The translations under genes and the position numbers were made by a program. Below are positions 1 through 54,260 of a stretch of 54,260 bases of DNA, piece after piece; the first letter of the stretch is position 1; the number at the start of each line of letters is the position of its first letter. The notes beneath the pieces are model-generated. The model ran no database searches. It saw nothing but the letters and a program-made list of their open reading frames with translations, and had not been told where the DNA came from. Location: the IMG/VR virus record IMGVR_UViG_3300036861_000225, positions 1 through 54,260 of that record; one strand, 5' to 3'. Source of the DNA: a virus. Taxonomy: Duplodnaviria; Caudoviricetes.

Positions 1-170
1 CGCGTCGCCGGACACCTGCGCGCCGCCGAACACCCGCGCGTCGCCGGACACCCACGCGCCGCCGAACACCCGCGCGTCGCCGGACACCTGCGCGCCGCCG
101 AACACCCGCGCGTCGCCGGACACCTGCGCGCCGCCGAACACCCGCGCGTCGCCGGACACCCACGCGCCGC
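1..170. repeat. 18-nt tandem repeat array encoding [VS/VF]G[D/G]A[R/Q/W] hexapeptides; 1..56 is identical to 54205..54260
   Basis: Direct comparison of both ends; units such as CGCGTCGCCGGACACCTG and CGCGCCGCCGAACACCCG. Confidence 0.95.
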
Positions 171-330
171 CAGAAGCTGAGAGGTTGATTTCCGCTTCGA
201 TGTACCCGCCAGCGTCACCAGGGACCACGCCCAGCGCAGCGATGGTGGTGAGCGCGCGGATGCGCTTTATGGTGCGGCCATTGGCGAGGGTGATCTCGTC
301 ACCAGGGATGAATTCGTATTTCGTGTTCAT
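1..330 (-). CDS. Hexapeptide-repeat (left-handed beta-helix-like) phage protein, 5' part; continues through the window junction into 53905..54260
   Basis: ATG at 330 preceded by AAGGA; reads MNTKYEFIPGDEITLANGRTIKRIRAL...GGYIEAEINLSASGGAWVSGDARVFGGAQV..., open to position 1. Confidence 0.85.
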   Translation of the reverse strand, partial: MNTKYEFIPGDEITLANGRTIKRIRALTTIAALGVVPGDAGGYIEAEINLSASGGAWVSGDARVFGGAQVSGDARVFGGAQVSGDARVFGGAWVSGDARVFGGAQVSGDA

Positions 331-345
331 TGCTTTTCCTTGGTT

Positions 346-367
346 GCCCCGGGCCGAAGCCCGGGGC
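346..367 (-). other. Perfect 9-bp hairpin with cUUCGg tetraloop (on - strand) between two early genes; no U-tract
   Basis: GCCCCGGGC-TTCG-GCCCGGGGC on - strand. Confidence 0.7.
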
Positions 368-378
368 GGTTGCAGTTG

Positions 379-1389
379 TCAGACAGTGGCGAGCAACTTC
401 TCGAAAGCTGCGGTCTTGAGGTCGTCGCCACCGTTGAACCACGCCGAGTTCAGGCGATGCGAATCGGTCTTCGCGGTGGCGTGGTGGTCAACGTATTCGG
501 TGACCGCATTGAGTAGGCCCCACGCGGTGCCATGCACCCCGGGCAGGCTGTCGCCCTTCGCGGCACCGGAGAACAGGCGCAGGATCTCGGCTTCGCCGCG
601 CGGGGCGCGTTCTTCCTTGGACTCCAGCACCTTGCCCATGAAATCGAACGAGGCAGGCGCCGCGGCTTCGGTGGGGCGCAGCAGTTGGCGCACGAACTGC
701 TCGGCACCGGCGCGGCTGATGCGGATCTGAGTCAGCGTGCGCGCTGCGTCGACCATCGAGGCGAAGGACTCTTGAGCGATGCCCAGAGATTGCTTGATCG
801 CGGCCGGGTTGAACACATTGCGGTGCGAGACCTTCACGGCCTTGCCCTTCTCGGCCATCGCCATCGTGAGCGTGTTGTTGCACACCACGCGCTCCATGAC
901 GAACTTGGCAGTCGTAGCGCTGGAGCCGTCGCAGCTCGTGGCGAGCAGCAGATAGCCGCCCACGAGGTCGCCGGTCACGATCTCGGCGCCTTCGCCGATC
1001 TTGGCGAGGGCCCAAAACTTCTTGCCACCGAACAGCGTGCCGGCCGTGGAGAGCTCGAACCCGGCGCCCTCGGTCAGGTCACGGAAAAACTCCAGCACCT
1101 GCGCGGGCTGCACGGTCTTGTACTTGGCGCTCACGAGGCCCAAGGCTTCCTTCGTGTCGCTGCGGAACAGGACGTGTTGATCGGGCATTTCGATCTGCGT
1201 CGCGCCTTCGCGGTCAGCGAAGTAGCGCACCTTGCTGCGCTGGATCTTCCAATCCATGCCAGCAGCGGCCTGCCACGCTTCGATGGGCGAACCAGCGTTG
1301 AGTTGCTGGCCGAGTCCGTGCCAGGGCTTGTCGCCCGTGTAGGCCATTTCGGCGGTTTGATTGGCGCGGATGGTGAGTTCGTGAGCCAT
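379..1389 (-). CDS. DUF932-family phage/plasmid protein
   Basis: MAHEL...MAYTGDKPWHGLG N-terminus, TAGTLFGGKKFWALA, RVVCNNTL and GTAWGLLNAVTEYVDH motifs. Confidence 0.9.
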   Translation of the reverse strand: MAHELTIRANQTAEMAYTGDKPWHGLGQQLNAGSPIEAWQAAAGMDWKIQRSKVRYFADREGATQIEMPDQHVLFRSDTKEALGLVSAKYKTVQPAQVLEFFRDLTEGAGFELSTAGTLFGGKKFWALAKIGEGAEIVTGDLVGGYLLLATSCDGSSATTAKFVMERVVCNNTLTMAMAEKGKAVKVSHRNVFNPAAIKQSLGIAQESFASMVDAARTLTQIRISRAGAEQFVRQLLRPTEAAAPASFDFMGKVLESKEERAPRGEAEILRLFSGAAKGDSLPGVHGTAWGLLNAVTEYVDHHATAKTDSHRLNSAWFNGGDDLKTAAFEKLLATV

Positions 1390-1474
1390 GATGTGCTGCC
1401 TTTCGAGGTAGGGTTAATGGCGATCGGTGCGGGATTGCACCCACGAGCCCCGCACGCGGGGCAGGTGGCTGGAA

Positions 1475-1576
1475 TCAGGGGCGCAGTGCGCGGGTAGTTG
1501 TCCAGTTGCGGGCGATACCGTACAGCCAAAGCGCGAGCTCGATGTTTACGGTGGCGAGGATGATCAGTGCGTCCAT
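1475..1576 (-). CDS. Small hydrophobic protein, 33 aa (MDALIILATVNIELALWLYGIARNW...)
   Basis: Read manually; AGGAG SD, and the same 16-nt initiation region as the gene starting at 1780. Confidence 0.6.
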   Translation of the reverse strand: MDALIILATVNIELALWLYGIARNWTTTRALRP

Positions 1577-1588
1577 GTCGTTTGCTCC

Positions 1589-1780
1589 TTAGGCTTGCGC
1601 GCCAGACAGGACGCTAACCAGCGTCAAAGGATCGTACGAAGCCACGATGCGGCCCTGCTCGTCATACAACACAACGAACGTGTCGCCGCTGTCGTAGTAC
1701 TTGGCGCCGTAGTCGACAGCATCGGCGAAGGACTCGCGGACCAGTTGCCCATGAGTGTCGATGTAGGTTACGCGGATCAT
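1589..1780 (-). CDS. Hypothetical early protein, 63 aa
   Basis: AGGAG SD, first gene after the leftward promoter. Confidence 0.75.
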   Translation of the reverse strand: MIRVTYIDTHGQLVRESFADAVDYGAKYYDSGDTFVVLYDEQGRIVASYDPLTLVSVLSGAQA

Positions 1781-1826
1781 GTCGTTTGCTCCTGTCTGCG
1801 TTTGAACGTGCTTAACTCTTGGATGA

Positions 1827-1856
1827 ACTATAGCAAGTGATACTTGTTAGTGCTCA
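1827..1856 (-). promoter_or_regulatory. Leftward sigma70-type promoter with extended -10
   Basis: TG-C-TATAGT on - strand at 1835..1827 in an AT-rich divergent intergenic region. Confidence 0.6.
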
Positions 1857-1950
1857 TTCACATGCGAGAATTTTCAGACAGAAAGGCTATGAAAGGTTGC
1901 AGCTTTATGCATCTGAAAACTTCTGATCTGACCCTTTTATCCAGGGGAAG

Positions 1951-1987
1951 TTGGCGTTCGCTCTCCCAAACTGCTACATTTCCCGCC
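1951..1987 (+). promoter_or_regulatory. Sigma70-type promoter giving a probable leaderless mRNA
   Basis: TTGGCG-18 nt-TACATT, 7 nt, then ATG at 1988; no SD. Confidence 0.6.
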
Positions 1988-2293
1988 ATGTCCACGAACC
2001 TAATCCGACTCGAAAGTGACGACCCGCACACTGCGGGCGTGCTCATTCGCTTCGATTCGGGCGCTGCAAAGACAGTCTCATGGCGCGCGGATCAGGTGAT
2101 CTCGCCCGCGCTCGACGCCGCGAAGGAGTACACCGCAGCAGTCATCGATGCCCTGGTGAAAGAGAACCGCGAGGCCGACGTGCGCAACACGAATTGGGTG
2201 AGCGTGACGGCCGCAATGCACAAGTGCATCCGCGATTTCAACGGCAAGCTGCACGCACTGGAGAACGAGCGTCATGCCGCGACTCTCCAATGA
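1988..2293 (+). CDS. Hypothetical protein (MSTNLIRLES...)
   Basis: In-frame ATG in ORF 1844..2293 right after the promoter; overlaps the TerS start. Confidence 0.7.
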   Translation: MSTNLIRLESDDPHTAGVLIRFDSGAAKTVSWRADQVISPALDAAKEYTAAVIDALVKENREADVRNTNWVSVTAAMHKCIRDFNGKLHALENERHAATLQ

Positions 2294-2834
2294 GGCGCAC
2301 GAGACCTTCGCCCAGCACTTCGTGCAGTGGCGCCACTTCGGCAAGGCAGCCGAAGCGGCAGGCAGCACCGCGGAGAACCTGTCGAGCGCGGGGATCTCGC
2401 TGTACGAGCGCCCCGACGTTTACGCACGTGTCCAAGAGCTGACGGAGCAAAAGCTCAAGCCTTTGAAGATGGACAGCGCGCGGTTGATGACCGAGATCGG
2501 CCGTATGTCCACGGTCGACTATGCGAGTTTCTATCACCCGGATGGCAGTCAGAAGGCACCGCACGAGTTGACGCCAGCGCAGAGCGCGTGCGTGCGTGGC
2601 ACTGACCGCAGTGGCCGCTATCAGTTCTGGGACAAGATCGCGCCAGTCACGATCCTCGCGAAGCACTTCAAGATCATTGGCGAGGAAGGCGACGGCGTGA
2701 ACGCTCTCGCGTCCGCGCTCGCGAATCGTCTGGACAGCGCGCGGCGCCGCATCGAGCCGGGAGAGCCCGAGCCCGTGCGCGTGGTCGACTCGTCTGAGCC
2801 CGAACCACAACCCGAAGAGGAACAGCTGTGGTGA
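2274..2834 (+). CDS. terS: Terminase small subunit
   Basis: N-terminal HTH pattern (ETFAQHFV...KAAEAAG...LYERPDVYARVQEL); upstream of TerL. Confidence 0.8.
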   Translation: MPRLSNEAHETFAQHFVQWRHFGKAAEAAGSTAENLSSAGISLYERPDVYARVQELTEQKLKPLKMDSARLMTEIGRMSTVDYASFYHPDGSQKAPHELTPAQSACVRGTDRSGRYQFWDKIAPVTILAKHFKIIGEEGDGVNALASALANRLDSARRRIEPGEPEPVRVVDSSEPEPQPEEEQLW

Positions 2835-2983
2835 CCAAAGCGCAATTCGAGCGCTCGCGCTTCGATGTCGAGCCCTTGGGCTCGAAGGAAGGCGACAAGC
2901 GCGACACGGCCGCGGACAAGCGCCAGCTTGCCGCGATGAAGAAGGCAACCGGCCGCACGCCGCGGCGAAAGGCAAAGCGATGA
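2831..2983 (+). CDS. Small basic protein, 50 aa (MTKAQFERSRFDVEP...)
   Basis: GTGA and ATGA overlaps with both neighbours. Confidence 0.65.
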   Translation: MTKAQFERSRFDVEPLGSKEGDKRDTAADKRQLAAMKKATGRTPRRKAKR

Positions 2984-3255
2984 ACAACGCAGGCAACAGC
3001 ACGCACAAGGCGCGCGCCATCGATCCCAAGCAGTTCCGCAACCTCGCGACGGGCATCGGCCAATGCTCGGCCGAGAGCGAGCTCACGGGCGCGCGCCGCG
3101 CCCAGCGAGCCGCGGATTGCGCACCGGCCGCGCAGCGCGCGGTGCTCGACCCGAGCTACCCGAGCCCGGGCGAGCAGGCGAAGCGCTGGACCCCGGCGCC
3201 GGCGCAGGAGATCGCCACTCCGGTCGTGATCGTGCCGGCAAAGGGTCGCGGGTGA
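2980..3255 (+). CDS. Hypothetical protein, 91 aa
   Basis: ATGA coupling; fills the operon. Confidence 0.65.
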   Translation: MNNAGNSTHKARAIDPKQFRNLATGIGQCSAESELTGARRAQRAADCAPAAQRAVLDPSYPSPGEQAKRWTPAPAQEIATPVVIVPAKGRG

Positions 3256-3259
3256 GCGT

Positions 3260-3778
3260 ATGACCGAAGCCGAAGCGCTCACCGCGATCGACAAGGCGGC
3301 CGAGCACGCAGCTTCGGCTTTCCGGCGCGCGGGAGGCTTCGCGCCCGTGCACTTGAGCTGGCAGGATCTGCGACAGGCCGCGCGCCTTGCCGCGATCATG
3401 GCTATGCAGCGCGCGGACACGAGCTACACCCCGAACGAGCGCGAAGCCTACCTTGCGCGCTGCGCGCTCGGCGGCATCCAGGATGCGTGCTGGCGCACGC
3501 GGGCCGCGGGCCGCGCGCTCAACGCAGCGGGGCCAGCAACTGAGCTGACCGAGCCGGCGCACTGGGACACGCCCGAGAGCTGGGCCATCGTGGCGCAAGC
3601 CTGCGAAGCAATCGCCGCGATGCCGCATCCATTCCCGCTGATCGTCCGGCTGACCCTGACCGGCGCCACGTCCAGCGAGATCGCGAAGGCGCTCAACCTG
3701 ACCACGGGCCGCATCGCGCAGCTGCGCGGCGAACTCGCGGGCAAGCTCAACAAGTACCTGAAAGGGATTCCGACATGA
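3260..3778 (+). CDS. Sigma70-family (FliA/ECF-like) minimal sigma factor, regions 2 and 4
   Basis: Region 2-like QDLRQAARLAAIMAMQRAD...EAYLARCALGGIQD; region 4 HTH SEIAKALNLTTGRIAQL. Confidence 0.7.
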   Translation: MTEAEALTAIDKAAEHAASAFRRAGGFAPVHLSWQDLRQAARLAAIMAMQRADTSYTPNEREAYLARCALGGIQDACWRTRAAGRALNAAGPATELTEPAHWDTPESWAIVAQACEAIAAMPHPFPLIVRLTLTGATSSEIAKALNLTTGRIAQLRGELAGKLNKYLKGIPT

Positions 3779-4194
3779 AGACCGCTGCCAGACTGGCGCT
3801 CTCGTGCATCCTCGCGCTGCTTGCGCTGAGCCTGCTGGTGCTGGGTCTTCAGGTGCGGGCCGCGCTCGCTGCCACGAACACCGACGCGCCGCCGCTGTGT
3901 CTGCCGGCGCCAATCGGTGCGGGCGGCGTGGCGCGCGTGGGCGTGTCGGCCAACGGGCAATGGATCTGGTGGGCGTGCCGACGAGCTGACAACTCGGTAC
4001 AGATGGTCCGCTACCTTGGCACGCGAGCCGTGACACTGCGCGCGGTCGGCGACAGGTTCGACACGATCTTGCGCAGCAGCGACCCGCTCGCCGCGGCACA
4101 GACCGCGCACCGGCGCTACGCCACTGTGTCGGCCACCGACCCCTCGCTCGCAGCTGTGTACGCCGACTACATCGCGAGCCTGAGCCTGCCCTGA
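3775..4194 (+). CDS. Exported or membrane-anchored protein, 139 aa
   Basis: Basic N-terminus plus long hydrophobic helix; overlaps both neighbours. Confidence 0.65.
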   Translation: MKTAARLALSCILALLALSLLVLGLQVRAALAATNTDAPPLCLPAPIGAGGVARVGVSANGQWIWWACRRADNSVQMVRYLGTRAVTLRAVGDRFDTILRSSDPLAAAQTAHRRYATVSATDPSLAAVYADYIASLSLP

Positions 4195-5837
4195 TGGCCT
4201 ACGGTCCCCGCAAGGCAGCCAAGGCGAAAGCCTTTCCGGTGCTGCACGATCTGTCGGCCTACGCGAATCCTCCCCGCAAGCCCGGCACGAACCTGCGGCC
4301 GCTGCCCGAGTCCGCGCGCATCCCGGTGCGCATGGTCGACGCTGGTAACACGTTCGCGAAGCTGACACCGCTGGATGAGCTTTTTGACAAGCTCGCCAGC
4401 TACACGTACGACCCGCTCGGTTTCGTGCTGTGGGCGTTCCCGTGGGGCGAAGAGGGCACGTCGCTTGCCGACATGGTGGGCCCCGAGCCGTGGCAACGTG
4501 ACCAGCTCACGCGCATCGGCCAGCGGCTGCGCGAGGGCGGCGCCGACATCAGTGACGTCATCGAGGAAGACATCAGCAGCGGCCACGGCATCGGCAAGTC
4601 AGCCGAAGTCGCGTGGCTCATCCTCTGGGCGATCAGCACGCACGCCGACACCCGCGGCGTGGTAACCGCGAACACTGACACGCAGCTACGCACGAAGACG
4701 TGGGCCGAGTTGGGCAAGTGGTACCAGCTGTTCATCGGCAAGTCCATGTTCAAGTTCTCGGCCACGAGCATCACCATCGCGAACGACCCCGTGCGAGAGA
4801 AGTCGTGGCGGATCGATGCGATCCCCTGGAGCGCGGAGAACACCGAAGGCTTCGCCGGCTTGCACAACCAGGGCCGGCGCATCCTCGTGGTCTTCGACGA
4901 GGCAAGCTCGATCGATGACGCGATCTGGGAAGTGACCGAGGGCGCGCTCACCGACGCCAAGACGCAGATCATCTGGTGCCGATTCGGCAACCCCACCCGG
5001 ACCTCGGGGCAGTTCTTTCGGCGCTGCACGCAGCCCAAGCGCAACCACTACACCCGCGTGGACAGCCGCACCGTCAGCTTCACCAACAAGGGCCAGATCG
5101 CGGCGTGGGTGGACGACTACGGCGAGGACAGTGACTTCGTGCGCGTGCGCGTCAAGGGCCAGTTCCCCCGCGCCGGCTATGCGAACTTCATCAGCCCGGA
5201 ACAGGTCTTCAGCGCGCGCCGGCGCCGCGTGCCGCTCGTGACGTATCAGGCCTATCAGAAGGTGATCGCCGTGGACCCGGCGCGCTTCGGCGATGACTTC
5301 AGCGTCGTCACGTGCCGGCAAGGGCTCAAGGTGCATTGGCAAGTCGCGATTGGCGGGTTCGACGGCGTGGACCTTGCCGGCCGCGTGGCCGAGTTCGCGC
5401 GCAGCGAGACCGGGCGCATCAACTGCATCGTGTACGACGCGATCGGCAACGGCGCAGACTTCGACAGCGCGATCAAGCGCGTACCGAACCTGAACATCCC
5501 CTTGATCCCGGTCATGTGGGGCCAGCCCGCGAAGGACGACAAGCAGTACTTCAACCAGCGCAGCGAGTGTTGGGGGCGAATGCGCGACTGGCTCGACGAG
5601 GGCGAGATCCCGGACGAGGACACGCTCGCCGACGAGCTCGTGTCCCTGGACTACGGCTATGACGGCAAGTTCCGGATTCAACTTCAGAGCAAGAAGGACA
5701 TCAAGAAGAACGGCGGCAAGTCGCCCGACCGAGCCGATAGCCTCGCGCTCTCGTTCGTGCCAGACCTGATCGACCGCAGGGTCACGACAGCGCGCGCCCG
5801 GCCCGTCACCCGGCGCACCGTGGTCTGGAGCCGGTAG
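4194..5837 (+). CDS. terL: Terminase large subunit (epsilon15/phiV10-like type)
   Basis: Walker A SGHGIGKS, Walker B VVFDEAS, GNPT coupling motif, RNase H-like VDPARFGDD and SPDRADSLAL. Confidence 0.97.
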   Translation: MAYGPRKAAKAKAFPVLHDLSAYANPPRKPGTNLRPLPESARIPVRMVDAGNTFAKLTPLDELFDKLASYTYDPLGFVLWAFPWGEEGTSLADMVGPEPWQRDQLTRIGQRLREGGADISDVIEEDISSGHGIGKSAEVAWLILWAISTHADTRGVVTANTDTQLRTKTWAELGKWYQLFIGKSMFKFSATSITIANDPVREKSWRIDAIPWSAENTEGFAGLHNQGRRILVVFDEASSIDDAIWEVTEGALTDAKTQIIWCRFGNPTRTSGQFFRRCTQPKRNHYTRVDSRTVSFTNKGQIAAWVDDYGEDSDFVRVRVKGQFPRAGYANFISPEQVFSARRRRVPLVTYQAYQKVIAVDPARFGDDFSVVTCRQGLKVHWQVAIGGFDGVDLAGRVAEFARSETGRINCIVYDAIGNGADFDSAIKRVPNLNIPLIPVMWGQPAKDDKQYFNQRSECWGRMRDWLDEGEIPDEDTLADELVSLDYGYDGKFRIQLQSKKDIKKNGGKSPDRADSLALSFVPDLIDRRVTTARARPVTRRTVVWSR

Positions 5838-5847
5838 CGGAGCGCAC

Positions 5848-6027
5848 ATGGACCTGCCCACGGCTCAACAGTGGTGGCGCGGGCTCTTCGATTCGCAGCG
5901 CGCGTTTGTGCTCGCGGTCCTGACCGGCGACCCGGCGCCCGCGCCCAAAGGCCCGTCCGACGCCTTCGTGTTCTACGCCTACCGGGCGCGCCACTGGCCG
6001 GCGCAAGAGGGCTGGCCGAAGAGGTGA
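5848..6027 (+). CDS. Hypothetical protein, 59 aa (MDLPTAQQWW...)
   Basis: Read manually; GGAG SD; fills the TerL-portal gap. Confidence 0.55.
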   Translation: MDLPTAQQWWRGLFDSQRAFVLAVLTGDPAPAPKGPSDAFVFYAYRARHWPAQEGWPKR

Positions 6028-6039
6028 GGGCGGGCTTTC

Positions 6040-6076
6040 TTGTGCCTGAGCGAGTGCTCGCTTACACTCCCGCTTC
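6040..6076 (+). promoter_or_regulatory. Leaderless promoter of portal with operator-like palindrome
   Basis: TTGTGC-17-TACACT, 8 nt, ATG 6077; GAGC-GAGT-GCTC at 6048..6059. Confidence 0.65.
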
Positions 6077-8278
6077 ATGGCTAACCCGCTCGTCCGCCAG
6101 CTTGGGCTACAGGCAATCCTTCACCGCGACGCCGCGGCTGCGCCCGAGCCGCAGGCGATCGACGAGACAAGCAGCATGTCGGCGCTCGCGAGCCACGTGC
6201 GCGCGGCGTGGGGCCGGAACAAGCTCAGCAAGGAGCGCGTCAGCCTGAAGTTGCTCGACTGCCTGCGCGCGCGCCGCGGCGTCTACAGCCCGGCGCAGCT
6301 CCAGCAGATGATGAGCAACGGCGGGGGCATGAACATCGTTTGGGCCGACCTGACCGAGACCAAGTGCCGCGCCGCGTCGGCGTGGATTCGGGAGATCGTG
6401 CTGCCCGTGGGCGAACAGCCGTGGGGCATCGACCCGACTCCGCTGCCTGACCTGCCGATGCAGCTCAAGAAGTCCATCGTCACCAAGGCGCTGGAGCAGG
6501 CCAAGCAGACCATGATCCAGGCGGCGCAGGCCAGTGCCCCGCAGGAGCCGGACCCGAACGCGCCGCCCGGCGCCCCGCCGCCTCCGAGCCCAACCACGAT
6601 GACGCCGGGCGAGTTCCGTGATCTCGTGCTCCAGCTCGGCGAGAAGCTGCGCGACGAGGCCGAGCGCACCGTGAAGAAGATCGCGGCCACGCGCGCCAAG
6701 CGCATGGAAAAGCAGATCGCGGATCGGCTCGCGCAGGGCGGCTACGCGCAGGCGATGGATGCGTTCGTGGAGGACTTCTGCACCTACCCCGCAGCCATCC
6801 TCAAGGGGCCGATCTACACGCGCCACAAGGCGCTGAAGTGGGCGGACGGGTGGAACCCCGAGGTGTCGAACAACCCGGCGCAGACGTGGAGTCACGTCAG
6901 CCCGTTCGACGCCTATCCGGCCGCCGCGAGCCGCAGCCCACAGGAAGGCGACTTCATCGAGCGCATTCGCTTCCGCCGCGACGAACTGTTCGACCTCAAG
7001 GGCTTGCCCGACTACAAGGACGAGCAGATCGACGAGGCGCTGCGCGACTACTCGGGCGGCCACCTCGAGGGCTGGCTGTGGACCGAGGCCGAACGGCAGC
7101 GGCTGGAGCAGGAGACCATGTACATGTGGCTCTCCCCGCCGGGCGTGATCGACGCGCTCAACTACTGGGGCGGCGTGCCCGGCTGGAAGCTCAAGAGCTG
7201 GGGCGTGCAAGGCAACGCGAAGACGGGCGAGCTCGAAGACACCCGCGACTACGAGTGCAATGTGCTCATCTGCGGCAAGTACATCCTGTACGCGGCGCTG
7301 AACCCGGATCCGCTCGACCAGCGCCCGTACCGCAAGGCGTGCTACGACGAGATCCCCGGCGCCTTCTGGGGCCGCAGCATCCCCGATCTCGCGGGCACGC
7401 ACCAGAAAATGTGCAATGGCATCGCCTGCGCGCTGGCCGACAACCTCGCGATGGCGAGCGGGCCGATGGTGTGGGTGCACGCCGATCGCTTCGCCGATGG
7501 TGAGAGCACGATCGACATTTTCCCGTGGAAGACGTGGCAACTGAAGAGCGATCCGACGCAGGGCGCGAATCCCGGCATCGGCTTCTTCCAGGCGGACGAC
7601 CGCAGCGGCCCCCTGATGGCGACCTACGAGCAGTGGGAGCGCCGCGCGGACGACGCGACGGGCATCCCGCGCTACACCTACGGCAACGAGCAGGCCGGCG
7701 GCAGTGCCGACACGGCCACCGGCCTGAGCATGCTGATGAACAACGCAGCGAAAGGGCTGCGCCGCGCGATCTCGAACATCGACATCAACGTGATCGCGCC
7801 GACGATCGAGCAGACGTTCACCAACGAGATGCTCTACAACCCAGACGACTCGATCAAGGGCGACTGCATCACCGTGCCGCGCGGCGCCGCGGCGATCCTG
7901 ATCAAGGAATCGGCGCAGCAGCGGCGCACGCAGTTCCTCGGGATGACGGGCAACCCGATCGACATGCAGATCATCGGGCTCAAGGGCCGCGCGGCGTTGC
8001 TGCGCGAGACCGCAAGCGCGATGGAGCTGCCGGTCGACGAGATCGTGCCGTCCGAAGAGGAAATGGAAAAGAAGGAAGCCGAGCAGGCTCAGCAGGCTCA
8101 GCAAGCCCAGCAGGCCCAAGCGCAGGGCATGCAGGCGAACGAGCAGGCCATCGCGCAGCGCGAGTCGCAGGGCCGGCAAGAGGCGCTGATCGCCGACATC
8201 GTGAAGCAGGTGATCGCCGCGCAAGCGAAGCCGCAGCCGGCCGCTGCTGCGCCGCAGCGCCAACTCGCCGCTGCTTGA
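6077..8278 (+). CDS. Portal protein (podovirus type, 733 aa)
   Basis: Position after TerL; FWGRSIPDL, ADNLAMASGP, TATGLSMLMNNA motifs; Q/A-rich C-terminal coiled coil. Confidence 0.9.
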   Translation: MANPLVRQLGLQAILHRDAAAAPEPQAIDETSSMSALASHVRAAWGRNKLSKERVSLKLLDCLRARRGVYSPAQLQQMMSNGGGMNIVWADLTETKCRAASAWIREIVLPVGEQPWGIDPTPLPDLPMQLKKSIVTKALEQAKQTMIQAAQASAPQEPDPNAPPGAPPPPSPTTMTPGEFRDLVLQLGEKLRDEAERTVKKIAATRAKRMEKQIADRLAQGGYAQAMDAFVEDFCTYPAAILKGPIYTRHKALKWADGWNPEVSNNPAQTWSHVSPFDAYPAAASRSPQEGDFIERIRFRRDELFDLKGLPDYKDEQIDEALRDYSGGHLEGWLWTEAERQRLEQETMYMWLSPPGVIDALNYWGGVPGWKLKSWGVQGNAKTGELEDTRDYECNVLICGKYILYAALNPDPLDQRPYRKACYDEIPGAFWGRSIPDLAGTHQKMCNGIACALADNLAMASGPMVWVHADRFADGESTIDIFPWKTWQLKSDPTQGANPGIGFFQADDRSGPLMATYEQWERRADDATGIPRYTYGNEQAGGSADTATGLSMLMNNAAKGLRRAISNIDINVIAPTIEQTFTNEMLYNPDDSIKGDCITVPRGAAAILIKESAQQRRTQFLGMTGNPIDMQIIGLKGRAALLRETASAMELPVDEIVPSEEEMEKKEAEQAQQAQQAQQAQAQGMQANEQAIAQRESQGRQEALIADIVKQVIAAQAKPQPAAAAPQRQLAAA

Positions 8279-8311
8279 CGGTGAGCGTGCGCTCACGTTA
8301 CAGTCGCCCGC
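8275..8311 (+). promoter_or_regulatory. Leaderless promoter with perfect palindrome in spacer
   Basis: TTGACG-18-TACAGT, 7 nt, ATG 8312; GTGAGCG-TG-CGCTCAC at 8281..8296. Confidence 0.75.
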
Positions 8312-8584
8312 ATGCGGTTGAGTGAGCCCCAACTCCTGTTCTTGGCGCGATTCGCGAAGTCGCCCGAAGGGAAGGAATTCACCGATCTGCTGCGAGCCGA
8401 GCTCGCCGAAGTGGAGAAGGCATTGCGCACCCAGACCGGGGAAGAGCTGTACCGGCAACAAGGGCACGCGCAGCGGCTGGACAAGCTGATTGCCGACATC
8501 ACCGACGCGAGCGCCAAGCTCACCCGCAACCAGTCAGCGATGACGCCTCGACGGTTTGCGTTCACTGACGGACCCGCCCTGTAG
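8312..8584 (+). CDS. Small helical head-module protein between portal and scaffold
   Basis: 90 aa with LYRQQG motif typical of the small gene at this position. Confidence 0.75.
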   Translation: MRLSEPQLLFLARFAKSPEGKEFTDLLRAELAEVEKALRTQTGEELYRQQGHAQRLDKLIADITDASAKLTRNQSAMTPRRFAFTDGPAL

Positions 8585-8637
8585 GCATCCGCGAAAACCC
8601 GATTCCCAGACAAGAACCCTGGATCGCGGAGACCCAA

Positions 8638-9621
8638 ATGCAGGCTTCCCAAGCCCGAGATTCCAACGTGAACCTTCCTCGCGCCATCGTGCGCCGCTCC
8701 GCAGCCATCCAGGCCCGGATCGACGCCCAGCGCGAACCGAAGTCCGATCCCGCGGACCCGAATGCGCCCCCGGTCAACCCGAGCGCCGCGTCTGCGACCC
8801 CCGCTGACCCGCAGCCTACCCCGGCTCAACCTGTCGACCCCGCTCCTGCGGCATCCGACCCTCGCGAGAACGATCCCGCCTACTGGCGGCAACGTTTCAA
8901 CGTGACGGCCGGCGTGCTCAAGGCAGAGCGCACAGCGCGGCAGACCGAGACCGCAGGGCTGAATCAGCGGATGACCGAGTTGCAGGAGCAGATTCGTACT
9001 CTGCAAACCAGCGCAACGCCGAGCGAATCGAAGCTGGACGCGAAGCAATTCTTCACGCCCGAGCAGATCGAGCAGTTCGGCGAAGAGCAGTGCGAGGCCA
9101 TGGCGACAGCCGCGATGAAAAGCGCGCAAACCGCAGTGCAGCAAGCGATCGAGGCCGAAGTCAAGCCTCTGCGCGAGCAGCGCGAGCGGGAGAAGGCGCA
9201 GACCATCGAAGAACGGAAGCAAGTGTTCACTGACAAGCTCGGTGAACTGGTTCCGGACTACGCGGAGATCGACACGGACCCGGCATGGCTCGCGTGGCTT
9301 GCGCAGGAGGACGAAGCCTCGGGGCTCGAACGTCAGGGCATCCTGAACACGCACATTTCGTCGCTGAACGCGGCGAAGGTGGCGAAAATGTTCAGTGACT
9401 TCCTGAAGACGAAAGCCCCGCGGCCGGCGCCGCCGGTGGTAGGCAAAGGCAATGGCGCGGGGCCTTCGGGCGACGCGCCGCCAGAACCCCCCGCGTCGTC
9501 GCTCAAGGCTCCCACGGACGTCGAAGTCAAGGAGTACTTCAAGCGCGCCGCCCTCGGTCGGGTGAAGGATGCGGAACGTACGGAATTCGAGGCAAGGATG
9601 AAGCTGAGATCCGCGCGCTGA
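8638..9621 (+). CDS. Capsid scaffolding protein
   Basis: P/A-rich N-terminus, coiled coil, immediately upstream of the MCP. Confidence 0.8.
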   Translation: MQASQARDSNVNLPRAIVRRSAAIQARIDAQREPKSDPADPNAPPVNPSAASATPADPQPTPAQPVDPAPAASDPRENDPAYWRQRFNVTAGVLKAERTARQTETAGLNQRMTELQEQIRTLQTSATPSESKLDAKQFFTPEQIEQFGEEQCEAMATAAMKSAQTAVQQAIEAEVKPLREQREREKAQTIEERKQVFTDKLGELVPDYAEIDTDPAWLAWLAQEDEASGLERQGILNTHISSLNAAKVAKMFSDFLKTKAPRPAPPVVGKGNGAGPSGDAPPEPPASSLKAPTDVEVKEYFKRAALGRVKDAERTEFEARMKLRSAR

Positions 9622-9659
9622 GCGCGGCCCCTGGCTCTACCCCCTTCAGGAGTTCCATC

Positions 9660-10697
9660 ATGCTCAAGAAGTTCACGCGCGCCATCGGCGCGTTCCTGGC
9701 CGGCGTCGCCCTCAAGGCGAACGACGCACTGTTCAGCTACATGGGCCGCACCGGCCTGATCGCCTTCGCGGGCGTGCCGCGCGCCTCGGGCGTGCCGGAC
9801 TACGGCCCGAGCGGTACGATCAACTTCGACCCGGAGATCTACTCGGGCAAGCTCGTCGAGAAGTTCTACAAGACGACCGTGTTCGGCGAGATCGCCTCGA
9901 CCGACTACGAGGGCGAGATCGCGGGCTTCGGCGCGCAGGTCAAGATCCGCACCATCCCGACCGTGGTCGTCAGCGACTACGTGATCGGCGCGGGCCTCAC
10001 CCCGCAGTACCCGGCGAACAACAGCGTCACGCTGGCGATCGACCAAGCCAAGAGCTTCGCCGTTGCGCTGTCGACCGTGGACAGCCGCCAGTCCGATCTG
10101 GATCTGGCCGACGTCTTCGCGAACGATGGCAGCATTCAGCTGCGCATCGCCGCGGATGCCGACCTGCTGGAGACCATCCCGGCCGACGTGAGCGCCGACA
10201 ACAGCGGTTCGACCGCCGGCGCCGACTCGAACGACATCAACCTCGGCACGGCCGCCGCTCCGCTCTCCGTGACGAAAGACACGGTGGTGCAGCTGATCAC
10301 GAACATGGGTCAGGTGCTCGACGAGCAGAACGTGTCGGACGAAGGTCGCTGGCTGGTGGTGCCGCCCTGGTTCATCAACCTGATCAAGAACTCGGACCTG
10401 AAGATCGCTTCGCTGGCCGGTGACGGGGTTTCGATCCTGCGCAACGGCAAGGTGGGCGAGATCGACCGGTTCACGATCTACCAAAGCCGCAACGTGCTCA
10501 CGCAGGCCACTCCCGGCCCGGCGTCACACATCGTCTTCGGCCACAGCGCCGGCCTGACGTTCGCGGCCCAGATCGTCGAGTGCCAGATGATCGACAACCC
10601 GTCGGACTTCGGCTACATCATCCGCGGCCTGATGGTCTTCGGTTTCGAGGTGATCGAGCCGAAGTACCTGGGCACGGCCATCGTCAAGCGCGGCTGA
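9660..10697 (+). CDS. Major capsid protein
   Basis: PEIYSGKLVEKFYKTTVFGEIASTDYEGEI, LDEQNV...GRWLVVPP, GEIDRFTIYQS; AGGAG SD; strongly biased codons. Confidence 0.93.
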   Translation: MLKKFTRAIGAFLAGVALKANDALFSYMGRTGLIAFAGVPRASGVPDYGPSGTINFDPEIYSGKLVEKFYKTTVFGEIASTDYEGEIAGFGAQVKIRTIPTVVVSDYVIGAGLTPQYPANNSVTLAIDQAKSFAVALSTVDSRQSDLDLADVFANDGSIQLRIAADADLLETIPADVSADNSGSTAGADSNDINLGTAAAPLSVTKDTVVQLITNMGQVLDEQNVSDEGRWLVVPPWFINLIKNSDLKIASLAGDGVSILRNGKVGEIDRFTIYQSRNVLTQATPGPASHIVFGHSAGLTFAAQIVECQMIDNPSDFGYIIRGLMVFGFEVIEPKYLGTAIVKRG

Positions 10698-10757
10698 TCG
10701 CAGTAGGATACGGCTTGCGCAAGTGAGCCCTTCCACTCACCCCACGAAGGAGTTTTC

Positions 10758-10958
10758 ATGAAGACGAGCAACCCCTACGGCGCGAACTACCAAGTCAAGG
10801 TTCCGCCCGAGACCATCCAGGCCGAGCAATCGCAAGCCAAGGGCAAGGCGACCGCGCGCTACCCCCACAAGCCGCTGATGCCGGACCAGACCAACTCGAC
10901 CACTGGCAAGATGAAGGTTCGGGCCTACACCCCGGGCACTTCGCCCGCAGGTTCCTGA
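10758..10958 (+). CDS. Small protein after MCP (possible head-associated protein), 66 aa
   Basis: AAGGAG SD; followed by a terminator. Confidence 0.75.
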   Translation: MKTSNPYGANYQVKVPPETIQAEQSQAKGKATARYPHKPLMPDQTNSTTGKMKVRAYTPGTSPAGS

Positions 10959-10969
10959 TCGAGCAGAAG

Positions 10970-11000
10970 AGAACCCCGCTTCGGCGGGGTTCTTCGTTGT
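10970..11000 (+). terminator. Intrinsic terminator after the capsid genes
   Basis: AGAACCCCGC-TTCG-GCGGGGTTCT plus T-rich tail. Confidence 0.8.
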
Positions 11001-11034
11001 GGACGGTGAGCAAGTGCGCACATACAATCGTGCG
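11000..11034 (+). promoter_or_regulatory. Leaderless promoter restarting transcription after the terminator
   Basis: TGGACG-17-TACAAT, 6 nt, ATG 11035; GTGAGCAAGTGCGCAC at 11006..11021. Confidence 0.7.
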
Positions 11035-11526
11035 ATGTTGACCGCTGAGCGTCTTCGCGAGCTGCTGACCTACGATCCCGAAACTGGGATCTTCACGTGG
11101 CGCTGCGATCGAGGCGGAAAAGCACGCAAAGGAACCCGCGCCGGATCGGTCAGTGACGACGGATACGCAAGGATCGGGGTTGACGGAAAGAGCTATCTTG
11201 CGCACCGACTCGCTTGGCTATACACCCACGGCAGCTGGCCGGCGGCCGAGATCGATCATCGCCTAGGCGCGAAAGCCGACAACAGAATCCATGAGCTGCG
11301 TGAAGCGACGCACGCGCAGAATCTGCAAAACCAGCGCCGCGCGCGTTCAGATAGTCGCAGCGGATTGCTGGGAGTTTCCCGACGTGGCAATCGGTGGCGG
11401 GCCACGATAAAGCACCAGGGCCGATACCGGCACCTCGGGAGCTTTGACGCGAAAGAAGCCGCTCACGAGTTCTATCTCCTCGCAAAAGAGATGGTTCACC
11501 CTTTCGGCGCAAGCCAAGGAGACTGA
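11035..11526 (+). CDS. HNH homing endonuclease with AP2-like C-terminus (copy 1)
   Basis: LRELLTYDPETGIFTW, AHRLAW, IDH...DNRIHELREAT..QN, HLGSF. Confidence 0.92.
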   Translation: MLTAERLRELLTYDPETGIFTWRCDRGGKARKGTRAGSVSDDGYARIGVDGKSYLAHRLAWLYTHGSWPAAEIDHRLGAKADNRIHELREATHAQNLQNQRRARSDSRSGLLGVSRRGNRWRATIKHQGRYRHLGSFDAKEAAHEFYLLAKEMVHPFGASQGD

Positions 11527-11527
11527 A

Positions 11528-11935
11528 ATGATTTCGGAATCGATGGAGCAGATGGCGTCTGAAGCCCGCGGCAAGAACCGCCAAGACAAGCGCGTTCCGC
11601 TGCTGATCAACCGCGACAACCTGCGCCTGATGCCCAACACGCCGTTGATCCGCAAGCGACCCGCTTATATGCCCTACGACGGGAAGGCCACGGACGACGA
11701 GGCCACGCGCCGCCGCTACGTCGAAGGCACCGGCAGCCACCGGCCGCGTGTCGTCAACAGTCAGGCCGAAGCCGACGTGTTCGACATCGGCAAGGCCACG
11801 AAGGACGAACTCGTTGCGTTCGCCCTGTCCGAGTACGGCCGCATGCTCAATCCTGAGACCGACATCCGCACGCTGCGCAAGGAGTTCATGGCCTACGTGA
11901 ACACGCTGCCGGGCGGCGGTGAAACCCTGAGCTGA
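11528..11935 (+). CDS. Hypothetical virion-module protein (MISESMEQ...)
   Basis: AGGAG SD; in-frame ATG of ORF 11444..11935. Confidence 0.7.
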   Translation: MISESMEQMASEARGKNRQDKRVPLLINRDNLRLMPNTPLIRKRPAYMPYDGKATDDEATRRRYVEGTGSHRPRVVNSQAEADVFDIGKATKDELVAFALSEYGRMLNPETDIRTLRKEFMAYVNTLPGGGETLS

Positions 11936-11936
11936 C

Positions 11937-12584
11937 ATGACCATCCAGGCGGCCACGATCATCGACGAAGCGGCGACGCTCCTGCTCGACGCGCTGAACA
12001 ACCGCACGTGGCCGCTCCCCGAACTCTTGGGCTACTTCAACGAGGCGTTGCGCGCGACGGCCTTCGTGAAGCCCGACATGTACACCGTGCAGACGAGCTT
12101 CACGCCCGTCGCTGGAGTGCTCCAGAACCTGCCCAGTGACGGCATCGCGCTGCTCGACATCACTCGCAACCTCACCGGCCGCAACCGCGTCGTGACGCAG
12201 GTCGACGAGGGCCTGCTCGAAGAAGCGAACCGCTTCTGGCCGGCGGCGACCCAACAGGCCGAAGTCGAGCACTTCACCGCGGACCCGCGCAACCCGCGCC
12301 GGTTCCGGGTCTTCCCGCCGGCAAACGGCGCGGGCAGCATCGAGATCCTGTACGGCGCCGTGCCGCCGCAGGTCAACTACGACGACGAAGACCTGTCGGT
12401 GCCGGACAGCTTCCAGACGATCTTGCTCAACTTCGTGCTGAGCCGTGCGTATTCGAAGAACAGCAAGAAGCAGGATCTCGCGAAGTCCAGCTACTACATG
12501 CAGCAGTGGGCCGCGGCGCTCGGGCTCAAGTCCCAAGCGCAGGTTGCCGTCGCGCCGCACGTGGCGCAGAGCCCGGGGGTCTGA
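11937..12584 (+). CDS. Head-tail adaptor (DUF6682-like)
   Basis: LLLD...RTWPLPELLGYFNEA, FRVFPPA, LLNFVLSRAYSK motifs; position. Confidence 0.75.
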   Translation: MTIQAATIIDEAATLLLDALNNRTWPLPELLGYFNEALRATAFVKPDMYTVQTSFTPVAGVLQNLPSDGIALLDITRNLTGRNRVVTQVDEGLLEEANRFWPAATQQAEVEHFTADPRNPRRFRVFPPANGAGSIEILYGAVPPQVNYDDEDLSVPDSFQTILLNFVLSRAYSKNSKKQDLAKSSYYMQQWAAALGLKSQAQVAVAPHVAQSPGV

Positions 12585-12586
12585 TC

Positions 12587-13096
12587 ATGCTCACGCAAGC
12601 CCGGCTCAAAGAACTGCTGCACTACGACCCCGAAACTGGGGGGTTCACGTGGCGCGCAGATCGGCGCGGGCACCGCAACATCCGCGCCGGTGACGTAGCG
12701 GGTCACAAGACGCCCAAAGGGTACGTGGTCATCGGCATCGACGGAAAGGTGTACAAGGCGCACCGGCTCGCGTGGCTATATCTCTACGGCGCATGGCCGG
12801 CAGAAGGCATCGATCACCGTTTCGGAGTTTCCGCCGGCGATGGCGTCGGCAATCTTCGTGAAGCTACGCATGCACAGAACGCGCACAATCAGCACCGTGC
12901 GCAGCGCAACAACCGTTCGGGGCTTTTGGGCGCGAGTTGGTATGGGCGCGACGGTACTTGGCGGGCCAAGATCGTAGTTGGCGGCAAGCAGAAACACCTA
13001 GGCTGCTTCGCGACGCCTGAAGCGGCGCACGAGTTCTACCTATTGGCGAAGGCCATGTTGCATCCCTTCAGTTCACTAGCAGGGAGCGCGTCATAA
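12587..13096 (+). CDS. HNH homing endonuclease with AP2-like C-terminus (copy 2)
   Basis: MLTQARLKELLHYDPETG, AHRLAWLY, IDH, NLREATHAQN. Confidence 0.92.
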   Translation: MLTQARLKELLHYDPETGGFTWRADRRGHRNIRAGDVAGHKTPKGYVVIGIDGKVYKAHRLAWLYLYGAWPAEGIDHRFGVSAGDGVGNLREATHAQNAHNQHRAQRNNRSGLLGASWYGRDGTWRAKIVVGGKQKHLGCFATPEAAHEFYLLAKAMLHPFSSLAGSAS

Positions 13097-13743
13097 ATAC
13101 CGTAGACGTCAACGACCAGTTGACCAACGTCGCGCAGATCGCGCGCAAGTGCCCGACGATCACGCTCAAGCGCGCGTACAACCGCGCGTACCGCGACTTC
13201 TGCTCGCAGACGCAGTGGCTCACGGTGCAGATCGCAGGCCAGTCCACGCCCAACGTGCCCGAGTACAACCTCGGGACCGATCCCTACGTCGACATCATCG
13301 GCATCAAGGGCATGAGCGCCAGCATCACGAACGGGGACGGCTCGATCCAGCATTGGACGATCACCCCCGCCGATCCGGCGGGCTTCGATCCGAACTATCA
13401 GCCCACGCTCTCGGGCCAGTACGCCTACGTGCCACAGGCGCAGTTCGTGCTGTTCCCGACCCCTGGCACGCAGGTCTTTCAGCTGCTCGTGAGCGCGATC
13501 ATCACGCCCAAGGAAGGCGCGACGCAGATCCCCTCGGCGCCGCTGGTGACGTACAGCAACGAGATCGAGGCCGGCGCGCTGGCGTACCTGTTCGATATCC
13601 CCGGCATGCCGTGGTCGAATCCAGCGATGGCGATGAAGTATCTGCGCATCTTCCAGGCCGGCGTGGCGAACGCCAAGAGCGAGGTGCAACGCAACTTCAA
13701 CACAGGCCCGCAGCGTGCACGTCCGCGTGCGTTCGTGAGGTAA
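13093..13743 (+). CDS. Second adaptor / tail tubular protein; probable ATA start at 13093 (TTG at 13120 is the alternative)
   Basis: CP...AYRDFC and IEAGALAYLFDIPGMPWSNP adaptor motifs; AGGGAG SD 6 nt before the in-frame ATA. Confidence 0.75.
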   Translation: MNTVDVNDQLTNVAQIARKCPTITLKRAYNRAYRDFCSQTQWLTVQIAGQSTPNVPEYNLGTDPYVDIIGIKGMSASITNGDGSIQHWTITPADPAGFDPNYQPTLSGQYAYVPQAQFVLFPTPGTQVFQLLVSAIITPKEGATQIPSAPLVTYSNEIEAGALAYLFDIPGMPWSNPAMAMKYLRIFQAGVANAKSEVQRNFNTGPQRARPRAFVR

Positions 13744-13747
13744 CTCG

Positions 13748-14797
13748 ATGGCGACTTTCGGCATCACCCCCGTCACCGGCTACCCGCTTCCGCCGTCGGA
13801 CGACTTCCCGCAGTTCATCCAGTTCCAAGAGAACGGCGTCGATCTCGGTGGCCCTGACGCCGATACGGTGAACTTCGCCAACGGCGTCACGGCCACACGC
13901 GGCACGGGCGAGAGCGCGAACGTGATCACGGTCACCGCCGAAGGTGGCGGGGGCGGTGGCCCGATCACGTGGCGCAGCGCGACCGCGAGCACCCCACTCC
14001 TACTTGAGGACGCAGAGAACGGCATCGCGATGGATGGTGGCTCGACCGCCGTCATCACGGTGCCCACGCACGCAGCTGTGGCCTTCGACACTGGCGTATC
14101 GATCCTGCTCTACTGGGAATCGGGAGTGAAGCCGACAATCGTCGGCGACGTCGGCGTCGAGATCTTGATCGACTCCAACCTCGAAGCCAGCATCGCGCGG
14201 CAGTTCGGCATCGTGTCGCTGGTCAACCGTGACGTGGATCAGTGGGTGTTGGCCGGCGATCTGACTTCGGTCGGCGGCGTCGGCGAAGGCACCGTCACCG
14301 CGGTCGCGCTCGACATGCCCGCCGAGTTCGCGGTGCAGCCCTACGAGATCACCGAGTCGGGCACGTTCACCGTCACCAAGGCGCCGCAGTCAGCAAATCG
14401 ATTCTGGGGCGGCCCTGTCAGTGGCGGCGCGGCCGCGCCCGCATTCCGCCCGTTGGTGGATGCGGACTTGCCGGTAGCGAGTCGCGAGTTCACGTGGCGC
14501 ACGCCGCCCGCAGGCAGCTACACACTCGTGCTCGGCGATGCGTGGAATGGCGTAGTGCTGCAAGGTGGGGTGTTGACGATCCCGCCTAACAGCAGTGTCG
14601 ACTTCGACGACGGTACGAGTGTCGTGCTGCACGACATCAAGTACATGGACCCCTTCACGATTGCGGGAGGAGCCGGTGTCACGCTGAGATACCGCGACGT
14701 ATTTTCGCCTGCGTCGGCGGGGCAGTGGGCAACAATCACGCTCATTCAGCAAGGGGTCGACAACTGGCTCTTGGCTGGCGACTTGGAGACTGCCTGA
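13748..14797 (+). CDS. Tail fibre/appendage protein with two copies of a beta-rich docking-like domain
   Basis: Internal duplication ending WVLAGDL and WLLAGDL; G/T/V-rich. Confidence 0.7.
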   Translation: MATFGITPVTGYPLPPSDDFPQFIQFQENGVDLGGPDADTVNFANGVTATRGTGESANVITVTAEGGGGGGPITWRSATASTPLLLEDAENGIAMDGGSTAVITVPTHAAVAFDTGVSILLYWESGVKPTIVGDVGVEILIDSNLEASIARQFGIVSLVNRDVDQWVLAGDLTSVGGVGEGTVTAVALDMPAEFAVQPYEITESGTFTVTKAPQSANRFWGGPVSGGAAAPAFRPLVDADLPVASREFTWRTPPAGSYTLVLGDAWNGVVLQGGVLTIPPNSSVDFDDGTSVVLHDIKYMDPFTIAGGAGVTLRYRDVFSPASAGQWATITLIQQGVDNWLLAGDLETA

Positions 14798-15528
14798 TGC
14801 GCGCGTCACTCGCGGGGTGCCTGATACCGCACCGGGTTCCGGCTACGCTTGATCTCATTCACCTGATGTTCAACGGCGCGGACGGCGGGGCGTCGTTTCC
14901 CGATACCGGAAGCGCGGGGTCAGTGTGGACACGATCGAGCTCCAACGTCACCACGAGCACTGGGACCGTGAAAGAAGGAGACGCAAGTCTTCTCATTACG
15001 AATTCGGCAGATTTTCTTTCCACTCCCTATACGTCGGCGAACCGAATCGGGAATACCGGAGAAGATTTTTTCATCGGGGGTTGGTTCAGACCGAATACGA
15101 ACAACATCAATCAAGAGATCGTAGGGGTCGAGGGCTCGCCGGGGACCGCAGCGAATACCGCCTTCTTGATCTTCTTGCCGTCCACGAACGGTGTCCAGTT
15201 CTATTACTCTGACGGTTCGACCCTGCCACATATCACTGACTTCGCGGTGGGGTGGGATGCCGGGGTCTGGCATTACATTTCGGTATACCTGCAACGCTCG
15301 ACCGACGAGGTATTTCTGCAAGTAGACGGAACGGCATCGACTGGCAATGCCTTCATCGGGAATCTGAATCTGCCCGTCGGCCAAAACCTGAAATTCGGTG
15401 CCTCGCCTGCCGACCCCGGACCGGCTACCGGAAACTGGGATATGTGGCAGTTTCGGCGATCTATTCCTTCCGGCATCCCTGGTGGCGGCGCCTCGTTCAC
15501 TCCACCCACTACTCCGTGGGGCGCTTGA
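14797..15528 (+). CDS. LamG/concanavalin A-like receptor-binding protein (paralogue 1)
   Basis: HLMFNGADGG..F.D, FFIGGWFRP, WHYISV, FTPPTTP pattern; TGATG overlap. Confidence 0.8.
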   Translation: MRASLAGCLIPHRVPATLDLIHLMFNGADGGASFPDTGSAGSVWTRSSSNVTTSTGTVKEGDASLLITNSADFLSTPYTSANRIGNTGEDFFIGGWFRPNTNNINQEIVGVEGSPGTAANTAFLIFLPSTNGVQFYYSDGSTLPHITDFAVGWDAGVWHYISVYLQRSTDEVFLQVDGTASTGNAFIGNLNLPVGQNLKFGASPADPGPATGNWDMWQFRRSIPSGIPGGGASFTPPTTPWGA

Positions 15529-17877
15529 GTGCAGCGCACCGTCAACTCCTTCCGCGGTGAAGCGCCCCGCGTCACGCCGCGAGCGCTGCCTGACAACGCC
15601 GCCGTTGACGCGACGAATGCGCGCCTGCTCACGGGCGACTTGACTGCGTGGAAGCAGTTCAGCTTCACAACTGCGCTTGCCAATTACCCGGGCCCCGTTC
15701 AGACGATCTACAAGCTCAACGGCGCGTGGCTGTCGTGGACGCAGGACGTGGACGTGGCGCGCGGCATCATCCCGGGCGACACGACGTTTCGCACGTACCT
15801 GACCGGGCTCGATGTGCCGCGGTTCACGACCTACGCGCTCGCAACCTCGGGCGCGCAGCCGTACCCGACGCAGACGCGGATTCTCGGTGTGCCGGCGCCG
15901 GATGCCGTACCGACACTGGTGCTCGGCGTCGACCCGAACGCGAGTACGTTTTCGGTGGACATCACGGACCCCTGCGATGATCTCGCGACAAACTGGGTGC
16001 TGTCCCCAAATCAGGCAAACCAATCGAACTACTCTTCGGAGGTCACGCAAGACGGCACTTTCGGGAACCCGCTGCCGAGTTTCAGATTGGATGCGCAGAA
16101 CAATGAAGGCAATCCTGCGTACGCTACGCGCGATTTCGGAACGGCGAATTCCACCGTAGTCACGATGGACTTTGACGCCTACGTCGACGATGTGGGGGGC
16201 AATTCTGGCGGCAGCATCAATGCGCTGTTTGCGTGCGACGCCTCAGGTGGAGGAGCGCGCCTTCACGTCAACGCCGATCTGGGGCAACCCCCCAATATCC
16301 AGATTCGGCTCGGCGCCGATTTCGCTTCGGGTTGGGGCGGCGTTCTGGTGAGTACCGTAGGGACTGGGACGTTCAACACCGGTGTCTGGTACACGTTCAA
16401 AGCCAAGAAAACTCTCAACAGCAACGGCACATCAACGATCACGTTCGACCTCTACCAGGGCGCGACGAAGCTGGGCACCGTCACTGCAACGAACACGTTC
16501 TCGAACGGGGGATTGAGCGGGCCGATGTGCGCGAAGGGCGACGATCGGCTCGTCATTCACTACGACAATTTTCACGTCACTGCGAGCGGCTCGACGGGCT
16601 ACACGCCCGTGAACCTCGCTACGAGCTACGTCTTCACTTTCGTCAACGACTTGGGCGAAGAGAGCGCGCCGAGCCTGCCGAGCGCGACGGTCGTGCGACC
16701 GGACGGCGTATCGGCCACCGTGACGACGGCGACGTCGTTGCCGACTGGCGTGAGCACGGACTACGGCATCGCGGCGAAGCGGATCTACCGCGCGGCCACC
16801 GGCAACACGGGGACCGAGTTCCTGTTCGTCGCCGAGATCCCGCTCGCGCAGGCCGACTACGTGGACACGCTCACCGATGCCGAGCTCGGCGAAGTGCTGC
16901 CCTCGGACATTTGGGCGCTGCCGCCTGACGATCTGCGCGGGATCATGGCGCTGCCGAACGGCATCATGGTCGGGTTCCGCCGCAACCAACTGTGCTTCAG
17001 CGCGATCAACCAGCCGCATGCTTGGCCCGTCGAGTACCGGCTGAACACCGATACCGACATCGTGGGCATCGGCAACATCGACAACACGGTGGTGATCGGC
17101 ACGCAGAGCTTTGTGTACGTGGCGACGGGCAACGACCCCGCTGCATACAGCATGAGCAAGTTCGAGGTGCCGTACGCGGCGATGAGCAAGCTCTCGTTCA
17201 CGTACCTCACGGGTATCGGCGTGGTGTTCGCCGGCACGAACGGACTCATGGCATGCGCGGGTATCGGTCAGGTGCGCAACATCACCGATGGTGTGTTCAC
17301 GGATATCCAGTGGAAAGCGCTGGACCCGAGCAGCATACGCTGTGTCGCGCACAACGACATTTGCTTCCTCTTCTGGGAGACCGATAGCGCGCGGGGTTGC
17401 TACGCGGTCGATATGAAGGCGACGGGGTTCGGCATCGTGCCGATGTCCTTCCACGCGAGCGCCGCCTATGTCGACCCGGTGGGTGACACGATGTACCTCG
17501 TGCTCGACTACGACAGTGAGCCCGACGATCCTTCGCTGCCGTTCCCGCCGACGACGCCGACCTACATCGAAGGTACGCACATTTTCGAGTTCGAGGGTTC
17601 CGACACGGACCTGATGACTTACCGTTGGCGCTCGAAGCTGTGGCTTCTGGAGCGCCCCGCGACGATGCTCATCGCTCAAGTGCGCGCCGAAGACTACGAC
17701 AACATTCTCTTCCGCGTCTACGCCGATGGCGTGCAGGTCGACGAAATGGTGATCGCGGAAGAGACCGAGTTCACCCTTACCGCGGTCGACGAGTACACGA
17801 CGCTTCAACTCGAAGTGCTGGGCACGTCGACAGTGCGGGTGCTGGAGATCGCGGAAGACGTTTCGGAGCTCGGCTGA
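15529..17877 (+). CDS. Tail nozzle / stabilization protein with inserted lectin-like domain
   Basis: FRGEAPRVTPRALP N-terminus, YVFTFVNDLGEESAPS, LPNGIMVGF, PHAWP, YRWRSK motifs. Confidence 0.8.
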   Translation: MQRTVNSFRGEAPRVTPRALPDNAAVDATNARLLTGDLTAWKQFSFTTALANYPGPVQTIYKLNGAWLSWTQDVDVARGIIPGDTTFRTYLTGLDVPRFTTYALATSGAQPYPTQTRILGVPAPDAVPTLVLGVDPNASTFSVDITDPCDDLATNWVLSPNQANQSNYSSEVTQDGTFGNPLPSFRLDAQNNEGNPAYATRDFGTANSTVVTMDFDAYVDDVGGNSGGSINALFACDASGGGARLHVNADLGQPPNIQIRLGADFASGWGGVLVSTVGTGTFNTGVWYTFKAKKTLNSNGTSTITFDLYQGATKLGTVTATNTFSNGGLSGPMCAKGDDRLVIHYDNFHVTASGSTGYTPVNLATSYVFTFVNDLGEESAPSLPSATVVRPDGVSATVTTATSLPTGVSTDYGIAAKRIYRAATGNTGTEFLFVAEIPLAQADYVDTLTDAELGEVLPSDIWALPPDDLRGIMALPNGIMVGFRRNQLCFSAINQPHAWPVEYRLNTDTDIVGIGNIDNTVVIGTQSFVYVATGNDPAAYSMSKFEVPYAAMSKLSFTYLTGIGVVFAGTNGLMACAGIGQVRNITDGVFTDIQWKALDPSSIRCVAHNDICFLFWETDSARGCYAVDMKATGFGIVPMSFHASAAYVDPVGDTMYLVLDYDSEPDDPSLPFPPTTPTYIEGTHIFEFEGSDTDLMTYRWRSKLWLLERPATMLIAQVRAEDYDNILFRVYADGVQVDEMVIAEETEFTLTAVDEYTTLQLEVLGTSTVRVLEIAEDVSELG

Positions 17878-18236
17878 TGGCGCTCGGCAAGCCCGCCATC
17901 GCCACTCCGACGCGGCTGGAGCAGCGCCCCGTCGCGGATGCGGTGAGCAACATCCGCCAGCGCATCGAGGCGATCGAGGCGGCGCTGAACACGACGACCG
18001 CGATAGCGGGCACGACTGTCAACACGACCGGAACCCAGATTGCCGCGTTGCAGCAACAACTGACTGCGTTGACGGCTATCGTAAACTCGATCAGCAACAC
18101 GGGAGGATCGGCCACCGCAGCGGATGACGCGAACCTCACGATCGCACAAGCGGCGCTCCACCGGCATGCTCCGGCGCCCCCGCCTCCGCCTGCGGATGCA
18201 CTGAACATCCTGGCGACTCAGATTTTCGGAGCCTGA
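17877..18236 (+). CDS. Coiled-coil tail fibre anchor protein
   Basis: TGATG overlap; heptad segments; ends NILATQIFGA. Confidence 0.65.
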   Translation: MALGKPAIATPTRLEQRPVADAVSNIRQRIEAIEAALNTTTAIAGTTVNTTGTQIAALQQQLTALTAIVNSISNTGGSATAADDANLTIAQAALHRHAPAPPPPPADALNILATQIFGA

Positions 18237-18239
18237 ATC

Positions 18240-18596
18240 ATGTCCAGCTATTCACGCCAACTTCTCTCAGGCAGCACCAGCGGGCGCAACATCCCGGTTG
18301 CCGCCGTCGCGACACCGGGCACGCCACTGCACACCGCGATAGCAGGCGCCGTCGCCTTCGACGAGGTGTACTTGTGGGCGGCGAACGTGACCGCTGCCGC
18401 AGCCTCGATCACGATCGAGTGGGGCGGCGTCACGAACCCGGGCGATCACATGGTCAAGACCTACGTCATCCCCGCGAACTCGCCGCCGATCCCCATTGCC
18501 ACGGGGCAAGTACTCAACGGCGGGCTCGCGGTGCGCGCGTTCTCCGACACCGCGAACGCGATCAACGTCACGGGGTACGTGAACCGCATCCAGTAA
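18240..18596 (+). CDS. Small beta-sandwich tail-appendage protein, 118 aa
   Basis: LLSGSTSG...TPGT.LHTA...DEVYLWA...GYVNRI; GGAG SD. Confidence 0.75.
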   Translation: MSSYSRQLLSGSTSGRNIPVAAVATPGTPLHTAIAGAVAFDEVYLWAANVTAAAASITIEWGGVTNPGDHMVKTYVIPANSPPIPIATGQVLNGGLAVRAFSDTANAINVTGYVNRIQ

Positions 18597-18599
18597 GCC

Positions 18600-19760
18600 A
18601 TGTCGCACACGAACCCGTTCCGGCCGACGAACCCCGCTGACGCGCACGAGCAGCTTGCGACGCAAGCGTTCGCGCAGCGGGCCACGCGGCCGGCGCACGC
18701 GCCGGTACAGGCCGAAGAAGTAAGCGTGCACCGCGCGTCGAGCGCCACGTACCGGGACTTGCAGAAGTTCATCGACGTGATGCACTCACCGGGGCGCATC
18801 ACGGGCGGCGAGATCAGTGCTGGCACTGGCAACTCTGTCGTCGTGATGGCCGGCACCGGTATGGTTCGCTTGGCCGACGACAACGTGTCGGAGCTGCGGT
18901 TCGTCGATTGGGACGATCAGACTTTCGAGATCCCGAACGACGGCAATCTTCGGTTCTTCGGGTACGTCTACGCGCCGAGCAACCCGCTCGGCGCAGTAAC
19001 GGAAATGCGGACGACGTTCGACTGGGACAAGGACACCGAGATTCCGCTCGGAAGCGCGGTCAATATCAGCGGCACGCTCTTCACGTTCAGCAACCCGTAT
19101 TGGATGGGCGACCCGATCACCAACATCATCCAGCGGTTCGATGCCTTGGCGCCCGCGCAGCGCGACAACTCGGTGGGCGGTCTGATTCTCGGCGAGACCG
19201 GCACACGCAACATCACGCTGAGTGCGGGTGTCATTTGGTCGCGCCTCACTGACTTCGCAGTCGCAGCAGTCAACACGAGCGTGAGCGGGGGTGTCGGCAG
19301 TGCGTACTACAACGGCACGAACTGGGTCTTTGGCCTGCCGACGATCACACAGTGGCCGAACACGCAGTACAACGACGTGGCGAGCGGGCTCGTCACGATG
19401 AACAACAACTACTACGCGAACCTCTGGTTCTACGTGGCAATCGACTCGGGGACGTTGTTCTTCCTCTACGGGCAAGCGCAGCACAACCAGCTCGCGGACG
19501 CAGTGACGGAGGGGCCGCCCAGCGTCGTGCCGACGAATCTTCCGACGCACGCACTGTTGATTGCGCGGCTCACGTTCCAGAAGAGCGCAGCTGCTGCGTC
19601 GCAGATTTCGCAGGCTTCCGATACGGTGTTCCAAGTGACGCCGGTCACGAACCACAACAACCTGTCGGGGCTCCAAGGGGGCGCGACCGGAGAGTACTAC
19701 CATCTGACTGCGAACTACCGCAGGCAGATCATGCGCTACGTGGCGTTGAGGATGTTCTGA
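18600..19760 (+). CDS. Tail fibre/appendage protein, 386 aa
   Basis: C-terminal HNNLSGLQGG..GEYYHLT fibre motif; tail-region context. Confidence 0.75.
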   Translation: MSHTNPFRPTNPADAHEQLATQAFAQRATRPAHAPVQAEEVSVHRASSATYRDLQKFIDVMHSPGRITGGEISAGTGNSVVVMAGTGMVRLADDNVSELRFVDWDDQTFEIPNDGNLRFFGYVYAPSNPLGAVTEMRTTFDWDKDTEIPLGSAVNISGTLFTFSNPYWMGDPITNIIQRFDALAPAQRDNSVGGLILGETGTRNITLSAGVIWSRLTDFAVAAVNTSVSGGVGSAYYNGTNWVFGLPTITQWPNTQYNDVASGLVTMNNNYYANLWFYVAIDSGTLFFLYGQAQHNQLADAVTEGPPSVVPTNLPTHALLIARLTFQKSAAAASQISQASDTVFQVTPVTNHNNLSGLQGGATGEYYHLTANYRRQIMRYVALRMF

Positions 19761-20560
19761 TGATCTTCTTGACGGCTACCAGTGAAACGCTGACATCCAC
19801 CACTTCAGGCGCCCGATCGGTTGATTGGGCTGTCGCGTGGATCGACGGTAACGACAGTGGCGCGACGCCAGGGACCGCCCAAGGCAACACCACGACTGCG
19901 GTGACGACAACGATCGTCAGCGCGCCAGCGGCGTCGACTCAGCGGCAGATCAAGTACATGTCGTTCGTCAACCGCGAAGCAGTGAACTCACAAGGGATCT
20001 ACGTCAACAAGGTGGACGGCTCCGGTTCGCGCCAGCTGATCGGTCAAGTGACGCTTCTCGCAGGGGAAACGCTTCTCTATCTCGACTCGGTGGGGTGGTT
20101 GCACCTCGATGTCAACGGCCGATCCACGAACGTATCCCTGCCTGACGGCGACTACGGCGACGTCATCGTTTCCAGCGCAGGCACGGTGATGACAGTGGAC
20201 AACGGAACCGGACTCGTGAGCGGTTCCCCCGGCTTTCGCAACATCCCCCAAAACAGCCAAAGCGCAAACTACACGACTGTTGCCGCAGACTCGGGCAAGC
20301 ACATTCTTCACCCCGCGGCGGATGCCAATGCGCGCACGTTCACCATTGACTCGAACGCGAATGTGGCGTACCCGGTCGGGACCGCGATTACGTTCATCAA
20401 TGAAACCTCACAGGTTCTGTCGATCGCAATCACAAGTGACACATTGACTCTGGGCGGCAGCACGACTACCGGCACGCGATCACTCGCGCAAAACGGCGTG
20501 GCAACGGCGGTCAAAGTGACGTCTACCAAGTGGATCATCAGTGGCACGGGACTGACATGA
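19760..20560 (+). CDS. Tail fibre protein (MIFLTATSE...) ending in a docking-like domain
   Basis: TGATG overlap; DGDYGDV motif; C-terminal domain resembles the repeats of 13748..14797. Confidence 0.75.
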   Translation: MIFLTATSETLTSTTSGARSVDWAVAWIDGNDSGATPGTAQGNTTTAVTTTIVSAPAASTQRQIKYMSFVNREAVNSQGIYVNKVDGSGSRQLIGQVTLLAGETLLYLDSVGWLHLDVNGRSTNVSLPDGDYGDVIVSSAGTVMTVDNGTGLVSGSPGFRNIPQNSQSANYTTVAADSGKHILHPAADANARTFTIDSNANVAYPVGTAITFINETSQVLSIAITSDTLTLGGSTTTGTRSLAQNGVATAVKVTSTKWIISGTGLT

Positions 20561-21360
20561 GATTCGTGCAAGATGCTTCAGGCTTGCTCGTTCCGCGCGA
20601 GCGACGCCCGATTCTCCCCCGCAATGTCCGCGGCCCCTTGTCGGCGGCATCGCAGCAAGCGTTGCTTATGGGGGGCGGCACCTCCATATCCGACATCGTT
20701 CACTTGATGTTCAACGGCGCCAATGGCGGTTCGGTCTTCACGGATGATGGTACTGCTGCGAGTACGTGGACCCGCTCGGACGCCAACGTTACGACGAGCA
20801 CGACGAACCCGAAAGAAGGCTCTGCTGCGTTGGACATCAACGCCGCGACGAGTTACCTGAGCACCAACTACACGGGAAGCAACACAATCACGACCGGGGA
20901 CTACTTCTGCGGCCTGTGGTTCTACCCGACTGCGGTTGGCATCAATCAGGCGGTTTTCGGAGTAACCGACGCGACGAATACGGCGGCCGGCACAGCGTTC
21001 ATCATGTATGTGCTGACGGACAACCGGTTCCGTCTGTACTACTCCAACGGCACGACGCTAAGCAACGTCGTCGTCAATAGCGTCGCGATCACGGCGAACA
21101 CTTGGTTCTATTTCTCCTTCTACCACCAGTCGAGTGACAACGTCGTTTACGTGCAAACGAACGGGGGTTCGTCGACGACCATCAGCGGACTGACGACGCT
21201 CAATGTGCCCTCGGGCAAGGAACTTCGCTTCGGTAAGGTTCCAAGCGACAACGGTCCGAGTCACGGTCAGTGGGATATGTGCCAAATGCGCCGCTCAATT
21301 CCCGCCGGTATCCCTGGTGGCGGCGCATCATTCACGCCACCGACGACACCTTTTTCGTGA
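20557..21360 (+). CDS. LamG/concanavalin A-like receptor-binding protein (paralogue 2)
   Basis: Aligns end to end with 14797..15528; ATGA overlap. Confidence 0.8.
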   Translation: MRFVQDASGLLVPRERRPILPRNVRGPLSAASQQALLMGGGTSISDIVHLMFNGANGGSVFTDDGTAASTWTRSDANVTTSTTNPKEGSAALDINAATSYLSTNYTGSNTITTGDYFCGLWFYPTAVGINQAVFGVTDATNTAAGTAFIMYVLTDNRFRLYYSNGTTLSNVVVNSVAITANTWFYFSFYHQSSDNVVYVQTNGGSSTTISGLTTLNVPSGKELRFGKVPSDNGPSHGQWDMCQMRRSIPAGIPGGGASFTPPTTPFS

Positions 21361-21397
21361 CACTTCGCAGAATTTTTCAACGCCCAGAAAGGGAATC

Positions 21398-21727
21398 ATG
21401 TCGATCACCATCAACGTCAACTTCACTGCCGCTCCGCCGCCGAGCAACACCAACTTCAAACTGCTTCGCGTCAAGCTCACCGACGCCGGCGGCGCCCTGT
21501 TCCAACAGGAGATTCTGAAGGCGGACGTCGAAGCGAATTCGGTGCTGCAACCCGATGGCAGCTATTCGCTGCCGGTCACCTTCTCGGGCGTCGGCGTCGG
21601 CCCGTACACCATCACCGCGCAGGCGGCCAGCGATATCGGCCCGTTCGGCCCGATTGCCTCGGGCAGCGGCACCGTCTCGCTCGCCGATGGCGTGTGGTAC
21701 GCATCGCCGATCGGTTTCGGGGTGTGA
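21398..21727 (+). CDS. Ig-like beta-sandwich protein (MSITINVNF...), possible decoration protein
   Basis: AAGGGA SD; VTFSGVGVGPYTITAQA strand pattern. Confidence 0.65.
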   Translation: MSITINVNFTAAPPPSNTNFKLLRVKLTDAGGALFQQEILKADVEANSVLQPDGSYSLPVTFSGVGVGPYTITAQAASDIGPFGPIASGSGTVSLADGVWYASPIGFGV

Positions 21728-22116
21728 TCTCTGGGACGGCTTTCACCATCGAAGACCCACGGATGGTGGAAGCCGCCTGCCGTGGGTTGGCGCCCACTAT
21801 CGCCAGTGCTTCCGAGATCCGTGAAATTCAGTCACAATGCGCGTCAGAAAGGGCCATGTGCCTAGCGTGCGAAGACGGCATGATCGTCGTTGACCTGCGC
21901 CCGCACGGGGATGCCCTCGAAATGTTCGTGTGGATCGCTATTGCCTTCAGGCATGGCGCGTTCGAGCGACAAGACGCCGCAGTGCGAGCCATCGCACGCG
22001 ATCTCGGAGCACAGACGATTGCCTTCCAAACCCGAAGGCGCGGATGGGCAAGGCGGCTCGGGCCCGAGTGGCACCGACGCGGTTCAAACGAGTTCGTGAG
22101 GCAAGTCGATGAGTAA
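21724..22116 (+). CDS. GNAT-fold head assembly protein preceding the ejection genes (P22 gp14-like position)
   Basis: GTGA overlap; IARDLGAQTIAFQTRRRGW motif. Confidence 0.6.
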   Translation: MISGTAFTIEDPRMVEAACRGLAPTIASASEIREIQSQCASERAMCLACEDGMIVVDLRPHGDALEMFVWIAIAFRHGAFERQDAAVRAIARDLGAQTIAFQTRRRGWARRLGPEWHRRGSNEFVRQVDE

Positions 22117-22759
22117 AGGTGGCGGCGAAGTTCAGGAGACCGCGCAACAGCGTGCGATGGCCGAGCACGCCGTCAACCTGATGAACGACTACAAGGCGCG
22201 GTGGTTGCCCGTTCAGCAGAAGCTCGCCAAGCAGGTCGAAGCGATGGGCGCCGAAGGCTCGGCGCAACGCCGCGAAGCCGCTGGCAAGGCCGCCACCGAC
22301 ACCCAGATCCAGTTTGCGCAGGCGCGGGGGGCCTTGGAAAAGGGGCTCACGGGCGCGGGCGCAGCACCGGGATCTTCGCGGGCGAACCTTGCGATCACGG
22401 GCATCGGGTCCGATCTCGCCAAGTCGAAGGGCTTGAGCACGATGATCGCCGACCAGCAGATCGAGGACGCCTACACACAAGGGTTGGGCGCGCTCATGCA
22501 GATCGGGCAGGGCAAGTCGGCCAGTGTGGCGAACTCGATGGCACTCCAGGCGCAGCAGAGCGGGTACCAATCCGCAGCCGACGCACAGGCAGCCCTCGCC
22601 GAAAAGCAGGGATATGCCCAACTCGCCGGGCAGACCGCGGGCTACGGGCTCCAGAGCGCGATGGCGCCGAACAGGTTCGGAACGGAATACAACAAGTTCA
22701 CTGGGGCGTACACCGGCCCAACGGGCCCGGGCATCAACACGCCGCAGGCGGGAACCTGA
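22109..22759 (+). CDS. Internal virion / ejection protein A
   Basis: MSKGGG start, A/G/Q-rich helical composition, synteny. Confidence 0.75.
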   Translation: MSKGGGEVQETAQQRAMAEHAVNLMNDYKARWLPVQQKLAKQVEAMGAEGSAQRREAAGKAATDTQIQFAQARGALEKGLTGAGAAPGSSRANLAITGIGSDLAKSKGLSTMIADQQIEDAYTQGLGALMQIGQGKSASVANSMALQAQQSGYQSAADAQAALAEKQGYAQLAGQTAGYGLQSAMAPNRFGTEYNKFTGAYTGPTGPGINTPQAGT

Positions 22760-22760
22760 C

Positions 22761-23207
22761 ATGGCTTTCCTCGGCAACGTTCTTGGGTTTGGCGCAGCCG
22801 CAGGCGGCCGAGCGCTGCTCGGCAGCATGGGCGGCAAAGACTCGACGCAAGGCACCAGCGCCAGCGATCTGTACGCGCAACTCACGCGCGAGCAGTGGGC
22901 GAACTACGTGAACACGTTCGTGCCGATTGAAAATGCACTGATAAAATACGCCACGGATACGACACTGCCGGGGCAGGAAATGGCGAAGGCAAGCGCAGAC
23001 GTGAACGCTGCATATACGCAGCAGGCCGGCGCCACGGCACGCCGACTGCGGGGGCTCGGCGTCACGCTCTCTCCTGAGGAACAGGCAGCGCAGCAAAAGC
23101 AGTACGGATTGAGCAAGAGTCTTGCCGACGTTCAATCGCAAAACGTTGCCGGTGACCTGACTCGTCAGAGGCAGCAAAGCATCCTCGGGAACCCTGCACC
23201 AACATGA
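22761..23207 (+). CDS. Internal virion / ejection protein B (MAFLGNVLG...)
   Basis: In-frame ATG of ORF 22524..23207; TREQW..Y...F.P.E motif. Confidence 0.7.
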   Translation: MAFLGNVLGFGAAAGGRALLGSMGGKDSTQGTSASDLYAQLTREQWANYVNTFVPIENALIKYATDTTLPGQEMAKASADVNAAYTQQAGATARRLRGLGVTLSPEEQAAQQKQYGLSKSLADVQSQNVAGDLTRQRQQSILGNPAPT

Positions 23208-23728
23208 AGCCCAGTGAACGTCGAATGCTTCTCCAGCATGCTCGCTTGCTTGAGCTGCTTCACTATGACCCGGAAACAGGGCAGTTCACGTGGCGCGTTG
23301 ATCCCAACCCGATCAAGAAGGGGCGGACGCAGGCCGGTGACGTCGCGGGCACGCTGACTTCTTGCGGCTACGTGTCGATCAACATCCAGGGTACGCACTA
23401 CTACGCGCACCGGCTGGCGGTCTTCTACGTGACCGGGGAGTGGCCTTCACATGAGATCGACCACAAGAACGGGAAACGTGCGGATAACTGCTGGCTGAAT
23501 CTGCGCCACGCGACAGAAAAGCAGCAGCGTGAGAACGCAACGCCCCAACGACGGTCCCAGAGCGGGGTCCGCGGTGTCTACTGGTTCAAGCGAACGCAGC
23601 AATGGCGAGCAGTCATCAACCACGATAAGCGGGCGTTCTCGCTCGGCTACCATGACTCTCTTCTCGACGCCGTAGCGGCGCGGCTGCGTGCTGAACGCGC
23701 GCTGTTCACCCACCATCGGGAGCACTGA
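23204..23728 (+). CDS. HNH homing endonuclease with AP2-like C-terminus (copy 3)
   Basis: LLHYDPETGQFTW, AHRLA, IDHKNGKRADNCWLNLR, SGVRGVYW. Confidence 0.92.
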   Translation: MKPSERRMLLQHARLLELLHYDPETGQFTWRVDPNPIKKGRTQAGDVAGTLTSCGYVSINIQGTHYYAHRLAVFYVTGEWPSHEIDHKNGKRADNCWLNLRHATEKQQRENATPQRRSQSGVRGVYWFKRTQQWRAVINHDKRAFSLGYHDSLLDAVAARLRAERALFTHHREH

Positions 23729-23730
23729 GC

Positions 23731-24021
23731 ATGGCAGGCGGATACGGAGTAGGCGCTTCTCTCGCGAGTGTCGGCCGCGCAGGCGGCGGGCTGGCCGGCG
23801 CGGCCGAGAGCCGCGAGCAGCAGGCCATGCAGATGCTCGGCGACGTCGCGGCGCAGGAAACGCAGCGCAACGTCACGAACAAACAGATCGCGGCGCAGGA
23901 GAAGGCCGGCAACATGCAGCTCGGTTCGACCTTGGGCGCCGCAGTTGGAACTGCGGTCATGCCCGGCGTCGGAACGCTGATCGGCGGCGTTTTGGGCGGT
24001 CTTGCGGGCGGCCTTTTCTAG
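23731..24021 (+). CDS. Glycine-zipper internal virion protein
   Basis: GSTLGAAVG...PGVGTLIGGVLGGLAGGLF. Confidence 0.75.
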   Translation: MAGGYGVGASLASVGRAGGGLAGAAESREQQAMQMLGDVAAQETQRNVTNKQIAAQEKAGNMQLGSTLGAAVGTAVMPGVGTLIGGVLGGLAGGLF

Positions 24022-24030
24022 GAACAAGAC

Positions 24031-26085
24031 ATGGCTTACGGCCTCGGTGGAGCAATCGCGCAAGGGCTGGAATCCGGCTTCCAAATGGGCCGGCAGGTCG
24101 ACATCGATCGCGCGGCCGCGCAAGAGCGCGAGCGACAGATCGCGCGGCAAACCGTCATCGACGAGCGCGCGGCCAAGGCTGCGGAGCTCGCGGAGACCCA
24201 CAACGCGCTCGCGGCCAGCCGCGAACGGCTCGGCATGCTCGCGACCGAGGGCGCCGGGCTCGCGCAGCAGTACGGCGGGGATGTGACGAAGATCCCGATC
24301 GACGTGCAGACCGAATACGCCACGCGCGCCGCCACGGCGCGCCGCGGGCACGAGGATCTGCTCAACAAGGTCGCGCCCATGGCGCAGGAGTGGCGGCAGG
24401 CTGCGCAGGACGACGCCTCGAAAATGTCGGCGGGGCAACTCGATCCGATGGACCCGAAGTACCCGCCTGCGCGGCTGGTGCACACGCTCACTGCCACCGC
24501 GCGCCGGCCGCTGCAAGACTTCATGCCGCAAGGCGACCAACCGGCGCCTGTCACGCAGATGGTCAACGACTTCCGCACCGGTCTCCAGACCGGGAACGAG
24601 GGCATGACGCTGAAGGCCCTGAACGGTCTCTTTGCGCCCGAGCTGAAAACCGGGGTCGGCCAGCCCAGCCCGCACGGTGGCGTCATCGTCGGCAAGCAGG
24701 TCGTGAAGCTGCTGCCGGCGCCGTCCGATCCGAACAACCCCAACGACCCGAACGCCGGCAAGGTCACGCCGGTGCTGCGCGTGTTCGTGCGTGAAGGCCC
24801 GGACTCGCAGGCCGGCGTCGCCGAAACGCGGCAGATGGCCTCGATCGAGCAACAGCGCTACGGCGCGCCGCCGGGCGCAACCGGGCACTACGACGCCCCG
24901 GTGACGCAGAACCGCTCGACGGACCCGAATGACCCGATCGCGCACATCAGCATGGAAGATGCGATGAACCGCATCGGCCAGATGGAAACGCTCGTGTCGG
25001 GGCTGCAAGATCCTGCACTGCGCGCAAAGGTCGACCAGGGCATGAAGGAAGCCGGCGCCACACCGGATGCGTTCTTGGGCGCGCTGTATTCGGTCGGCGG
25101 CAAGATGCCGGCGAAGCAGGAGACCTACGAGAACGTGCCGATCGGCAAGTACGGCACCGTGCGGATCACGAAAGGCCCCACCGGCAAGGAAACCAGCCGC
25201 GAGCTACTGGCGCCACCAGCCGCCGCGGCGCAGACCGGCGGCCCGCTGGCGAAGAAACTCGCCGACATCGAGGCATCGGATCTGTCCGACACCGAGAAGG
25301 AGAAGGCCAAGCGCGTCGCGGCTGGGATCGAGAAGGTCAAGGCTGGTGGCGGCATGGGTGGTGGGGCAGGCGCGGGTGGCGCGGCGAAAGGGATCGACCC
25401 GAAGGTCGTCGACTTCTATGCTCAACTTGCGTGGTCTGGGGACCGGGATTGGCAGGCGGGTCTCGCCCGTGGCAAGGAGGGGCAGAAACTCATTTCCATC
25501 GTGAAGGACCGCATTCCGTCGTGGGGCGAAGAACACGGGCTGACACCACAAGATTACGGTACGACCCGGGCGCAACAGGTCGCGCTGTCGAAGACCTTGA
25601 CCGATCGCCAGAAGTACGTGACTGCAGTTGAGCAACTGAACGGTACGCTGACGCGGCAAGGCGATCTCGTGAAGTCGCTGCTCGCCAAGGGCGGCGCCAC
25701 GGAGGGCGGACCGCTATTCAACAAGCCATTGAACGCGCTCAAGACCGTGCTTGGGGATTCCGACTTCGCGCAACTGCAAGCCGCGCTGCTCGGGCTGTCG
25801 CGCGAGCATCAGCGGGTGCTCACTTCGCCACTGTCCAACGCACAGCTTCACGTTTCGGCGCAAGAGACCGGCGACAAGCTGATCAACGCCAACATGCCGC
25901 CGAGAACGATCGTCGACATCATCGACAACGTGATGAAGAAGGAAGCCCGGAACGGTCTGGAGCAAGGGAAGGCCACGCTTGAAGACACCCGCGCGCAGAT
26001 GCGCGGACTCGGCAAGGCGCCCGGTGGTGCGCCCAAGGTCTCGGCAGAAGATGACGCGCTCATCAACAAGTACCTGAAGAAGTGA
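24031..26085 (+). CDS. Large ejection (DNA transfer) protein, 684 aa
   Basis: AGGA SD; helical A/Q/G-rich composition; synteny. Confidence 0.75.
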   Translation: MAYGLGGAIAQGLESGFQMGRQVDIDRAAAQERERQIARQTVIDERAAKAAELAETHNALAASRERLGMLATEGAGLAQQYGGDVTKIPIDVQTEYATRAATARRGHEDLLNKVAPMAQEWRQAAQDDASKMSAGQLDPMDPKYPPARLVHTLTATARRPLQDFMPQGDQPAPVTQMVNDFRTGLQTGNEGMTLKALNGLFAPELKTGVGQPSPHGGVIVGKQVVKLLPAPSDPNNPNDPNAGKVTPVLRVFVREGPDSQAGVAETRQMASIEQQRYGAPPGATGHYDAPVTQNRSTDPNDPIAHISMEDAMNRIGQMETLVSGLQDPALRAKVDQGMKEAGATPDAFLGALYSVGGKMPAKQETYENVPIGKYGTVRITKGPTGKETSRELLAPPAAAAQTGGPLAKKLADIEASDLSDTEKEKAKRVAAGIEKVKAGGGMGGGAGAGGAAKGIDPKVVDFYAQLAWSGDRDWQAGLARGKEGQKLISIVKDRIPSWGEEHGLTPQDYGTTRAQQVALSKTLTDRQKYVTAVEQLNGTLTRQGDLVKSLLAKGGATEGGPLFNKPLNALKTVLGDSDFAQLQAALLGLSREHQRVLTSPLSNAQLHVSAQETGDKLINANMPPRTIVDIIDNVMKKEARNGLEQGKATLEDTRAQMRGLGKAPGGAPKVSAEDDALINKYLKK

Positions 26086-26088
26086 CGC

Positions 26089-29000
26089 ATGCCCTCCTAC
26101 GATGACGTGATGACCGCGCTCCGCAACGCGGACGCTTCCGGCAACGTCGAGGACGCGAAGCGCCTCGCGCAGATCGCGTCGCGGCTGCGCAGCCAGCAGA
26201 CCGAGGCGCCCGTGGCCCCGCCACCCGCAGTCGGGGCGCCGGGAACGGTGCTCGACATCACCGGCGCGCCGACGAACATTTCTCGTGAGGCCACCCTCGC
26301 GATGATCCCGGGCAGCGCGCCGCCTGCGCCGCCTGCGCCGGAGCCGTCGTTTCTGGAGAAGGCCCGTGGCGCGGTCGAAGCGGGGCTAAGTCTAGCGACC
26401 GGGCTCGTCAATGCGCTTCCAGGCGCGGTAGGTGGGTACGTGGGGGGCGCCGTCGGCGCTGCCGAAACTGCGTTGCGCGGTGGCGTGCAGCCCGGCGTGA
26501 TCAACGCGCCGGGCATGCCCGCGGGGGCGCGGATCGGCACGCCGCGGGGCAGCGAGGCCAGTACCCCCATGCTCTCAGCGCTCAACGAGGCGATGGGCCA
26601 AGGCGCGCAGGCCGCAACCTATCAGCCGTCGACCGAGACCGGACAGGAGTACGCCGAGAAGGCCGGCGAAGCGCTGGGCCCGCTGATGGCGACGCTGGGC
26701 GGCCACGCCGGCACGCTGGCGCCCGCGGTTCCTGGCGCGCGGCCCGCGCTTGAGGCAACGGGCACCGCGGCGAAGCGCGTGGGTGCGGCAGCGGTCGAGG
26801 CGGCAGTGCCGACGATCACGCCGCAGCGCGCGGCGAACGTCAGGGCCGGCATGGAGCAAGGACTCACTTTCGCGCCACACCAGCTCGCCGAAAACAAGTT
26901 CGTCAAGATGGCCGGCGAAACGGCCGAGAGCGTGCCGGGATCGTTCGGCGAAATGCGGCGCGCCGATCGGCAGCAGGCTTTCAATCAGGCGCTGATCAAA
27001 CACGTGAACCCTGAAGAGACGGCCACGCGGCTCACGGGCGACGTGCTGGGCGCTGCGATGAACCGCTCGGGCGGCAAGATCGGCGAGATCACGGCGAAGA
27101 CCGAGCTTCCGCTTGAAGACGTGCAGGGTGGCTTCGCGGCGCAGCGCCGCGCGCTGTCGCGCACGACCGAGGACGCGCAGCGCGTGGTCGGCGGCTACAT
27201 CGACGAGTTCGAGAGGCTGGCCGCGGAGAACGGCGGCAGCATCCCCGGGACCGCGTTCAAGGACTTGAACAGCGAGCTCGGCCGCGAGATCCGCGCGAAC
27301 GCCGGCAACCCGCTCGGCAACAAACTGAGCGATCTGCAAGACGTGGTGCTTGATGCCTTCCGCGACAAGCTCAGTGCAGAGGACCGCGCGGCGTACGACA
27401 CGTCACGCAGGGAGTACGCCAAGGCCAAGACGATCCTTCCCCTTGTGGCGAAGTCCGTCGAAGGCGACATCGCGCCTGGAGCGCTGATGAACGCAGTCAC
27501 GGCATCGAAGGCCGGCAAGGAAGCGATGGGCCGCGGCCGCGGAGGCGAGCTGGGCGAGCTGGCGCGCGCTGGCAAGTACCTCGTTGACCAGAAGTCATCG
27601 GGCACTGCCGAACGCAGCCTCGTGTACAAGTTCATCCTCGATCCGATCAAGGAAACGGCCAAGGCCGCGACGATGTACCCGGCCGCAGTGGCGTACAACC
27701 TCGCGGGCCCTGCCGTCGCGCGCGCGATGGTGCGCAAGGGGTTGAAGAAAGGTGGCGCCGAGCTCCCGCCCGAGGAACTGCCGCCCGGCGCTGGCGGGGC
27801 TGCGGAACCGCCTCCCGGTGGCGCTGGCCCGGCTGGCGGGCCGCCCGCGCCGATCGACCCGCGGCTCGCCGAAGTCGAGAAGTTGCGCGCCCAGTCCACG
27901 GACCCGGCGGTGCAGGCCGCGCTCGACGAGCACGCGAAGACCGTGCAGAAGACCATCGCCGCCGAGACCGCGGCGAAAAAGCAGGCGGCCAGTGTCGAGG
28001 CGCTGGAAGCCGCGGCCAAGGCCACGGAAGACCCGGCGTTGCGTAAGACGCTCCAGGCGCGCGCCGACAAGCTGCGCGCCGAGAAGATCCCGGTCGGCGA
28101 GGTGATCGAGGGCCAGCCCGTGATCCCGGTCGAGAAGCCCGGCAAGATCCCCGCAGGCAAGGCGACCGAAGGTCAGCCCGAGATCCCGGTCGGCAAGACC
28201 GAGAAGGTGCCGGCTGGCGAGGCGACCGAGATCGCGCCCGAGGTGGCGCCGGAAGTGACCGCGCCGGAAGTGACCGCGCCGCCCGAACCGCTGCCCGTGG
28301 GCGAGGCGACCGAGCTCAAGCCCACGGTGCCGGTGGGCGAGGCAACCGAGCTCAAGCCCACGGTGCCGGTGGGCGAGGCAACCGAGATCGCGCCCGAGGT
28401 CGTTGCACCCGAGGCGCCGATCCCGGTCGGCGAGGCGACGGAGTTCCCGCCGATCCCGACCGGCGAGGCCACCGAGGTGACGATCGGAGGCGGCAAGGGC
28501 GACTATGCGCACACTGCGCTATTCGACGCGGCTCAGAAGCGCGGGATCGAGACCCGCGGCCGGCGCCCGAGCGAGGTACGCGCCGCGGTCGAGAATGCGG
28601 TGATCAAGGAGCACAAGCTCGGCCCGCAAGATGCGGAACGCGCGAAGGCTGTAGCAAAAGCTCTCGACATCGACGAGAAGGCCGTCGAGAATGCGGCCGT
28701 TCAACACGAACGGAGTCCCCGCATGTTTGATCGCGAGATCGACCGAATCATTGAGCAAGGAACCGCGCAGCCCGAGGCTGCACCCGCTGCCGCCGCGCCG
28801 ACGTACCAGAAAGGCAACTCATGGGTGTTGCGCGAGAAGGCAACGGGCAAGGTGATCATGGAGACCTACGACCCCAAGAAGGTCGCGGCGCTGAACACCG
28901 AGAAGTACGAAGCCGTACCGATCGGCGAGTACCTTGCCGGCGTCAACCGGAAGATCAAGGAAGGAGCGCCCAATGCGCCTGAAACCAAGCAAGCTATTGG

Positions 29001-29760
29001 CAGCAGCGAAAGCGCTGCCGCGAAGCCCGAAGCCACCCAGCGCCCCGCTGGCACAGCTCCAGCCGCAGCCGGGCAACCCGGGGCCAACCGCCCTGCAACG
29101 CCCGGAGCCGAACGTGCGGGGAGTCAGCCCGGCGGATCGAGCGAAAAACGTGGTGTAGATAAGCAAGGCGCCGAGTACACGCTCTCGGTGAAGCCCGAAG
29201 AGTTCGGCGCCGGCCGCGAGAAGACCAAGGCGATCATGGTTGAGGCGCGCGATCCGCAGACCGGCGAGCGCCGCGGCTTCATCGACTTCGCGATCCGGCC
29301 CGATGGCGTGCTCACCGCAGAGAATGCGAGGGTAGCGCCCAACTTCCAGAAGCGCGGCATCGCCGAAATGATGTACAAGGCCGCGCGTGACGCGGGCCAT
29401 GACATCGCGCCGGGGCGCGTGCAGACGGATGCCGGGCAGGCGATGGTTGAAGCGCTCCAGAAGAAGGGGCTCATCAACAAGGAAGCCGAAGGCCCGCGCG
29501 CCAAGGCGAGCGAGCTCGTGAAGGAGCCCAAGGGTTTTGAGAAGGGCGCGCAGAAGAAAGCCGCCCCGCCGATCGCGCACAAGGACCCGGGCGAGCCGGC
29601 CGAAGCCGTGACCCCGAGCGTTGTCGCGCAGTCGCTGGGCAAGAACGCGAAGCCGGCCGAAATGCGCGACACGCTGCTCAAGCAGATCGATGATGCGATT
29701 GCGAAGGCCAAGGCGCGGTTCGCGTCCTGGCTCAAGGAAAACGCCGAACCGCTCGACTGA
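26089..29760 (+). CDS. Largest ejection / polyvalent-type protein, 1223 aa, with PxGEATE repeats and a C-terminal GNAT domain
   Basis: ALRNADASGNVEDAKRLA N-terminus; VAPNFQKRGIAEMMY acetyl-CoA motif A. Confidence 0.8.
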   Translation: MPSYDDVMTALRNADASGNVEDAKRLAQIASRLRSQQTEAPVAPPPAVGAPGTVLDITGAPTNISREATLAMIPGSAPPAPPAPEPSFLEKARGAVEAGLSLATGLVNALPGAVGGYVGGAVGAAETALRGGVQPGVINAPGMPAGARIGTPRGSEASTPMLSALNEAMGQGAQAATYQPSTETGQEYAEKAGEALGPLMATLGGHAGTLAPAVPGARPALEATGTAAKRVGAAAVEAAVPTITPQRAANVRAGMEQGLTFAPHQLAENKFVKMAGETAESVPGSFGEMRRADRQQAFNQALIKHVNPEETATRLTGDVLGAAMNRSGGKIGEITAKTELPLEDVQGGFAAQRRALSRTTEDAQRVVGGYIDEFERLAAENGGSIPGTAFKDLNSELGREIRANAGNPLGNKLSDLQDVVLDAFRDKLSAEDRAAYDTSRREYAKAKTILPLVAKSVEGDIAPGALMNAVTASKAGKEAMGRGRGGELGELARAGKYLVDQKSSGTAERSLVYKFILDPIKETAKAATMYPAAVAYNLAGPAVARAMVRKGLKKGGAELPPEELPPGAGGAAEPPPGGAGPAGGPPAPIDPRLAEVEKLRAQSTDPAVQAALDEHAKTVQKTIAAETAAKKQAASVEALEAAAKATEDPALRKTLQARADKLRAEKIPVGEVIEGQPVIPVEKPGKIPAGKATEGQPEIPVGKTEKVPAGEATEIAPEVAPEVTAPEVTAPPEPLPVGEATELKPTVPVGEATELKPTVPVGEATEIAPEVVAPEAPIPVGEATEFPPIPTGEATEVTIGGGKGDYAHTALFDAAQKRGIETRGRRPSEVRAAVENAVIKEHKLGPQDAERAKAVAKALDIDEKAVENAAVQHERSPRMFDREIDRIIEQGTAQPEAAPAAAAPTYQKGNSWVLREKATGKVIMETYDPKKVAALNTEKYEAVPIGEYLAGVNRKIKEGAPNAPETKQAIGSSESAAAKPEATQRPAGTAPAAAGQPGANRPATPGAERAGSQPGGSSEKRGVDKQGAEYTLSVKPEEFGAGREKTKAIMVEARDPQTGERRGFIDFAIRPDGVLTAENARVAPNFQKRGIAEMMYKAARDAGHDIAPGRVQTDAGQAMVEALQKKGLINKEAEGPRAKASELVKEPKGFEKGAQKKAAPPIAHKDPGEPAEAVTPSVVAQSLGKNAKPAEMRDTLLKQIDDAIAKAKARFASWLKENAEPLD
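28087..28478 (+). repeat. About 9-10 copies of [ILV]P[VAT]G[EK]ATE-like peptide repeat, including a 36-nt tandem duplication
   Basis: PVGEATELKPTV twice in tandem at about 28294..28365; APEVT also repeated. Confidence 0.9.
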
Positions 29761-29771
29761 AAAGGACGATC

Positions 29772-29933
29772 ATGCCTCTCATCAAGTCCCCCTCCAAGAA
29801 AGCCGTTGGCCCGAACATCAAGGCCGAGCTCATGGCCGGCAAGCCCAAGAAACAGGCTATCGCCATCGCCCTTAGCGTGCAGCGGCGCGCCGGTGGCGGC
29901 AAGCCTGCCCCGAAACCCAAGAAAGGAAAGTGA
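29772..29933 (+). CDS. Small basic phage protein (MPLIKSPSKKAVGPNIKAEL...KQAIAIALS)
   Basis: AAGGA SD; KQAIAIAL motif common in small phage late proteins. Confidence 0.75.
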   Translation: MPLIKSPSKKAVGPNIKAELMAGKPKKQAIAIALSVQRRAGGGKPAPKPKKGK

Positions 29934-29936
29934 CCC

Positions 29937-30068
29937 ATGACTATGATTTTCGGCATCCTCATCGGCCTCGCGCTGGGCTGGTTCGGCCACACGTACTGGC
30001 TCAAGCGTCAATCGTCGGCCGGCGGAATCGAGAAGCCTCAAGGCACTGGCGGTCACGGGGAAGAGTGA
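29937..30068 (+). CDS. Single-TM peptide, 43 aa
   Basis: MTMIFGILIGLALGWFG...; TGATG overlap with the next gene. Confidence 0.6.
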   Translation: MTMIFGILIGLALGWFGHTYWLKRQSSAGGIEKPQGTGGHGEE

Positions 30069-30478
30069 TGCGCAAGGCGTTCCTGCCGTCGCTGTTGCTG
30101 GTGCTCGTGGTAATCACGCACTACAGCTACGACCTGATCGCCAGTTTCTACGCGAACCAACTGGCCGCAGCGAAGGCGTGGCACTCCGTGCTGCGCGCGG
30201 TGGAGTCGACGGTGCTCTACCTCGCTGTCTGGTCGCTCGTGCCGCTCAAGCCCGCAGCGATCCGCTACGCTGCGGCGCTCGCGTGCACGTGGGGTGCGGC
30301 CGAGTCCGCGCAGATCGCTGCGTGCCGCGTGCTGTACCCGATGGACAGACCCCCGCCTGACACTCCGCTCTATTCAGGGCTGTGCGACAAGGCCACGGGG
30401 CTACCTCTCTACATGATGGTGATCACTGCCATCCTTCTCGTTGCCGTCTTGAGGAAGACAAATGGATCTGCCACCTGA
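30068..30478 (+). CDS. Multi-pass membrane protein in the lysis region
   Basis: About 4 hydrophobic segments; in-frame ATG of ORF 29930..30478. Confidence 0.7.
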   Translation: MRKAFLPSLLLVLVVITHYSYDLIASFYANQLAAAKAWHSVLRAVESTVLYLAVWSLVPLKPAAIRYAAALACTWGAAESAQIAACRVLYPMDRPPPDTPLYSGLCDKATGLPLYMMVITAILLVAVLRKTNGSAT

Positions 30479-30767
30479 GGTAAAGGAAGCCGTCCCGGGG
30501 GTCGCAGGCAGCATCACGGCGCTCCTGTTCTTCCGCGACGGCTGGCGGCGCGCCGCGGGTACGCTCGTCGCCGGCGCCGCGATCGCGAAGTTCGTTGGCC
30601 CGTTCATCGCCGTGACGATTGGCAGCAGTTCAGAGGTCGCGGGTTACATCACTGGCCTCTTCGGCATCGCAATCGTGGCGAAAATTTTCGACATGATCAC
30701 GAACTTCGACGCCAAGCAGGCCGCCGCCGACCTGTGGAACGCGATCGTCGAACGGGTGAAGAGGTGA
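30462..30767 (+). CDS. Putative holin
   Basis: 101 aa, about 3 hydrophobic segments, basic C-terminus, upstream of the endolysin. Confidence 0.65.
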   Translation: MDLPPEVKEAVPGVAGSITALLFFRDGWRRAAGTLVAGAAIAKFVGPFIAVTIGSSSEVAGYITGLFGIAIVAKIFDMITNFDAKQAAADLWNAIVERVKR

Positions 30768-30771
30768 ACCA

Positions 30772-31134
30772 ATGTGGCTCGTTTCCGCTGTCTCTCTGGC
30801 CGTCACGATGCTTCTGTGCATCGTCGGCGTGTTCATCCCGCCTCGCTTCTACGATGACAATCTAGCCCAGCGCGCCGGCATGGCCGGCGTGTTCATCGTG
30901 TGCTGGCCGCGGCTCGTGCACCTGATCGACAACCAAGGCTTCGTCGGCAACTGCTTGCCGGTGGCGGCACAAGTCCTCGGGCACGTCGGACTTGCGCTGT
31001 TCGCGATCGGGACCGCCTACAAGGCGTGGAAGTACCGGCCGCCCAGACTCAGCGATACGCCGCCCCCACCGAAACCGTTGCGAGATCTGCCGCATGCCGA
31101 TGCGCTGCGCGTGGCCGGAAGGGGCAAGCCGTGA
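30772..31134 (+). CDS. Membrane protein (holin/antiholin candidate)
   Basis: Three hydrophobic segments; GAGGTG SD. Confidence 0.65.
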   Translation: MWLVSAVSLAVTMLLCIVGVFIPPRFYDDNLAQRAGMAGVFIVCWPRLVHLIDNQGFVGNCLPVAAQVLGHVGLALFAIGTAYKAWKYRPPRLSDTPPPPKPLRDLPHADALRVAGRGKP

Positions 31135-31658
31135 ACGTCGAGCAGCTCGCCGCTGCCTGCGGCTGTTCTCTACCACTTGCGCAGACGTGGCTCGATCCGG
31201 TCAACGAGGCGATGGCCACCTACGACATCAACACGCCAGCGCGGCAAGCTGCCTTCCTGGCCCAGATCGGGCACGAGAGTGGCGGACTGCGCTGGGTGCG
31301 CGAGATCTGGGGCCCGACGCTTGCGCAAGCGGGATACGAGGGGCGCGAGGACTTGGGCAACACCGAGCCCGGCGACGGCCGGCGTTATATGGGCCGCGGG
31401 CTCATCCAAGTCACCGGCCGCGCCAACTACGCACGCATGAGCAACGCGCTGGGACACGACTTCGTGGGCGAACCCGAGGCGCTGGAGCAACCGCACTGGG
31501 CTGCGCTCAGCGCCGGCTGGTACTGGCATGCACGCGGGCTGAACTCGCTTGCCGATGCCGGCGACTTCGAGCGGATCACCCGGCGCATCAACGGCGGGCT
31601 CAACGGGCAAGCGGACCGCGTGGCGCGGTTTGAGAAGGCGCAGCAGGCTCTCGCATGA
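31131..31658 (+). CDS. Endolysin, glycoside hydrolase family 19
   Basis: AFLAQIGHES, GDG.RY.GRGLIQVTGRANY, TRRINGGLNG. Confidence 0.95.
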   Translation: MNVEQLAAACGCSLPLAQTWLDPVNEAMATYDINTPARQAAFLAQIGHESGGLRWVREIWGPTLAQAGYEGREDLGNTEPGDGRRYMGRGLIQVTGRANYARMSNALGHDFVGEPEALEQPHWAALSAGWYWHARGLNSLADAGDFERITRRINGGLNGQADRVARFEKAQQALA

Positions 31659-32356
31659 CTCTTCGTTGCTTCATCGGCTGGGACGCGCGCGAGGCGCGCG
31701 CCGCGCGCGTGGCGGCCCGTACGCTCAACGCGCGCAGCACGCTACACGCCGAGTTCTTGCAGCTCGGGCGCTTGCGCGAGACCGGACTGCTGACCCGGCT
31801 CGCGGACCGGCGCAGCCCGGACGGCGGCTACGCGCACCACGACATCATCAGCAACGCGAAAGCGTCGACCGACTTCGCGTTCAGTCGCTTCCTGACGCCG
31901 ATCCTGTGCCAGAGCGGGTGGGCGCTCTTCACAGATTGCGACGTCGTGTTCCTGCGCAACCCGGTGCAGATGCTGCGCGAGGTCGAACCGGGCAAGGCGG
32001 TGTACGTCGTCAAGCACGAGTACGCGCCTGCGGAGTCGACCAAGATGGACGGGCAACCGCAAACGGCCTACGCGCGCAAGAACTGGAGTTCGGTGATCCT
32101 CTGGAACACGGACCATCCCGCGAATCGCCGACTCACGCTGCACGACGTCAACACGCGGCCCGGGCTCTGGCTGCATCAATTCGGATGGCTTGCCGACGAA
32201 GAGATCGGTGCGCTCGATCCCGCGTGGAACTGGCTCGTCAACGTGCAGCCGCGTCCGATGGAAATCGGCATCGCGCACTTCACCCTCGGGGGCCCGTTCA
32301 ACGATGGCTGGAAGGGCGCCGAGCATGACGAGATCTGGCACGAGGCGGCGCGGTGA
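31655..32356 (+). CDS. GT-A fold glycosyltransferase (GT8-like phage family)
   Basis: FIGWD.RE, STDFAFSRF, DCD (DxD), RKNWSS, WNWLV, HFT.GGP. Confidence 0.85.
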   Translation: MTLRCFIGWDAREARAARVAARTLNARSTLHAEFLQLGRLRETGLLTRLADRRSPDGGYAHHDIISNAKASTDFAFSRFLTPILCQSGWALFTDCDVVFLRNPVQMLREVEPGKAVYVVKHEYAPAESTKMDGQPQTAYARKNWSSVILWNTDHPANRRLTLHDVNTRPGLWLHQFGWLADEEIGALDPAWNWLVNVQPRPMEIGIAHFTLGGPFNDGWKGAEHDEIWHEAAR

Positions 32357-32844
32357 GGATTCGGCGCAGCGGTACGCCTCTGCCGCGCGACTTCATCAAT
32401 CACCCTGCCGGCGAGGGCATCCTCGCGGAGTGCGACGTCGGCGTGCGTGGCAGGCGCGGGCTGCACGCGAAGCTCTTGGTGTTCAAGAACCGTACCGCGT
32501 TGCGGCAATTCTGGGTCGAAGCCCTTGGAAAGCATCACGACCTCGGACGAGGATGCTTCGGGGCCGTGAACGGCCTGTCACGCGAGATCGTGGACGCTCG
32601 CGGGCGTAGCATCATGCAAGTCGACCCGCGGTACTTCTGCCTCATCGGTCTCGTGCACGGGTTCCTGAGTATGGAGATCATCTGCCATGAAGCCGGGCAC
32701 GCGGGCTTCGCGTACGCAAAACGCCGACGCGGCAACCACTGGGTTGACGCTCTCACGCTCGACGAGGAAAATGTGTGCTACCCCGCCGGCAGGATCGCCG
32801 CGGCGATCAACCGATTCGTACACCGCAAAGGGCTGTACGAGTGA
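32353..32844 (+). CDS. Hypothetical protein with HExxH (zincin-like) motif
   Basis: IICHEAGHAG followed by a downstream EE..C.; GTGA overlap. Confidence 0.6.
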   Translation: MRIRRSGTPLPRDFINHPAGEGILAECDVGVRGRRGLHAKLLVFKNRTALRQFWVEALGKHHDLGRGCFGAVNGLSREIVDARGRSIMQVDPRYFCLIGLVHGFLSMEIICHEAGHAGFAYAKRRRGNHWVDALTLDEENVCYPAGRIAAAINRFVHRKGLYE

Positions 32845-32858
32845 GCGGAGACCCGACC

Positions 32859-33053
32859 ATGAAGATGATGAAAAAGCCCCTGACCGCGATCGCGAAGAAG
32901 ATGCACGAGGGCGGCCTTCACGAGTCGCTGGGCGTGCCCAAGGGCAAGAAGATCCCGGCGGCCAAGGTTGCGGCCGCGGCCAAGAAGCCGGGCAAGGTGG
33001 GCAAACAGGCGCGGCTCGCCGAGACCTTCGCCAAGTACCGCAAGGGCGGCTAA
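32859..33053 (+). CDS. Small Lys-rich phage protein
   Basis: GGLHESLGVPKGKKIPA...QARLAETF; GGAG SD. Confidence 0.75.
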   Translation: MKMMKKPLTAIAKKMHEGGLHESLGVPKGKKIPAAKVAAAAKKPGKVGKQARLAETFAKYRKGG

Positions 33054-33553
33054 GGCGCCGGCTCTCGTTCGGCCTTCACGAACTCCTGAAGGCCCGTCAC
33101 TTGGACTGAAGCCGCGTCAGCTCGGCTTGCCATCTCTTGAAGTTGGCCGCTGCACTCGCCGAGTTGTCGGCTGAGGGTGGCGATCGCATCAGCTGCTCGG
33201 GAGGCGTCGGCAGCCGTGGCGGCGGCACTGGATTGCACAGCGGCAAGCTGTGACCGCAGGCTGTCACCGTCAGCACGAGCACGCACAGCAACAACGCGAG
33301 CATGGTCCATTTGAACGGCGGTGTCATGGGCGATCTCTCCTGCGCGTACGGCGCTTCGTTGCTCAAGTCGTCGGTTCTCTTGCGACTGCTCCAGCGCCTG
33401 CGCGTTGAGCTCGGCGGTCTGTTTGTCCCACTTGGCCTGCACCTCGCTGCGGCCTTCCTTTACGCCGTGGTGGTGCACGCCGCCGATCGCTGCCGCAAGT
33501 AGACCAAGCATCGCCGTGATCGCGAGAAGCCGCAGGCCGAGTGCGCTGATCAT
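33050..33553 (-). CDS. Rz-like inner-membrane spanin
   Basis: N-terminal TM helix plus periplasmic coiled coil with a Cys; embedded lipoprotein gene. Confidence 0.85.
   Translation of the reverse strand: MISALGLRLLAITAMLGLLAAAIGGVHHHGVKEGRSEVQAKWDKQTAELNAQALEQSQENRRLEQRSAVRAGEIAHDTAVQMDHARVVAVRARADGDSLRSQLAAVQSSAAATAADASRAADAIATLSRQLGECSGQLQEMASRADAASVQVTGLQEFVKAEREPAP
33097..33327 (-). CDS. Rz1-like outer-membrane lipoprotein spanin embedded in Rz
   Basis: GGAGAG SD; signal peptide with lipobox VTA-C; Pro-rich PVPPPRLPTPP. Confidence 0.85.
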   Translation of the reverse strand: MTPPFKWTMLALLLCVLVLTVTACGHSLPLCNPVPPPRLPTPPEQLMRSPPSADNSASAAANFKRWQAELTRLQSK

Positions 33554-34068
33554 GCCCGCCGAGCCTCGATACGAAAGTCACGGTGCTTCTTGCCGATGGC
33601 GTGCCACTGGGTTTCGGCTTCGCGGATCTCGGTGAAGCCGTTCGCCTTGAGCAGCGGCCGAAGGGTCTTCGGAGTCCAGCCCCAACGATGACACATGAAC
33701 GGGTCTTGGTAGCCCGGGTCACCGTACAGGCCGAACATCGCGAGACTATCAAGATTCTTTACGTCTTCGGTCTCAATGAAGCGCACGAGGTTCTTCGCGC
33801 ATTTCTTCACGTCGGGCATTTCGAGCACGAGCAGGCCGCCGGGCTTGAGCAGTCGACGCCACTCGGTAAGAGCTTGCGGAGCTTCCCACTTGTAGAAGTG
33901 CTCGAACAGGTGAATCGCCATCACCTCGTCGGCGCAGCCGTCCGGTAAGGGGATTTCGGTCGCCTTGGCAAAGATCTCGGGATCGCGGGGCGCCTTCGGC
34001 GAGCGCACCACATCGACGTTCGTCCACCCGTCGAGGACGTGGCGGCCGCATCCAACATTGATCTTCAC
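33550..34068 (-). CDS. Class I SAM-dependent methyltransferase (Methyltransf_11-like)
   Basis: INVGCG...W.NVD, HLFEH, RLLKPGG; GTG start with GAGG SD. Confidence 0.9.
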   Translation of the reverse strand: MKINVGCGRHVLDGWTNVDVVRSPKAPRDPEIFAKATEIPLPDGCADEVMAIHLFEHFYKWEAPQALTEWRRLLKPGGLLVLEMPDVKKCAKNLVRFIETEDVKNLDSLAMFGLYGDPGYQDPFMCHRWGWTPKTLRPLLKANGFTEIREAETQWHAIGKKHRDFRIEARRA

Positions 34069-34190
34069 AGTTTGCCTCTCCCTGCACGAATGCCACCGAC
34101 GACGCATGCGGCAAACCCCACCAGCACCATCGCAACGACCAGCCATAGGAGCGTGGCAAGCCCCCAACCCATTGCGGCTTTGACGCCCAT
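34065..34190 (-). CDS. Single-TM peptide, 41 aa
   Basis: Overlaps both neighbours; hydrophobic helix. Confidence 0.55.
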   Translation of the reverse strand: MGVKAAMGWGLATLLWLVVAMVLVGFAACVVGGIRAGRGKL

Positions 34191-34969
34191 CAACTCACAC
34201 ATTTGAGCACCATCTTCCATGCTTCGGCGGCCTCGTTCGGCCGCCAGTTGAAGAACATGCACCGCCACAGCAGCTCAAGCCGATTTTGCGGGGTGTAGGG
34301 CTTGCCGTCCAGCCATGTTGCCGCGCCGTCGCTCGACTCGAACGGAACCCCAGCTACGCAAGCATCGAGCGCCACGTTCGAGTGCCGGCACACGACAAGC
34401 GACGCACCCTTGAGCACATGCTCGATCGGCGAGCTCGCGTCGATCAGCGAGCACGGGATCGTAGGGTACGAGCGCCCGGGCTTCGGCCGAAAGATGATCT
34501 GATGCTTCGGGAACCGCCGCTTGAGCTTGCCGAGCGCCACGAGTTCCCAATGCGGGTTGTCGGTGATGGCGCGCGTCTTCGGGCCCATACCCGCGAGGAT
34601 GATCGGCCCCTTGGGGTCGTAGTCGTTGCGCAGCGGCAAGTGGAGCTTGTCCCATCGCGAGCTGTCGCGCGGTGCGCGATCAAGCAACTTCTGGGGGTGC
34701 CAGTCGTTGACCGAGAACCGCATGCCGCCGATGAAATCCTTCGTCGCAAAGTAGCCCATATCCCAGAGCACCGACGTGCCGCCGCGCGCCCGGTGCGCTT
34801 CGACTATCTTCATGCGCTCGGGGTCGCCGACACCATAGGTCATCAGCACCGCGGCGCGGCCGGTTGGCTTGTCGACAGCAGCGTGCGGCACTGGCGCCGC
34901 GGCGGCGAGCGCGCGGAGCATGCGCTCGCCCTTGTGGTGCATGTTGGACTGGATCAGGATCTCGATCAC
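34190..34969 (-). CDS. GT-B-like putative glycosyltransferase (KpsS/KpsC-like C-terminal motifs)
   Basis: WDMGYF, FRPKP, VVCRHSNVALDACVAGVP; GTGA overlap with GGAGG SD. Confidence 0.7.
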   Translation of the reverse strand: MIEILIQSNMHHKGERMLRALAAAAPVPHAAVDKPTGRAAVLMTYGVGDPERMKIVEAHRARGGTSVLWDMGYFATKDFIGGMRFSVNDWHPQKLLDRAPRDSSRWDKLHLPLRNDYDPKGPIILAGMGPKTRAITDNPHWELVALGKLKRRFPKHQIIFRPKPGRSYPTIPCSLIDASSPIEHVLKGASLVVCRHSNVALDACVAGVPFESSDGAATWLDGKPYTPQNRLELLWRCMFFNWRPNEAAEAWKMVLKCVS

Positions 34970-35808
34970 AGCCCCTCCAACCATTCGCGGTAGTTCGCCG
35001 CCACGCTCGCCAACGTGAATGGCGCGGCGCGCATCTCGGTCGACACGTGATGCCGCACCGAGGCGTCGGCGAGCGTATCGAACGCATCGTGGAGTTCGGC
35101 CTTCGTGTCGGCCCAGGTCGCGGCCGAGTTGTCGGTCTCCAGATACCCGGCCTCGCGGTTGCAGACGATCGGCGTGCCTGAGCCCTGCGCATTCGCCAAC
35201 TTGACGTTGGACTTCCAATGCTTCGGGGCGTAGCCGTCCGCCTCGCGAAGAGCAACCACGATGTCGAGATCGGCGAGCGTCGCCGGCTTCGTGACGAAGC
35301 GCCAGCCGCGGCGCGTGCACTCAGCTTCAAGGATCTCCTGCCACTTGCCCAGGTACTGCACGCCACCCTCATAGCCCACGGTCTCGACGACGCGGCGCAC
35401 GGGGTTGATTGGCTGACCCGGGCGCGCGTGGTGCGGCAGCGTGAGCACCGGGGCCTTGAACCCGGTCTCACGGATGTCTTCGACCATTGCGCGCGTCGCG
35501 GCGACGAGCGCATGCGGCTTCAGCAGCTCGATCTGGCTCTTGAGCCAGCGCAGGCACGCGCCACGGTCCCACAGATTGCCGTGAGGCTGCGGCCACGCAT
35601 CCACGATGTCCCACACGATCGGGATGCGCTGCGCGCGCATGGCCTCAACGGTGCGGGAATCGATGCGCTTGACGATGACCCCAAGGTCCATGTGCTTCGC
35701 GGGGCGTGCGTGCGGGATGGTGGTCGCGCCGATCGCGGTGCCAAGTTGCTCGCCGCGGATCTTCCAACTGCCGGACTTGCCGTTGCCGGTGATGAGGATG
35801 CGTTTCAA
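34966..35808 (-). CDS. GT-B-like putative glycosyltransferase
   Basis: VWDIVD, VGYEG, KSNVKLANAQGSGTPIV nucleotide-sugar-binding-like motif; TTG start. Confidence 0.7.
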   Translation of the reverse strand: MKRILITGNGKSGSWKIRGEQLGTAIGATTIPHARPAKHMDLGVIVKRIDSRTVEAMRAQRIPIVWDIVDAWPQPHGNLWDRGACLRWLKSQIELLKPHALVAATRAMVEDIRETGFKAPVLTLPHHARPGQPINPVRRVVETVGYEGGVQYLGKWQEILEAECTRRGWRFVTKPATLADLDIVVALREADGYAPKHWKSNVKLANAQGSGTPIVCNREAGYLETDNSAATWADTKAELHDAFDTLADASVRHHVSTEMRAAPFTLASVAANYREWLEGL

Positions 35809-36035
35809 TCGATCACCTTCATCTCAGTGATGAAATAGGCTTTGCCGTCCTTTGAGCCGAAGGCTTCCAGCAGGGCGCCGGAACGATACATCGGCGCCTC
35901 CCACTTCATCGCACCGCCGGAGGCTTCGCACGCAGCCCTCGCCGACTCCAGTCGGGCGAACAGACCGAGAGCCGCGTACCCGTTCGAGCAAATTTGCCCG
36001 TCGTCCCATGTCGCTTCTGCTCGGTAGATGATCAT
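35805..36035 (-). CDS. Hypothetical protein (MIIYRAEA...)
   Basis: GGGGAG SD; overlaps the downstream gene. Confidence 0.6.
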   Translation of the reverse strand: MIIYRAEATWDDGQICSNGYAALGLFARLESARAACEASGGAMKWEAPMYRSGALLEAFGSKDGKAYFITEMKVID

Positions 36036-36131
36036 CGCTTCACTCCCCATCCAAGTACCTCACTGCGCGCGAGGAACACTTGCCCGTCGATTGCGGCCGA
36101 CGGAACTTGCGCTCGAATTGCTCGTGAGGGG

Positions 36132-36893
36132 TCATGCCAGTAGCCTCCTAAATGCTTCGCCGCTCTCGACTTCGGACATGCTCCACTGAGCCCACGCCAA
36201 GCGCCGGAACATCGCGAGCCGCATGTCGTCGCGGCGGAGCGGCCCCTTCTTGAACTCACCTAGCGAATGGCACGCCAGCGCGCCGATCCACGATTGCATG
36301 CCGTAGAACACAGGCACGCCCATCATCAAAGCCTTGATCGCGGCGCCCGAGCTCCACGTCGCAACGCTCGATGCGCGCGCCAAGTCCTCTTCCAGCGTCG
36401 GGCCGTCCTTGTTCGTGCCGGGGTGCCGACGGATGCGCCCCTTGGTCGTGCTCACCGCGAGATTGAGCCAGCCGTCCGGTGCGCGCAGGCCGGGCTCGCC
36501 GATGCCGCGCTGCGCGAGGATGACGCATTCGCCGCCGGGCTTGCGCCACGGCGCGAGATTCACGCCCCACGAGTCCCAGCGCTCGGGGCCGCCATTCGGC
36601 CAACGGCCGGCGCCGTTGTGGTGGTTGTGCGCGATCGCGAACGACTGCTCGCCACGCCACTCCTTGCCCAGATAGCCGTTCTCCACGACGAGCACCTTCG
36701 CCTTCGCGGCCTCGAACTCGCGAGCGCGGGAGTGGCCTTCGCCCATGCGGTTCCACGTAACTATGAGGTCTTTAGAACTGGGATTCGCTACCATCCGGTC
36801 TGTGGGCGTGTAGCCAACGGCGCGCAGCCCCGCCATGAAGGCCTCGCGGCGGTAATGCAGGCCCGACCGGAACAGGACGACAGCGCGGCTCAC
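36132..36893 (-). CDS. GT-B-like putative glycosyltransferase, paralogue of 34190..34969
   Basis: VENGYL, RWDSW...PWR, IRRHP, TWSSGAAIKALMMGVPVF, QWS..E..SG. Confidence 0.75.
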   Translation of the reverse strand: MSRAVVLFRSGLHYRREAFMAGLRAVGYTPTDRMVANPSSKDLIVTWNRMGEGHSRAREFEAAKAKVLVVENGYLGKEWRGEQSFAIAHNHHNGAGRWPNGGPERWDSWGVNLAPWRKPGGECVILAQRGIGEPGLRAPDGWLNLAVSTTKGRIRRHPGTNKDGPTLEEDLARASSVATWSSGAAIKALMMGVPVFYGMQSWIGALACHSLGEFKKGPLRRDDMRLAMFRRLAWAQWSMSEVESGEAFRRLLA

Positions 36894-37396
36894 AAAAGCC
36901 CCAAGGATTTGTTTGTGCGTGCGAAGGGGCCGTAAAGCCGACGTGCCGCAGAGTCATAAGCCCGTGCGGCTTTCTTGGGGTCGGCAAACACGCCCAGATG
37001 CACGGAGCTGCCCACTTGAGCGCGCCACCCATTGCGAAACTTGCTCACGCCTTTGAAGCCGCTCGTGTTCCGCGACAGGAGCCCGCGGTTCGTTAGATTT
37101 TGGGATTGGTTGGCTTCTCGGAGATTCGCGCGGTGATTTGCCTCACTGCTACCGTTTTTGTGATCGGTGTTGGTCGGCCACGTACCATGCAAATAGAATA
37201 GTGCGAGCCGGTGTGCGTAGTAGAGAACCCCATCGATGCGGATTCGAGCGTACGTCTTGCCACTGTGCCGCTTGCTCATGCACCCAGCGGTCGATCCCGC
37301 GGGGCGTTGGGGGCTTGCCGAAACGCGCCATGTGAAAACGCCGGTCTTGGGGTCATATCGGAGTACTTCACGCAAACGTGCAAACGTCAGTTTCAC
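36890..37396 (-). CDS. HNH homing endonuclease with AP2 domain (copy 4)
   Basis: LRYDPKTGVFTW, AHRLA, DHKNG...NLREA, SGFKGV, AARAYDSAA..LYGPFARTN. Confidence 0.92.
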   Translation of the reverse strand: MKLTFARLREVLRYDPKTGVFTWRVSASPQRPAGSTAGCMSKRHSGKTYARIRIDGVLYYAHRLALFYLHGTWPTNTDHKNGSSEANHRANLREANQSQNLTNRGLLSRNTSGFKGVSKFRNGWRAQVGSSVHLGVFADPKKAARAYDSAARRLYGPFARTNKSLGLL

Positions 37397-38001
37397 CCGA
37401 GTTCCTTCTCGATCGTCGACATCGGGAACCACTCCAGCGCGGACCCTGGCGTGCAGTTGAGTACTTCGCATTTGTGCTCTACGAGATCTTCCGCGAGTTT
37501 CTTGCCTTTGTGCCGCCACTCTTCAAACAATTGCGCCTGTACCAGCGGCTTCTCGTGGTCGCCGTGCCGGTGCTTCTCGCCGTTCGGCCCGAGCTTCATG
37601 TCCATGCCCAGCAGCAGGATACGCCGCGCGCTCCACAGAAACGCGAGATTGATCGCCTGAAAGCCTGAATTTCCATTGAGGTGCACCACGTTCAGGCCCA
37701 GCCCTTCGCGATTGCCGCCGCGCTGGCGGTTGAGCTGGAATCGCTCGGCCGCGCTGCCGTCTTGGGTCCACCGTTGCGACTTCGGGCACTGTGCCCTGAT
37801 GCGCGCGTGATGCACCTTCCAGAAGAGGTAGTCTCCCGCGTACACCACGTCCGCCCACGGCGCATACACGTACGCGGTGTTGACCGCGATCGTCTTGATC
37901 GGCCTATGGCACGACACCACAGCGTCGAGCTGCGCGTCGCTCAAGCTCGGGCCGGCGCAGATGACGACTGCGGTATGCGCGGACCAGTCAGGTGTTTTCA
38001 T
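37393..38001 (-). CDS. Maf/MptE (DUF115)-like, sialyltransferase-related fold protein
   Basis: AVVICAGPSL, IAVN, NSGFQAINLA, ILLLGMD, LNCTP. Confidence 0.75.
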   Translation of the reverse strand: MKTPDWSAHTAVVICAGPSLSDAQLDAVVSCHRPIKTIAVNTAYVYAPWADVVYAGDYLFWKVHHARIRAQCPKSQRWTQDGSAAERFQLNRQRGGNREGLGLNVVHLNGNSGFQAINLAFLWSARRILLLGMDMKLGPNGEKHRHGDHEKPLVQAQLFEEWRHKGKKLAEDLVEHKCEVLNCTPGSALEWFPMSTIEKELG

Positions 38002-38135
38002 CGGAGAGACAAGAGAGACAAGAGAGCGCACAGGATGGCGATGATCCCGCCGACGCGCGTGCGGGCAGTGAGAAGCCCGACGAACGAAAGCATGAACGCC
38101 ACGAATCCCAAGGCTTCGCGAAACGGTCCGTTCAT
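37998..38135 (-). CDS. Two-TM peptide, 45 aa (MNGPFREALG...)
   Basis: Read manually; overlaps both neighbours. Confidence 0.55.
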   Translation of the reverse strand: MNGPFREALGFVAFMLSFVGLLTARTRVGGIIAILCALLSLLSLR

Positions 38136-38425
38136 AACATTTCCGGGTCGCGTTCGCCGATGACTTTCAGCAGATGCGCGTTTTCGGTGCCAGTCACTCG
38201 GTAGAGTGTCAGCCCGCGGTATTGCCCATGCTGCAACACTTCAAACGTGGTGCCCTGGCTACAGCCGGCCATCAGCTCCAAGAACTTCGCATGGCCGATG
38301 AGCAGCCCCGTTGCGCGCAGCGGTTGAAGCCGCCGATCCGTGAAATCGCGCGGGTGAGGCGCGAGCGCACCGTAGCTTTCCAGCACCGCGCGCTGTTGCT
38401 CGATCTCAAGGTCGATGACGTTCAC
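38132..38425 (-). CDS. Hypothetical protein, 97 aa
   Basis: GGAGG SD, GTGA overlap. Confidence 0.65.
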   Translation of the reverse strand: MNVIDLEIEQQRAVLESYGALAPHPRDFTDRRLQPLRATGLLIGHAKFLELMAGCSQGTTFEVLQHGQYRGLTLYRVTGTENAHLLKVIGERDPEML

Positions 38426-38643
38426 GCCAAGTCCTCCAACACTTCACCATCCCATTCATACACGATCGCGTCAGGGCCATCGCCCATGCGCGCGCTCAAC
38501 GTCCCTTCACTCACGCCCGTCGGCCAGAGCGCGCCGAGAGCCGGAATCCCGTGGTCGCGTAGACACTTGAGAACGAAGATGCCGCGGTGCACGTCCTGGC
38601 CGAGATCCGCGAGCCGCGTCTTGCTGATGGTGACGGTGATCAT
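38422..38643 (-). CDS. Hypothetical protein, 73 aa
   Basis: ATGA overlap. Confidence 0.65.
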   Translation of the reverse strand: MITVTISKTRLADLGQDVHRGIFVLKCLRDHGIPALGALWPTGVSEGTLSARMGDGPDAIVYEWDGEVLEDLA

Positions 38644-39119
38644 TCGGGGACTGTAGCATTTGCTTCGCGCTCGCGCAACTCAAGTTCGAGTGCCGCGAGC
38701 AGGTTCCAGATCATTTGCGCACGGTGAAGGCAACCGGTCTGGGCGTCGACCCGTTCGCCTGTGCCGAACGAAAGCGCGTGTCGGCCGAAAGCATCCATGT
38801 ACCTCTCTTCGCCGTTCGGCACGGATGCCCACCCGTTAGGTGTGTACTTGGCCGCACCGACGGTCGTGACCTTGGCCACCTCGTCGATCGCGCGCGCGAA
38901 CCCGGCAATGCACAACCATACCCGGGTCTTTCCTGCGTCGAGTTTCGCGCCGGGCGTGTGCGCGTCGACTCCGTTAGGGTCGGCTTCGGCGAGCAGCGTG
39001 CGCGCCGGTCGGCAGGCCCGCTCATACCCATCTTTGTTCAGGCTCGGCGACCAGACAACCTCCACGTCGCCCACGACCGGGCACGGTTCGCCATCAGGCC
39101 AAGGAACCCAATCACTCAT
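38640..39119 (-). CDS. dATP/dGTP diphosphohydrolase-family (DUF5664-like) protein
   Basis: GAKLDAGK, GAAKY.PNGW, YMDAFGRH, D..TG.LH.A...WN. Confidence 0.85.
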   Translation of the reverse strand: MSDWVPWPDGEPCPVVGDVEVVWSPSLNKDGYERACRPARTLLAEADPNGVDAHTPGAKLDAGKTRVWLCIAGFARAIDEVAKVTTVGAAKYTPNGWASVPNGEERYMDAFGRHALSFGTGERVDAQTGCLHRAQMIWNLLAALELELREREANATVPE

Positions 39120-40663
39120 GCCAGTACCTCTTCCGGTTTGTGCGCAAGCGAGTCCATAGTCTCGTCTTGCAAGTATCGTTTCTCGATGAGCCGCGCGGCC
39201 ACGGCTTCGTCGATCGTGCCGCGGGCGAGGATCTGATAGACCATCACTTCGCGGTCAAAGCCCGCTTGTACCTGCCGCATCGGGCCGATGCGCTCGATGA
39301 TCTGATCGTGTGACTCAAGATCGTAGTTCAGTGCAAAGAACACGATGATGTGACACACGTTCTGAAAGCCGTCGACCCCGTGGCCGATGCTCTGGGGGTG
39401 GACGAAGGCGACCGGCACGCGGCCCGCCTTGAACTCGTCCTCGTCGCGCTTCGTGTCGATGTGCCGTCCTTGCGGGAAGCGCTTCTTGAGCCGCGCGAGA
39501 TCGGGCTTGAAGTGATAGGCCACGAGCACCGGCTCGCCCTGCGCTTCCTCGATGATCGACTCAAGAGCTTGCAGTTTCTCGTCGTGCGCTTCGACCCAGT
39601 GCGAGATATCGCTCTCGATCTCAGCCTCGGTGCCGGTGTAGACCGCGCCGTTTGCCAGCTGCAAGCACTTGATCAGTTTGGCCGACGCGGCGAAGGCCTC
39701 GATGTCGTGGCCGTCCAGTCGCGTGAACAGATCGCGCTCCATTTCGCGGTAGCGCTTGCGCGCGTCCGGCGGGAGGTCGACGTATACCGGCTGCACGATC
39801 GGCGCCTTAATGTTGAACCAGTCCTTCGGGTTGAACGCGAGCGCCACATCCTTGATACGGCCGATGATCTCGTCGAAGGCATGCGGAAACACGACGCGCT
39901 TGACGTAGGTCTTGTGCGCGGTCACCGCGTCCTTGGCGCGCTGGAAACCAAACCAGCGGCTCTCGAAGTCGTCGTAGCTGCGGCCCAGTCGCGCGCCGCG
40001 GTCGATGAACCACATCGGCCCCCACAGGTCCGTCAGCCCGTTCGGCGCAAAGGTGCCGGTGAGGTTGATCCAGAAGCGCGTGTGCTCGTGCGCGATCCTG
40101 GCGAGCGCCTGAGCTCGCTTGCCGCCTTGGCGCAGCCGGAAGGACTTCACGCGCGTCGCCTCGTCGGCCACGGCCAGCTGGAACGGCCACGCCTCGCCCA
40201 GGATCTCGACAAGTTGGGGCACGATGTCATAGTTCACGCACAGCACGTCGAGCTGCGCGATCACGGCGAGTCGCGAGCGGCGCGCGGCCGGGCGAAACTC
40301 TTCGACGCGCGCCCATAGTGCCTTGGTCTCTGCGCTCTTGGGGTCGCGCAGGTCTGCGGCGTCGGCCTTGCGCAGCACACGCAGGAACTCGCGCTCTGCG
40401 GGAGTCCACTCGATGAACTTGACGCGCAGGCCCGCGAACTGGGTCCACTTGTGCATTTCCTCGGGCCACGTGGAGCGGGCCACGCGCAGCGGCGCGAGAA
40501 CGATCGTCTTGCGCACCGTGCCCGCGAACATGCGGGCTTCGATGATGGACAAGACTGCGGGGGTTTTGCCCATCCCCATGCGCGCGAGCAATGCGCATCG
40601 ATCATGCGCAAGGCCGAAGTCGACCATCGGCGGTTGCCACGGACGCGGGGTGAAGTCACGCAT
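39116..40663 (-). CDS. SNF2-family helicase
   Basis: MGMGKT, VADEAT, LTGT.APNGL.DLW, GHGVDGFQ, Q..ERIGPMRQ. Confidence 0.93.
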   Translation of the reverse strand: MRDFTPRPWQPPMVDFGLAHDRCALLARMGMGKTPAVLSIIEARMFAGTVRKTIVLAPLRVARSTWPEEMHKWTQFAGLRVKFIEWTPAEREFLRVLRKADAADLRDPKSAETKALWARVEEFRPAARRSRLAVIAQLDVLCVNYDIVPQLVEILGEAWPFQLAVADEATRVKSFRLRQGGKRAQALARIAHEHTRFWINLTGTFAPNGLTDLWGPMWFIDRGARLGRSYDDFESRWFGFQRAKDAVTAHKTYVKRVVFPHAFDEIIGRIKDVALAFNPKDWFNIKAPIVQPVYVDLPPDARKRYREMERDLFTRLDGHDIEAFAASAKLIKCLQLANGAVYTGTEAEIESDISHWVEAHDEKLQALESIIEEAQGEPVLVAYHFKPDLARLKKRFPQGRHIDTKRDEDEFKAGRVPVAFVHPQSIGHGVDGFQNVCHIIVFFALNYDLESHDQIIERIGPMRQVQAGFDREVMVYQILARGTIDEAVAARLIEKRYLQDETMDSLAHKPEEVLA

Positions 40664-41546
40664 CTAGATACGCCCGGATGAAGGCCGCTGCTGCTTCCGC
40701 GTTGATCGCGTTGCCATAGGCGCGCAGGCGTCCCACTCTGGCGGGAGCCCCATGAGCCAGCGGGAATGTGCCGGGTTCAACTGGCCTCCACTCGGGGCCG
40801 TCTCTGTCGTCACACAGAAGCCACTCCACCGAACCCCAATGACTCCCCACGCCTGCCGCCCTAGGAGGGCAGTGATCGGCACGTTCGGCGTGAAGCTCCC
40901 GTCTTTCCAATCCCGGGTTGTCGGCGTCGCCCACAAGGACAGGCGGGCCACTGCGGCCAAATCCGGGCCGCGCGATCGCATCGCTTCCGCGATGCCGCCC
41001 TCCCTCGACCGCACACCTTTGTGAGCGAGCGCGCTTGTAGGTGTCGGCCACGAAGAACAACCGTTGTCGGATGTGCGGCGCACCGACGCCCGCAGCGCAC
41101 AGATCAACCGCCCCGAGGGCGTGCTTCGCTCTTTCCATGTCAGCGTGAACAAGGTCGAGCCAAGCAAGTCCGTCTTGGCTCGCAACCTGCTCGCCAAAGA
41201 TAGGGACAGCGCGCGGCTTCGCTCGCTCAATGAGGTGGAACCACGCAGGCCACAGGTGCCGCTCGTCAGCAAACCCAGCTCCTTTGCCTGCCGCGCTGAA
41301 AGGTTGGCAAGGACATGATCCCGTCCAGCAAACTCGATCATCACTCCAACCTGCTCGACGAAGTGCGTAGGACCACACGCCGATGCCAGCGAAGAAATGA
41401 CATTGTGTGAAGCCTTCCAAGTCGGAAGGGATGACATCCTCGATGCTTCGCTCGTCAACGACTCCGGGGGCGATGTGCCCTGCGTCAATGAGGTTTCGGA
41501 GCCACTGAGCAGCATAGGGATCGATCTCGTTGTAGTAGGCGGTCAT
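40656..41546 (-). CDS. DNA cytosine-C5 methyltransferase, alpha subunit (lacks motif IX)
   Basis: MTAYYNEID start; motif [39 protein letters not shown]. Confidence 0.9.
40664..41515 (-). CDS. C5 methyltransferase beta subunit nested in an alternative frame (true start uncertain, probably internal)
   Basis: WPTPT and [14 protein letters not shown]-like repeats; motif IX-like [14 protein letters not shown]. Confidence 0.75.
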
Positions 41547-41851
41547 GTCGGCGGCAACCACGCATCCAACTGCGCGAGTGTGGAGATCACGAGGACCGTG
41601 CAGCCCGCCGAGTGCATGCGCTCGTGCTCGCGCGCCTGCGCGGCCGTGGGCTTGCCGTCCGGGGCCTTGGTTTCGATGAAGGGGTGTGTCCCCGCGAGGC
41701 GTGTCAACTGCGTTTCGTGCCAACCCTCGGGGAACAAGCACAGCACGTCCGGCGCGTTCCGCCGGCCCAGCCAGCTCACAGCCCGGATCTCGCCCCCATA
41801 GGCTTCGACGCGCTCTTTCAGCGCTTTTCGGATCTTGCCTTCGGCGGCCAT
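41543..41851 (-). CDS. VRR-NUC domain nuclease
   Basis: E..I...L...V...GG, APD, FIETKAP.GKPT..Q..EH; GAGGA SD. Confidence 0.9.
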   Translation of the reverse strand: MAAEGKIRKALKERVEAYGGEIRAVSWLGRRNAPDVLCLFPEGWHETQLTRLAGTHPFIETKAPDGKPTAAQAREHERMHSAGCTVLVISTLAQLDAWLPPT

Positions 41852-42180
41852 CTCGGGTTCCTCTGCTGACTCAGTTTCGAATTCTCGCTGCGGGTTTCCA
41901 GGGTCCAGTGATCGGGGTTGATGCAGAGCGTGTTGCCGCACCGGTGCTCGGTGGTCTGGGTCTCTGGATCGAGCGGTACATCATGGAACTGCTGTTCCAT
42001 TTCGCGGTGCGCGGCGACGGTCACGAGCTCGCCGTCGACGCGCTTGTTCAGGCGGCCGTAAGGCCAGCGCTTGCCGCACGTGCGGCCGGTCCATACCCAG
42101 CACCCGTTCTCGTTCTGGTCCTCGGGCTTTTCGCTGTTCGCAACGAGCCTCTGGAACATCGTCACGTACTTCTGCGCCAT
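41818..42180 (-). CDS. HNH endonuclease of the Cys-containing type (distinct from the AP2-type copies)
   Basis: GCWVWTG, YGR, AHR, HRCGNTLCINPDHW...SEN. Confidence 0.85.
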   Translation of the reverse strand: MAQKYVTMFQRLVANSEKPEDQNENGCWVWTGRTCGKRWPYGRLNKRVDGELVTVAAHREMEQQFHDVPLDPETQTTEHRCGNTLCINPDHWTLETRSENSKLSQQRNPRWPPKARSEKR

Positions 42181-42503
42181 CAGGCCGCTCGCATACGCCA
42201 CACGCTCGATCGGTGCACGCCCGTGCTCGCAGCGATCTCCCGCACGCTGCCGGCTGCGGCGCGCACTGCCTCGATCGGTCGCCCAGGTGGCAGTGCCACG
42301 GCGGGCGCATCGAGGATGCCCGCGCCCACGCCGAGCAGCACAGCATGCGGCAGCGTGGACGCGCCAAGGTTGCGCTTGATCTTCACGATCGCGTCCTCAA
42401 CGGCCGACTCGGTAATGCCCAGCAGCGGCGCGACTTGCTTGAGCCGGTTCCCTTGCGCGATGAGTGTCAGCACTTCGCGCTGGCGTTCGGTGAGCTGCCT
42501 CAT
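42180..42503 (-). CDS. LuxR-type HTH protein with a second C-terminal HTH
   Basis: LTERQREVLTLIAQG..LKQVA.LLGITESAV; SVREIAASTGVHRSSVWR. Confidence 0.8.
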   Translation of the reverse strand: MRQLTERQREVLTLIAQGNRLKQVAPLLGITESAVEDAIVKIKRNLGASTLPHAVLLGVGAGILDAPAVALPPGRPIEAVRAAAGSVREIAASTGVHRSSVWRMRAA

Positions 42504-42769
42504 GCTTGCACCTCGCTGAATGCATCCGCGCCGATCTCGCACTTGTGCTGACGCTTGCTGCGCGCGTCGAAGAGCACGGACCGCTCGCCGCGGCCATCGG
42601 CTTGCGTGACACGCTGCCAGTACAGCCCCGCGGCGCCGCAGCGCTTGCACACGATGTCGTCCTCTTCGCCGAGTTCGGCGTAGTCGGGATCGTAGTCTTC
42701 GGAGAGCACGCCGTCTTCGTACGTGTGCCCCGCGTGCTCTCGGAGGTCTCTTGATCTGCCCACGTTCAC
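42500..42769 (-). CDS. Small zinc-ribbon protein
   Basis: CKRCG..GLYW...H.C. Confidence 0.65.
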   Translation of the reverse strand: MNVGRSRDLREHAGHTYEDGVLSEDYDPDYAELGEEDDIVCKRCGAAGLYWQRVTQADGRGERSVLFDARSKRQHKCEIGADAFSEVQA

Positions 42770-44943
42770 CCCTTCTCGTAGCGCTTGGTTGTGAACCCTG
42801 CCGCTGCGAGCGGCAAGCCCTGATTCCATCCTAAATCACTGCACATGAGTGTAGCAAGTGCTTCGTGCGAAAAAGCGTCCGTGTCGGGGGTTTCCGTGAC
42901 GAGCTCGTCGTGCACGCCGAAGATCACTTCGTAGCCGGCCGCTTCCGCAAGAGGTATGCCGCCTGCCAGTTGATCGCGAGCCACGGCTTGCGTGACGTTC
43001 TCGAATAGCTTGCCCCCGTAGGTCTTCGTCGGGCCCCATTGCTTCGTGTACGGGTTGAGCCCGATGAAACTGATCTTGTCGCTCTTGTCGATCGTCGGCG
43101 AGAAGTAGCACAGCGCCCGGCCGCTGGGCAGACCGATGCGCAGCCAAGAGCCATCGCGGCGTACCTTGAGCTTGCGCACTTGGAGAGTGACACTGGGCGT
43201 CGCGATCGCGGTACGCACGGCGTTCTCCAGTTCCTTCCAGAGCGAAGAGATAGCGGGATGCGCCTTGCGCCACAAGCGTTTGATCGCGTCGCACGCGATG
43301 AAGGTCTTTTCGGAGAGACCGTAGCGCGCCTTGAACTTCGCGGCCTCCGGGTCTTTCGATCCCTCGGGAACCGTGTCATACAACCACCGCAGGAAGCCCT
43401 CTGCCTCTTCCTTCTCGGTCTCGGGCAACACATCCCACACGGCTTCCGTCATGGCCGCGAGATCGATGCCGTAGGTCGCAGCCCCGGTGATCCACGCGCC
43501 AACGCCGCCTTGGTACTGAAACATCAGTTCTTCGACTTTGCCGATCTGGCGCTGCTCCTTGTTCACGTCATCAGGGCTGACATTAAACGACTTCGCGTAG
43601 GCGAGCTTGTAGAGGTCGGGCCCCTCGCCCGTGTCGTAGTCGCGGAACGCTTGCAGCTTCCAGTCCTCACCGGCGAGCCAAGCTGCGACCCGGCCCTCGA
43701 TGTTCGCCAAGTCGGCGATGACCAGCTTGCGGCCCGGCGGCGCGATGATGGCGCCACGCACGGCCGCACCGGCGAGCGCGCGCACGTTGCTGTGGGTCAG
43801 GTCTTCCGCGCCCGCGAGCATCGCCTCGATGCCCGTGGTGACGTACTCGTGGATGTGGTGATCCTTGATCGCGGTCTTGTCGATGCCGTGCCACTGCGCG
43901 ATGACGTCGACCGGCGGGCGCATCAGATTGCCCGGCTGGAACATGCGGTGAGCCCAGCGGCCCGTGCGGCTCGCGCCGCAAAACTGCTGGAGACCGCGCA
44001 GCCGGCCGTCGCTGCTCACGCCGTTGAGCAACGCCGTGTACTTCGATGCGCTGTTCATGGACGCTTGCAGCCGGATCGCGAGCAGGTCGCGCACGCTCTG
44101 AGGCAGGTCCGGGTCGTTCATGCGCCGCTCAAGCGTGTCGGCCTTCATGTCGGGCAGCGTCACGCCATGCGCGTCGAGCACGTAGGCCAACAGCGCATCG
44201 CGCTGCGTGGTGCTCGCGACTGCACCCTCGGTGATCTCCGAGGTCTGGTCCGCGAGCTTGTCGAGTGAGGATTTGGCCGCGCGCACCGCGGCGCGAGCGA
44301 GATCCTGGTCGACGAACGCCCCGCGGGCGTTGATCTTCAGGTCAAGGTGCCACAGCGCGAGCTCGGCGCCCTTGTAGTTCCACATTGGCACGCGCCGGTG
44401 CACCTCGCGCATCGCCTCGATGTCCTGGCCAGCGTAGGCGACGAACTCGGCCCACTCCGCGGGGTGCGTCTTCGCGGTCGCGCGCCGCGTGCCGTGCTTC
44501 TTGAAGAACGCATCGTTCTGCGGTTTGCAGAAGAGGTGGATCAGGTTGCGACCGCCGGCTGACTTGCGCTTGCCCTGGTCGAGGCGCAGCACCTCGCCGA
44601 GCGTGCCCAGCGCGCCGGGCAACCCGTGGCAGTAGGCTTGCACCATCGTGTCGCGGCGCCGGTGCATCGGGATGCGCGCCGCCACCTCGGGCATCGCGTG
44701 TTCCAACACAACGAAGTCGAAGGCGCCGCCATTGTGGAACCAGATCAGGCACTCAGGATCGTCGATCGACTCGTCGAGCGCCGTGGGCATGCGTTTGCCG
44801 CTGGTGATGTCCCACACGTCAGTCGCGCCGTCGTCGATCGCGTAGGCCCAGATCATCACCTCGGCATCTTCGGCGTATCGGTGCGTGCCGTGGGTGATCG
44901 GGACCGGAGAGAAGGTCTCCAGATCGGAGAAGTTGTCACGCAC
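42766..44943 (-). CDS. Family A DNA polymerase with 3'-5' exonuclease (SPO2/APSE-like)
   Basis: Exo I DLET; RTGRWA; motif A DLANIEGR; motif B RQIGK....Y; motif C VHDELV. Confidence 0.95.
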   Translation of the reverse strand: MRDNFSDLETFSPVPITHGTHRYAEDAEVMIWAYAIDDGATDVWDITSGKRMPTALDESIDDPECLIWFHNGGAFDFVVLEHAMPEVAARIPMHRRRDTMVQAYCHGLPGALGTLGEVLRLDQGKRKSAGGRNLIHLFCKPQNDAFFKKHGTRRATAKTHPAEWAEFVAYAGQDIEAMREVHRRVPMWNYKGAELALWHLDLKINARGAFVDQDLARAAVRAAKSSLDKLADQTSEITEGAVASTTQRDALLAYVLDAHGVTLPDMKADTLERRMNDPDLPQSVRDLLAIRLQASMNSASKYTALLNGVSSDGRLRGLQQFCGASRTGRWAHRMFQPGNLMRPPVDVIAQWHGIDKTAIKDHHIHEYVTTGIEAMLAGAEDLTHSNVRALAGAAVRGAIIAPPGRKLVIADLANIEGRVAAWLAGEDWKLQAFRDYDTGEGPDLYKLAYAKSFNVSPDDVNKEQRQIGKVEELMFQYQGGVGAWITGAATYGIDLAAMTEAVWDVLPETEKEEAEGFLRWLYDTVPEGSKDPEAAKFKARYGLSEKTFIACDAIKRLWRKAHPAISSLWKELENAVRTAIATPSVTLQVRKLKVRRDGSWLRIGLPSGRALCYFSPTIDKSDKISFIGLNPYTKQWGPTKTYGGKLFENVTQAVARDQLAGGIPLAEAAGYEVIFGVHDELVTETPDTDAFSHEALATLMCSDLGWNQGLPLAAAGFTTKRYEKG

Positions 44944-45262
44944 CGCGCAGCTCCAGTTCCACGATCTCCATGTCGCCGCGGATGCGCGGCGCTGGCGGCG
45001 CGGTGACGATCATTTCGTCGTAGTCCTCGGGGCCGTCGAAGTAACTGTGGCTCACGCCCTGGTTGCGTTCCCACTTGCCTTGCAGCCACATCGTCAGTGC
45101 ATTGCGCGCCGATTGCAGCGTGAAGAACAGACGCGGATTCTTGTCGTGCGGCTTGTCTAGTTCGTCGCCCGGGATCCAGTGGGACCGCCCGCCAGGGGTG
45201 CGGTTCAGCCTATGCGGCATCCATTCACCGGTCGGCTTGTGCCTGATCGCGAAGACCTTCAT
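44936..45262 (-). CDS. Hypothetical protein (MKVFAIRHKPTG...)
   Basis: Perfect AGGAGG SD at 45275..45270. Confidence 0.75.
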   Translation of the reverse strand: MKVFAIRHKPTGEWMPHRLNRTPGGRSHWIPGDELDKPHDKNPRLFFTLQSARNALTMWLQGKWERNQGVSHSYFDGPEDYDEMIVTAPPAPRIRGDMEIVELELRGA

Positions 45263-45275
45263 TGCATGACCTCCT

Positions 45276-45447
45276 GCATTTTGGTGGGGGACCGCGCAGA
45301 CGGTTCTTACTGCGGCGATGCACCGGGGCCCAGCAAGCCGAGCCATCCCTCACCAAAATGCTGCCCCTTACGGGGGCAAGTCGCCAGTGCTGTAACTCAC
45401 TGGGGACCGGCCGCAGCCGGTGGCTTCAGGCCTGCGGGTAGCAGGCC
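45276..45447 (-). ncRNA. Candidate structured intergenic RNA: four short hairpins plus a 16-bp long-range stem
   Basis: Inverted repeats 45276..45291/45346..45361, 45362..45378, 45384..45403, 45406..45421, 45429..45447. Confidence 0.5.
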
Positions 45448-45455
45448 GTTGGAAG

Positions 45456-46097
45456 TCAGCTCAAGTCGTCGGCGTCGCTGCCGTCCGCCACTTCGCCGAA
45501 CGCCTCGGTCACCGGCGCCGTGGCGCCGCTGAACGCATCGCCGTCGCGCAGGCGCTGGATGACCATGAGCGTTGCGCGCAGGCCCTTGCCGGCCTTGTTG
45601 TCCTGCGCCCAGAGCTCGACTTGCGCGTTGACGTACATGCCCGAGTAGATGCGGCCGGCCTTGCCCGACAGCAGCGCGCCGCTGGCGCGGTCGTAGACCG
45701 GCGACAGGTCCGTGTCGATCACGATCGGGCGCTGCTGGTCCTCGGTGCGGTGCGAGGCCAAGATCCAGACGCCTTCCACGTCCTTGCGCGCACCGTCTTG
45801 CCAGCAGCAGCCCTTGGGGTCGGGCAGGATGTTGGCGAGGTGCATCTTGGCCTTGTCGTTCCACTTCTCGGTGGCGACCTTGACCATCGCGTCATCGATG
45901 AACTTCTTGGCGGCCACCGGCGAGCCGACGACCTTCTTGTCGATCACGAACTGCGCGAGGCTTTGCGGGCCGATGTGGAACGAGGCGGACCAACGCCGCT
46001 TGTCGTTCTCGCGCTGCTTCTGACCCTGGAAATACTCCGGGGCGTCGAGCTTGGGATAGGAGAGGCGAACGTCTTTCAGGAGAACAACGAGACCCAT
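45456..46097 (-). CDS. ssb: ssDNA-binding protein (DUF2815 / Enc34-type)
   Basis: VRLSYP.L, IYSGMYVNA, G.GL...L..IQ.LRDGDAF, acidic tail; in a DUF2800-SSB-PolA module. Confidence 0.88.
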   Translation of the reverse strand: MGLVVLLKDVRLSYPKLDAPEYFQGQKQRENDKRRWSASFHIGPQSLAQFVIDKKVVGSPVAAKKFIDDAMVKVATEKWNDKAKMHLANILPDPKGCCWQDGARKDVEGVWILASHRTEDQQRPIVIDTDLSPVYDRASGALLSGKAGRIYSGMYVNAQVELWAQDNKAGKGLRATLMVIQRLRDGDAFSGATAPVTEAFGEVADGSDADDLS

Positions 46098-46152
46098 GAT
46101 GGGCTTTCCTTTCGGGTTTGTGCAAACGGCTTACGGCTTGCGGGTTGGGGAA

Positions 46153-46503
46153 CTAGAAACCGGACGGCTGGGCGACGGCGCGCGTGAGCGCCATCAACCC
46201 CTCTTGAAAGTGCGTGCGCGCGATCGCGGCCCAGCGCTCGGGCTCGGCGCGGTTCAGGCGTGCTTTCTCGGCGTGTGCGCGCTGAAACGCTGTCGGCGGG
46301 TCGCCTTCCGCAACAGTTTCAGTTTCGCCTCGATCGATGATTTCTTTCTGCGCGTACAGGTTCATGCCGGTCCGGTGCCGGACCTTCGCGATCAGTGCCT
46401 CGATCTCGTGACCCTTGGCCTTGATCTCGTTCATCAGCGCTGCCTCGGCTTCATTCAGCTGGCGATAGCCCGTGATCTTGGGTTGGGTGAAGGTTTCCAT
46501 CAT
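46153..46503 (-). CDS. acb2: Anti-CBASS Acb2-like cyclic-oligonucleotide sponge
   Basis: KITGYRQL.E.E..LMN.IK..G and AEPERW.AIARTHFQ.GLMALTRAVAQP..F match the Acb2 signature. Confidence 0.85.
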   Translation of the reverse strand: MMETFTQPKITGYRQLNEAEAALMNEIKAKGHEIEALIAKVRHRTGMNLYAQKEIIDRGETETVAEGDPPTAFQRAHAEKARLNRAEPERWAAIARTHFQEGLMALTRAVAQPSGF

Positions 46504-47804
46504 GCAAGGTTCTCCTGTTCAGGTTCAACTGCGAACCCGTCCGCTGACAGCTCGGGCGGGGTGTAGGGCTTCTTGATCTGGGCCGTGGGCTTCACGCTGG
46601 GCTTTGCCGGCGAGCGACTGATCAGCGGTTGGAGCTTCGCCCACTGCTTGCCGCCAAGCGCGGCCTTGCCTTCGGGCGTGTCCTTCGTCATCTTCTCGAC
46701 GCTGGTCGGACTCTTGAGGCTCAGATCGAACGCATCCTCGATCTTGAGACGGAAGGTCTTGCGCAGGAGATCCTCCACCGCGCCCTCATCATTCCATTTG
46801 CGCGCGCCCTCGCGACCCAGCTCCAGACCGAAGCCTTCGACGGCTTGGCCGGCGAGCAGACGTCGCTCAACTTCGGCGCGCACGGCTTTGATCCAATCCT
46901 CGATCATGCCGGTGGCGGCCATCGATTCCGCGAGTTCATCCGCCGCAGCGGGGATGCGCACGGTAGCCTCTTCGTTGATGACGGTGAAACTGCCCGCAAA
47001 GCTCTGCACCTTGCGCGTCATCGCGGGGCACGTCGCCATCGCGCGGCAGAAGCGGCAGTCTTCCTCGTTCGGGTCTGGGTGCAGGTAAGTCTGCGCCCAA
47101 GCGTCGAGACCGTCGCCGCTCAGGCCGGGCAGCGTGATCGTGGCCTCTTCGACCTTCGCGGCGCGCGCCTTCGCGTAGTCCGCGAACACGAGCAGGCCGT
47201 CGACGCTGATCGTCCACTCGGACAAGCCGCCGTGCTTCGGCTGGTAGATGCCGATGCGCACGCTGCGGATGTCGTAGGCCATTTCCAGCTCGGCGTACGC
47301 GCCCAGCGCGTAGAGCATGCCCTGGCTGTTGTTCTCGGGGTCGACCTTGACCCATCCGGTCTTGAGATCGATCACGAACAGTTCGTATCCGCCCTCGTCG
47401 AGCGGAATCAGGACGATGCAGTCCGCAGTGCCGAACTGCCCGGGCACGCCGACGTACTCGCTGAAGTCGACGCGGTGCTCGATCAGCATCAGGTTGCCGA
47501 TACCGAGCGCGCGCACGGTGTCGACGTAGCCCTGCGTCAGCTCGGCCATTTCCTCGGTGAACTTCACGGTGCGCGTGAGCTCGCCCGGGGCGTGCACCGG
47601 CACCAGCGTACCGATGGCCTTGGTCGCGCGCCAGTGCTCGGTGAGGCACATTTTCGCGACCGTGTGCATCGCGGTGCCGTCGTCGCTGGCACCGTTCGCG
47701 GTGTTCGGGTAGGCAGACTCCAGCGCGATGCGGCCGGCGCACTTGAGCCAGCCCTTGCTGGCGCTGGGGGACAGACGCGCGTGCTGTTCTTGGTGTTCGG
47801 TCAT
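46500..47804 (-). CDS. DUF2800 Cas4-like PD-(D/E)XK exonuclease
   Basis: HARLSPSAS..W..C, GT.MH, FGTAD, IDLKTG, Q..LYALG, C.FC.A...CP. Confidence 0.9.
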   Translation of the reverse strand: MTEHQEQHARLSPSASKGWLKCAGRIALESAYPNTANGASDDGTAMHTVAKMCLTEHWRATKAIGTLVPVHAPGELTRTVKFTEEMAELTQGYVDTVRALGIGNLMLIEHRVDFSEYVGVPGQFGTADCIVLIPLDEGGYELFVIDLKTGWVKVDPENNSQGMLYALGAYAELEMAYDIRSVRIGIYQPKHGGLSEWTISVDGLLVFADYAKARAAKVEEATITLPGLSGDGLDAWAQTYLHPDPNEEDCRFCRAMATCPAMTRKVQSFAGSFTVINEEATVRIPAAADELAESMAATGMIEDWIKAVRAEVERRLLAGQAVEGFGLELGREGARKWNDEGAVEDLLRKTFRLKIEDAFDLSLKSPTSVEKMTKDTPEGKAALGGKQWAKLQPLISRSPAKPSVKPTAQIKKPYTPPELSADGFAVEPEQENLA

Positions 47805-48019
47805 TGCGGTTCCCACATTCCCTCAACGGAGATCGTCGAGCCGTGCATGTATTGGATGGCTTCGCAGCCCTTGATTGCGCCGGCCTTGCGCTTGTACGCC
47901 TCGCCGCTCTCCGCGATCACGCGGCCATTGCGCGCGAAGAGGCGCCAGCGCCAGCCATCCTTGGCGCGGTACACGTCGAAGACGTACGGGAACTGCGACT
48001 TGGGGCGGGGCGGCTTCAT
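47801..48019 (-). CDS. YegP / DUF1508-family protein
   Basis: WRWRL.ARNGRVIAESGEAY. Confidence 0.85.
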   Translation of the reverse strand: MKPPRPKSQFPYVFDVYRAKDGWRWRLFARNGRVIAESGEAYKRKAGAIKGCEAIQYMHGSTISVEGMWEPQ

Positions 48020-48168
48020 TTCTTCACCTCCGCGAGCAGCAGATCGGTGAGCCGCACTGCTTCCTTCACGAGATCCGCCTCCGAAGGACCGAGCGGCTTG
48101 TTCGTGAGCCGTGCGGCGAGCAGGATCGTCGCGACGATCTGCCGCTCGTGTTGCTGGTCTTCGTTCAT
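48016..48168 (-). CDS. Hypothetical protein, 50 aa (MNEDQQHER...)
   Basis: GGAGG SD; ATGA overlaps. Confidence 0.6.
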   Translation of the reverse strand: MNEDQQHERQIVATILLAARLTNKPLGPSEADLVKEAVRLTDLLLAEVKK

Positions 48169-48311
48169 CGGGATATGCCCTCCAATGGGTGCAAATGCGA
48201 GCGCAGGCTCAGGTGCAGCGCGAAGAGGCCGCAGCACACGCGCCGGTGGTGCTCGGCCGGACTACGCAGCCCGGCACTCATCAGCGCGGATGCGAGCGGC
48301 GTCAGGTTCAC
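48165..48311 (-). CDS. Hypothetical protein, 48 aa (MNLTPLASAL...)
   Basis: Read manually; GTGA and ATGA overlaps fill the gap exactly. Confidence 0.5.
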   Translation of the reverse strand: MNLTPLASALMSAGLRSPAEHHRRVCCGLFALHLSLRSHLHPLEGISR

Positions 48312-48760
48312 GCCATCGACTCGTTGGCGTCAGCGGCGAGCTTGTCGAGCACGAGCACGAGCTCGGGGCGATCGGCCGCCTTCACGTCCTGGCCGGTCTT
48401 CACCAGTGTGCCGTACTTCTCGGCGAGCGTGGCGAAGAACGCCTTGATGCCGGTGCGGTTCGCAGCGCTGTTCGGGTTGCTCACGGCCACCATTTCGGCG
48501 ATGCGCTGACCGATCGGAGCGTAGGGCAGCTCAGCGGATTCGGTGGGCGGGGTCTCGGGCGCAGCGGGAGCCGGGGCCGGCACCGGGGCGGCAGAAGGCG
48601 GCGAAGCCGCAGGCTTGTCCGCCTTGGCAGGCTTTGGGGCCTTGGTCTCCGCGGGAGCCGGCGCGGTAGCGGCCGCCGCGGCCGCCGCGGTCTTGTCCCG
48701 GGTCAGGTACGCGATGGCTTCGTCCATGTTGGCGAAGGTGAGCTTGATCTCGACGGTCAT
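48308..48760 (-). CDS. Ala/Pro-linker protein typical upstream of DUF2800
   Basis: AAAGG SD; low-complexity linker plus small C-terminal domain. Confidence 0.75.
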   Translation of the reverse strand: MTVEIKLTFANMDEAIAYLTRDKTAAAAAAATAPAPAETKAPKPAKADKPAASPPSAAPVPAPAPAAPETPPTESAELPYAPIGQRIAEMVAVSNPNSAANRTGIKAFFATLAEKYGTLVKTGQDVKAADRPELVLVLDKLAADANESMA

Positions 48761-48975
48761 GTGTTGCCTTTCTGTTTGGCGGTGAGGAATTGGATGCGGC
48801 TGGTGAGGCTCGCGCGTTCCGAGCGCAGCCCGCCGATGTACCAGCGCAAGCAGCGCGCGTCTTCATGGCGAAGCTCAAGCATCGCGTCGGCGTAGTCGGT
48901 TTCGGTGTCCACGATTTCGTGGTCGACAAGGCGCAGCTTGAAGCGCGCGGCCCAGAGGCGCAGGGAGGTGATCAT
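48757..48975 (-). CDS. Hypothetical helical protein (MITSLRLW...)
   Basis: ATGA overlap with the downstream gene. Confidence 0.55.
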   Translation of the reverse strand: MITSLRLWAARFKLRLVDHEIVDTETDYADAMLELRHEDARCLRWYIGGLRSERASLTSRIQFLTAKQKGNT

Positions 48976-48982
48976 TGCGAAC

Positions 48983-49204
48983 TCAGCGAGCCAGCCGCAG
49001 CAGAGCATTGGCTGTAGCTGTCATTTCCATGTCTGTCCCACCCGATTCGCTGATCTCTTGCAGCGCGTCGGCCAAGCTGCGCAGCGTGTCAACGCGATTT
49101 CGCAGTAAGACGATCTTCGCGTCCGCAGCCGCTTTTGCCTTCACGGAATCGGACGATTGCCGGGCGTGACACGGCAGGGGATCGAGCAGGCTCATATCGG
49201 TCAT
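48983..49204 (-). CDS. Hypothetical protein, first gene of the leftward operon
   Basis: ATG just downstream of the promoter at 49267..49239. Confidence 0.55.
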   Translation of the reverse strand: MTDMSLLDPLPCHARQSSDSVKAKAAADAKIVLLRNRVDTLRSLADALQEISESGGTDMEMTATANALLRLAR

Positions 49205-49238
49205 ACGGTTCCCGGCTTTCGGCGTGTTGTGGGTCGGC

Positions 49239-49267
49239 AGACTAACTGCCGTATCAAATGCTGTCAA
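49239..49267 (-). promoter_or_regulatory. Strong leftward sigma70 promoter of the replication operon
   Basis: TTGACA-17 nt-TAGTCT on - strand. Confidence 0.8.
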
Positions 49268-49271
49268 GCGT

Positions 49272-49362
49272 TTTGGTTGGGCGCGCGGTTCGTGGTGCAC
49301 TAACCGGGAATCGACCACAGCATTAGCGAGGATCCATCACCGGAGCCACGCGCCCAACCAAA
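49272..49362. repeat. Perfect 14-bp inverted repeat enclosing about 63 nt
   Basis: TTTGGTTGGGCGCG (49272..49285) / CGCGCCCAACCAAA (49349..49362). Confidence 0.85.
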
Positions 49363-49368
49363 GACTCG

Positions 49369-49398
49369 AAAAAGAAGCCCGGGACCGAAGCCCCGGGC
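49369..49398 (-). terminator. Intrinsic terminator on - strand
   Basis: GCCCGGGGC-TTCG-GTCCCGGGC followed by TTCTTTTT. Confidence 0.85.
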
Positions 49399-49477
49399 CT
49401 TTGCGCTGGCAACTGCTTACCTGCGGCGTCGGGAACAAGGACAGGAGGAGGAGGAGGAGGGAGGGTTCACCCGACGC
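49369..49477 (-). ncRNA. Predicted ~109-nt sRNA with a (CCU)6 anti-Shine-Dalgarno loop
   Basis: Own promoter (49512..49484); 5' stem GCGUCGGG/CCCGACGC closing a CU-rich loop; middle hairpin; own terminator; no credible ORF. Confidence 0.7.
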
Positions 49478-49479
49478 GC

Positions 49480-49517
49480 TTGCAGTATGCACGGAGCAAG
49501 TGCTACAGTCAACGCCC
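49480..49517 (+). promoter_or_regulatory. Rightward leaderless promoter of cro, overlapping the sRNA promoter
   Basis: TTGCAG-18-TACAGT, 8 nt, ATG 49518; GAGC-AAGT-GCTA at 49494..49505. Confidence 0.65.
49484..49512 (-). promoter_or_regulatory. Leftward promoter of the sRNA
   Basis: TTGACT-17 nt-CATACT; predicted +1 near 49477 coincides with the first base of the stem. Confidence 0.7.
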
Positions 49518-49781
49518 ATGAACATGAAACTAAAGCGATTCATGCACGCCCTCACGGGCGAGCAACAGGAGCGGTTTGCGCGGCTTGCAAATACCTCGGT
49601 GGGCACGATCCGCCACTACGTGACCGGGCGCCGCGTGCCGTCGAGCTCGGCCGCGATCGCGATGGAGAAAGCTGCGGTTCGCATGAACGTGGACGGCGCG
49701 CCGGTTCTCGGGCGCCGCGACTTGTCGCCCGCGTGCAAGGGCTGCGAGTACGCCAAAGCATGCACGGAAAGGCTGGATTGA
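49518..49781 (+). CDS. Cro/YdaS-like HTH regulator with C-terminal CxxCxxxxxC
   Basis: QERFARLANTSVGTIRHYVTGRRVPS...AIAMEKA; ACKGCEYAKAC. Confidence 0.8.
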   Translation: MNMKLKRFMHALTGEQQERFARLANTSVGTIRHYVTGRRVPSSSAAIAMEKAAVRMNVDGAPVLGRRDLSPACKGCEYAKACTERLD

Positions 49782-49785
49782 AGCG

Positions 49786-50163
49786 ATGACAATGTACGAC
49801 TTGGCCCCCATGACCAACCCCCTCCTGAAGCCGTGCCCATTCTGCGGAGATGCAAACCCGCGTCTAGGCAAGATAATAGAAGGCGACATGCTTCTTCGCG
49901 GCTTCATCATCGAATGTAGCGATTGCACCGCCAACATGGACCGCTGCGAAACAGAGGAAGAAGCCGTCGAATACTGGAACTGCCGCGCCGTTGGTGGCAG
50001 TTCTGGCGCTGAAGGAGCACGCATGGCCAACCCCCTCCGAGAAGCCCTGGCCGAGGCACGCGACGCACTCTGCGAGCTTGCCACTGACAGCCGCCCATAC
50101 GTCGGGCTGTTAATTGACAGGATCGACTCTCTTCTCGCTTCTCCGGCGCCCCGCAGCACTTGA
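49786..50163 (+). CDS. Lar-like restriction alleviation zinc-finger protein
   Basis: LKPCPFCG...IECSDC.A...EEAVEYWN.R. Confidence 0.75.
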   Translation: MTMYDLAPMTNPLLKPCPFCGDANPRLGKIIEGDMLLRGFIIECSDCTANMDRCETEEEAVEYWNCRAVGGSSGAEGARMANPLREALAEARDALCELATDSRPYVGLLIDRIDSLLASPAPRST

Positions 50164-50189
50164 TACGCGGGTCCGCTCTGGTGTAACCT
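50160..50189 (+). promoter_or_regulatory. Candidate promoter before a structured leader of the nuclease/primase operon
   Basis: TTGATA-18-TAACCT; downstream inverted repeat CCGCCAACC/GGTTGGCGG. Confidence 0.5.
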
Positions 50190-50311
50190 GACGTTCCCGC
50201 CAACCCCAAGGATACCCCCTTTGATCTAGGCCGCCCCCGTCTTTCGGTTCGGGGCTCGGTTGGCGGCGATGCGCGCCTGTGACACACTGACACTCCTTCT
50301 CTGGAGACTGA

Positions 50312-50770
50312 ATGAGAGCCATCGAAACGCGCTACAAAGGGCGCCTGTTTCGCAGCCGACTGGAAGCCCGCTACGCGGTGCTTTTCGACGAGCTCGCGAT
50401 CGCGTGGGATTACGAGCCGGAAGGCTATGTTTTCGAGGATGGAACCCGGTATTTGCCGGACTTCTGGCTCAAGATCCCCGGCAAGCCAGGGCAGGGCTAT
50501 TGGGTCGAGGTCAAAGCCAGCGATCCCACGCCGGCGGAAGTGCACAAGCTTTCGCTGCTCGTGAGCAAGTCAGGGCATCAGGGCTGGTTCTTCACCGGCT
50601 CGCCGGGTGAAGGAAGCACACACTCACACGACGGCAAAGCCTGCGGGCCGCTGCGCTGGGCTGCGCCTATCGTGGCGTGCGCTACGCGGGATCTCAATGG
50701 CCGCTGGCGACAGGCCGCACACGAAGCGCTCGGCGCGCGGTTCGAGTTCGCAAAGAGGCGGCGTGCATGA
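50312..50770 (+). CDS. PD-(D/E)XK nuclease-family protein
   Basis: FRSRLEAR.A.LFD.L...W.YEPEG, YLPDF, WVEVK. Confidence 0.85.
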   Translation: MRAIETRYKGRLFRSRLEARYAVLFDELAIAWDYEPEGYVFEDGTRYLPDFWLKIPGKPGQGYWVEVKASDPTPAEVHKLSLLVSKSGHQGWFFTGSPGEGSTHSHDGKACGPLRWAAPIVACATRDLNGRWRQAAHEALGARFEFAKRRRA

Positions 50771-53097
50771 CAGTCGACATCCGGGATATCCGCGCGCTTG
50801 ACCCGTTGGTGCGCCGCGTACGCACCGACATCACCGCAGCGAAGACCAAGGTAAACGGCAAGACCGCAAGCTACTGGACAACGGACCCGCTGACCGACGA
50901 ACTGCTGAGCCAGCACCTCAACGGCGGGCCGGCGCGGGGCGTGTGCCCATTGCCGGCTGGCGGCAGTCACGTACTGGTGGCGCTGTTCGACCTTGACGAC
51001 CATCAAGGCGATGCCTCGTGGTCTGAAATGGCGCTGCTGGGTGCGAACCTGTGCGACGTGCTGGAGCTGGCGCACGGCTGTTCGCCGATTGCTTGGCGAT
51101 CCAGCGGCGGGCGGGGCATCCACGTCATGCTTGTGTGGGACGAGCCGCAAGACGCCTACAGCGTGCGCCAGTTCATGTTCCGCGTGCTCGACTCGATCGG
51201 ATTCGAGGCGGGCACCAAGGGCATCAAGGCCAAGCAGATCGAAGTGTTCCCAAAGCAGGACCGCGTGAACCTGAGCGGCCCGGGTAGCAACGGGAACATG
51301 TTCATCCTGCCGATGGCCGGGGCGAGCGAACTGCTGGTGCCGGACGAGTTCTCCGGGACGCTCGTGCCGTCGCCTGGGGGGCGCGAGGACGTGCGCTGGC
51401 TCGTGTGGGACGGCCGATGCCCACCGGTGCCGGTGCTTGAGCGGCCGGTGCGCGTGGCGCGCGCGGCGCGCGCGGCGGGCGACGTCGGCGCGGTGGATGA
51501 GGCCGAGCTACTGAGCGCCCTGGACGCGATCCCGAACACAGGCGACAAGACGTTGGACTATGACACTTGGTTCAAGGTCATGGCCGGCATCAACCACGCC
51601 TATGGTGGGGGCGGCGAAGAGTTAGCGATCACTTTCAGCAGGAAGGCCGGCGGCAAGCACGTCGAAGCGTTCTTGTTGGAGCGGGTATGGCCGTACCTGC
51701 GCTGCGATCGCGAGGACGGGATCACTGCGAAGACGATCTACCACTTGGCCGGCTCGTACGGCTGGGTGCGCCCGATCGACGCAGGCGCGTTCTCGGCTGT
51801 CGTGGTGGCTGGGGGTTCAGGGGGGCCGGGAGCGGCGCCCGCGCCGCTGCCTGCGTTCACCAGGGATCGGGCCGGCGCGGTGCTGCCCACGGCGACGAAC
51901 GCAGTGATGGCGCTGCGCCGGCCCGACGTGTGCGGCTGGCGGATCGGGCATGACGAGTTCCGCGACGAGATCACGGTGGCCGCGGCCGGCGCGCCCGAGG
52001 GCGACGGCTGGCGGCCGATGACGGATGCCGATCTTGTGCGCATCCGCGTCGCGCTGGAGGCCGTGCCGTTCAAGACCGCACCGAAGGAACTAGCACGCGA
52101 TGCCGCGGTGCTCGTCGCCGAAGAGAACCGCTACGACTCTGCGCAGCTGTGGCTCACAGGGCTGGAGCGCGCGCCCGGCTGGGATGGCGTGGCGCGATGT
52201 GAACGGTTCTTCGTCGAGTTCTTCGGCTGCGAGGACACGGCGTATACGCGGGCCTGCGGCGCGTACCTGTGGACCGCGCTCGCTGGGCGCGTGCTCGATC
52301 CGGGGTGCCAAGTCGACATGGCCGTGACGCTGGCCGGCGATCAGGGGCTGCGGAAGTCATCGGCCATCGCCGCACTCGTGCCTGACCCCCAGTTCTTCAT
52401 CGAAGTGGACTTCGCCGACAAGGAAGAGGACACGGCACGCCGCATGCGCGGGGCTTTGGTGGGCGAGATCGCCGAGCTGCGCGGCTTGCACACCAAGGAC
52501 CAAGACGGCATCAAGAAGTTCATGACCCGGCGCTACGAGAAGTGGATCCCCAAGTACAAGGAGTTCTCAACGACATTCCCGCGGCGCATCGTGTTTGTGG
52601 GCACCGTTAACCCGTCCGAGCTCGGGTTCCTGGCCGACTCGACGGGCAACCGGCGATGGCTCCCGCTGGACGTGTCCAGGGCGGACGTCGAGGGCATCGC
52701 GGCGGCCCGGGAGCAGCTGTGGGCGGAAGGCGCGGCGATGTGGCGCGCGGGCGGCGTGGCATGGCAGGCGGCCGAGCGCTTGGCGGGCCCTGCGCACGAG
52801 CGGCACACCATGCAAGACATGTGGCACGAGGCCATTGCCGAGTGGCTGGAGGGCGTGGAATCGATGCCTGCGGATGCCGGCGAGGAGGTCGTGGTGCAGC
52901 CGCGGGGGCGGTTCCCGGTGAGCGTTGCGGATGTCGCGAGCGGGGCGCTAGGGCTAGCAATCCGGGACTCAGGCCAACTTGCGCAAAAACGCATAGGGGC
53001 GGTGCTGCGCAAGCTTGGCTACGAAAAAAGGAACCTGCGCATCAACGGGGAGCAGAGAACCCGGTGGTGCTTGCCGTTGCTAGCTGGCAAAAAGTGA
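50767..53097 (+). CDS. Primase-helicase: AEP-type primase, PriCT-2 and VirE/VapE-like P-loop domain
   Basis: FDLDDH, SSGGRGIH, LDYDTWFKVMAGI, Walker A GDQGLRKSS, EIAEL, FVGTVN, DSTGNRRW. Confidence 0.9.
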   Translation: MTVDIRDIRALDPLVRRVRTDITAAKTKVNGKTASYWTTDPLTDELLSQHLNGGPARGVCPLPAGGSHVLVALFDLDDHQGDASWSEMALLGANLCDVLELAHGCSPIAWRSSGGRGIHVMLVWDEPQDAYSVRQFMFRVLDSIGFEAGTKGIKAKQIEVFPKQDRVNLSGPGSNGNMFILPMAGASELLVPDEFSGTLVPSPGGREDVRWLVWDGRCPPVPVLERPVRVARAARAAGDVGAVDEAELLSALDAIPNTGDKTLDYDTWFKVMAGINHAYGGGGEELAITFSRKAGGKHVEAFLLERVWPYLRCDREDGITAKTIYHLAGSYGWVRPIDAGAFSAVVVAGGSGGPGAAPAPLPAFTRDRAGAVLPTATNAVMALRRPDVCGWRIGHDEFRDEITVAAAGAPEGDGWRPMTDADLVRIRVALEAVPFKTAPKELARDAAVLVAEENRYDSAQLWLTGLERAPGWDGVARCERFFVEFFGCEDTAYTRACGAYLWTALAGRVLDPGCQVDMAVTLAGDQGLRKSSAIAALVPDPQFFIEVDFADKEEDTARRMRGALVGEIAELRGLHTKDQDGIKKFMTRRYEKWIPKYKEFSTTFPRRIVFVGTVNPSELGFLADSTGNRRWLPLDVSRADVEGIAAAREQLWAEGAAMWRAGGVAWQAAERLAGPAHERHTMQDMWHEAIAEWLEGVESMPADAGEEVVVQPRGRFPVSVADVASGALGLAIRDSGQLAQKRIGAVLRKLGYEKRNLRINGEQRTRWCLPLLAGKK

Positions 53098-53270
53098 CGG
53101 CTAGCGGGGTACGACTAGCACGCCGACGCCCGGTAAATCGTGAGGTGCTAACCGTGCTAGCCGTCTTCTCTAACTTAAGGTATATATAATACCTGTGTGT
53201 AGTGTAGGGGCATTCTGGGGAAAGGTTGGGGGATAGGGCTAACAGGGCTATCAGGGCTATCAGGGCTAGC
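53098..53270. other. Candidate replication origin: AT-rich core with GCTA-based iterons
   Basis: 4 x AGGGCTA(A/T/G)C at 53235..53270; 2 x GTGCTA(A/G)CC at 53145..53162; TAAGGTATATATAATA. Confidence 0.6.
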
Positions 53271-53332
53271 AAAGGAGCTTGCAGAAAACGACAAGGGGCG
53301 CACAAGGCGCCCCTTTGACCAAGCCGTAAAAT

Positions 53333-53425
53333 TTAGCGCGAAAGCTGGTCGACCAAAAGCCAAGCCCCGAGCAACCCAATCGTGACCGCGAGAGCCACCC
53401 CAGCGATACGGTCGGCCCAGCTCAT
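53333..53425 (-). CDS. Single-TM peptide, 30 aa (MSWADRIAGV...)
   Basis: GAGGGG SD; ATGA overlap. Confidence 0.55.
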   Translation of the reverse strand: MSWADRIAGVALAVTIGLLGAWLLVDQLSR

Positions 53426-53598
53426 CGCTTGCCCCTCAACGCGGCGTGCGTGTCGACCGGGCCATAGTGGCCACCCAGCCGATCGGTCCACGTGGTGCGC
53501 GGGATGTCGGCCCAGCTCGGGGTGTACCTGTGGCCGCGCAGAAGGCCTACAGAGGGCATCACGGCGCCCGGCAAGGGGGAGAGAGGGGTACGGGTCAT
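53422..53598 (-). CDS. Hypothetical protein, 58 aa (MTRTPLSPLP...)
   Basis: AAGGAG SD; ATGA overlaps. Confidence 0.55.
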   Translation of the reverse strand: MTRTPLSPLPGAVMPSVGLLRGHRYTPSWADIPRTTWTDRLGGHYGPVDTHAALRGKR

Positions 53599-53780
53599 GT
53601 CGATCTCCTTTCGGGGGTTGCGGCGGGCTTCTGGGGCCCTTGGAGCGTGTCCACGAACAGGGATTCGTGGTCACGGCAGAAGTAGATGCGCATCACGGTC
53701 GCAGGCGCGAAGTCCACAGCGAGGTAACGCTCGCAACGGTGATGGCGCGGACACATCACGCCCAGACAGACCGGGCTCAC
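53595..53780 (-). CDS. Small Cys-rich protein
   Basis: CLG..CP....CERY motif; GTGA overlap. Confidence 0.6.
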   Translation of the reverse strand: MSPVCLGVMCPRHHRCERYLAVDFAPATVMRIYFCRDHESLFVDTLQGPQKPAATPERRST

Positions 53781-53878
53781 GCGCGACCCCCTTGCATGGC
53801 GAGGTACCACGCATCGGCGGGGGACATGCGCGGTAACGCGCGGCGCACCATGAAATAACGGCGGATTGTGGCTTGCAT
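53777..53878 (-). CDS. Hypothetical peptide, 33 aa (MQATIRRYF...)
   Basis: AGGGAG SD. Confidence 0.55.
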   Translation of the reverse strand: MQATIRRYFMVRRALPRMSPADAWYLAMQGGRA

Positions 53879-53904
53879 GTTGGTTTCTCCCTTGGCGGTT
53901 AAGT

Positions 53905-54260
53905 TCAAAGCCGACCTTCGGTGCGCGCGGTCCCGAGAATGAACTCGCGATACGCGCGCCAGAAGCGCAGCGCTTGGCGGTCCATCTTCACGATTCGGGC
54001 ATCGTCGAACGTGGCCCAGTCAGCAAGCGAGTGGAACTCGCAGCCTATTTGCATGTGGGTGTCAAGGATCGTTACTTGCCACGCGAGCCCGCCGATCTGG
54101 ATCGGGGTTTTCTGCGCGTCGCCGGACACCTGCGCGTCGCCGGACACCTGCGCGCCGCCGAACACCCGCGCGTCGCCGGACACCTGCGCGCCGCCGGACA
54201 CCTGCGCGTCGCCGGACACCTGCGCGCCGCCGAACACCCGCGCGTCGCCGGACACCCACG
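53905..54260 (-). CDS. Hexapeptide-repeat protein, 3' part (joins 1..330)
   Basis: Repeats followed by W.VTI....MQIGCEFH....W C-terminal domain. Confidence 0.85.
   Translation of the reverse strand, partial: WVSGDARVFGGAQVSGDAQVSGGAQVSGDARVFGGAQVSGDAQVSGDAQKTPIQIGGLAWQVTILDTHMQIGCEFHSLADWATFDDARIVKMDRQALRFWRAYREFILGTARTEGRL

Follow-up and report, generated by a model that had tools for sequence, protein, structure and literature searches.

Six genes in the genome of a soil phage are directly preceded by a compact promoter-like layout, in which a TACANT box ends 6–8 nt before the ATG and a -35 box lies 17–18 nt further upstream. These six sites are probably host sigma-70-type promoters that give leaderless first cistrons, or first cistrons with a leader of 1–2 nt; the layout would have been inherited across the clade to which the phage belongs, and would be independent of a candidate small RNA encoded in the same genome. 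The first-pass annotation had reported five of the sites (ATGs 1988, 6077, 8312, 11035 and 49518), which it interpreted as a possible means of escaping an RNA directed against Shine-Dalgarno (SD) sequences. All five were found where it had placed them, with TACAnT at the claimed distance and a -35 box starting with TTG at every site except 11035 (TGGACG).

The stretch analysed (the window) is 54,260 bp long, has a GC content of 65% and represents the whole phage genome. When the phage sequence was sought in sequencing runs, eight DNA-type metagenome runs matched, one of them with 95% of the sampled words. The gene map was made with a codon-usage caller that missed some genes and starts, including the HNH gene and the ATG of the regulator gene, and the gene counts given here are approximate. 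Two earlier gene labels were supported by Pfam matches, portal (SU10_portal, 2.9e-9, ATG 6077) and HNH endonuclease (HNH_3, 3.5e-11, ATG 11035), but the product starting at ATG 49518, labelled 'cro', had only a weak HTH_3 match (1.5e-4), under Pfam's cutoff. Among the 76 proteins scanned there was no match to an RNA polymerase family and no initiation-factor-like gene, and no tRNA genes were found in the genome. The host was judged to be a Gram-negative-type soil bacterium from the presence of an Rz-like spanin. Assignment from metagenome-assembled genome contigs was rejected, as the three contigs carrying relatives were inconsistently labelled Burkholderiales, Verrucomicrobiota and Chromatiaceae.

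Unit 1 (1951..1990, plus strand) is composed of TTGGCG (1951–1956), 18 nt, TGc-TACATT (TACATT at 1975–1980), 7 nt and ATG 1988. The packaging operon starts from it, with a 101-aa gene followed by the small and large terminase subunit genes. Unit 2 (6040..6079, plus strand) carries TTGTGC (6040–6045), 17 nt, TACACT (6063–6068), 8 nt and ATG 6077 of the portal gene. Unit 3 (8275..8314, plus strand) starts within the end of the portal gene, whose stop codon is included in its TTGACG hexamer (8275–8280); 18 nt, TACAGT (8299–8304) and 7 nt then lead to ATG 8312, which heads a 90-aa gene, a putative scaffold gene and the major capsid gene. The capsid operon ends with a hairpin (10972..10998, plus strand; 8-bp stem, TTCG loop, short T-rich tail), which was read directly from the sequence and was omitted by the terminator scan because its tail has only 4 T. 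Directly behind this hairpin, which supports a transcription-unit boundary, is unit 4 (11000..11037, plus strand): TGGACG (11000–11005), 17 nt, TACAAT (11023–11028), 6 nt and ATG 11035 of the HNH gene. An alternative -35 sequence for unit 4, TTGTGG, would have a spacing of 20 nt. Unit 5 (49480..49520, plus strand) consists of TTGCAG (49480–49485), 18 nt, TGc-TACAGT (TACAGT at 49504–49509), 8 nt and ATG 49518, and heads a rightward operon encoding an 87-aa HTH regulator, a Lar-like protein and a primase.

A sixth unit, absent from the first-pass annotation, was found on the minus strand (38678..38641; TTGCGC, 17 nt, TGc-TACAGT, 6 nt, ATG 38643 of a 73-aa gene). The preceding gene contains it at its 3' end, and the stop codon of that gene overlaps the ATG of the unit (ATGA). 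Unit 6 is the weakest of the six because its promoter sequence is also coding, so that its conservation may reflect that of the protein.

Chance was ruled out as the origin of the motif. On its two strands the genome has 11 copies of TACANT, of which 6 have the ATG of a predicted gene 6–8 nt further on, compared with 0.64 expected; in 300 first-order Markov simulations the maximum was 3. For the full motif (TTG at 17–18 nt, TACANT and ATG) 5 occurrences were seen versus 0.02 expected, with a simulation maximum of 1. A generic promoter scan gave no more matches in the genome than in shuffled sequences.

The six sites are also set apart by their start regions. None has a GGAG, GAGG or AGGA core, and their anti-SD duplex energies (-0.1 to +2.2 kcal/mol) rank near the weak end of the 77 gene starts that were scored; the six show no SD pairing, and among them are the five sites for which the absence of an SD had been claimed. 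Three uncertain starts (12506, 13120 and 38001) have energies within the same range. In the whole set, a core is present at 36 of 77 starts, and GGAG-type sites precede the capsid gene and many early genes, as an earlier caveat had anticipated. All six sites start with ATG, compared with 54 of 78 genes overall; preference for AUG is a known trait of leaderless mRNAs (PMC8459731). At ATGs 6077, 8312 and 38643 an in-frame stop codon is present 30–39 nt upstream (30 nt for 6077), with no alternative start upstream.

The position of the box relative to the ATG recalls the 'TA-led' leaderless genes of bacteria (Zheng et al. 2011, PMC3160421; Deinococcus -10-motif, PMC12340547). As in TA-led genes, a TANNNT box lies directly before the start codon, no SD is present and ATG is strongly favoured; unlike them, the six units belong to a phage and not to a cellular genome, and have a clear -35 box. 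The box of TA-led genes begins with a T at about -12 (PMC3160421). Here this T is at -12 to -14, and at four of the six sites, where the gap is 7–8 nt, it is at -13 or -14, 1–2 nt further upstream, so that leaders of 1–2 nt are possible. In Caulobacter every added leader nucleotide approximately halves leaderless translation (PMC8459731).

Since the 7–8 nt gaps could yield short leaders, the promoters might be real and the first genes nevertheless be translated mainly from longer read-through transcripts, by termination-reinitiation or another SD-independent route, the closeness of -10 box and ATG being due to genome compaction only. The start of unit 3 inside the portal stop codon and the ATGA overlap of unit 6 would fit such a scheme, as does the finding that 5' structure is not significantly reduced: mean folding energies of the six mRNAs and of the other genes were -2.35 versus -2.77 kcal/mol for the first 25 nt (p = 0.37) and -6.45 versus -8.23 kcal/mol for the first 40 nt (p = 0.15). 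However, read-through is unavailable at three units, since two of them (1 and 5) are transcribed from divergent intergenic regions and the third (4) is behind a hairpin. Furthermore, compaction alone leaves unexplained both the near-exclusive use of ATG and the fixed length and base composition of the gap in related phages, described below. We consider this explanation unlikely.

The layout was followed in relatives of the phage. No match was obtained by blastn with GenBank phages, and tblastn with the portal protein gave only distant matches (at most 31% identity) in Rhizobium, Roseobacter, Pelagibacter and HMO-2011-type phages; the capsid protein has 1,455 homologues at E <= 1e-20. Of 24 non-duplicate loci with an orthologue of the 8312 gene, 22 keep the geometry, although protein identity falls to as little as 39% and the spacers cannot be aligned; the remaining two loci have an SD instead. 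The gap in the 22 is 6 nt (2 loci), 7 nt (9 loci) or 8 nt (11 loci), and the start codon is ATG in 21 and GTG in one. A TTG-initial hexamer, which was not used for selection, is present 16–19 nt upstream of the box in 17 of the 22. Portal loci are more divided, 19 of 43 having the geometry (gap of 8 nt in 18, of 7 nt in one) and 24 lacking it. For comparison, the geometry is found at about 1% of all ATGs. Gap bases are strongly biased towards C (C 167, G 67, A 19, T 21), and a C is nearly always found directly before the ATG.

Individual units were also compared. Unit 1 is identical in the closest relative (G001), and its orthologue in G002 reads TTGCAA, 18 nt, TACATT, 8 nt, ATG. Unit 5 is kept in G001; at the corresponding position, G002 has TAAAGT, 7 nt and ATG, and G003 has TACACT, 6 nt and GTG. 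Unit 6 reads TTGCGC, 17 nt, TACGAT, 6 nt, ATG in G001. Unit 4 is absent from G001, which at this place has a terminator followed by a gene with an SD. Taken with the geometry of the 8312 and portal loci, these comparisons suggest that the layout is an inherited design, probably shared by the whole clade of uncultured soil phages.

The spacers of units 2 to 5 have in common the sequence GAGC(A/G)nGTGC, and those of units 2 and 3 carry perfect inverted repeats of 6 bp (unit 2, AGCGAG-TG-CTCGCT) and 7 bp (unit 3, GTGAGCG-TG-CGCTCAC). It could be argued that what the sites share serves mostly to bind a phage regulator, and that the match to a promoter consensus is incidental. The palindrome, however, is confined to the closest relatives (loci L001, L003 and L014, in which terminator-like hairpins also adjoin the portal promoter), and both promoter boxes (-35 and -10) and the gap are retained in its absence throughout the clade. 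In addition, an operator located within a promoter spacer fits with promoter function and does not replace the promoter. That the sites are regulator targets rather than promoters is thus extremely improbable.

The RNA invoked by the first-pass annotation corresponds to a candidate small RNA of about 110 nt on the minus strand (49478–49368). Its 36-nt loop, rich in C and U and containing CCUCC repeats, is held by a stem of 8 bp; downstream come a small hairpin and an 11-bp terminator that ends in a U tail (49400–49375). The predicted fold has an energy of -45.2 kcal/mol (z = -3.0). A putative promoter for this RNA (49484..49512, minus strand; TTGACT, 17 nt, CATACT, with 9 of 12 consensus matches) shares its base pairs with unit 5 on the opposite strand, and every position of it is conserved in G001. 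Comparison of the RNA with its G001 counterpart revealed one compensatory pair, which supports the stem, and one G-C to G-U change. No Rfam family reached threshold for the genome, and a relaxed scan of 49150–49560 gave sub-threshold matches only, the best related one being the Betaproteobacteria toxic sRNA (13.6 bits versus a cutoff of 50). The small-RNA unit looks real.

This unit was found only in the window and in G001. G001 alone was recovered by a search with the regulator protein and by two exact-pattern scans of IMG/VR, and a covariance model (R1, 24 sources) gave nothing below E = 0.2 beyond its two training sequences, a model made from two sequences being one that could miss diverged analogues. 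In four more distant genomes, G002 to G005, the RNA was absent by tract scan, exact-pattern scans and covariance model. The RNA was thus recovered from two genomes only and the leaderless-type heads are clade-wide, so that the proposed tie between the two across relatives failed the refutation test that the first-pass annotation had itself set. The orthologue of the 8312 gene has the leaderless geometry in all four RNA-less genomes, and the geometry is also seen at the regulator gene of G002 and G003, the portal gene of G003 and the 1988 orthologue of G002. The small RNA is likely to be a recent addition in one sub-lineage, and the leaderless layout appears, with similar likelihood, to be independent of it.

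The idea that had linked them is that an anti-SD RNA masks SD sequences globally and that leaderless heads, together with translational coupling, let phage expression escape, making a two-part hijack of translation. The plausible small-RNA unit, with its promoter, its terminator and its compensatory pair, speaks for this idea, as does the base-for-base overlap of its promoter with that of the leaderless regulator gene. Coupling would be possible for many downstream genes, as had been pointed out, since among the 77 junctions of the approximate gene map 20 are 4-nt and 3 are 1-nt overlaps (23 of 77), with 14 overlaps of other lengths. Leaderless-type sites are also most numerous in the two RNA-bearing genomes (6 in this phage, 5 in G001), but as these form one lineage, both counts amount to a single observation. 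On the other side, the geometry is present in genomes that lack the RNA, and the 36 of 77 starts with GGAG-type sites, capsid and many early genes included, would be masked as well. Moreover, SD use is not lower in the RNA-bearing genomes (34/68 and 28/63 genes) than in the RNA-less ones (16/54, 31/68, 34/74 and 39/76). The leaderless promoters of the first-pass annotation are thus well supported by geometry, statistics and conservation, but their role in escape from an anti-SD RNA is not, and we regard the two-part hijack as very unlikely. In a version of this scheme that we find just as doubtful, the promoters of unit 5 and of the small RNA, which share about 33 bp (49480–49512) on opposite strands, would admit one polymerase at a time and form an exclusive switch; its RNA side would damp SD-led genes of the host and many early genes of the phage while the six leaderless heads were still translated, an old layout having been co-opted in the sub-lineage of the window and G001 as an escape from a newly acquired RNA.

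The classic leaderless phage regulator mRNA is that of lambda cI made from PRM, a single such gene, tied to lysogeny. The regulator gene at 49518 is likewise a leaderless-type gene in a divergent control region, but here six units are concerned, structural operons among them, and the 76 proteins scanned gave no match to an integrase or repressor. The nearest precedent for this phage is Thermus phage phiYS40. According to a review (PMC3594737), leaderless mRNAs make up the majority of the middle and late transcripts of phiYS40, and levels of IF2 and IF3 are reported to shift during infection. In both phages mRNAs of the phage itself lack leaders (as predicted from sequence here), which would link the phage programme to SD-independent translation. 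The two differ in host (Thermus for phiYS40, a Gram-negative-type soil bacterium by its Rz-like spanin for this phage) and in extent: leaderless-type starts here are 6 of about 78 genes, each of them the first of its transcription unit, and SD sites serve about half of the genes. The small RNA invites comparison with the anti-SD RNAs Cuckoo, CcsR and alpha-r14, a family with 2–4 adjacent hairpins that all carry CCUCCUCCC in the loop (PMC4615179). It resembles them by its CCUCC-rich, anti-SD-like hairpin loop followed by a terminator, but differs in having one 36-nt CCU-repeat loop, from which the exact 9-mer CCUCCUCCC is absent.

We propose that the sigma-70-type RNA polymerase of the host uses the six promoters, with the A of the start codon placed as base 7, 8 or 9 downstream of the -10 box. 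The C-rich bases between box and ATG would leave this A as the favoured purine for the start of transcription. The first gene of each unit would then be carried on an mRNA with no 5' leader, or with one of at most 1–2 nt, and be translated without an SD site, and the downstream genes would rely on ordinary SD sites or on stop/start overlaps. The functions expressed in this way would be packaging, portal, head assembly and capsid, HNH endonuclease and downstream genes, the rightward regulator and replication operon, and a leftward sub-operon. Such a layout would allow promoters to be nested in, or placed directly behind, the preceding gene. Promoter activity, transcription that starts on the AUG or no more than 2 nt from it, and leaderless translation of the 70S type are all features that we infer.

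Most records of phage transcripts without leaders concern Thermus phages, lambda cI and phages whose hosts are rich in leaderless genes. The present case would be that of a conserved, sequence-defined leaderless-type layout heading structural and regulatory operons in a large clade of uncultured soil podophages. The self-exemption reading loses support, which leaves the small RNA to be studied in its own right. For annotators, the layout supplies a rule by which promoters and start codons can be called in such phages, and the six compact promoter-to-AUG cassettes are easily tested. The layout predicts that the host of these phages translates leaderless mRNA efficiently.

The five promoter and ATG pairs proposed in the first-pass annotation lie exactly where it placed them, ahead of ATGs 1988, 6077 (portal), 8312, 11035 (HNH) and 49518, with spacers of 18, 17, 18, 17 and 18 nt between the -35 and -10 boxes and gaps of 7, 8, 7, 6 and 8 nt between the -10 box and the ATG, respectively. 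A sixth site had been overlooked; it lies on the minus strand (38678..38641), ahead of a 73-aa gene (38422-38643). TACANT occurs 11 times on the two strands of the window and is followed by an ATG 6-8 nt downstream in six cases. In 300 first-order Markov simulations of the window, TACANT-N6-8-ATG was expected 0.64 times (maximum 3; six observed) and the full motif, with TTG 17-18 nt away, 0.02 times (maximum 1; five observed). TGn immediately 5' of the -10 box, the extended -10 pattern, is present at three sites (1988, 49518 and 38643). Hits in a generic consensus promoter scan were not in excess of those in shuffled sequences; the case rests on the specific geometry, not on consensus strength. 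TANNNT hexamers are depleted over the whole window (185 observed versus 262 +/- 17 in Markov simulations), which may point to counter-selection of stray -10 boxes or to a codon-usage effect.

Anti-SD pairing is absent at the six starts (-0.1 to +2.2 kcal/mol). A GGAG, GAGG or AGGA core was found at 36 of the 77 scored gene starts, including that of the capsid gene, as the first-pass annotation had cautioned. ATGs 6077, 8312 and 38643 have an in-frame stop 30-39 nt upstream and no start codon in between, so these three starts are not annotation choices. The promoter of the 38643 gene lies within coding sequence and its ATG overlaps the stop codon of the upstream gene; translational coupling could thus serve this gene. 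At 8312, the portal stop codon sits within the -35 box. At their 5' ends, the six mRNAs were not significantly less folded than those of other genes. Another start that lacks an SD, ATG 38001 of a glycosyltransferase-like gene, is immediately preceded by a C/T-rich direct repeat (38003-38030, minus strand; two copies of CTCTTGTCTCT), and no -10 box was found upstream of it.

The sites were compared with those of five whole or near-whole relatives (G001, the closest, to G005) and of 53 loci around the portal. The 8312 gene encodes 90 aa and is the first ahead of the scaffold and capsid genes. In 22 of 24 non-duplicate loci, its orthologue starts 6-8 nt after a -10-like box (gap of 6 nt in two, 7 nt in nine, 8 nt in 11), with 21 ATG and one GTG starts; the two exceptions (L045 and L053) have an SD in its place. 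This geometry persists down to 39% protein identity, even where the spacers can no longer be aligned, and a TTG-initial hexamer as -35 box, ignored in the selection, lies 16-19 nt away in 17 of the 22. As a background, about 1% of all ATGs pass the same test in each of the six genomes. An in-frame ATG sits in the same geometry at 19 of the 43 non-duplicate portal loci (gap of 8 nt in 18, 7 nt in one), five of which also allow a downstream start with an SD-like core; among the rest, the nearest start has an SD core in 10, and 14 were assigned to neither class. Cytosine dominates the gap over the 36 listed sites (C 167, G 67, A 19, T 21), and the base just 5' of the ATG is nearly always C. Transcription starts favour a pyrimidine at -1 and a purine at +1, and a composition of this kind would be expected if initiation on the A were selected. 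The conserved pattern is hard to account for unless box, gap length and ATG function together.

In bacteria, a TANNNT box some 12 nt ahead of the start codon is the in silico signature of leaderless genes (PMC3160421, excerpt), and AUG is preferred (PMC8459731, excerpt); the phage sites match both. With gaps of 7-8 nt, the A of the ATG comes eighth or ninth after the box, 1-2 nt later than is usual, so that leaders of 1-2 nt are possible; in Caulobacter, each leader nucleotide lowers leaderless translation about two-fold (PMC8459731, excerpt). The closest precedent is Thermus phage phiYS40, whose middle and late mRNAs mostly lack leaders (review PMC3594737); here only unit heads would be leaderless. 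In conclusion, the leaderless reading of the six heads is well supported by geometry, statistics and conservation but unproven, the start sites being deduced from sequence.

The spacers at 6046-6062, 8281-8298, 11006-11022, 49493-49503 and 38656-38668 (minus strand) share GAGC(A/G)nGTGC, with perfect inverted repeats of 6 bp at the portal promoter and 7 bp at the 8312 promoter. These palindromes, retained in the closest relatives only (L001, L003 and L014), make a candidate operator, to which a phage regulator such as the HTH protein 49518 or the sigma-region-4/LuxR-like protein (42180-42503) could bind.

The candidate anti-SD RNA (about 110 nt, minus strand, 49478-49368) has a predicted promoter, TTGACT/17 nt/CATACT (49512..49484, minus strand). 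In its predicted fold (-45.2 kcal/mol, z = -3.0), an 8-bp stem encloses a 36-nt loop of CCUCC-type repeats; a small hairpin comes next, then an 11-bp terminator ending in a U tail. In the G001 copy, the closing stem carries one compensatory change (U-A to C-G), and a change in the terminator makes a G-U pair in the minus-strand transcript, against A-C on the plus strand. No Rfam family matched at threshold. The unit looks real and resembles RNAs with an anti-SD loop such as the cuckoo family (PMC4615179, excerpt). Its promoter and that of the regulator (plus strand) occupy the same ~33 bp (49480-49512, all identical in G001), each -10 box overlapping the opposite -35 box; the two transcripts would thus diverge from mutually exclusive polymerase sites. 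A promoter-like TTGACA/17 nt/TAGTCT (49234-49262, minus strand), followed by the ~35-nt leader of the first leftward gene (ATG 49204, minus strand), has the look of a leadered early promoter of its own, distinct from the small-RNA unit; in G001 the stretch 49202-49275 is nearly unchanged. A long imperfect hairpin (49267-49365) separates this promoter from the small-RNA terminator and may be a second structured element; the G001 sequence there differs, yet can pair end to end.

The first-pass annotation had proposed that leaderless heads might exempt the phage from its own anti-SD RNA, and had named an equal frequency of leaderless starts in RNA-less relatives as evidence against it. The long G-rich purine tract is found in the window and G001 only, and the control regions of G002, G003 and G005 have none. 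Two exact-pattern scans of IMG/VR recovered G001 alone, and a covariance model, built from two sequences so that diverged analogues could escape it, found nothing below E = 0.2 in G002-G005 or in seven further long loci. At the 8312 orthologue the geometry survives in all four RNA-less genomes; G002 has it also at the regulator and the 1988 orthologue, and G003 also at the regulator (GTG start) and the portal. SD cores occur in comparable proportions of genes across the six genomes. Self-exemption is not borne out by this distribution, on which the leaderless-type layout predates the small RNA and does not need it. Moreover, the phage's SD-led capsid and early genes would be targets too. Co-option of the clade-old layout as an escape from the RNA in the window/G001 lineage is very improbable; it keeps a small probability because that single lineage has the most leaderless-type sites (six and five) and analogues may have been missed.

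The window spans the full record, a 65% GC phage genome of 54,260 bases whose best-matching DNA run is from a soil metagenome. Kinship to GenBank phages is distant (portal identity <=31%); 50 related loci in IMG/VR have portal identities of 47-94%. Pfam and PHROGs searches of 76 proteins identified small and large terminase subunits, an SU10-type portal (6077-8278), the major capsid protein (9660-10697), SU10-type adaptors, tail and ejection proteins, a GH19 endolysin and an Rz-like spanin; the spanin suggests a host of Gram-negative type. The leftward replication block encodes an exonuclease, a Gp2.5-like SSB, a family A polymerase and an SNF2 helicase, and the rightward block an 87-aa HTH protein, a Lar-like protein and a VapE-type primase. 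No integrase, repressor or RNA polymerase family matched among the 76 proteins, so that 'cro' is a loose name for 49518. Five HNH-type endonuclease genes (11035-11526, 12506-13096, 23225-23728, 36890-37519 and 41818-42201) are dispersed over the structural and the replication modules. G001 has no counterpart of the 11035 gene at this position, an SD-led gene coming next after the capsid-operon terminator instead; this suggests recent homing insertions. The inserted endonuclease gene therefore carries a promoter of the type used by the phage itself, or has captured one. Gene 46153-46503 (minus strand) matches the Acb2/Tad1 hairpin domain (Pfam, 1.9e-15), a family of anti-CBASS/anti-Thoeris nucleotide sponges, and is a candidate counter-defence gene. 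The record ends (1-60 and 54201-54260) share a repeat-rich sequence, within a YdcK beta-solenoid-repeat gene running off the end, and represent terminal repeats or else an overlap left by the assembly of a circularly permuted genome.

We propose that host polymerase would start on the A of the AUG at the six heads, that the first cistron would be translated by 70S-type initiation, and that downstream cistrons would be served by SD sites or by gene overlaps (20 of four nt and three of one nt among 77 junctions). Nesting promoters in the preceding gene would save space, as with the 8312 -35 box, and there would place an internal promoter right before the scaffold and capsid genes. From the clade-wide conservation of the layout, the host is predicted to translate leaderless mRNA well.

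Follow-up and report, generated by a model that had tools for sequence, protein, structure and literature searches.

Can the slot that a repressor protein fills in the immunity region of lambdoid phages be taken by a gene for a small RNA, in a phage that shows no sign of lysogeny? The question arises from one short segment of the window, as we call the whole 54,260-bp stretch of DNA that was analyzed, which is a complete podophage-like genome of an uncultured soil phage that looks virulent. An earlier description made from the letters alone (the sequence-only reading) had seen in this segment a lambda-like divergent switch with an sRNA in the place of cI. What lies between 49202 and 49782 is a conserved early-control cassette of about 580 bp with mosaic early genes on both flanks, and it contains the promoter PL, a minus-strand sRNA gene of about 110 nt, and a gene for a Cro/YdaS-like helix-turn-helix (HTH) protein. 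Both borders were drawn from loose ends in metagenome contig X5 and from BLAST against L004. Leftward from 49202 the sequences of the relative L002 and of contig X5 differ from the window, and Pfam and PHROG searches gave no match for the gene that begins the left flank.

48983 to 49204, minus strand: first gene of the leftward early operon, an open reading frame of 73 aa just outside the conserved cassette.

The topology is lambda-like, as the sequence-only reading had it, and direct reading of the sequence placed its four promoter hexamers, the leftward terminator, and a second leftward promoter exactly where it had put them. As in the lambdoid immunity region, a leftward unit closed by a terminator sits between a far-left early promoter, PL, and a promoter divergent from that of cro, and a Cro-type HTH gene comes first in the rightward operon. 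The differences are equally marked. The leftward unit here is a non-coding RNA, whereas lambda's encodes a repressor protein, and no cI-type gene joining an HTH with an S24 domain is present. The core promoters interdigitate within 33 bp and lack triplicated operators, whereas the divergent core promoters of lambda lie about 80 bp apart. Integrase, S24 repressor, and other signs of lysogeny are missing. Our leading but tentative reading, to which we lend nearly as much belief as doubt, is that 49202-49782 is an early-control cassette whose sequence suggests an independent non-coding RNA of about 110 nt, trans-acting, of the anti-Shine-Dalgarno type, and co-controlled with cro.

49484 to 49512, minus strand: sRNA promoter, TTGACT (49512-07), a 17-nt spacer, and CATACT (49489-84), with a predicted start near 49477.
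49426 to 49477, minus strand: sRNA stem-loop 1, an 8-bp stem (49470-77 with 49426-33) and a 36-nt loop.
49443 to 49465, minus strand: CU-rich tract within the loop of stem-loop 1, CCCUCCCUCCUCCUCCUCCUCCU in the RNA, its length varying among variants.
49404 to 49425, minus strand: sRNA stem-loop 2, 8 pairs, identical in sequence in L002.
49366 to 49400, minus strand: intrinsic terminator of the sRNA, an 11-bp GC-rich stem (49400-49375), a UUCG loop, and the U-rich tail CUUCUUUUUC.

The sRNA gene thus laid out has its own promoter, stem-loop 1, a small hairpin, and a strong intrinsic terminator, and four variants of the locus were compared: two full sequences (the window and L002) and two partial metagenome contigs (X3 and X5). 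The minus strand folds to -45.2 kcal/mol (z -2.35; 1 of 200 shuffles as good), and the homologue in L002 takes the same fold (z -2.55). Between the window and L002 all 54 cells over 27 pairs are paired; in one pair both partners have changed, and two further pairs have become G-U through a change in a single partner. This covariation count is not significant with two sequences (255 of 500 shuffles equal it). Within stem 1, pair 49429/49474 goes from U-A to C-G by compensatory change (T49429C with A49474G) in both L002 and X3, and the X3 substitution G49426A gives a G-U wobble on the minus strand only. No conserved open reading frame was found in the leftward unit; the 10-nt length difference of L002 shifts its sole small frame, which bears out the view of the unit as non-coding.

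One possibility is that the functional RNA is instead the plus strand, which would form a GGA-repeat hairpin within an extended cro leader and serve as a CsrA/RsmA-type sponge or as a translational enhancer. GGA in loops is the recognition element of CsrA/RsmA, and the hairpin loop would display up to about eight such motifs. Against this, the plus strand folds poorly (z +0.79; 155 of 200 shuffles as good), the G-U pairs of the terminator and helices on the minus strand become A-C mismatches on it, and the U-tract lies on the minus-strand side only. Since, moreover, no upstream plus-strand promoter of at least 9/12 was found and a promoter lies directly before the cro start in both clades, we regard a plus-strand RNA as very improbable indeed.

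At 23 nt, the CU tract exceeds every other purine/pyrimidine run in the genome, the next having 16. The L002 version lacks 10 nt by comparison and is still pyrimidine-only, and gap letters across the sRNA region number 9 in X5 and 15 in X3. Such a length-variable tract could alternatively be a slippage-prone DNA repeat with no sequence-specific role. Taken further, the argument would be that no functional RNA exists and that the (GGA)n/(CCU)n tract acts as DNA, whether as H-DNA, as a supercoil-sensitive element, or as a protein site upstream of the cro promoter, with the hairpin and U-tract insulating the divergent units. The tract is a mirror-repeat polypurine run about 50 to 75 bp upstream of the predicted cro start, it varies in length as slippage-prone repeats do, and none of the listed sequencing runs with the locus is an RNA run. 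A 9/12 promoter nevertheless aims into the tract and a terminator closes the unit, compensatory change has preserved the 8-bp stem around the tract in each of two independent variants, and the fold z-score together with the G-U wobble asymmetry points to a minus-strand RNA. A purely DNA-level role therefore seems unlikely to us.

A minus-strand RNA, the reading we favor, would belong to an established regulatory type, that of the CU-loop sRNAs. Its own promoter, Rho-independent terminator, lack of an open reading frame, and unpaired C/U-rich seed are the features of the trans-acting anti-Shine-Dalgarno-type class, all of which are present. In the cuckoo RNAs of Alphaproteobacteria (CcsR/RSs0680 and alpha-r14/NfeR1), C/CU-rich loops pair with ribosome-binding sites, and the family is defined by two to four adjacent hairpins of 24 to 50 nt, each with CCUCCUCCC in a loop of 9 to 27 nt (PMC4615179). 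The phage RNA is like them in its GC-rich stem, its anti-Shine-Dalgarno-like pyrimidine loop, its compensatory stem variation with the CU-rich loop kept, and the terminator that follows. It is unlike them in being phage-borne with a single CU hairpin and in lacking the exact CCUCCUCCC, in the window and L002 alike. The window hairpin (52 nt) and loop (36 nt) exceed the family limits, and the L002 loop, at about 26 nt, is borderline. The phage sRNA also has no match in Rfam, where nothing reached the gathering score over the whole window and a search of 48500-50500 gave chance-level matches only (the best being ylbH, E 0.14, plus strand); a tRNA search found none.

In the mechanism that we infer, from transcription itself and its start sites to the trans-acting mode, the targets, and the binding sites of the HTH protein, a good sigma-70 promoter would start the sRNA near 49477 and the intrinsic terminator at 49400-49366 would stop it. 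The 8-bp stem would hold open the 36-nt loop, which is almost all CU-repeat and resembles the anti-Shine-Dalgarno end of 16S rRNA. Acting in trans early in infection, the RNA might pair with purine-rich ribosome-binding regions, most likely in host mRNAs, and so block their translation.

Searches of the phage itself for targets gave nothing that stood out. When loop duplexes were computed against 60 start regions, the best (-27.6, -27.5, and -26.4 kcal/mol) ranked near the first percentile of the background computed for the genome, none of them outstanding. Among the start regions inspected, most phage genes have ribosome-binding sites of the GGAG/GAGG type, so an unspecific anti-Shine-Dalgarno RNA would also act on the phage, a point against our preferred reading. 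Away from the locus, perfect complementarity runs to at most 12 nt in the window and at most 9 nt in the L002 genome, neither of which exceeds chance, and 10-mer complementarity matches in the window are as many as shuffles predict. Pairing of the sRNA with the PL leader and with the cro mRNA gave only background or implausible long-range duplexes. Two exact-pattern scans of viral contigs for further copies of the sRNA found L002 only, and covariance model R1 found the RNA in one of the four relatives' records. Besides the locus, the model picked up two places in the window: 346-367, where there is a terminator-like hairpin (E 0.016), and, weakly, 10906-11002 (E 0.13).

A bolder version would make the RNA a mimic of the anti-Shine-Dalgarno tail of 16S rRNA, with a burst at the start of infection soaking up purine-rich host sites and favoring leaderless or weak-Shine-Dalgarno phage messages, the cro-like one first. 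Were that true, it would amount to an RNA-based shut-off of host translation coupled to its own off-switch. We give this version little credence.

How the masking RNA of the preferred reading would be tied to the rightward operon depends on the DNA to its right.

49480 to 49509, plus strand: putative cro promoter, TTGCAG (49480-85), an 18-nt spacer, and TACAGT (49504-09), 7/12 to consensus.
49489 to 49503, no strand: dyad GCAC-N7-GTGC, a weak candidate operator in the spacer common to both promoters.
49518 to 49781, plus strand: Cro/YdaS-like HTH protein of 87 aa with an invariant C-terminal C-x2-C-x5-C motif.

Both promoter pairs lie within 49480-49512 on opposite strands, each -10 overlapping the other's -35 by 2 to 3 bp. 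In a sigma-70 scan of 48900-50400 the sRNA promoter was the sole site (1 versus 0.2 +/- 0.4 in shuffles), and a relaxed scan of the whole genome on both strands (at least 9/12) gave seven sites, two of which are the two leftward promoters in a 315-bp gap. At 7/12 the cro promoter is not significant alone; its support is positional, with no Shine-Dalgarno sequence before the start codon, and comparative. Both of its hexamers are invariant in L002, yet four spacer positions differ; the hexamers of the sRNA promoter are invariant there too, and X5, gaps in the CU tract aside, has no differing letters from 49367 to 49513. That the two promoters exclude each other, as had been proposed, stands as a matter of geometry: to judge by known polymerase footprints, two RNA polymerases could not be seated at once, so of these interdigitated back-to-back promoters only one would be occupied at a time, either that of the sRNA or the weak one of the presumably leaderless Cro/YdaS-like gene.

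The operator-like site proposed for the middle of this overlap fared less well. Its palindrome, AGCA-AG-TGCT (49495-49504), is present in the window but broken in L002. The dyad GCAC-N7-GTGC becomes GCAT-N7-ATGC in L002 by a double substitution, and 4-bp dyads of this kind are not enriched genome-wide (6 found versus 7.5 expected). Nor are there repeated operators common to the PR/PRM-like region and PL, where we found the single weak dyad at 49489-49503 and a different dyad at PL. A protein at the conserved shared-spacer dyad would more likely turn both promoters off than flip between them, and the accumulating HTH protein probably binds the shared spacer, perhaps along with the dyad at the PL -10, to switch early transcription off. 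A similar logic operates at E. coli bioA/bioBFCD, where overlapping divergent promoters are co-repressed. The two systems are alike in placing two divergent promoters on one stretch of DNA that a single protein between them could close, and unlike in that one product here is an sRNA and the candidate operator only a weak 4-bp dyad.

The cro-like reading frame starts at 49518 with no Shine-Dalgarno sequence upstream, and the arrangement suggests a leaderless mRNA that would begin at the AUG or 1 to 2 nt before it. Support comes from the relative L006, whose cro homologue has at the same position TTGACA-18-TAGGAT-GCCCC-ATG, a 10/12 promoter ending 5 nt before the ATG. In lambda it is the cI mRNA from PRM that is leaderless, whereas here it would be that of cro. 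The protein scores 22.1 bits against Pfam HTH_3 (PF01381), for which the gathering cut-off is 23, and matches the repressor family phrog_35 at E 1.9e-5; a homologue 93% identical to it (P0001) has a precomputed PF01381 match. Both the best sequence-profile match (PDB 8c7k/8co2, E 0.07 and 0.14) and the best Foldseek match to its AF2 model (mean pLDDT 84.1; 8c7k, TM 0.70) are YdaS, the Cro analogue of the cryptic prophage CP-933P of E. coli O157:H7. By profile matches and YdaS/Cro-like fold, then, the first rightward gene encodes a Cro-type HTH protein. The gene of YdaS, too, comes first in a rightward early operon. The phage protein differs in sharing only about 20% identity with it, in its extra C-x2-C-x5-C tail, and in having no adjoining divergent repressor gene. 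Six homologues of the cro-like protein were found, and tblastn with it against GenBank phages gave one weak match, in Paraburkholderia phage IPK (E 6e-3).

The sequence-only reading had gone on to propose a Cro-versus-RNA toggle that may control timing or a carrier state. Spelled out in full, such a model would have a bistable switch in which the sRNA stands in for cI, serves as an immunity factor like the P4 CI RNA or that of N15, and maintains a carrier or pseudolysogenic state. The order of PL, leftward unit, divergent promoter, and cro does mirror the lambdoid immunity region, the promoters cannot be co-occupied by geometry, and the Cro-like HTH protein is the sole protein repressor detected; an RNA immunity factor is known from P4 (PMC4825925). 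The P4 CI RNA, P1/P7 c4, P22 sar, and lambda OOP are described as small terminator-ended RNAs of phage immunity regions, c4 and sar blocking ribosome-binding sites (PMC4825925, PMC12197685). To that extent they resemble the present RNA, another small terminator-ended RNA in or beside a phage control region. They pair, however, with defined complementary sites in the transcripts of their own phage (ant, cII, seqA/seqC), of which none was found here, and P4, P1/P7, P22, and lambda are all temperate, unlike the apparently virulent phage of the window.

The gene content of the phage and its relatives also argues against a toggle. Six-frame searches of the window gave no tyrosine integrase, serine recombinase, or S24 peptidase (Phage_integrase, Resolvase, and Peptidase_S24 all 0; the only HTH_3-like match was the cro-like gene), in agreement with the earlier statement that no CI or integrase is evident. 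No integrase or S24 peptidase was present in any of five records, those of the phage and four relatives, resolvases having been searched for in the window. A single-pattern scan of 185,579 species genomes found no prophage copies; its three matches each covered only 15 to 17 C-terminal residues, and these genome-contig loci match only the C-terminal Cys motif and so are not relatives. No GenBank phage matched by blastn, and when viral and metagenome contigs were scanned by protein, L002 alone came up. Primase and capsid searches reached distant phages only (APSE at about 41%, Acidovorax ACF1 at 48% over part of the protein, and for the capsid Rhizobium RHph_TM3_14A at 42.5%), and both the cro family and the exonuclease are missing from the Rhizobium phage.

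Synteny goes against the claim that the sRNA replaced cI. The more distant relatives L006 to L008 keep the cro homologue beside plain back-to-back promoters, without sRNA or cI at that spot, so the sRNA is a clade-specific addition and no substitute for a lost cI. The toggle and carrier state fare no better: nothing ties the RNA to lytic repression, complementarity to the phages' own early transcripts is at chance in both, unlike the seqA/seqC sites of P4, canonical lysogeny genes are missing from the group, and the conserved dyad in the shared spacer predicts co-repression. We hold a toggle to be unlikely, and consider early masking of ribosome-binding sites a more probable role for the RNA than that of a lambda-style lysogeny switch.

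If the RNA is made, its gene would be among the few known for sRNAs with an anti-Shine-Dalgarno-type loop in an apparently virulent phage. It would also be the first, as far as the literature searched for phage sRNAs shows, whose promoter is interleaved with that of a phage Cro-like regulator; we found none with such a layout. It would show that an RNA gene can occupy the slot of lambda's repressor protein with no lysogeny involved. At 580 bp the cassette is compact and can be tested with reporters in the absence of the host.

The left part of the cassette bears on whether the RNA is an independent product.

49205 to 49274, minus strand: PL, with -35 TTGACA (49267-62), a 17-nt spacer, and -10 TAGTCT (49244-39), 9/12 to consensus.
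49232 (approximate predicted start) to 49205, minus strand: 5' UTR of the putative PL transcript.
49235 to 49251, no strand: perfect 6-5-6 dyad CGGCAG-ACTAA-CTGCCG over the PL -10, a candidate operator.
49275 to 49366, no strand: 92-bp hairpin cassette, a variable indel between the sRNA terminator tail and PL, with 20-nt arms at 49272-49291 and 49343-49362.

The 110-nt species might be a by-product, the terminated leader of a transcript that starts from the promoter at 49512 and reads through into the left (replication) operon under antitermination. In L006 to L008 the cro-adjacent leftward promoter drives the left operon directly, and in X5 just some 10 bp separate the terminator tail from the PL -35, so that read-through would enter the operon. 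That contig lacks the 92-bp hairpin cassette, joining 49274 to 49367 with only 'TG' between. The cassette folds on either strand (z -5.5 minus, z -4.5 plus), and L002 has at its position an unrelated sequence that is likewise hairpin-forming. Thus in two of the three junction-spanning variants (the window and L002; not X5) a hairpin cassette of about 90 to 100 nt parts the terminator from the operon. The terminator is itself strong, with its 11-bp GC stem and U-tract, no antiterminator gene was recognized in the genome, and the operon has in PL a 9/12 promoter of its own, so a mere leader has, in our estimate, only a slim chance of being right. PL is also the most conserved stretch of the cassette, with about 2 differences over some 70 nt against L002 by an eye count, and contigs X4 (rec22) and X5 (rec27) cover it as well. 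The 6-5-6 pattern is not enriched genome-wide. No second perfect copy of the dyad over the PL -10 exists in the genome, and the dyad is identical in L002.

The phage genome (a complete IMG/VR record of 54,260 bp with 64.8% G+C and terminal repeats) carries on its plus strand a podophage-like structural block, in which PHROG and Pfam matches identify terminase, T7-type portal/adaptor, major head protein, and internal virion and ejection proteins. An early/replication operon runs leftward from 49204 to about 35000, encoding a DUF2800 PD-(D/E)XK exonuclease, a Gp2.5/Enc34-type SSB, an Acb2/Tad1-hairpin protein, a family A polymerase and a helicase; reading rightward, a short operon carries genes for an HTH protein, a Lar-like protein, a nuclease-like protein and an AEP-primase/VapE helicase. 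The two divergent operons are separated by a 315-bp gap, and in it sits a locus for a putative small RNA (sRNA), with its promoters:

49518 (plus strand): ATG of the HTH (Cro-like) open reading frame
49512-49484 (minus strand): sRNA promoter, TTGACT-17-CATACT
near 49477 to near 49367 (minus strand): putative sRNA, from inferred start to U-tract end
49470-49477 paired with 49426-49433 (minus strand): sRNA stem 1, 8 bp closing a 36-nt loop
downstream of stem 1 (minus strand): 8-pair hairpin, then the terminator
49400-49375 (minus strand): terminator, 11 pairs, UUCG loop, U-rich tail
49267-49239 (minus strand): PL, the second leftward promoter, TTGACA-17-TAGTCT

Read directly, every promoter hexamer named in an earlier sequence-only reading lies where it had been placed, as does the terminator. 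Between 48900 and 50400 the sRNA promoter was the one sigma-70-like site, compared with 0.2 +/- 0.4 in shuffles, and a relaxed scan (at least 9 of 12 matches) of both strands of the whole genome returned seven sites, two of which, the sRNA promoter and PL, fall in the 315-bp gap. The rightward promoter (TTGCAG-18-TACAGT, 7 of 12 matches) is not significant alone; its hexamers interdigitate with those of the sRNA promoter within 49480-49512.

The minus strand folds at -45.2 kcal/mol (z -2.35), with 1 of 200 shuffles equally good; read on the plus strand, this stretch has z +0.79, and 155 of 200 shuffles do as well. The sRNA loop is mostly CCCUCCCUCCUCCUCCUCCUCCU, a tract that as DNA forms the longest purine/pyrimidine run of the genome (23 nt, the next being 16), where the longest run in mononucleotide shuffles averages 16.0 and reaches 27 at most. 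The RNA contains no conserved ORF, its sole small frame being shifted by a 10-nt length difference in the relative L002, and no Rfam family matched it in a search of the window.

Among IMG/VR genomes the cassette occurs elsewhere only in L002 (also G001; 55,979 bp), which encodes a 93% identical Cro-like protein and by BLAST is 79% identical over 49196-49786, with an unrelated first leftward gene and unrelated sequence everywhere 3' of cro. All four promoter hexamers are unchanged there, with four differing positions in the shared spacer. In stem 1, L002 has a double change from U-A to C-G; in the terminator, one G-C pair becomes G-U, where the plus strand would have a C-A mismatch; and the CU tract, shorter by 10 nt, remains pyrimidine-only. 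Over 27 pairs in the two sequences, 54 of 54 cells are paired, with one pair changed on both sides and two on one side; with n = 2 this count does not stand out statistically, as 255 of 500 shuffles equal it. Two partial variants came from aligning to the window the Logan contigs from four DNA sequencing runs on soil or rhizosphere. One (X3 record 16, 49364-49513) carries T49429C with A49474G, the same pair that differs in L002, and G49426A, which results in G-U on the minus strand only; the other (X5 record 27) shows no base differences over 49367-49513, only gaps. The X5 contig comes loose exactly at 49202 and 49782, so the conserved unit is the element that the sequence-only reading had bounded at 49204..49781, lying between mosaic early genes. 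Given this sequence logic and four natural variants, we regard the putative sRNA gene as well supported and quite probably real; none of the listed sequencing runs carrying the locus is an RNA run.

Between the sRNA terminator and PL lies a 92-bp long hairpin (49275-49366; 20-nt arms 49272-49291 and 49343-49362; z -5.5 for the minus and -4.5 for the plus strand). The corresponding position in L002 is taken by unrelated sequence that likewise forms a long hairpin, and X5 lacks the element, joining 49274 to 49367 with only 'TG' between. Neither strand has a U-tract 3' of the hairpin, and its arm sequence was not found elsewhere in the window genome. The element resembles a palindromic indel or an insulator.

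The HTH protein scores 22.1 bits against Pfam HTH_3 (cut-off 23) and E 1.9e-5 against PHROG 35, annotated as a transcriptional repressor; a collection of 5.8 billion proteins holds six homologues at 63-93% identity. Its AlphaFold model (mean pLDDT 84.1) best matches YdaS (8c7k), the Cro analogue of prophage CP-933P, in Foldseek (TM 0.70, E 0.17), followed by lambda-repressor-like and HigA-type domains. A sequence profile retrieves the same YdaS entries (E 0.07 and 0.14). On all these grounds the label Cro-like is fair at the level of the predicted fold. A C-x2-C-x5-C motif in the C-terminal tail (residues 73-82, 49734-49763), in a low-confidence part of the model, is invariant in 8 of 8 aligned family members and may be a metal or redox site; a single pattern scan across 185,579 species genomes returned nothing but spurious hits on this motif. 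Upstream of the gene, CAACGCCC separates TACAGT from the ATG. A leaderless reading is supported by more distant relatives (L006, L007 and L008), where TTGACA-18-TAGGAT-GCCCC-ATG places the cro promoter against the start codon with no Shine-Dalgarno sequence.

The HTH protein may bind one of several candidate operators. The operator palindrome proposed earlier (49495-49504) is lost in L002. A GCAC-N7-GTGC dyad (49489-49503) becomes GCAT-N7-ATGC there, kept by double substitution; it is only 4 bp and not enriched genome-wide. Over the PL -10 lies a perfect 6-5-6 dyad, CGGCAG-ACTAA-CTGCCG, the only perfect site in the genome and identical in L002, and nowhere is the cassette better conserved than at PL and its 5' UTR (by eye, about 2 differences in about 70 nt against L002). 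Were the HTH protein to bind in the spacer that the two interdigitated promoters share, both should fall silent. The sequence-only reading had proposed a lambda-like toggle between Cro and RNA that may control timing or a carrier state. In topology the locus is like the lambdoid PL-cI-PRM/PR-cro arrangement, but it differs from that family in having no repressor protein, repeated operators or lysogeny module. With no sign of lysogeny, and with a shared-spacer site predicting joint silencing, we judge such a toggle or carrier state distinctly unlikely.

The absence of integrase and CI noted earlier held up in six-frame searches of the window (Phage_integrase, Resolvase and Peptidase_S24 all zero), and Phage_integrase and Peptidase_S24 were likewise missing from four relatives' records, two of them at least 99% complete. 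An unrecognised type of repressor may lie among the many ORFs without assigned function; nothing in the sequence suggests lysogeny in this phage. We also made the synteny comparison that the earlier reading had called for. In L006-L008 (exonuclease 60-66% identical, cro homologue 48%), the leftward promoter stands back-to-back with the cro promoter without overlap and leads directly into the left operon, with no terminator-ended RNA and no cI-like gene at this locus. A covariance model of the sRNA found no match in these records, including the 100%-complete G004. Since these relatives have neither the sRNA nor cI at this position, the sRNA is an addition specific to one small clade. In L007 and L008, the match to the DUF2800 exonuclease covers 1,786 nt (6001-7786) versus about 1,310, with the ORF breaking after 203 aa; an apparent insertion of about 500 bp interrupts the gene, possibly an intron or homing element.

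Our best reading, which we hold tentatively and at slightly less than even confidence, is that the putative sRNA would act in trans by an anti-Shine-Dalgarno mechanism, with the Cro-like protein repressing both promoters together. Its architecture resembles sRNAs with anti-Shine-Dalgarno loops, cuckoo RNAs above all, described in PMC4615179 as having 2-4 hairpins with CCUCCUCCC loops. Membership in that family was rejected on its one CU hairpin, oversized loop, lack of an exact CCUCCUCCC and lack of an Rfam match. P4 CI RNA, P1 c4, P22 sar and lambda OOP all target sites of their own genomes by base pairing, according to PMC4825925 and PMC12197685, whereas for the window sRNA no such site was found. 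In the window, perfect complementarity beyond the locus itself extends to no more than 12 nt, with 10-mer counts at shuffle expectation, and no start region has a loop-matching purine run of at least 9 nt. Duplex folding of the loop against 60 start regions gave best values of -27.6, -27.5 and -26.4 kcal/mol, values near the first percentile of the background taken across the genome; the L002 genome offers only 8-9 nt matches, several being ordinary ribosome-binding sites, and pairing with the PL leader or cro mRNA yields only implausible duplexes. Because neither genome offers a target beyond background, P4-like or c4-like cis-targeting is not supported. The most economical reading is that the RNA has a host target or pairs with ribosome-binding sites at low specificity.

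Several other features were noted in the genome. In the early left operon, a 116-aa protein (46153-46503, minus strand) matches the Acb2/Tad1 hairpin domain (Pfam E 1.9e-15) and is a candidate sponge for host-defence cyclic-nucleotide signals. Directly 3' of cro, 49786-50163 (plus strand) encodes a Lar-like restriction-alleviation protein (Pfam E 3.8e-7, PHROG 599), a position at which the sequence differs in L002 and the X5 contig. Adjoining the 3' side of the primase/helicase gene, 53165-53270 holds an AT-rich patch (~53165-53200) and then four tandem 9-bp units AGGGCTANC (~53232-53270), and resembles an iteron-bearing origin. The gene for a YdcK-type beta-solenoid repeat protein (53905-54255, minus strand, and the window start) extends into the terminal repeat of the record. 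A near-identical copy of the sRNA terminator hairpin lies at 346-367 (minus strand), 3' of a DUF932 gene (partial match to the covariance model, E 0.016); a single terminator sequence appears to serve the phage more than once.

What the first reader, a model, noticed from the sequence alone, without database searches (positions are those of the whole stretch)
49369..49512. Phage-encoded anti-Shine-Dalgarno sRNA: (CCU)6 displayed in a hairpin loop, with its own promoter and terminator
Seen: on the - strand, TTGACT-17-CATACT (49512..49484) puts +1 near 49477. That is the first base of a stem (GCGUCGGG..AAC / GUU-CCCGACGC) closing a 28-nt loop, CCUCCCUCCUCCUCCUCCUCCUGUCCUU. A small hairpin and a UUCG terminator with a U-tract follow, ending at 49369. 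The unit has no credible ORF. Established: CCUCCU is the 16S rRNA anti-SD. Bacterial sRNAs with anti-SD loops exist (alphaproteobacterial cuckoo/CcsR RNAs, betaproteobacterial toxic sRNAs). Inference: the phage makes a multi-register SD-occluding RNA that could broadly damp SD-dependent translation, either of host mRNAs (takeover) or of its own AGGAG-led genes (RNA repressor). I do not know of such an RNA described in a phage switch region.
Basis: partly seen in the sequence, partly recalled or inferred. Interest (0 to 1): 0.92.

Follow-up and report, generated by a model that had tools for sequence, protein, structure and literature searches.

The report
Conserved phage small RNA, pyrimidine loop
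An uncultured soil phage carries, where its temperate relatives keep the repressor gene, a short conserved non-coding RNA gene whose large open loop mirrors ribosome-binding sites; it probably blocks translation starts, but no transcript or target has been seen.

Summary
On the - strand, 49512..49369 reads as a sigma-70-like promoter, an 8-bp stem starting at the predicted +1, a 36-nt open loop holding (CCU)6, a small hairpin, and the strongest terminator-like hairpin in the 54-kb genome.

It behaves as an RNA gene:
- Only the - strand folds better than shuffles.
- One related phage genome keeps the unit. Outside the loop 3 of 71 aligned bases differ, against 41 of 264 in the neighbouring cro-like gene, and all 27 predicted pairs are kept.
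- Contigs from two further metagenome runs also cover it.

(CCU)6 itself is not conserved. The relative shares only a CCCUCCCUCCU core in a shorter pyrimidine loop, so the repeat looks like a slippage expansion.

The unit lies where Bordetella phage BPP-1 has cI. No integrase or S24 repressor was found.

No Rfam family matches, so it is not a cuckoo RNA or an RF02278 toxic sRNA. Function is inferred: pairing with purine-rich ribosome-binding sites is my best reading (about 0.45). No long complementary site exists in the phage, the host is unknown, and no RNA data exist. Global damping of translation is unsupported.

This scan has 107 earlier unchecked notes of analogous anti-SD RNAs in other phages. 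Staphylococcal SprX is a published phage-encoded analogue.

The parts
49484..49512 (-). Promoter of the small RNA: -35 TTGACT (49512..49507), 17-nt spacer, -10 CATACT (49489..49484)
   Evidence: 9 of 12 matches. Both hexamers are identical in L002 while 4 of the 17 spacer bases differ.
49369..49477 (-). Predicted small RNA, about 109 nt, from +1 (G49477) to the end of the U-tract
   Evidence: Fold (z = -3.10); the + strand gives z = +0.28. Covariance model R1 matches only this site and the relative's.
49426..49477 (-). Stem-loop 1: 8-bp stem (49477..49470 with 49433..49426) closing a 36-nt open, CU-rich loop (49469..49434)
   Evidence: The pair U49474-A49429 is C-G in L002 and in a contig of run X2, where G49477-C49426 is also G-U.
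49443..49460 (-). (CCU)6 microsatellite inside the loop; part of a 23-nt all-pyrimidine run
   Evidence: Not conserved in length.
49404..49425 (-). Hairpin 2 (8 pairs, 4-nt loop), 22 of 22 bases identical in the relative
49369..49400 (-). Intrinsic terminator: 11-bp stem, UUCG loop (49400..49375), then CUUUUU
   Evidence: the strongest of 39 terminator-like sites in the genome. The two one-sided changes in L002 both give G-U pairs.
49480..49509 (+). Putative promoter of the cro-like gene, back to back with and overlapping the sRNA promoter: TTGCAG (49480..49485), 18 nt, TG-n-TACAGT (49501..49509); the ATG lies 8 nt after the -10
   Evidence: Read and below the scan's threshold (7 of 12), so this is inference. 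The GACTGTAGCA element recurs upstream of distant cro homologues.
49485..49506 (.). Imperfect dyad between the hexamers (GCAC-N7-GTGC core); candidate operator shared by both promoters
   Evidence: Read. In L002 both halves change symmetrically to GCAT-N7-ATGC. Inference; no binding data.
49518..49781 (+). cro-like helix-turn-helix gene (87 aa), apparently leaderless
   Evidence: HTH_3 scores 22.2 bits, just under Pfam's cut-off of 23.
49239..49267 (-). Separate promoter of the leftward early operon: TTGACA-17-TAGTCT
   Evidence: Read (below the scan's threshold). This block is 97.6% identical in L002. In a run-X4 contig it directly follows the sRNA terminator, because 49275..49366 are missing there.

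Best explanation
The unit is a real, independently transcribed small non-coding RNA gene of about 100-110 nt in an uncultured, BPP-1-like phage of a soil proteobacterium.

Host sigma-70 RNA polymerase starts at about G49477. The promoter lies back to back with, and overlaps, the promoter of the cro-like gene. Transcription stops at the strong intrinsic terminator at 49400..49369.

The RNA holds out a long, unpaired, almost purely pyrimidine loop on a GC-rich 8-bp stem. The loop has the core CCCUCCCUCCU and is lengthened here by CCU slippage to (CCU)6. It most likely pairs with purine-rich Shine-Dalgarno regions (GGAGG, AGGAGG) of particular host or phage mRNAs and keeps the 30S subunit off them, as bacterial CU-loop sRNAs do.

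The candidate Cro operator sits between the hexamers of both promoters. The RNA would therefore be an immediate-early product that Cro later shuts off.

Shown: the anatomy, the strand-specific folding, and conservation with kept pairing. Inferred: transcription, the pairing mechanism, the targets and the timing.
For: 1. Promoter, +1 at the stem, and terminator lie in the right order on one strand. The terminator is the strongest of 39 in the genome.
2. Only the - strand folds better than shuffles: z = -3.10 in the window and -3.44 in L002, against +0.28 for the + strand.
3. In the one related genome (the contig of L002; cro 93% identical in protein), the RNA outside the loop differs at 3 of 71 aligned bases. 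The comparisons are 41 of 264 in cro (Fisher p = 0.0098), 29 of 88 at cro third codon positions (p = 2.9e-6), and about 148 of 839 in the left flank (p = 0.0023).
4. All 54 of 54 pair cells still pair. One pair changed on both sides (U-A to C-G) and two changed to G-U.
5. Contigs of two further metagenome runs cover 49364/49367..49513. X4 has 0 other letters, is a net 9 nt shorter, and has the adjacent 92-nt spacer deleted exactly at the terminator's end. X2 shows the same U-A to C-G change plus a G-C to G-U change.
6. The loop stays pyrimidine-rich and open. The all-pyrimidine run is 23 nt here and 24 nt in L002, with a shared 11-nt core containing CCUCC.
7. There is no conserved ORF.
8. The mechanism has precedent. 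[quoted passage not shown] Burkholderia RF02278 sRNAs have CU-rich unpaired regions (PMC5688073). Phage-encoded SprX blocks the spoVG RBS with its C-rich loop (PMC4005690). Passages were read in each.
Against: - No transcript has been observed.
- Covariation rests on 2 full sequences. The shuffle control is uninformative (252 of 500 shuffles reach the observed values).
- The promoter match is no rarer genome-wide than chance (6 found, 6.0 expected). Its hexamers are also constrained by the overlapping cro promoter.
- The most invariant part is hairpin 2 and the terminator, not the loop. The loop varies in length by 10 nt or more. This fits a loosely constrained loop as well as it fits a seed.
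- No site in the phage is complementary over 12 nt or more. The single 11-mer lies in a coding region.
- The host is unknown, so no target can be named.
- Most phage genes carry short SDs themselves, so a general anti-SD RNA would also hit the phage.
- The unit is confined to a narrow lineage. It is absent upstream of the 16 more distant cro homologues examined, absent in 3 loci with a 60-66% identical exonuclease, and absent from 185,579 species genomes by a gapped pattern.
Confidence: 0.45

Rival explanations
1. Promoter-competition and insulator module. What matters is the act of transcription. A strong leftward promoter overlapping the cro promoter competes with it, taking the place of the cI promoter of temperate relatives, and the strong terminator keeps that transcription out of the early operon. 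The RNA is then a by-product and its loop is free to drift.
For: The two promoters overlap back to back, with predicted start sites about 41 bp apart and a shared dyad. The loop is length-variable. The terminator is the strongest in the genome. BPP-1 has cI in this position.
Against: Hairpin 2 (22 of 22 bases) and stem 1 are conserved well beyond the coding neighbours, and pairing is kept through changes. A by-product would not need that. The loop stays pyrimidine-only over 23-24 nt instead of drifting in composition.
Confidence: 0.17
2. Cis-acting leader. The two hairpins act on the transcribing polymerase, or on the terminator, so that a regulated share of transcripts reads through into the leftward replication operon. 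This would be processive antitermination of the HK022 put type (recalled from memory) or an attenuator.
For: Two conserved hairpins lie directly at +1 and are followed at once by a terminator. The early operon lies downstream on the same strand. In the run-X4 contig the terminator abuts the operon's promoter region.
Against: The operon has its own conserved promoter downstream (97.6% identical block). The 92-nt spacer between them is non-homologous in L002 and deleted in X4. The terminator has an 11-bp GC-rich stem and a U-tract with no alternative pairing in the MFE or centroid.
Confidence: 0.1
3. Protein decoy. The long single-stranded pyrimidine tract titrates a host protein that binds such RNA. 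One candidate is ribosomal protein S1, whose preference for pyrimidine-rich RNA and whose dispensability for leaderless mRNAs are recalled from memory. The tract would not pair with mRNAs.
For: The tract is 23-24 nt of pure pyrimidine, its length varies while its composition is kept, and no specific complementary target was found in the phage. Three promoter-proximal phage genes look leaderless.
Against: There is no direct evidence. The conserved core contains the exact anti-SD pentamer twice, which the pairing model explains more simply.
Confidence: 0.07
4. The functional strand is +. In this reading a GGA/AGG-rich RNA upstream of cro (a CsrA/RsmA-type sponge or a leader), a polypurine-polypyrimidine DNA element, or an N-terminal extension of Cro read through (AGG)6 is what matters.
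For: The cro frame is open back to 49224 and would read the repeat as arginines. GGA motifs are CsrA sites (recalled from memory).
Against: The + strand RNA folds no better than shuffles (z = +0.28; 119 of 200 shuffles fold as well). No promoter-like site points rightward upstream of it. The U-tract is on the - strand. Cro homologues are 87-92 aa and begin at the same MN.KLKRFMH. The 10-nt and 2-nt indels against L002 break the upstream frame. Compensatory changes point to RNA pairing.
Confidence: 0.03

Closest known systems
Cuckoo / CcsR (alpha-r14) sRNAs of Alphaproteobacteria (PMC4615179, passages read)
   Same: Hairpins with GC-rich stems display an unpaired CU-rich loop that in part equals the anti-SD. 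Stems evolve by compensatory change while the loop motif is kept. The presumed action is occlusion of ribosome-binding sites.
   Different: Cuckoo RNAs have 2-4 such hairpins, loops of 9-27 nt, the motif CCUCCUCCC, chromosomal or plasmid loci and alphaproteobacterial hosts. This RNA has one CU loop of 36 nt (26 in the relative), lacks that exact motif, lies in a phage and has no Rfam hit.
Betaproteobacteria toxic small RNA (RF02278) and Burkholderia anti-hemB (RF02837)
   Same: Short RNAs with CU-rich unpaired stretches and a GC-rich terminator (PMC5688073, passages). They give the only same-strand Rfam resemblance found.
   Different: Scores are far below threshold. In L002, RF02278 scores 12.1 bits against 50 and RF02837 scores 14.5 against 49.5. 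Nothing is listed for the window. The aligned parts are only the CU stretch and the terminator.
SprX (RsaOR) of Staphylococcus aureus converting phages (PMC4005690, abstract and passages)
   Same: A phage-encoded trans-acting sRNA whose C/CU-rich loop pairs with a ribosome-binding site (spoVG) and blocks initiation.
   Different: The host is Gram-positive and the phages are temperate. There is no sequence relation. SprX is not at the cro-divergent position, it has a specific host target proven by experiment, and it has no trinucleotide repeat.
cI-cro divergent switch of Bordetella phage BPP-1 (NC_005357)
   Same: Same module order: primase and cro one way, then the exonuclease, Gp2.5-like SSB and DNA polymerase the other way. 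The polymerase is 55% and the exonuclease 39% identical.
   Different: BPP-1 has an S24-type cI as first gene of the divergent operon. Here that slot holds the terminated small RNA plus a separate promoter. No S24 repressor or tyrosine integrase was found.
Phage regulatory RNAs of immunity regions: lambda OOP, P22 sar, P1/P7 c4 (PMC12197685, passages); P4 CI RNA (recalled from memory)
   Same: Short phage RNAs in or near the immunity region. c4 and sar block a ribosome-binding site by pairing from loops.
   Different: Those RNAs are antisense or complementary to a defined phage mRNA. Here no site of 12 nt or more is complementary anywhere in the phage, and there is no Rfam match.

Membership tests
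Cuckoo / CcsR RNA family | Two or more consecutive hairpin modules, each displaying the motif (PMC4615179, skeleton and cuckoo TDM passages) | tested here: not met
   Only stem-loop 1 carries a CU loop. Hairpin 2 has a 4-nt AGCA loop and the third hairpin is the terminator.
Cuckoo / CcsR RNA family | Loop motif CCUCCUCCC | tested here: not met
   The window loop holds CCCUCCCUCC and CCUCCUCCU but not CCUCCUCCC. L002 holds CCCUCCCUCCU. The paper's degenerate motif variants are in a figure I could not see.
Cuckoo / CcsR RNA family | Hairpin of 24-50 nt with a loop of 9-27 nt and a helix of at least 6 bp | tested here: not met
   In the window the hairpin is 52 nt and the loop 36 nt, with an 8-bp helix. 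The L002 version (42 nt, 26 nt between the 8-bp arms) would fit.
Cuckoo / CcsR RNA family | Match to a curated covariance model | tested here: not met
   No such family among matches up to E = 10 around the unit, and none at gathering score in the whole window.
Betaproteobacteria toxic small RNA (RF02278) | Covariance-model score at or above gathering (50 bits) | tested here: not met
   Not listed for the window at E up to 10. In L002 it scores 12.1 bits, E 3.3-7.1.
Betaproteobacteria toxic small RNA (RF02278) | Growth inhibition when expressed in E. coli (origin of the name, PMC5688073 passage) | not testable with these tools
   Needs an expression experiment.
Antisense immunity RNAs of phages (c4 / sar / OOP type) | Extended complementarity to a defined mRNA of the same phage | tested here: not met
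   There are 0 complementary 12-mers and one 11-mer (40933, +, inside a coding region) outside the locus itself. The duplex scan shows no outstanding site except the RNA's own antisense.
Independently transcribed bacterial-type sRNA gene (generic kind) | Own promoter, intrinsic terminator, no conserved ORF, conserved structure | tested here: met
   Transcription itself is not shown.
RBS-occluding CU-loop sRNAs (functional kind, includes SprX) | Loop pairs with a target Shine-Dalgarno region and blocks 30S binding | not testable with these tools
   The host is unknown and no RNA data exist. Only complementarity to generic GGAGG/AGGAGG can be stated.

The most novel reading that the evidence does not exclude
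A phage that has lost, or never had, a protein repressor uses the repressor's promoter slot for an immediate-early RNA. Its expandable pyrimidine loop suppresses Shine-Dalgarno-dependent initiation in general, either by masking SDs or by titrating protein S1. The phage's own promoter-proximal regulators, the cro-like gene and at least two others, would escape because they are translated from leaderless mRNAs. This would be a translation-level takeover switch. The number of CCU repeats would tune its strength.
Probability: 0.1. Interest if true: 0.85.

Novelty: new variant of a known kind. Interest (0 to 1): 0.5.

Why it matters
Phage-encoded small RNAs are few and come mostly from enterobacterial and staphylococcal prophages. 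This one would add a conserved RNA gene with a clear promoter-to-terminator anatomy from an uncultured soil phage. It sits at the regulatory heart of the genome, where relatives encode the lysogeny repressor.

If its pyrimidine loop does occlude ribosome-binding sites, phages would be shown to use the same CU-loop logic as bacterial cuckoo, RF02278 and SprX RNAs at the earliest stage of infection. The variable CCU repeat would be a natural dial for loop length.

This scan has noted many analogous candidates in unrelated phages. One well-chosen experimental case could therefore speak for a wider phenomenon. This unit is small (about 150 bp including its own promoter) and self-contained, which makes it easy to synthesise and test.

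Tried and rejected
More relatives
- blastn of 49100..49800 against 50,697 phage records gave no match.
- A 22-mer of hairpin 2 and a 19-mer of the leftward promoter block found only the contig of L002 in IMG/VR.
- The primase found no relative.
- The cro alignment found 10 further viral loci at 33-38% identity and 6 further metagenome loci at 31-47%. None has the unit, and several have a cI-like gene there instead.
- The cro alignment found nothing in genome contigs. A gapped pattern there gave 0 matches.
- The exonuclease found 3 more viral loci at 60-66% identity, with no model hit. L026 and L027 have cro and the early operon directly divergent.
- A looser gapped pattern gave 3 new IMG/VR hits (L028-L030). 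All lie in coding sequence, and the model scores 13.3 bits or less there. I rejected them as chance.
- Model R1 found nothing else. The weak hit at window 338..434 (19.3 bits) is a gene-end UUCG hairpin of similar make. The hit in L011 (18.1 bits) was not pursued.

Expression
- No RNA holder was listed among the 5 runs. This says nothing either way.

Targets
- The duplex-energy scan and the k-mer scan gave no specific phage target.
- An apparent 7-nt match between the 3' side of stem 1 and the leader of the first leftward gene is not kept in L002. I dropped it.

Host
- There are no tRNAs.
- Kin cannot be drawn for a virus record.
- Terminase, polymerase and exonuclease point only to proteobacterial podovirus-like phages, at 39-55% identity.

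Covariation statistics
- With two sequences the shuffle control cannot discriminate.

Literature
- Five searches and the 2025 review PMC12197685 (passages read) turned up no phage RNA described as a general anti-SD RNA or as sitting in the cI slot.
- These searches cover open-access text only. Supplements were closed.
Full report
WHAT THE WINDOW IS. The window is a whole IMG/VR virus record of 54,260 bp with direct terminal repeats, estimated complete. GC content is about 0.60-0.70 throughout. It has no tRNA genes and no Rfam family at gathering score. Its replication genes resemble those of Bordetella phage BPP-1 and Burkholderia phage BcepC6B: the DNA polymerase is 52-55% identical and the DUF2800 exonuclease 39%. 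The terminase is 46% identical to that of a Pseudomonas phage. The host is therefore probably a proteobacterium, but it is not known.

THE OBSERVATION.
- The consensus scan finds TTGACT-17-CATACT at 49512..49484 as the only promoter-like site in 48500..50500. The seventh base after the -10 is G49477.
- RNAfold of 49477..49369 gives an 8-bp stem (GCGUCGGG with CCCGACGC) around a fully open 36-nt loop, an 8-pair hairpin at 49425..49404, and an 11-pair UUCG-loop hairpin at 49400..49375 followed by CUUUUU.
- MFE is -44.91 kcal/mol, z = -3.10, and 1 of 200 shuffles folds as well.
- The repeat is 6.0 perfect copies of a 3-nt unit at 49443..49460. It is unique in the genome.

How far this exceeds chance must be stated carefully. 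Promoter-like sites occur at the chance rate over the genome: 6 found against 2.5 + 2.1 + 1.4 expected. Terminator-like sites do too: 39 found against about 41 expected. The terminator here, however, is the strongest of the 39 (11 pairs, 8 G-C; the next has 9 pairs, 7 G-C).

IT BEHAVES AS AN RNA GENE ON THE - STRAND. The + strand of the same stretch folds no better than shuffles: z = +0.28, with 119 of 200 shuffles folding as well.

One related genome is available. It is the 55,979-bp contig behind L002, L003, L014, L022 and L024, and its cro-like protein is 93% identical. It carries the same unit:
- The promoter hexamers are identical, while 4 of the 17 spacer bases differ.
- Stem 1 has U-A replaced by C-G.
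- Hairpin 2 is identical at 22 of 22 bases.
- The terminator has one C-to-U change that keeps a G-U pair.
- Its fold has the same architecture (z = -3.44).

On the two-sequence alignment, 54 of 54 pair cells form standard pairs. One pair changed on both sides and two on one side. With two sequences the shuffle control cannot discriminate (252 of 500), so covariation alone is thin.

The stronger argument is relative conservation. Outside the loop, 3 of 71 aligned bases differ. The comparisons are 41 of 264 in cro (Fisher p = 0.0098), 29 of 88 at cro third codon positions (p = 2.9e-6), and about 148 of 839 in the coding flank to the left (p = 0.0023).

Two further metagenome runs hold contigs over the unit:
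- In X4, a 430-nt contig covers 49367..49513 with no other letters. It is a net 9 nt shorter. One of those 9 is a single-base deletion at 49400. The tool flagged the repeat 49432..49468 as the place where reads seem cut, but it did not print the letters.
- The same X4 contig then joins 49367 to 49274, deleting the 92-nt spacer exactly at the end of the terminator.
- In X2, a 186-nt contig covers 49364..49513 with 10 other letters and 15 gap columns. The listed changes include 49474 A>G with 49429 T>C, which is the same U-A to C-G change, and 49426 G>A, which turns G-C into G-U.

In L002 that 92-nt spacer is replaced by unrelated sequence. The unit is thus a module with kept borders between variable DNA.

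No ORF is conserved. The only frame starting within the RNA is shifted by the 10-nt loop indel. The long + strand frame that runs into cro is broken in the same way, and cro homologues all begin at the same residues.

THE LOOP. (CCU)6 is not the conserved feature.
- L002 has a 26-nt stretch between the 8-bp arms.
- It shares with the window only the core CCCUCCCUCCU, followed by UUCCUUCC.
- Both versions keep an all-pyrimidine run: 23 nt here and 24 nt there. Such runs containing CCTCC occur nowhere else in the loci then held, L001-L020.
- The repeat is best read as a slippage expansion of a CU-rich loop.
- What selection keeps is pyrimidine composition, openness and the CCUCC-containing core.

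CONTEXT. To the right lie a cro-like HTH gene (49518..49781; HTH_3 22.2 bits against a cut-off of 23), a Lar-like gene, and a primase-helicase. To the left, behind a second promoter (TTGACA-17-TAGTCT, 49267..49239), lie small genes, DUF1508, the exonuclease, an Acb2-like gene, a Gp2.5-like SSB and the DNA polymerase.

BPP-1 has the same order, with an S24-type cI as the first gene of the operon divergent from cro. Here the small RNA fills that slot. Neither this genome nor the relative has a tyrosine integrase, and this genome has no S24 domain. Its only HTH_3 match is cro. Serine recombinases and other lysogeny functions were not searched, so the lifestyle stays open.

The sRNA promoter and a putative cro promoter (TTGCAG-18-TG-n-TACAGT, read from the sequence and below the scan's threshold) overlap back to back. 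Between the hexamers lies a dyad, GCAC-N7-GTGC. In L002 it reads GCAT-N7-ATGC, a symmetric change that suggests a shared operator (inference).

The cro ATG lies 8 nt after the -10 with no SD. Two more promoter-like elements of the same type lie 6 and 7 nt before an ATG (38658, - strand; 1972, + strand). Leaderless translation of promoter-proximal genes is plausible but not shown.

MECHANISM. My best reading (0.45) has the following steps:
- The host polymerase makes this RNA immediately after infection.
- Its loop pairs with purine-rich SD regions of particular mRNAs and blocks initiation.
- The cro-like protein later closes both promoters.

The kind is documented. [quoted passage not shown] Burkholderia RF02278 RNAs carry CU-rich unpaired stretches (PMC5688073, passages). 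[quoted passage not shown]

Evidence against, or missing:
- There is no transcript.
- There is no host.
- No complementary site of 12 nt or more exists in the phage, and the single 11-mer lies inside a gene.
- Many phage genes carry GGAG/AGGAG themselves (a crude gene list of 57 ORFs).
- The loop is the least conserved part of the RNA.

Rivals are a promoter-competition and insulator module whose RNA is a by-product (0.17), a cis-acting leader or antiterminator for the leftward operon (0.10), a pyrimidine-tract protein decoy (0.07), and + strand or DNA-level readings (0.03). The remainder is unassigned.

COMPARISON WITH THE KNOWN. No Rfam family matches.
- Around the unit the best hit is ylbH on the wrong strand, at 20.6 bits against 50.
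- For L002 the same-strand hits are anti-hemB (14.5 bits against 49.5) and RF02278 (12.1 bits against 50). They align only the CU stretch and the terminator.
- The RNA fails the published cuckoo definition on number of motif hairpins, exact motif and loop size.
- It is therefore a new, narrow family that works, if at all, like a known kind.

Five literature searches and a 2025 review of phage sRNAs (PMC12197685, passages) showed no RNA of this sort at a cI position. They cover open-access text only.

EARLIER NOTES OF THIS SCAN. The same stretch was noted as 'sRNA in the place of cI' (e1-6337306). The BPP-1 comparison supports that wording. A word search found 107 unchecked notes on anti-SD-like RNAs in other phages. 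They are analogues, not relatives: a sequence look-up found only this genome.

VERDICT. The unit is a well-supported, uncatalogued phage small-RNA gene. Its anti-SD function is a reasonable but untested inference, and the striking (CCU)6 is an expansion, not the essence.

Noticed in passing
window 49480-49512: The sRNA promoter and a putative cro promoter overlap back to back. Between the hexamers lies a dyad (GCAC-N7-GTGC) that reads GCAT-N7-ATGC in L002. This symmetric double change suggests one operator controlling both promoters.
   Followed up: partly
window 49501-49520 (+), 38643-38658 (-), 1972-1991 (+): Extended -10-like elements (TGCTACAGT / TGCTACATT) lie 6-8 nt before an ATG with no Shine-Dalgarno sequence. 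This suggests leaderless mRNAs for the cro-like gene and two other promoter-proximal genes.
   Followed up: partly
window 49275-49366; L002 about 2766-2860: The 92-nt spacer between the sRNA terminator and the leftward promoter is unrelated in L002. In a contig of run X4 it is deleted and replaced by 2 letters. The blocks on both sides are 97% conserved.
   Followed up: partly
window 49196-49280: The leftward promoter block is 97.6% identical in L002. It contains a small hairpin, GGCAG-TTAGT-CTGCC, spanning the -10, which may be a further regulatory site.
   Followed up: no
whole window; locus L023 (BPP-1): The replication and control region is syntenic with temperate Bordetella phage BPP-1. 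No S24 repressor was found in the window, and no tyrosine integrase was found in the window or in the related contig. The lifestyle is unresolved.
   Followed up: partly
L026 / L027 4090-4190: In phages with a 66% identical exonuclease, the cro-like gene and the early operon are directly divergent, with neither cI nor the small RNA. The operon's short leader contains UUUUCCUCC just before its ribosome-binding site.
   Followed up: no
window 346-367 (-): A gene-end hairpin of the same make as the sRNA terminator (GC-rich stem, UUCG loop) but without a U-tract. It caused the weak covariance-model hit at 338-434.
   Followed up: yes
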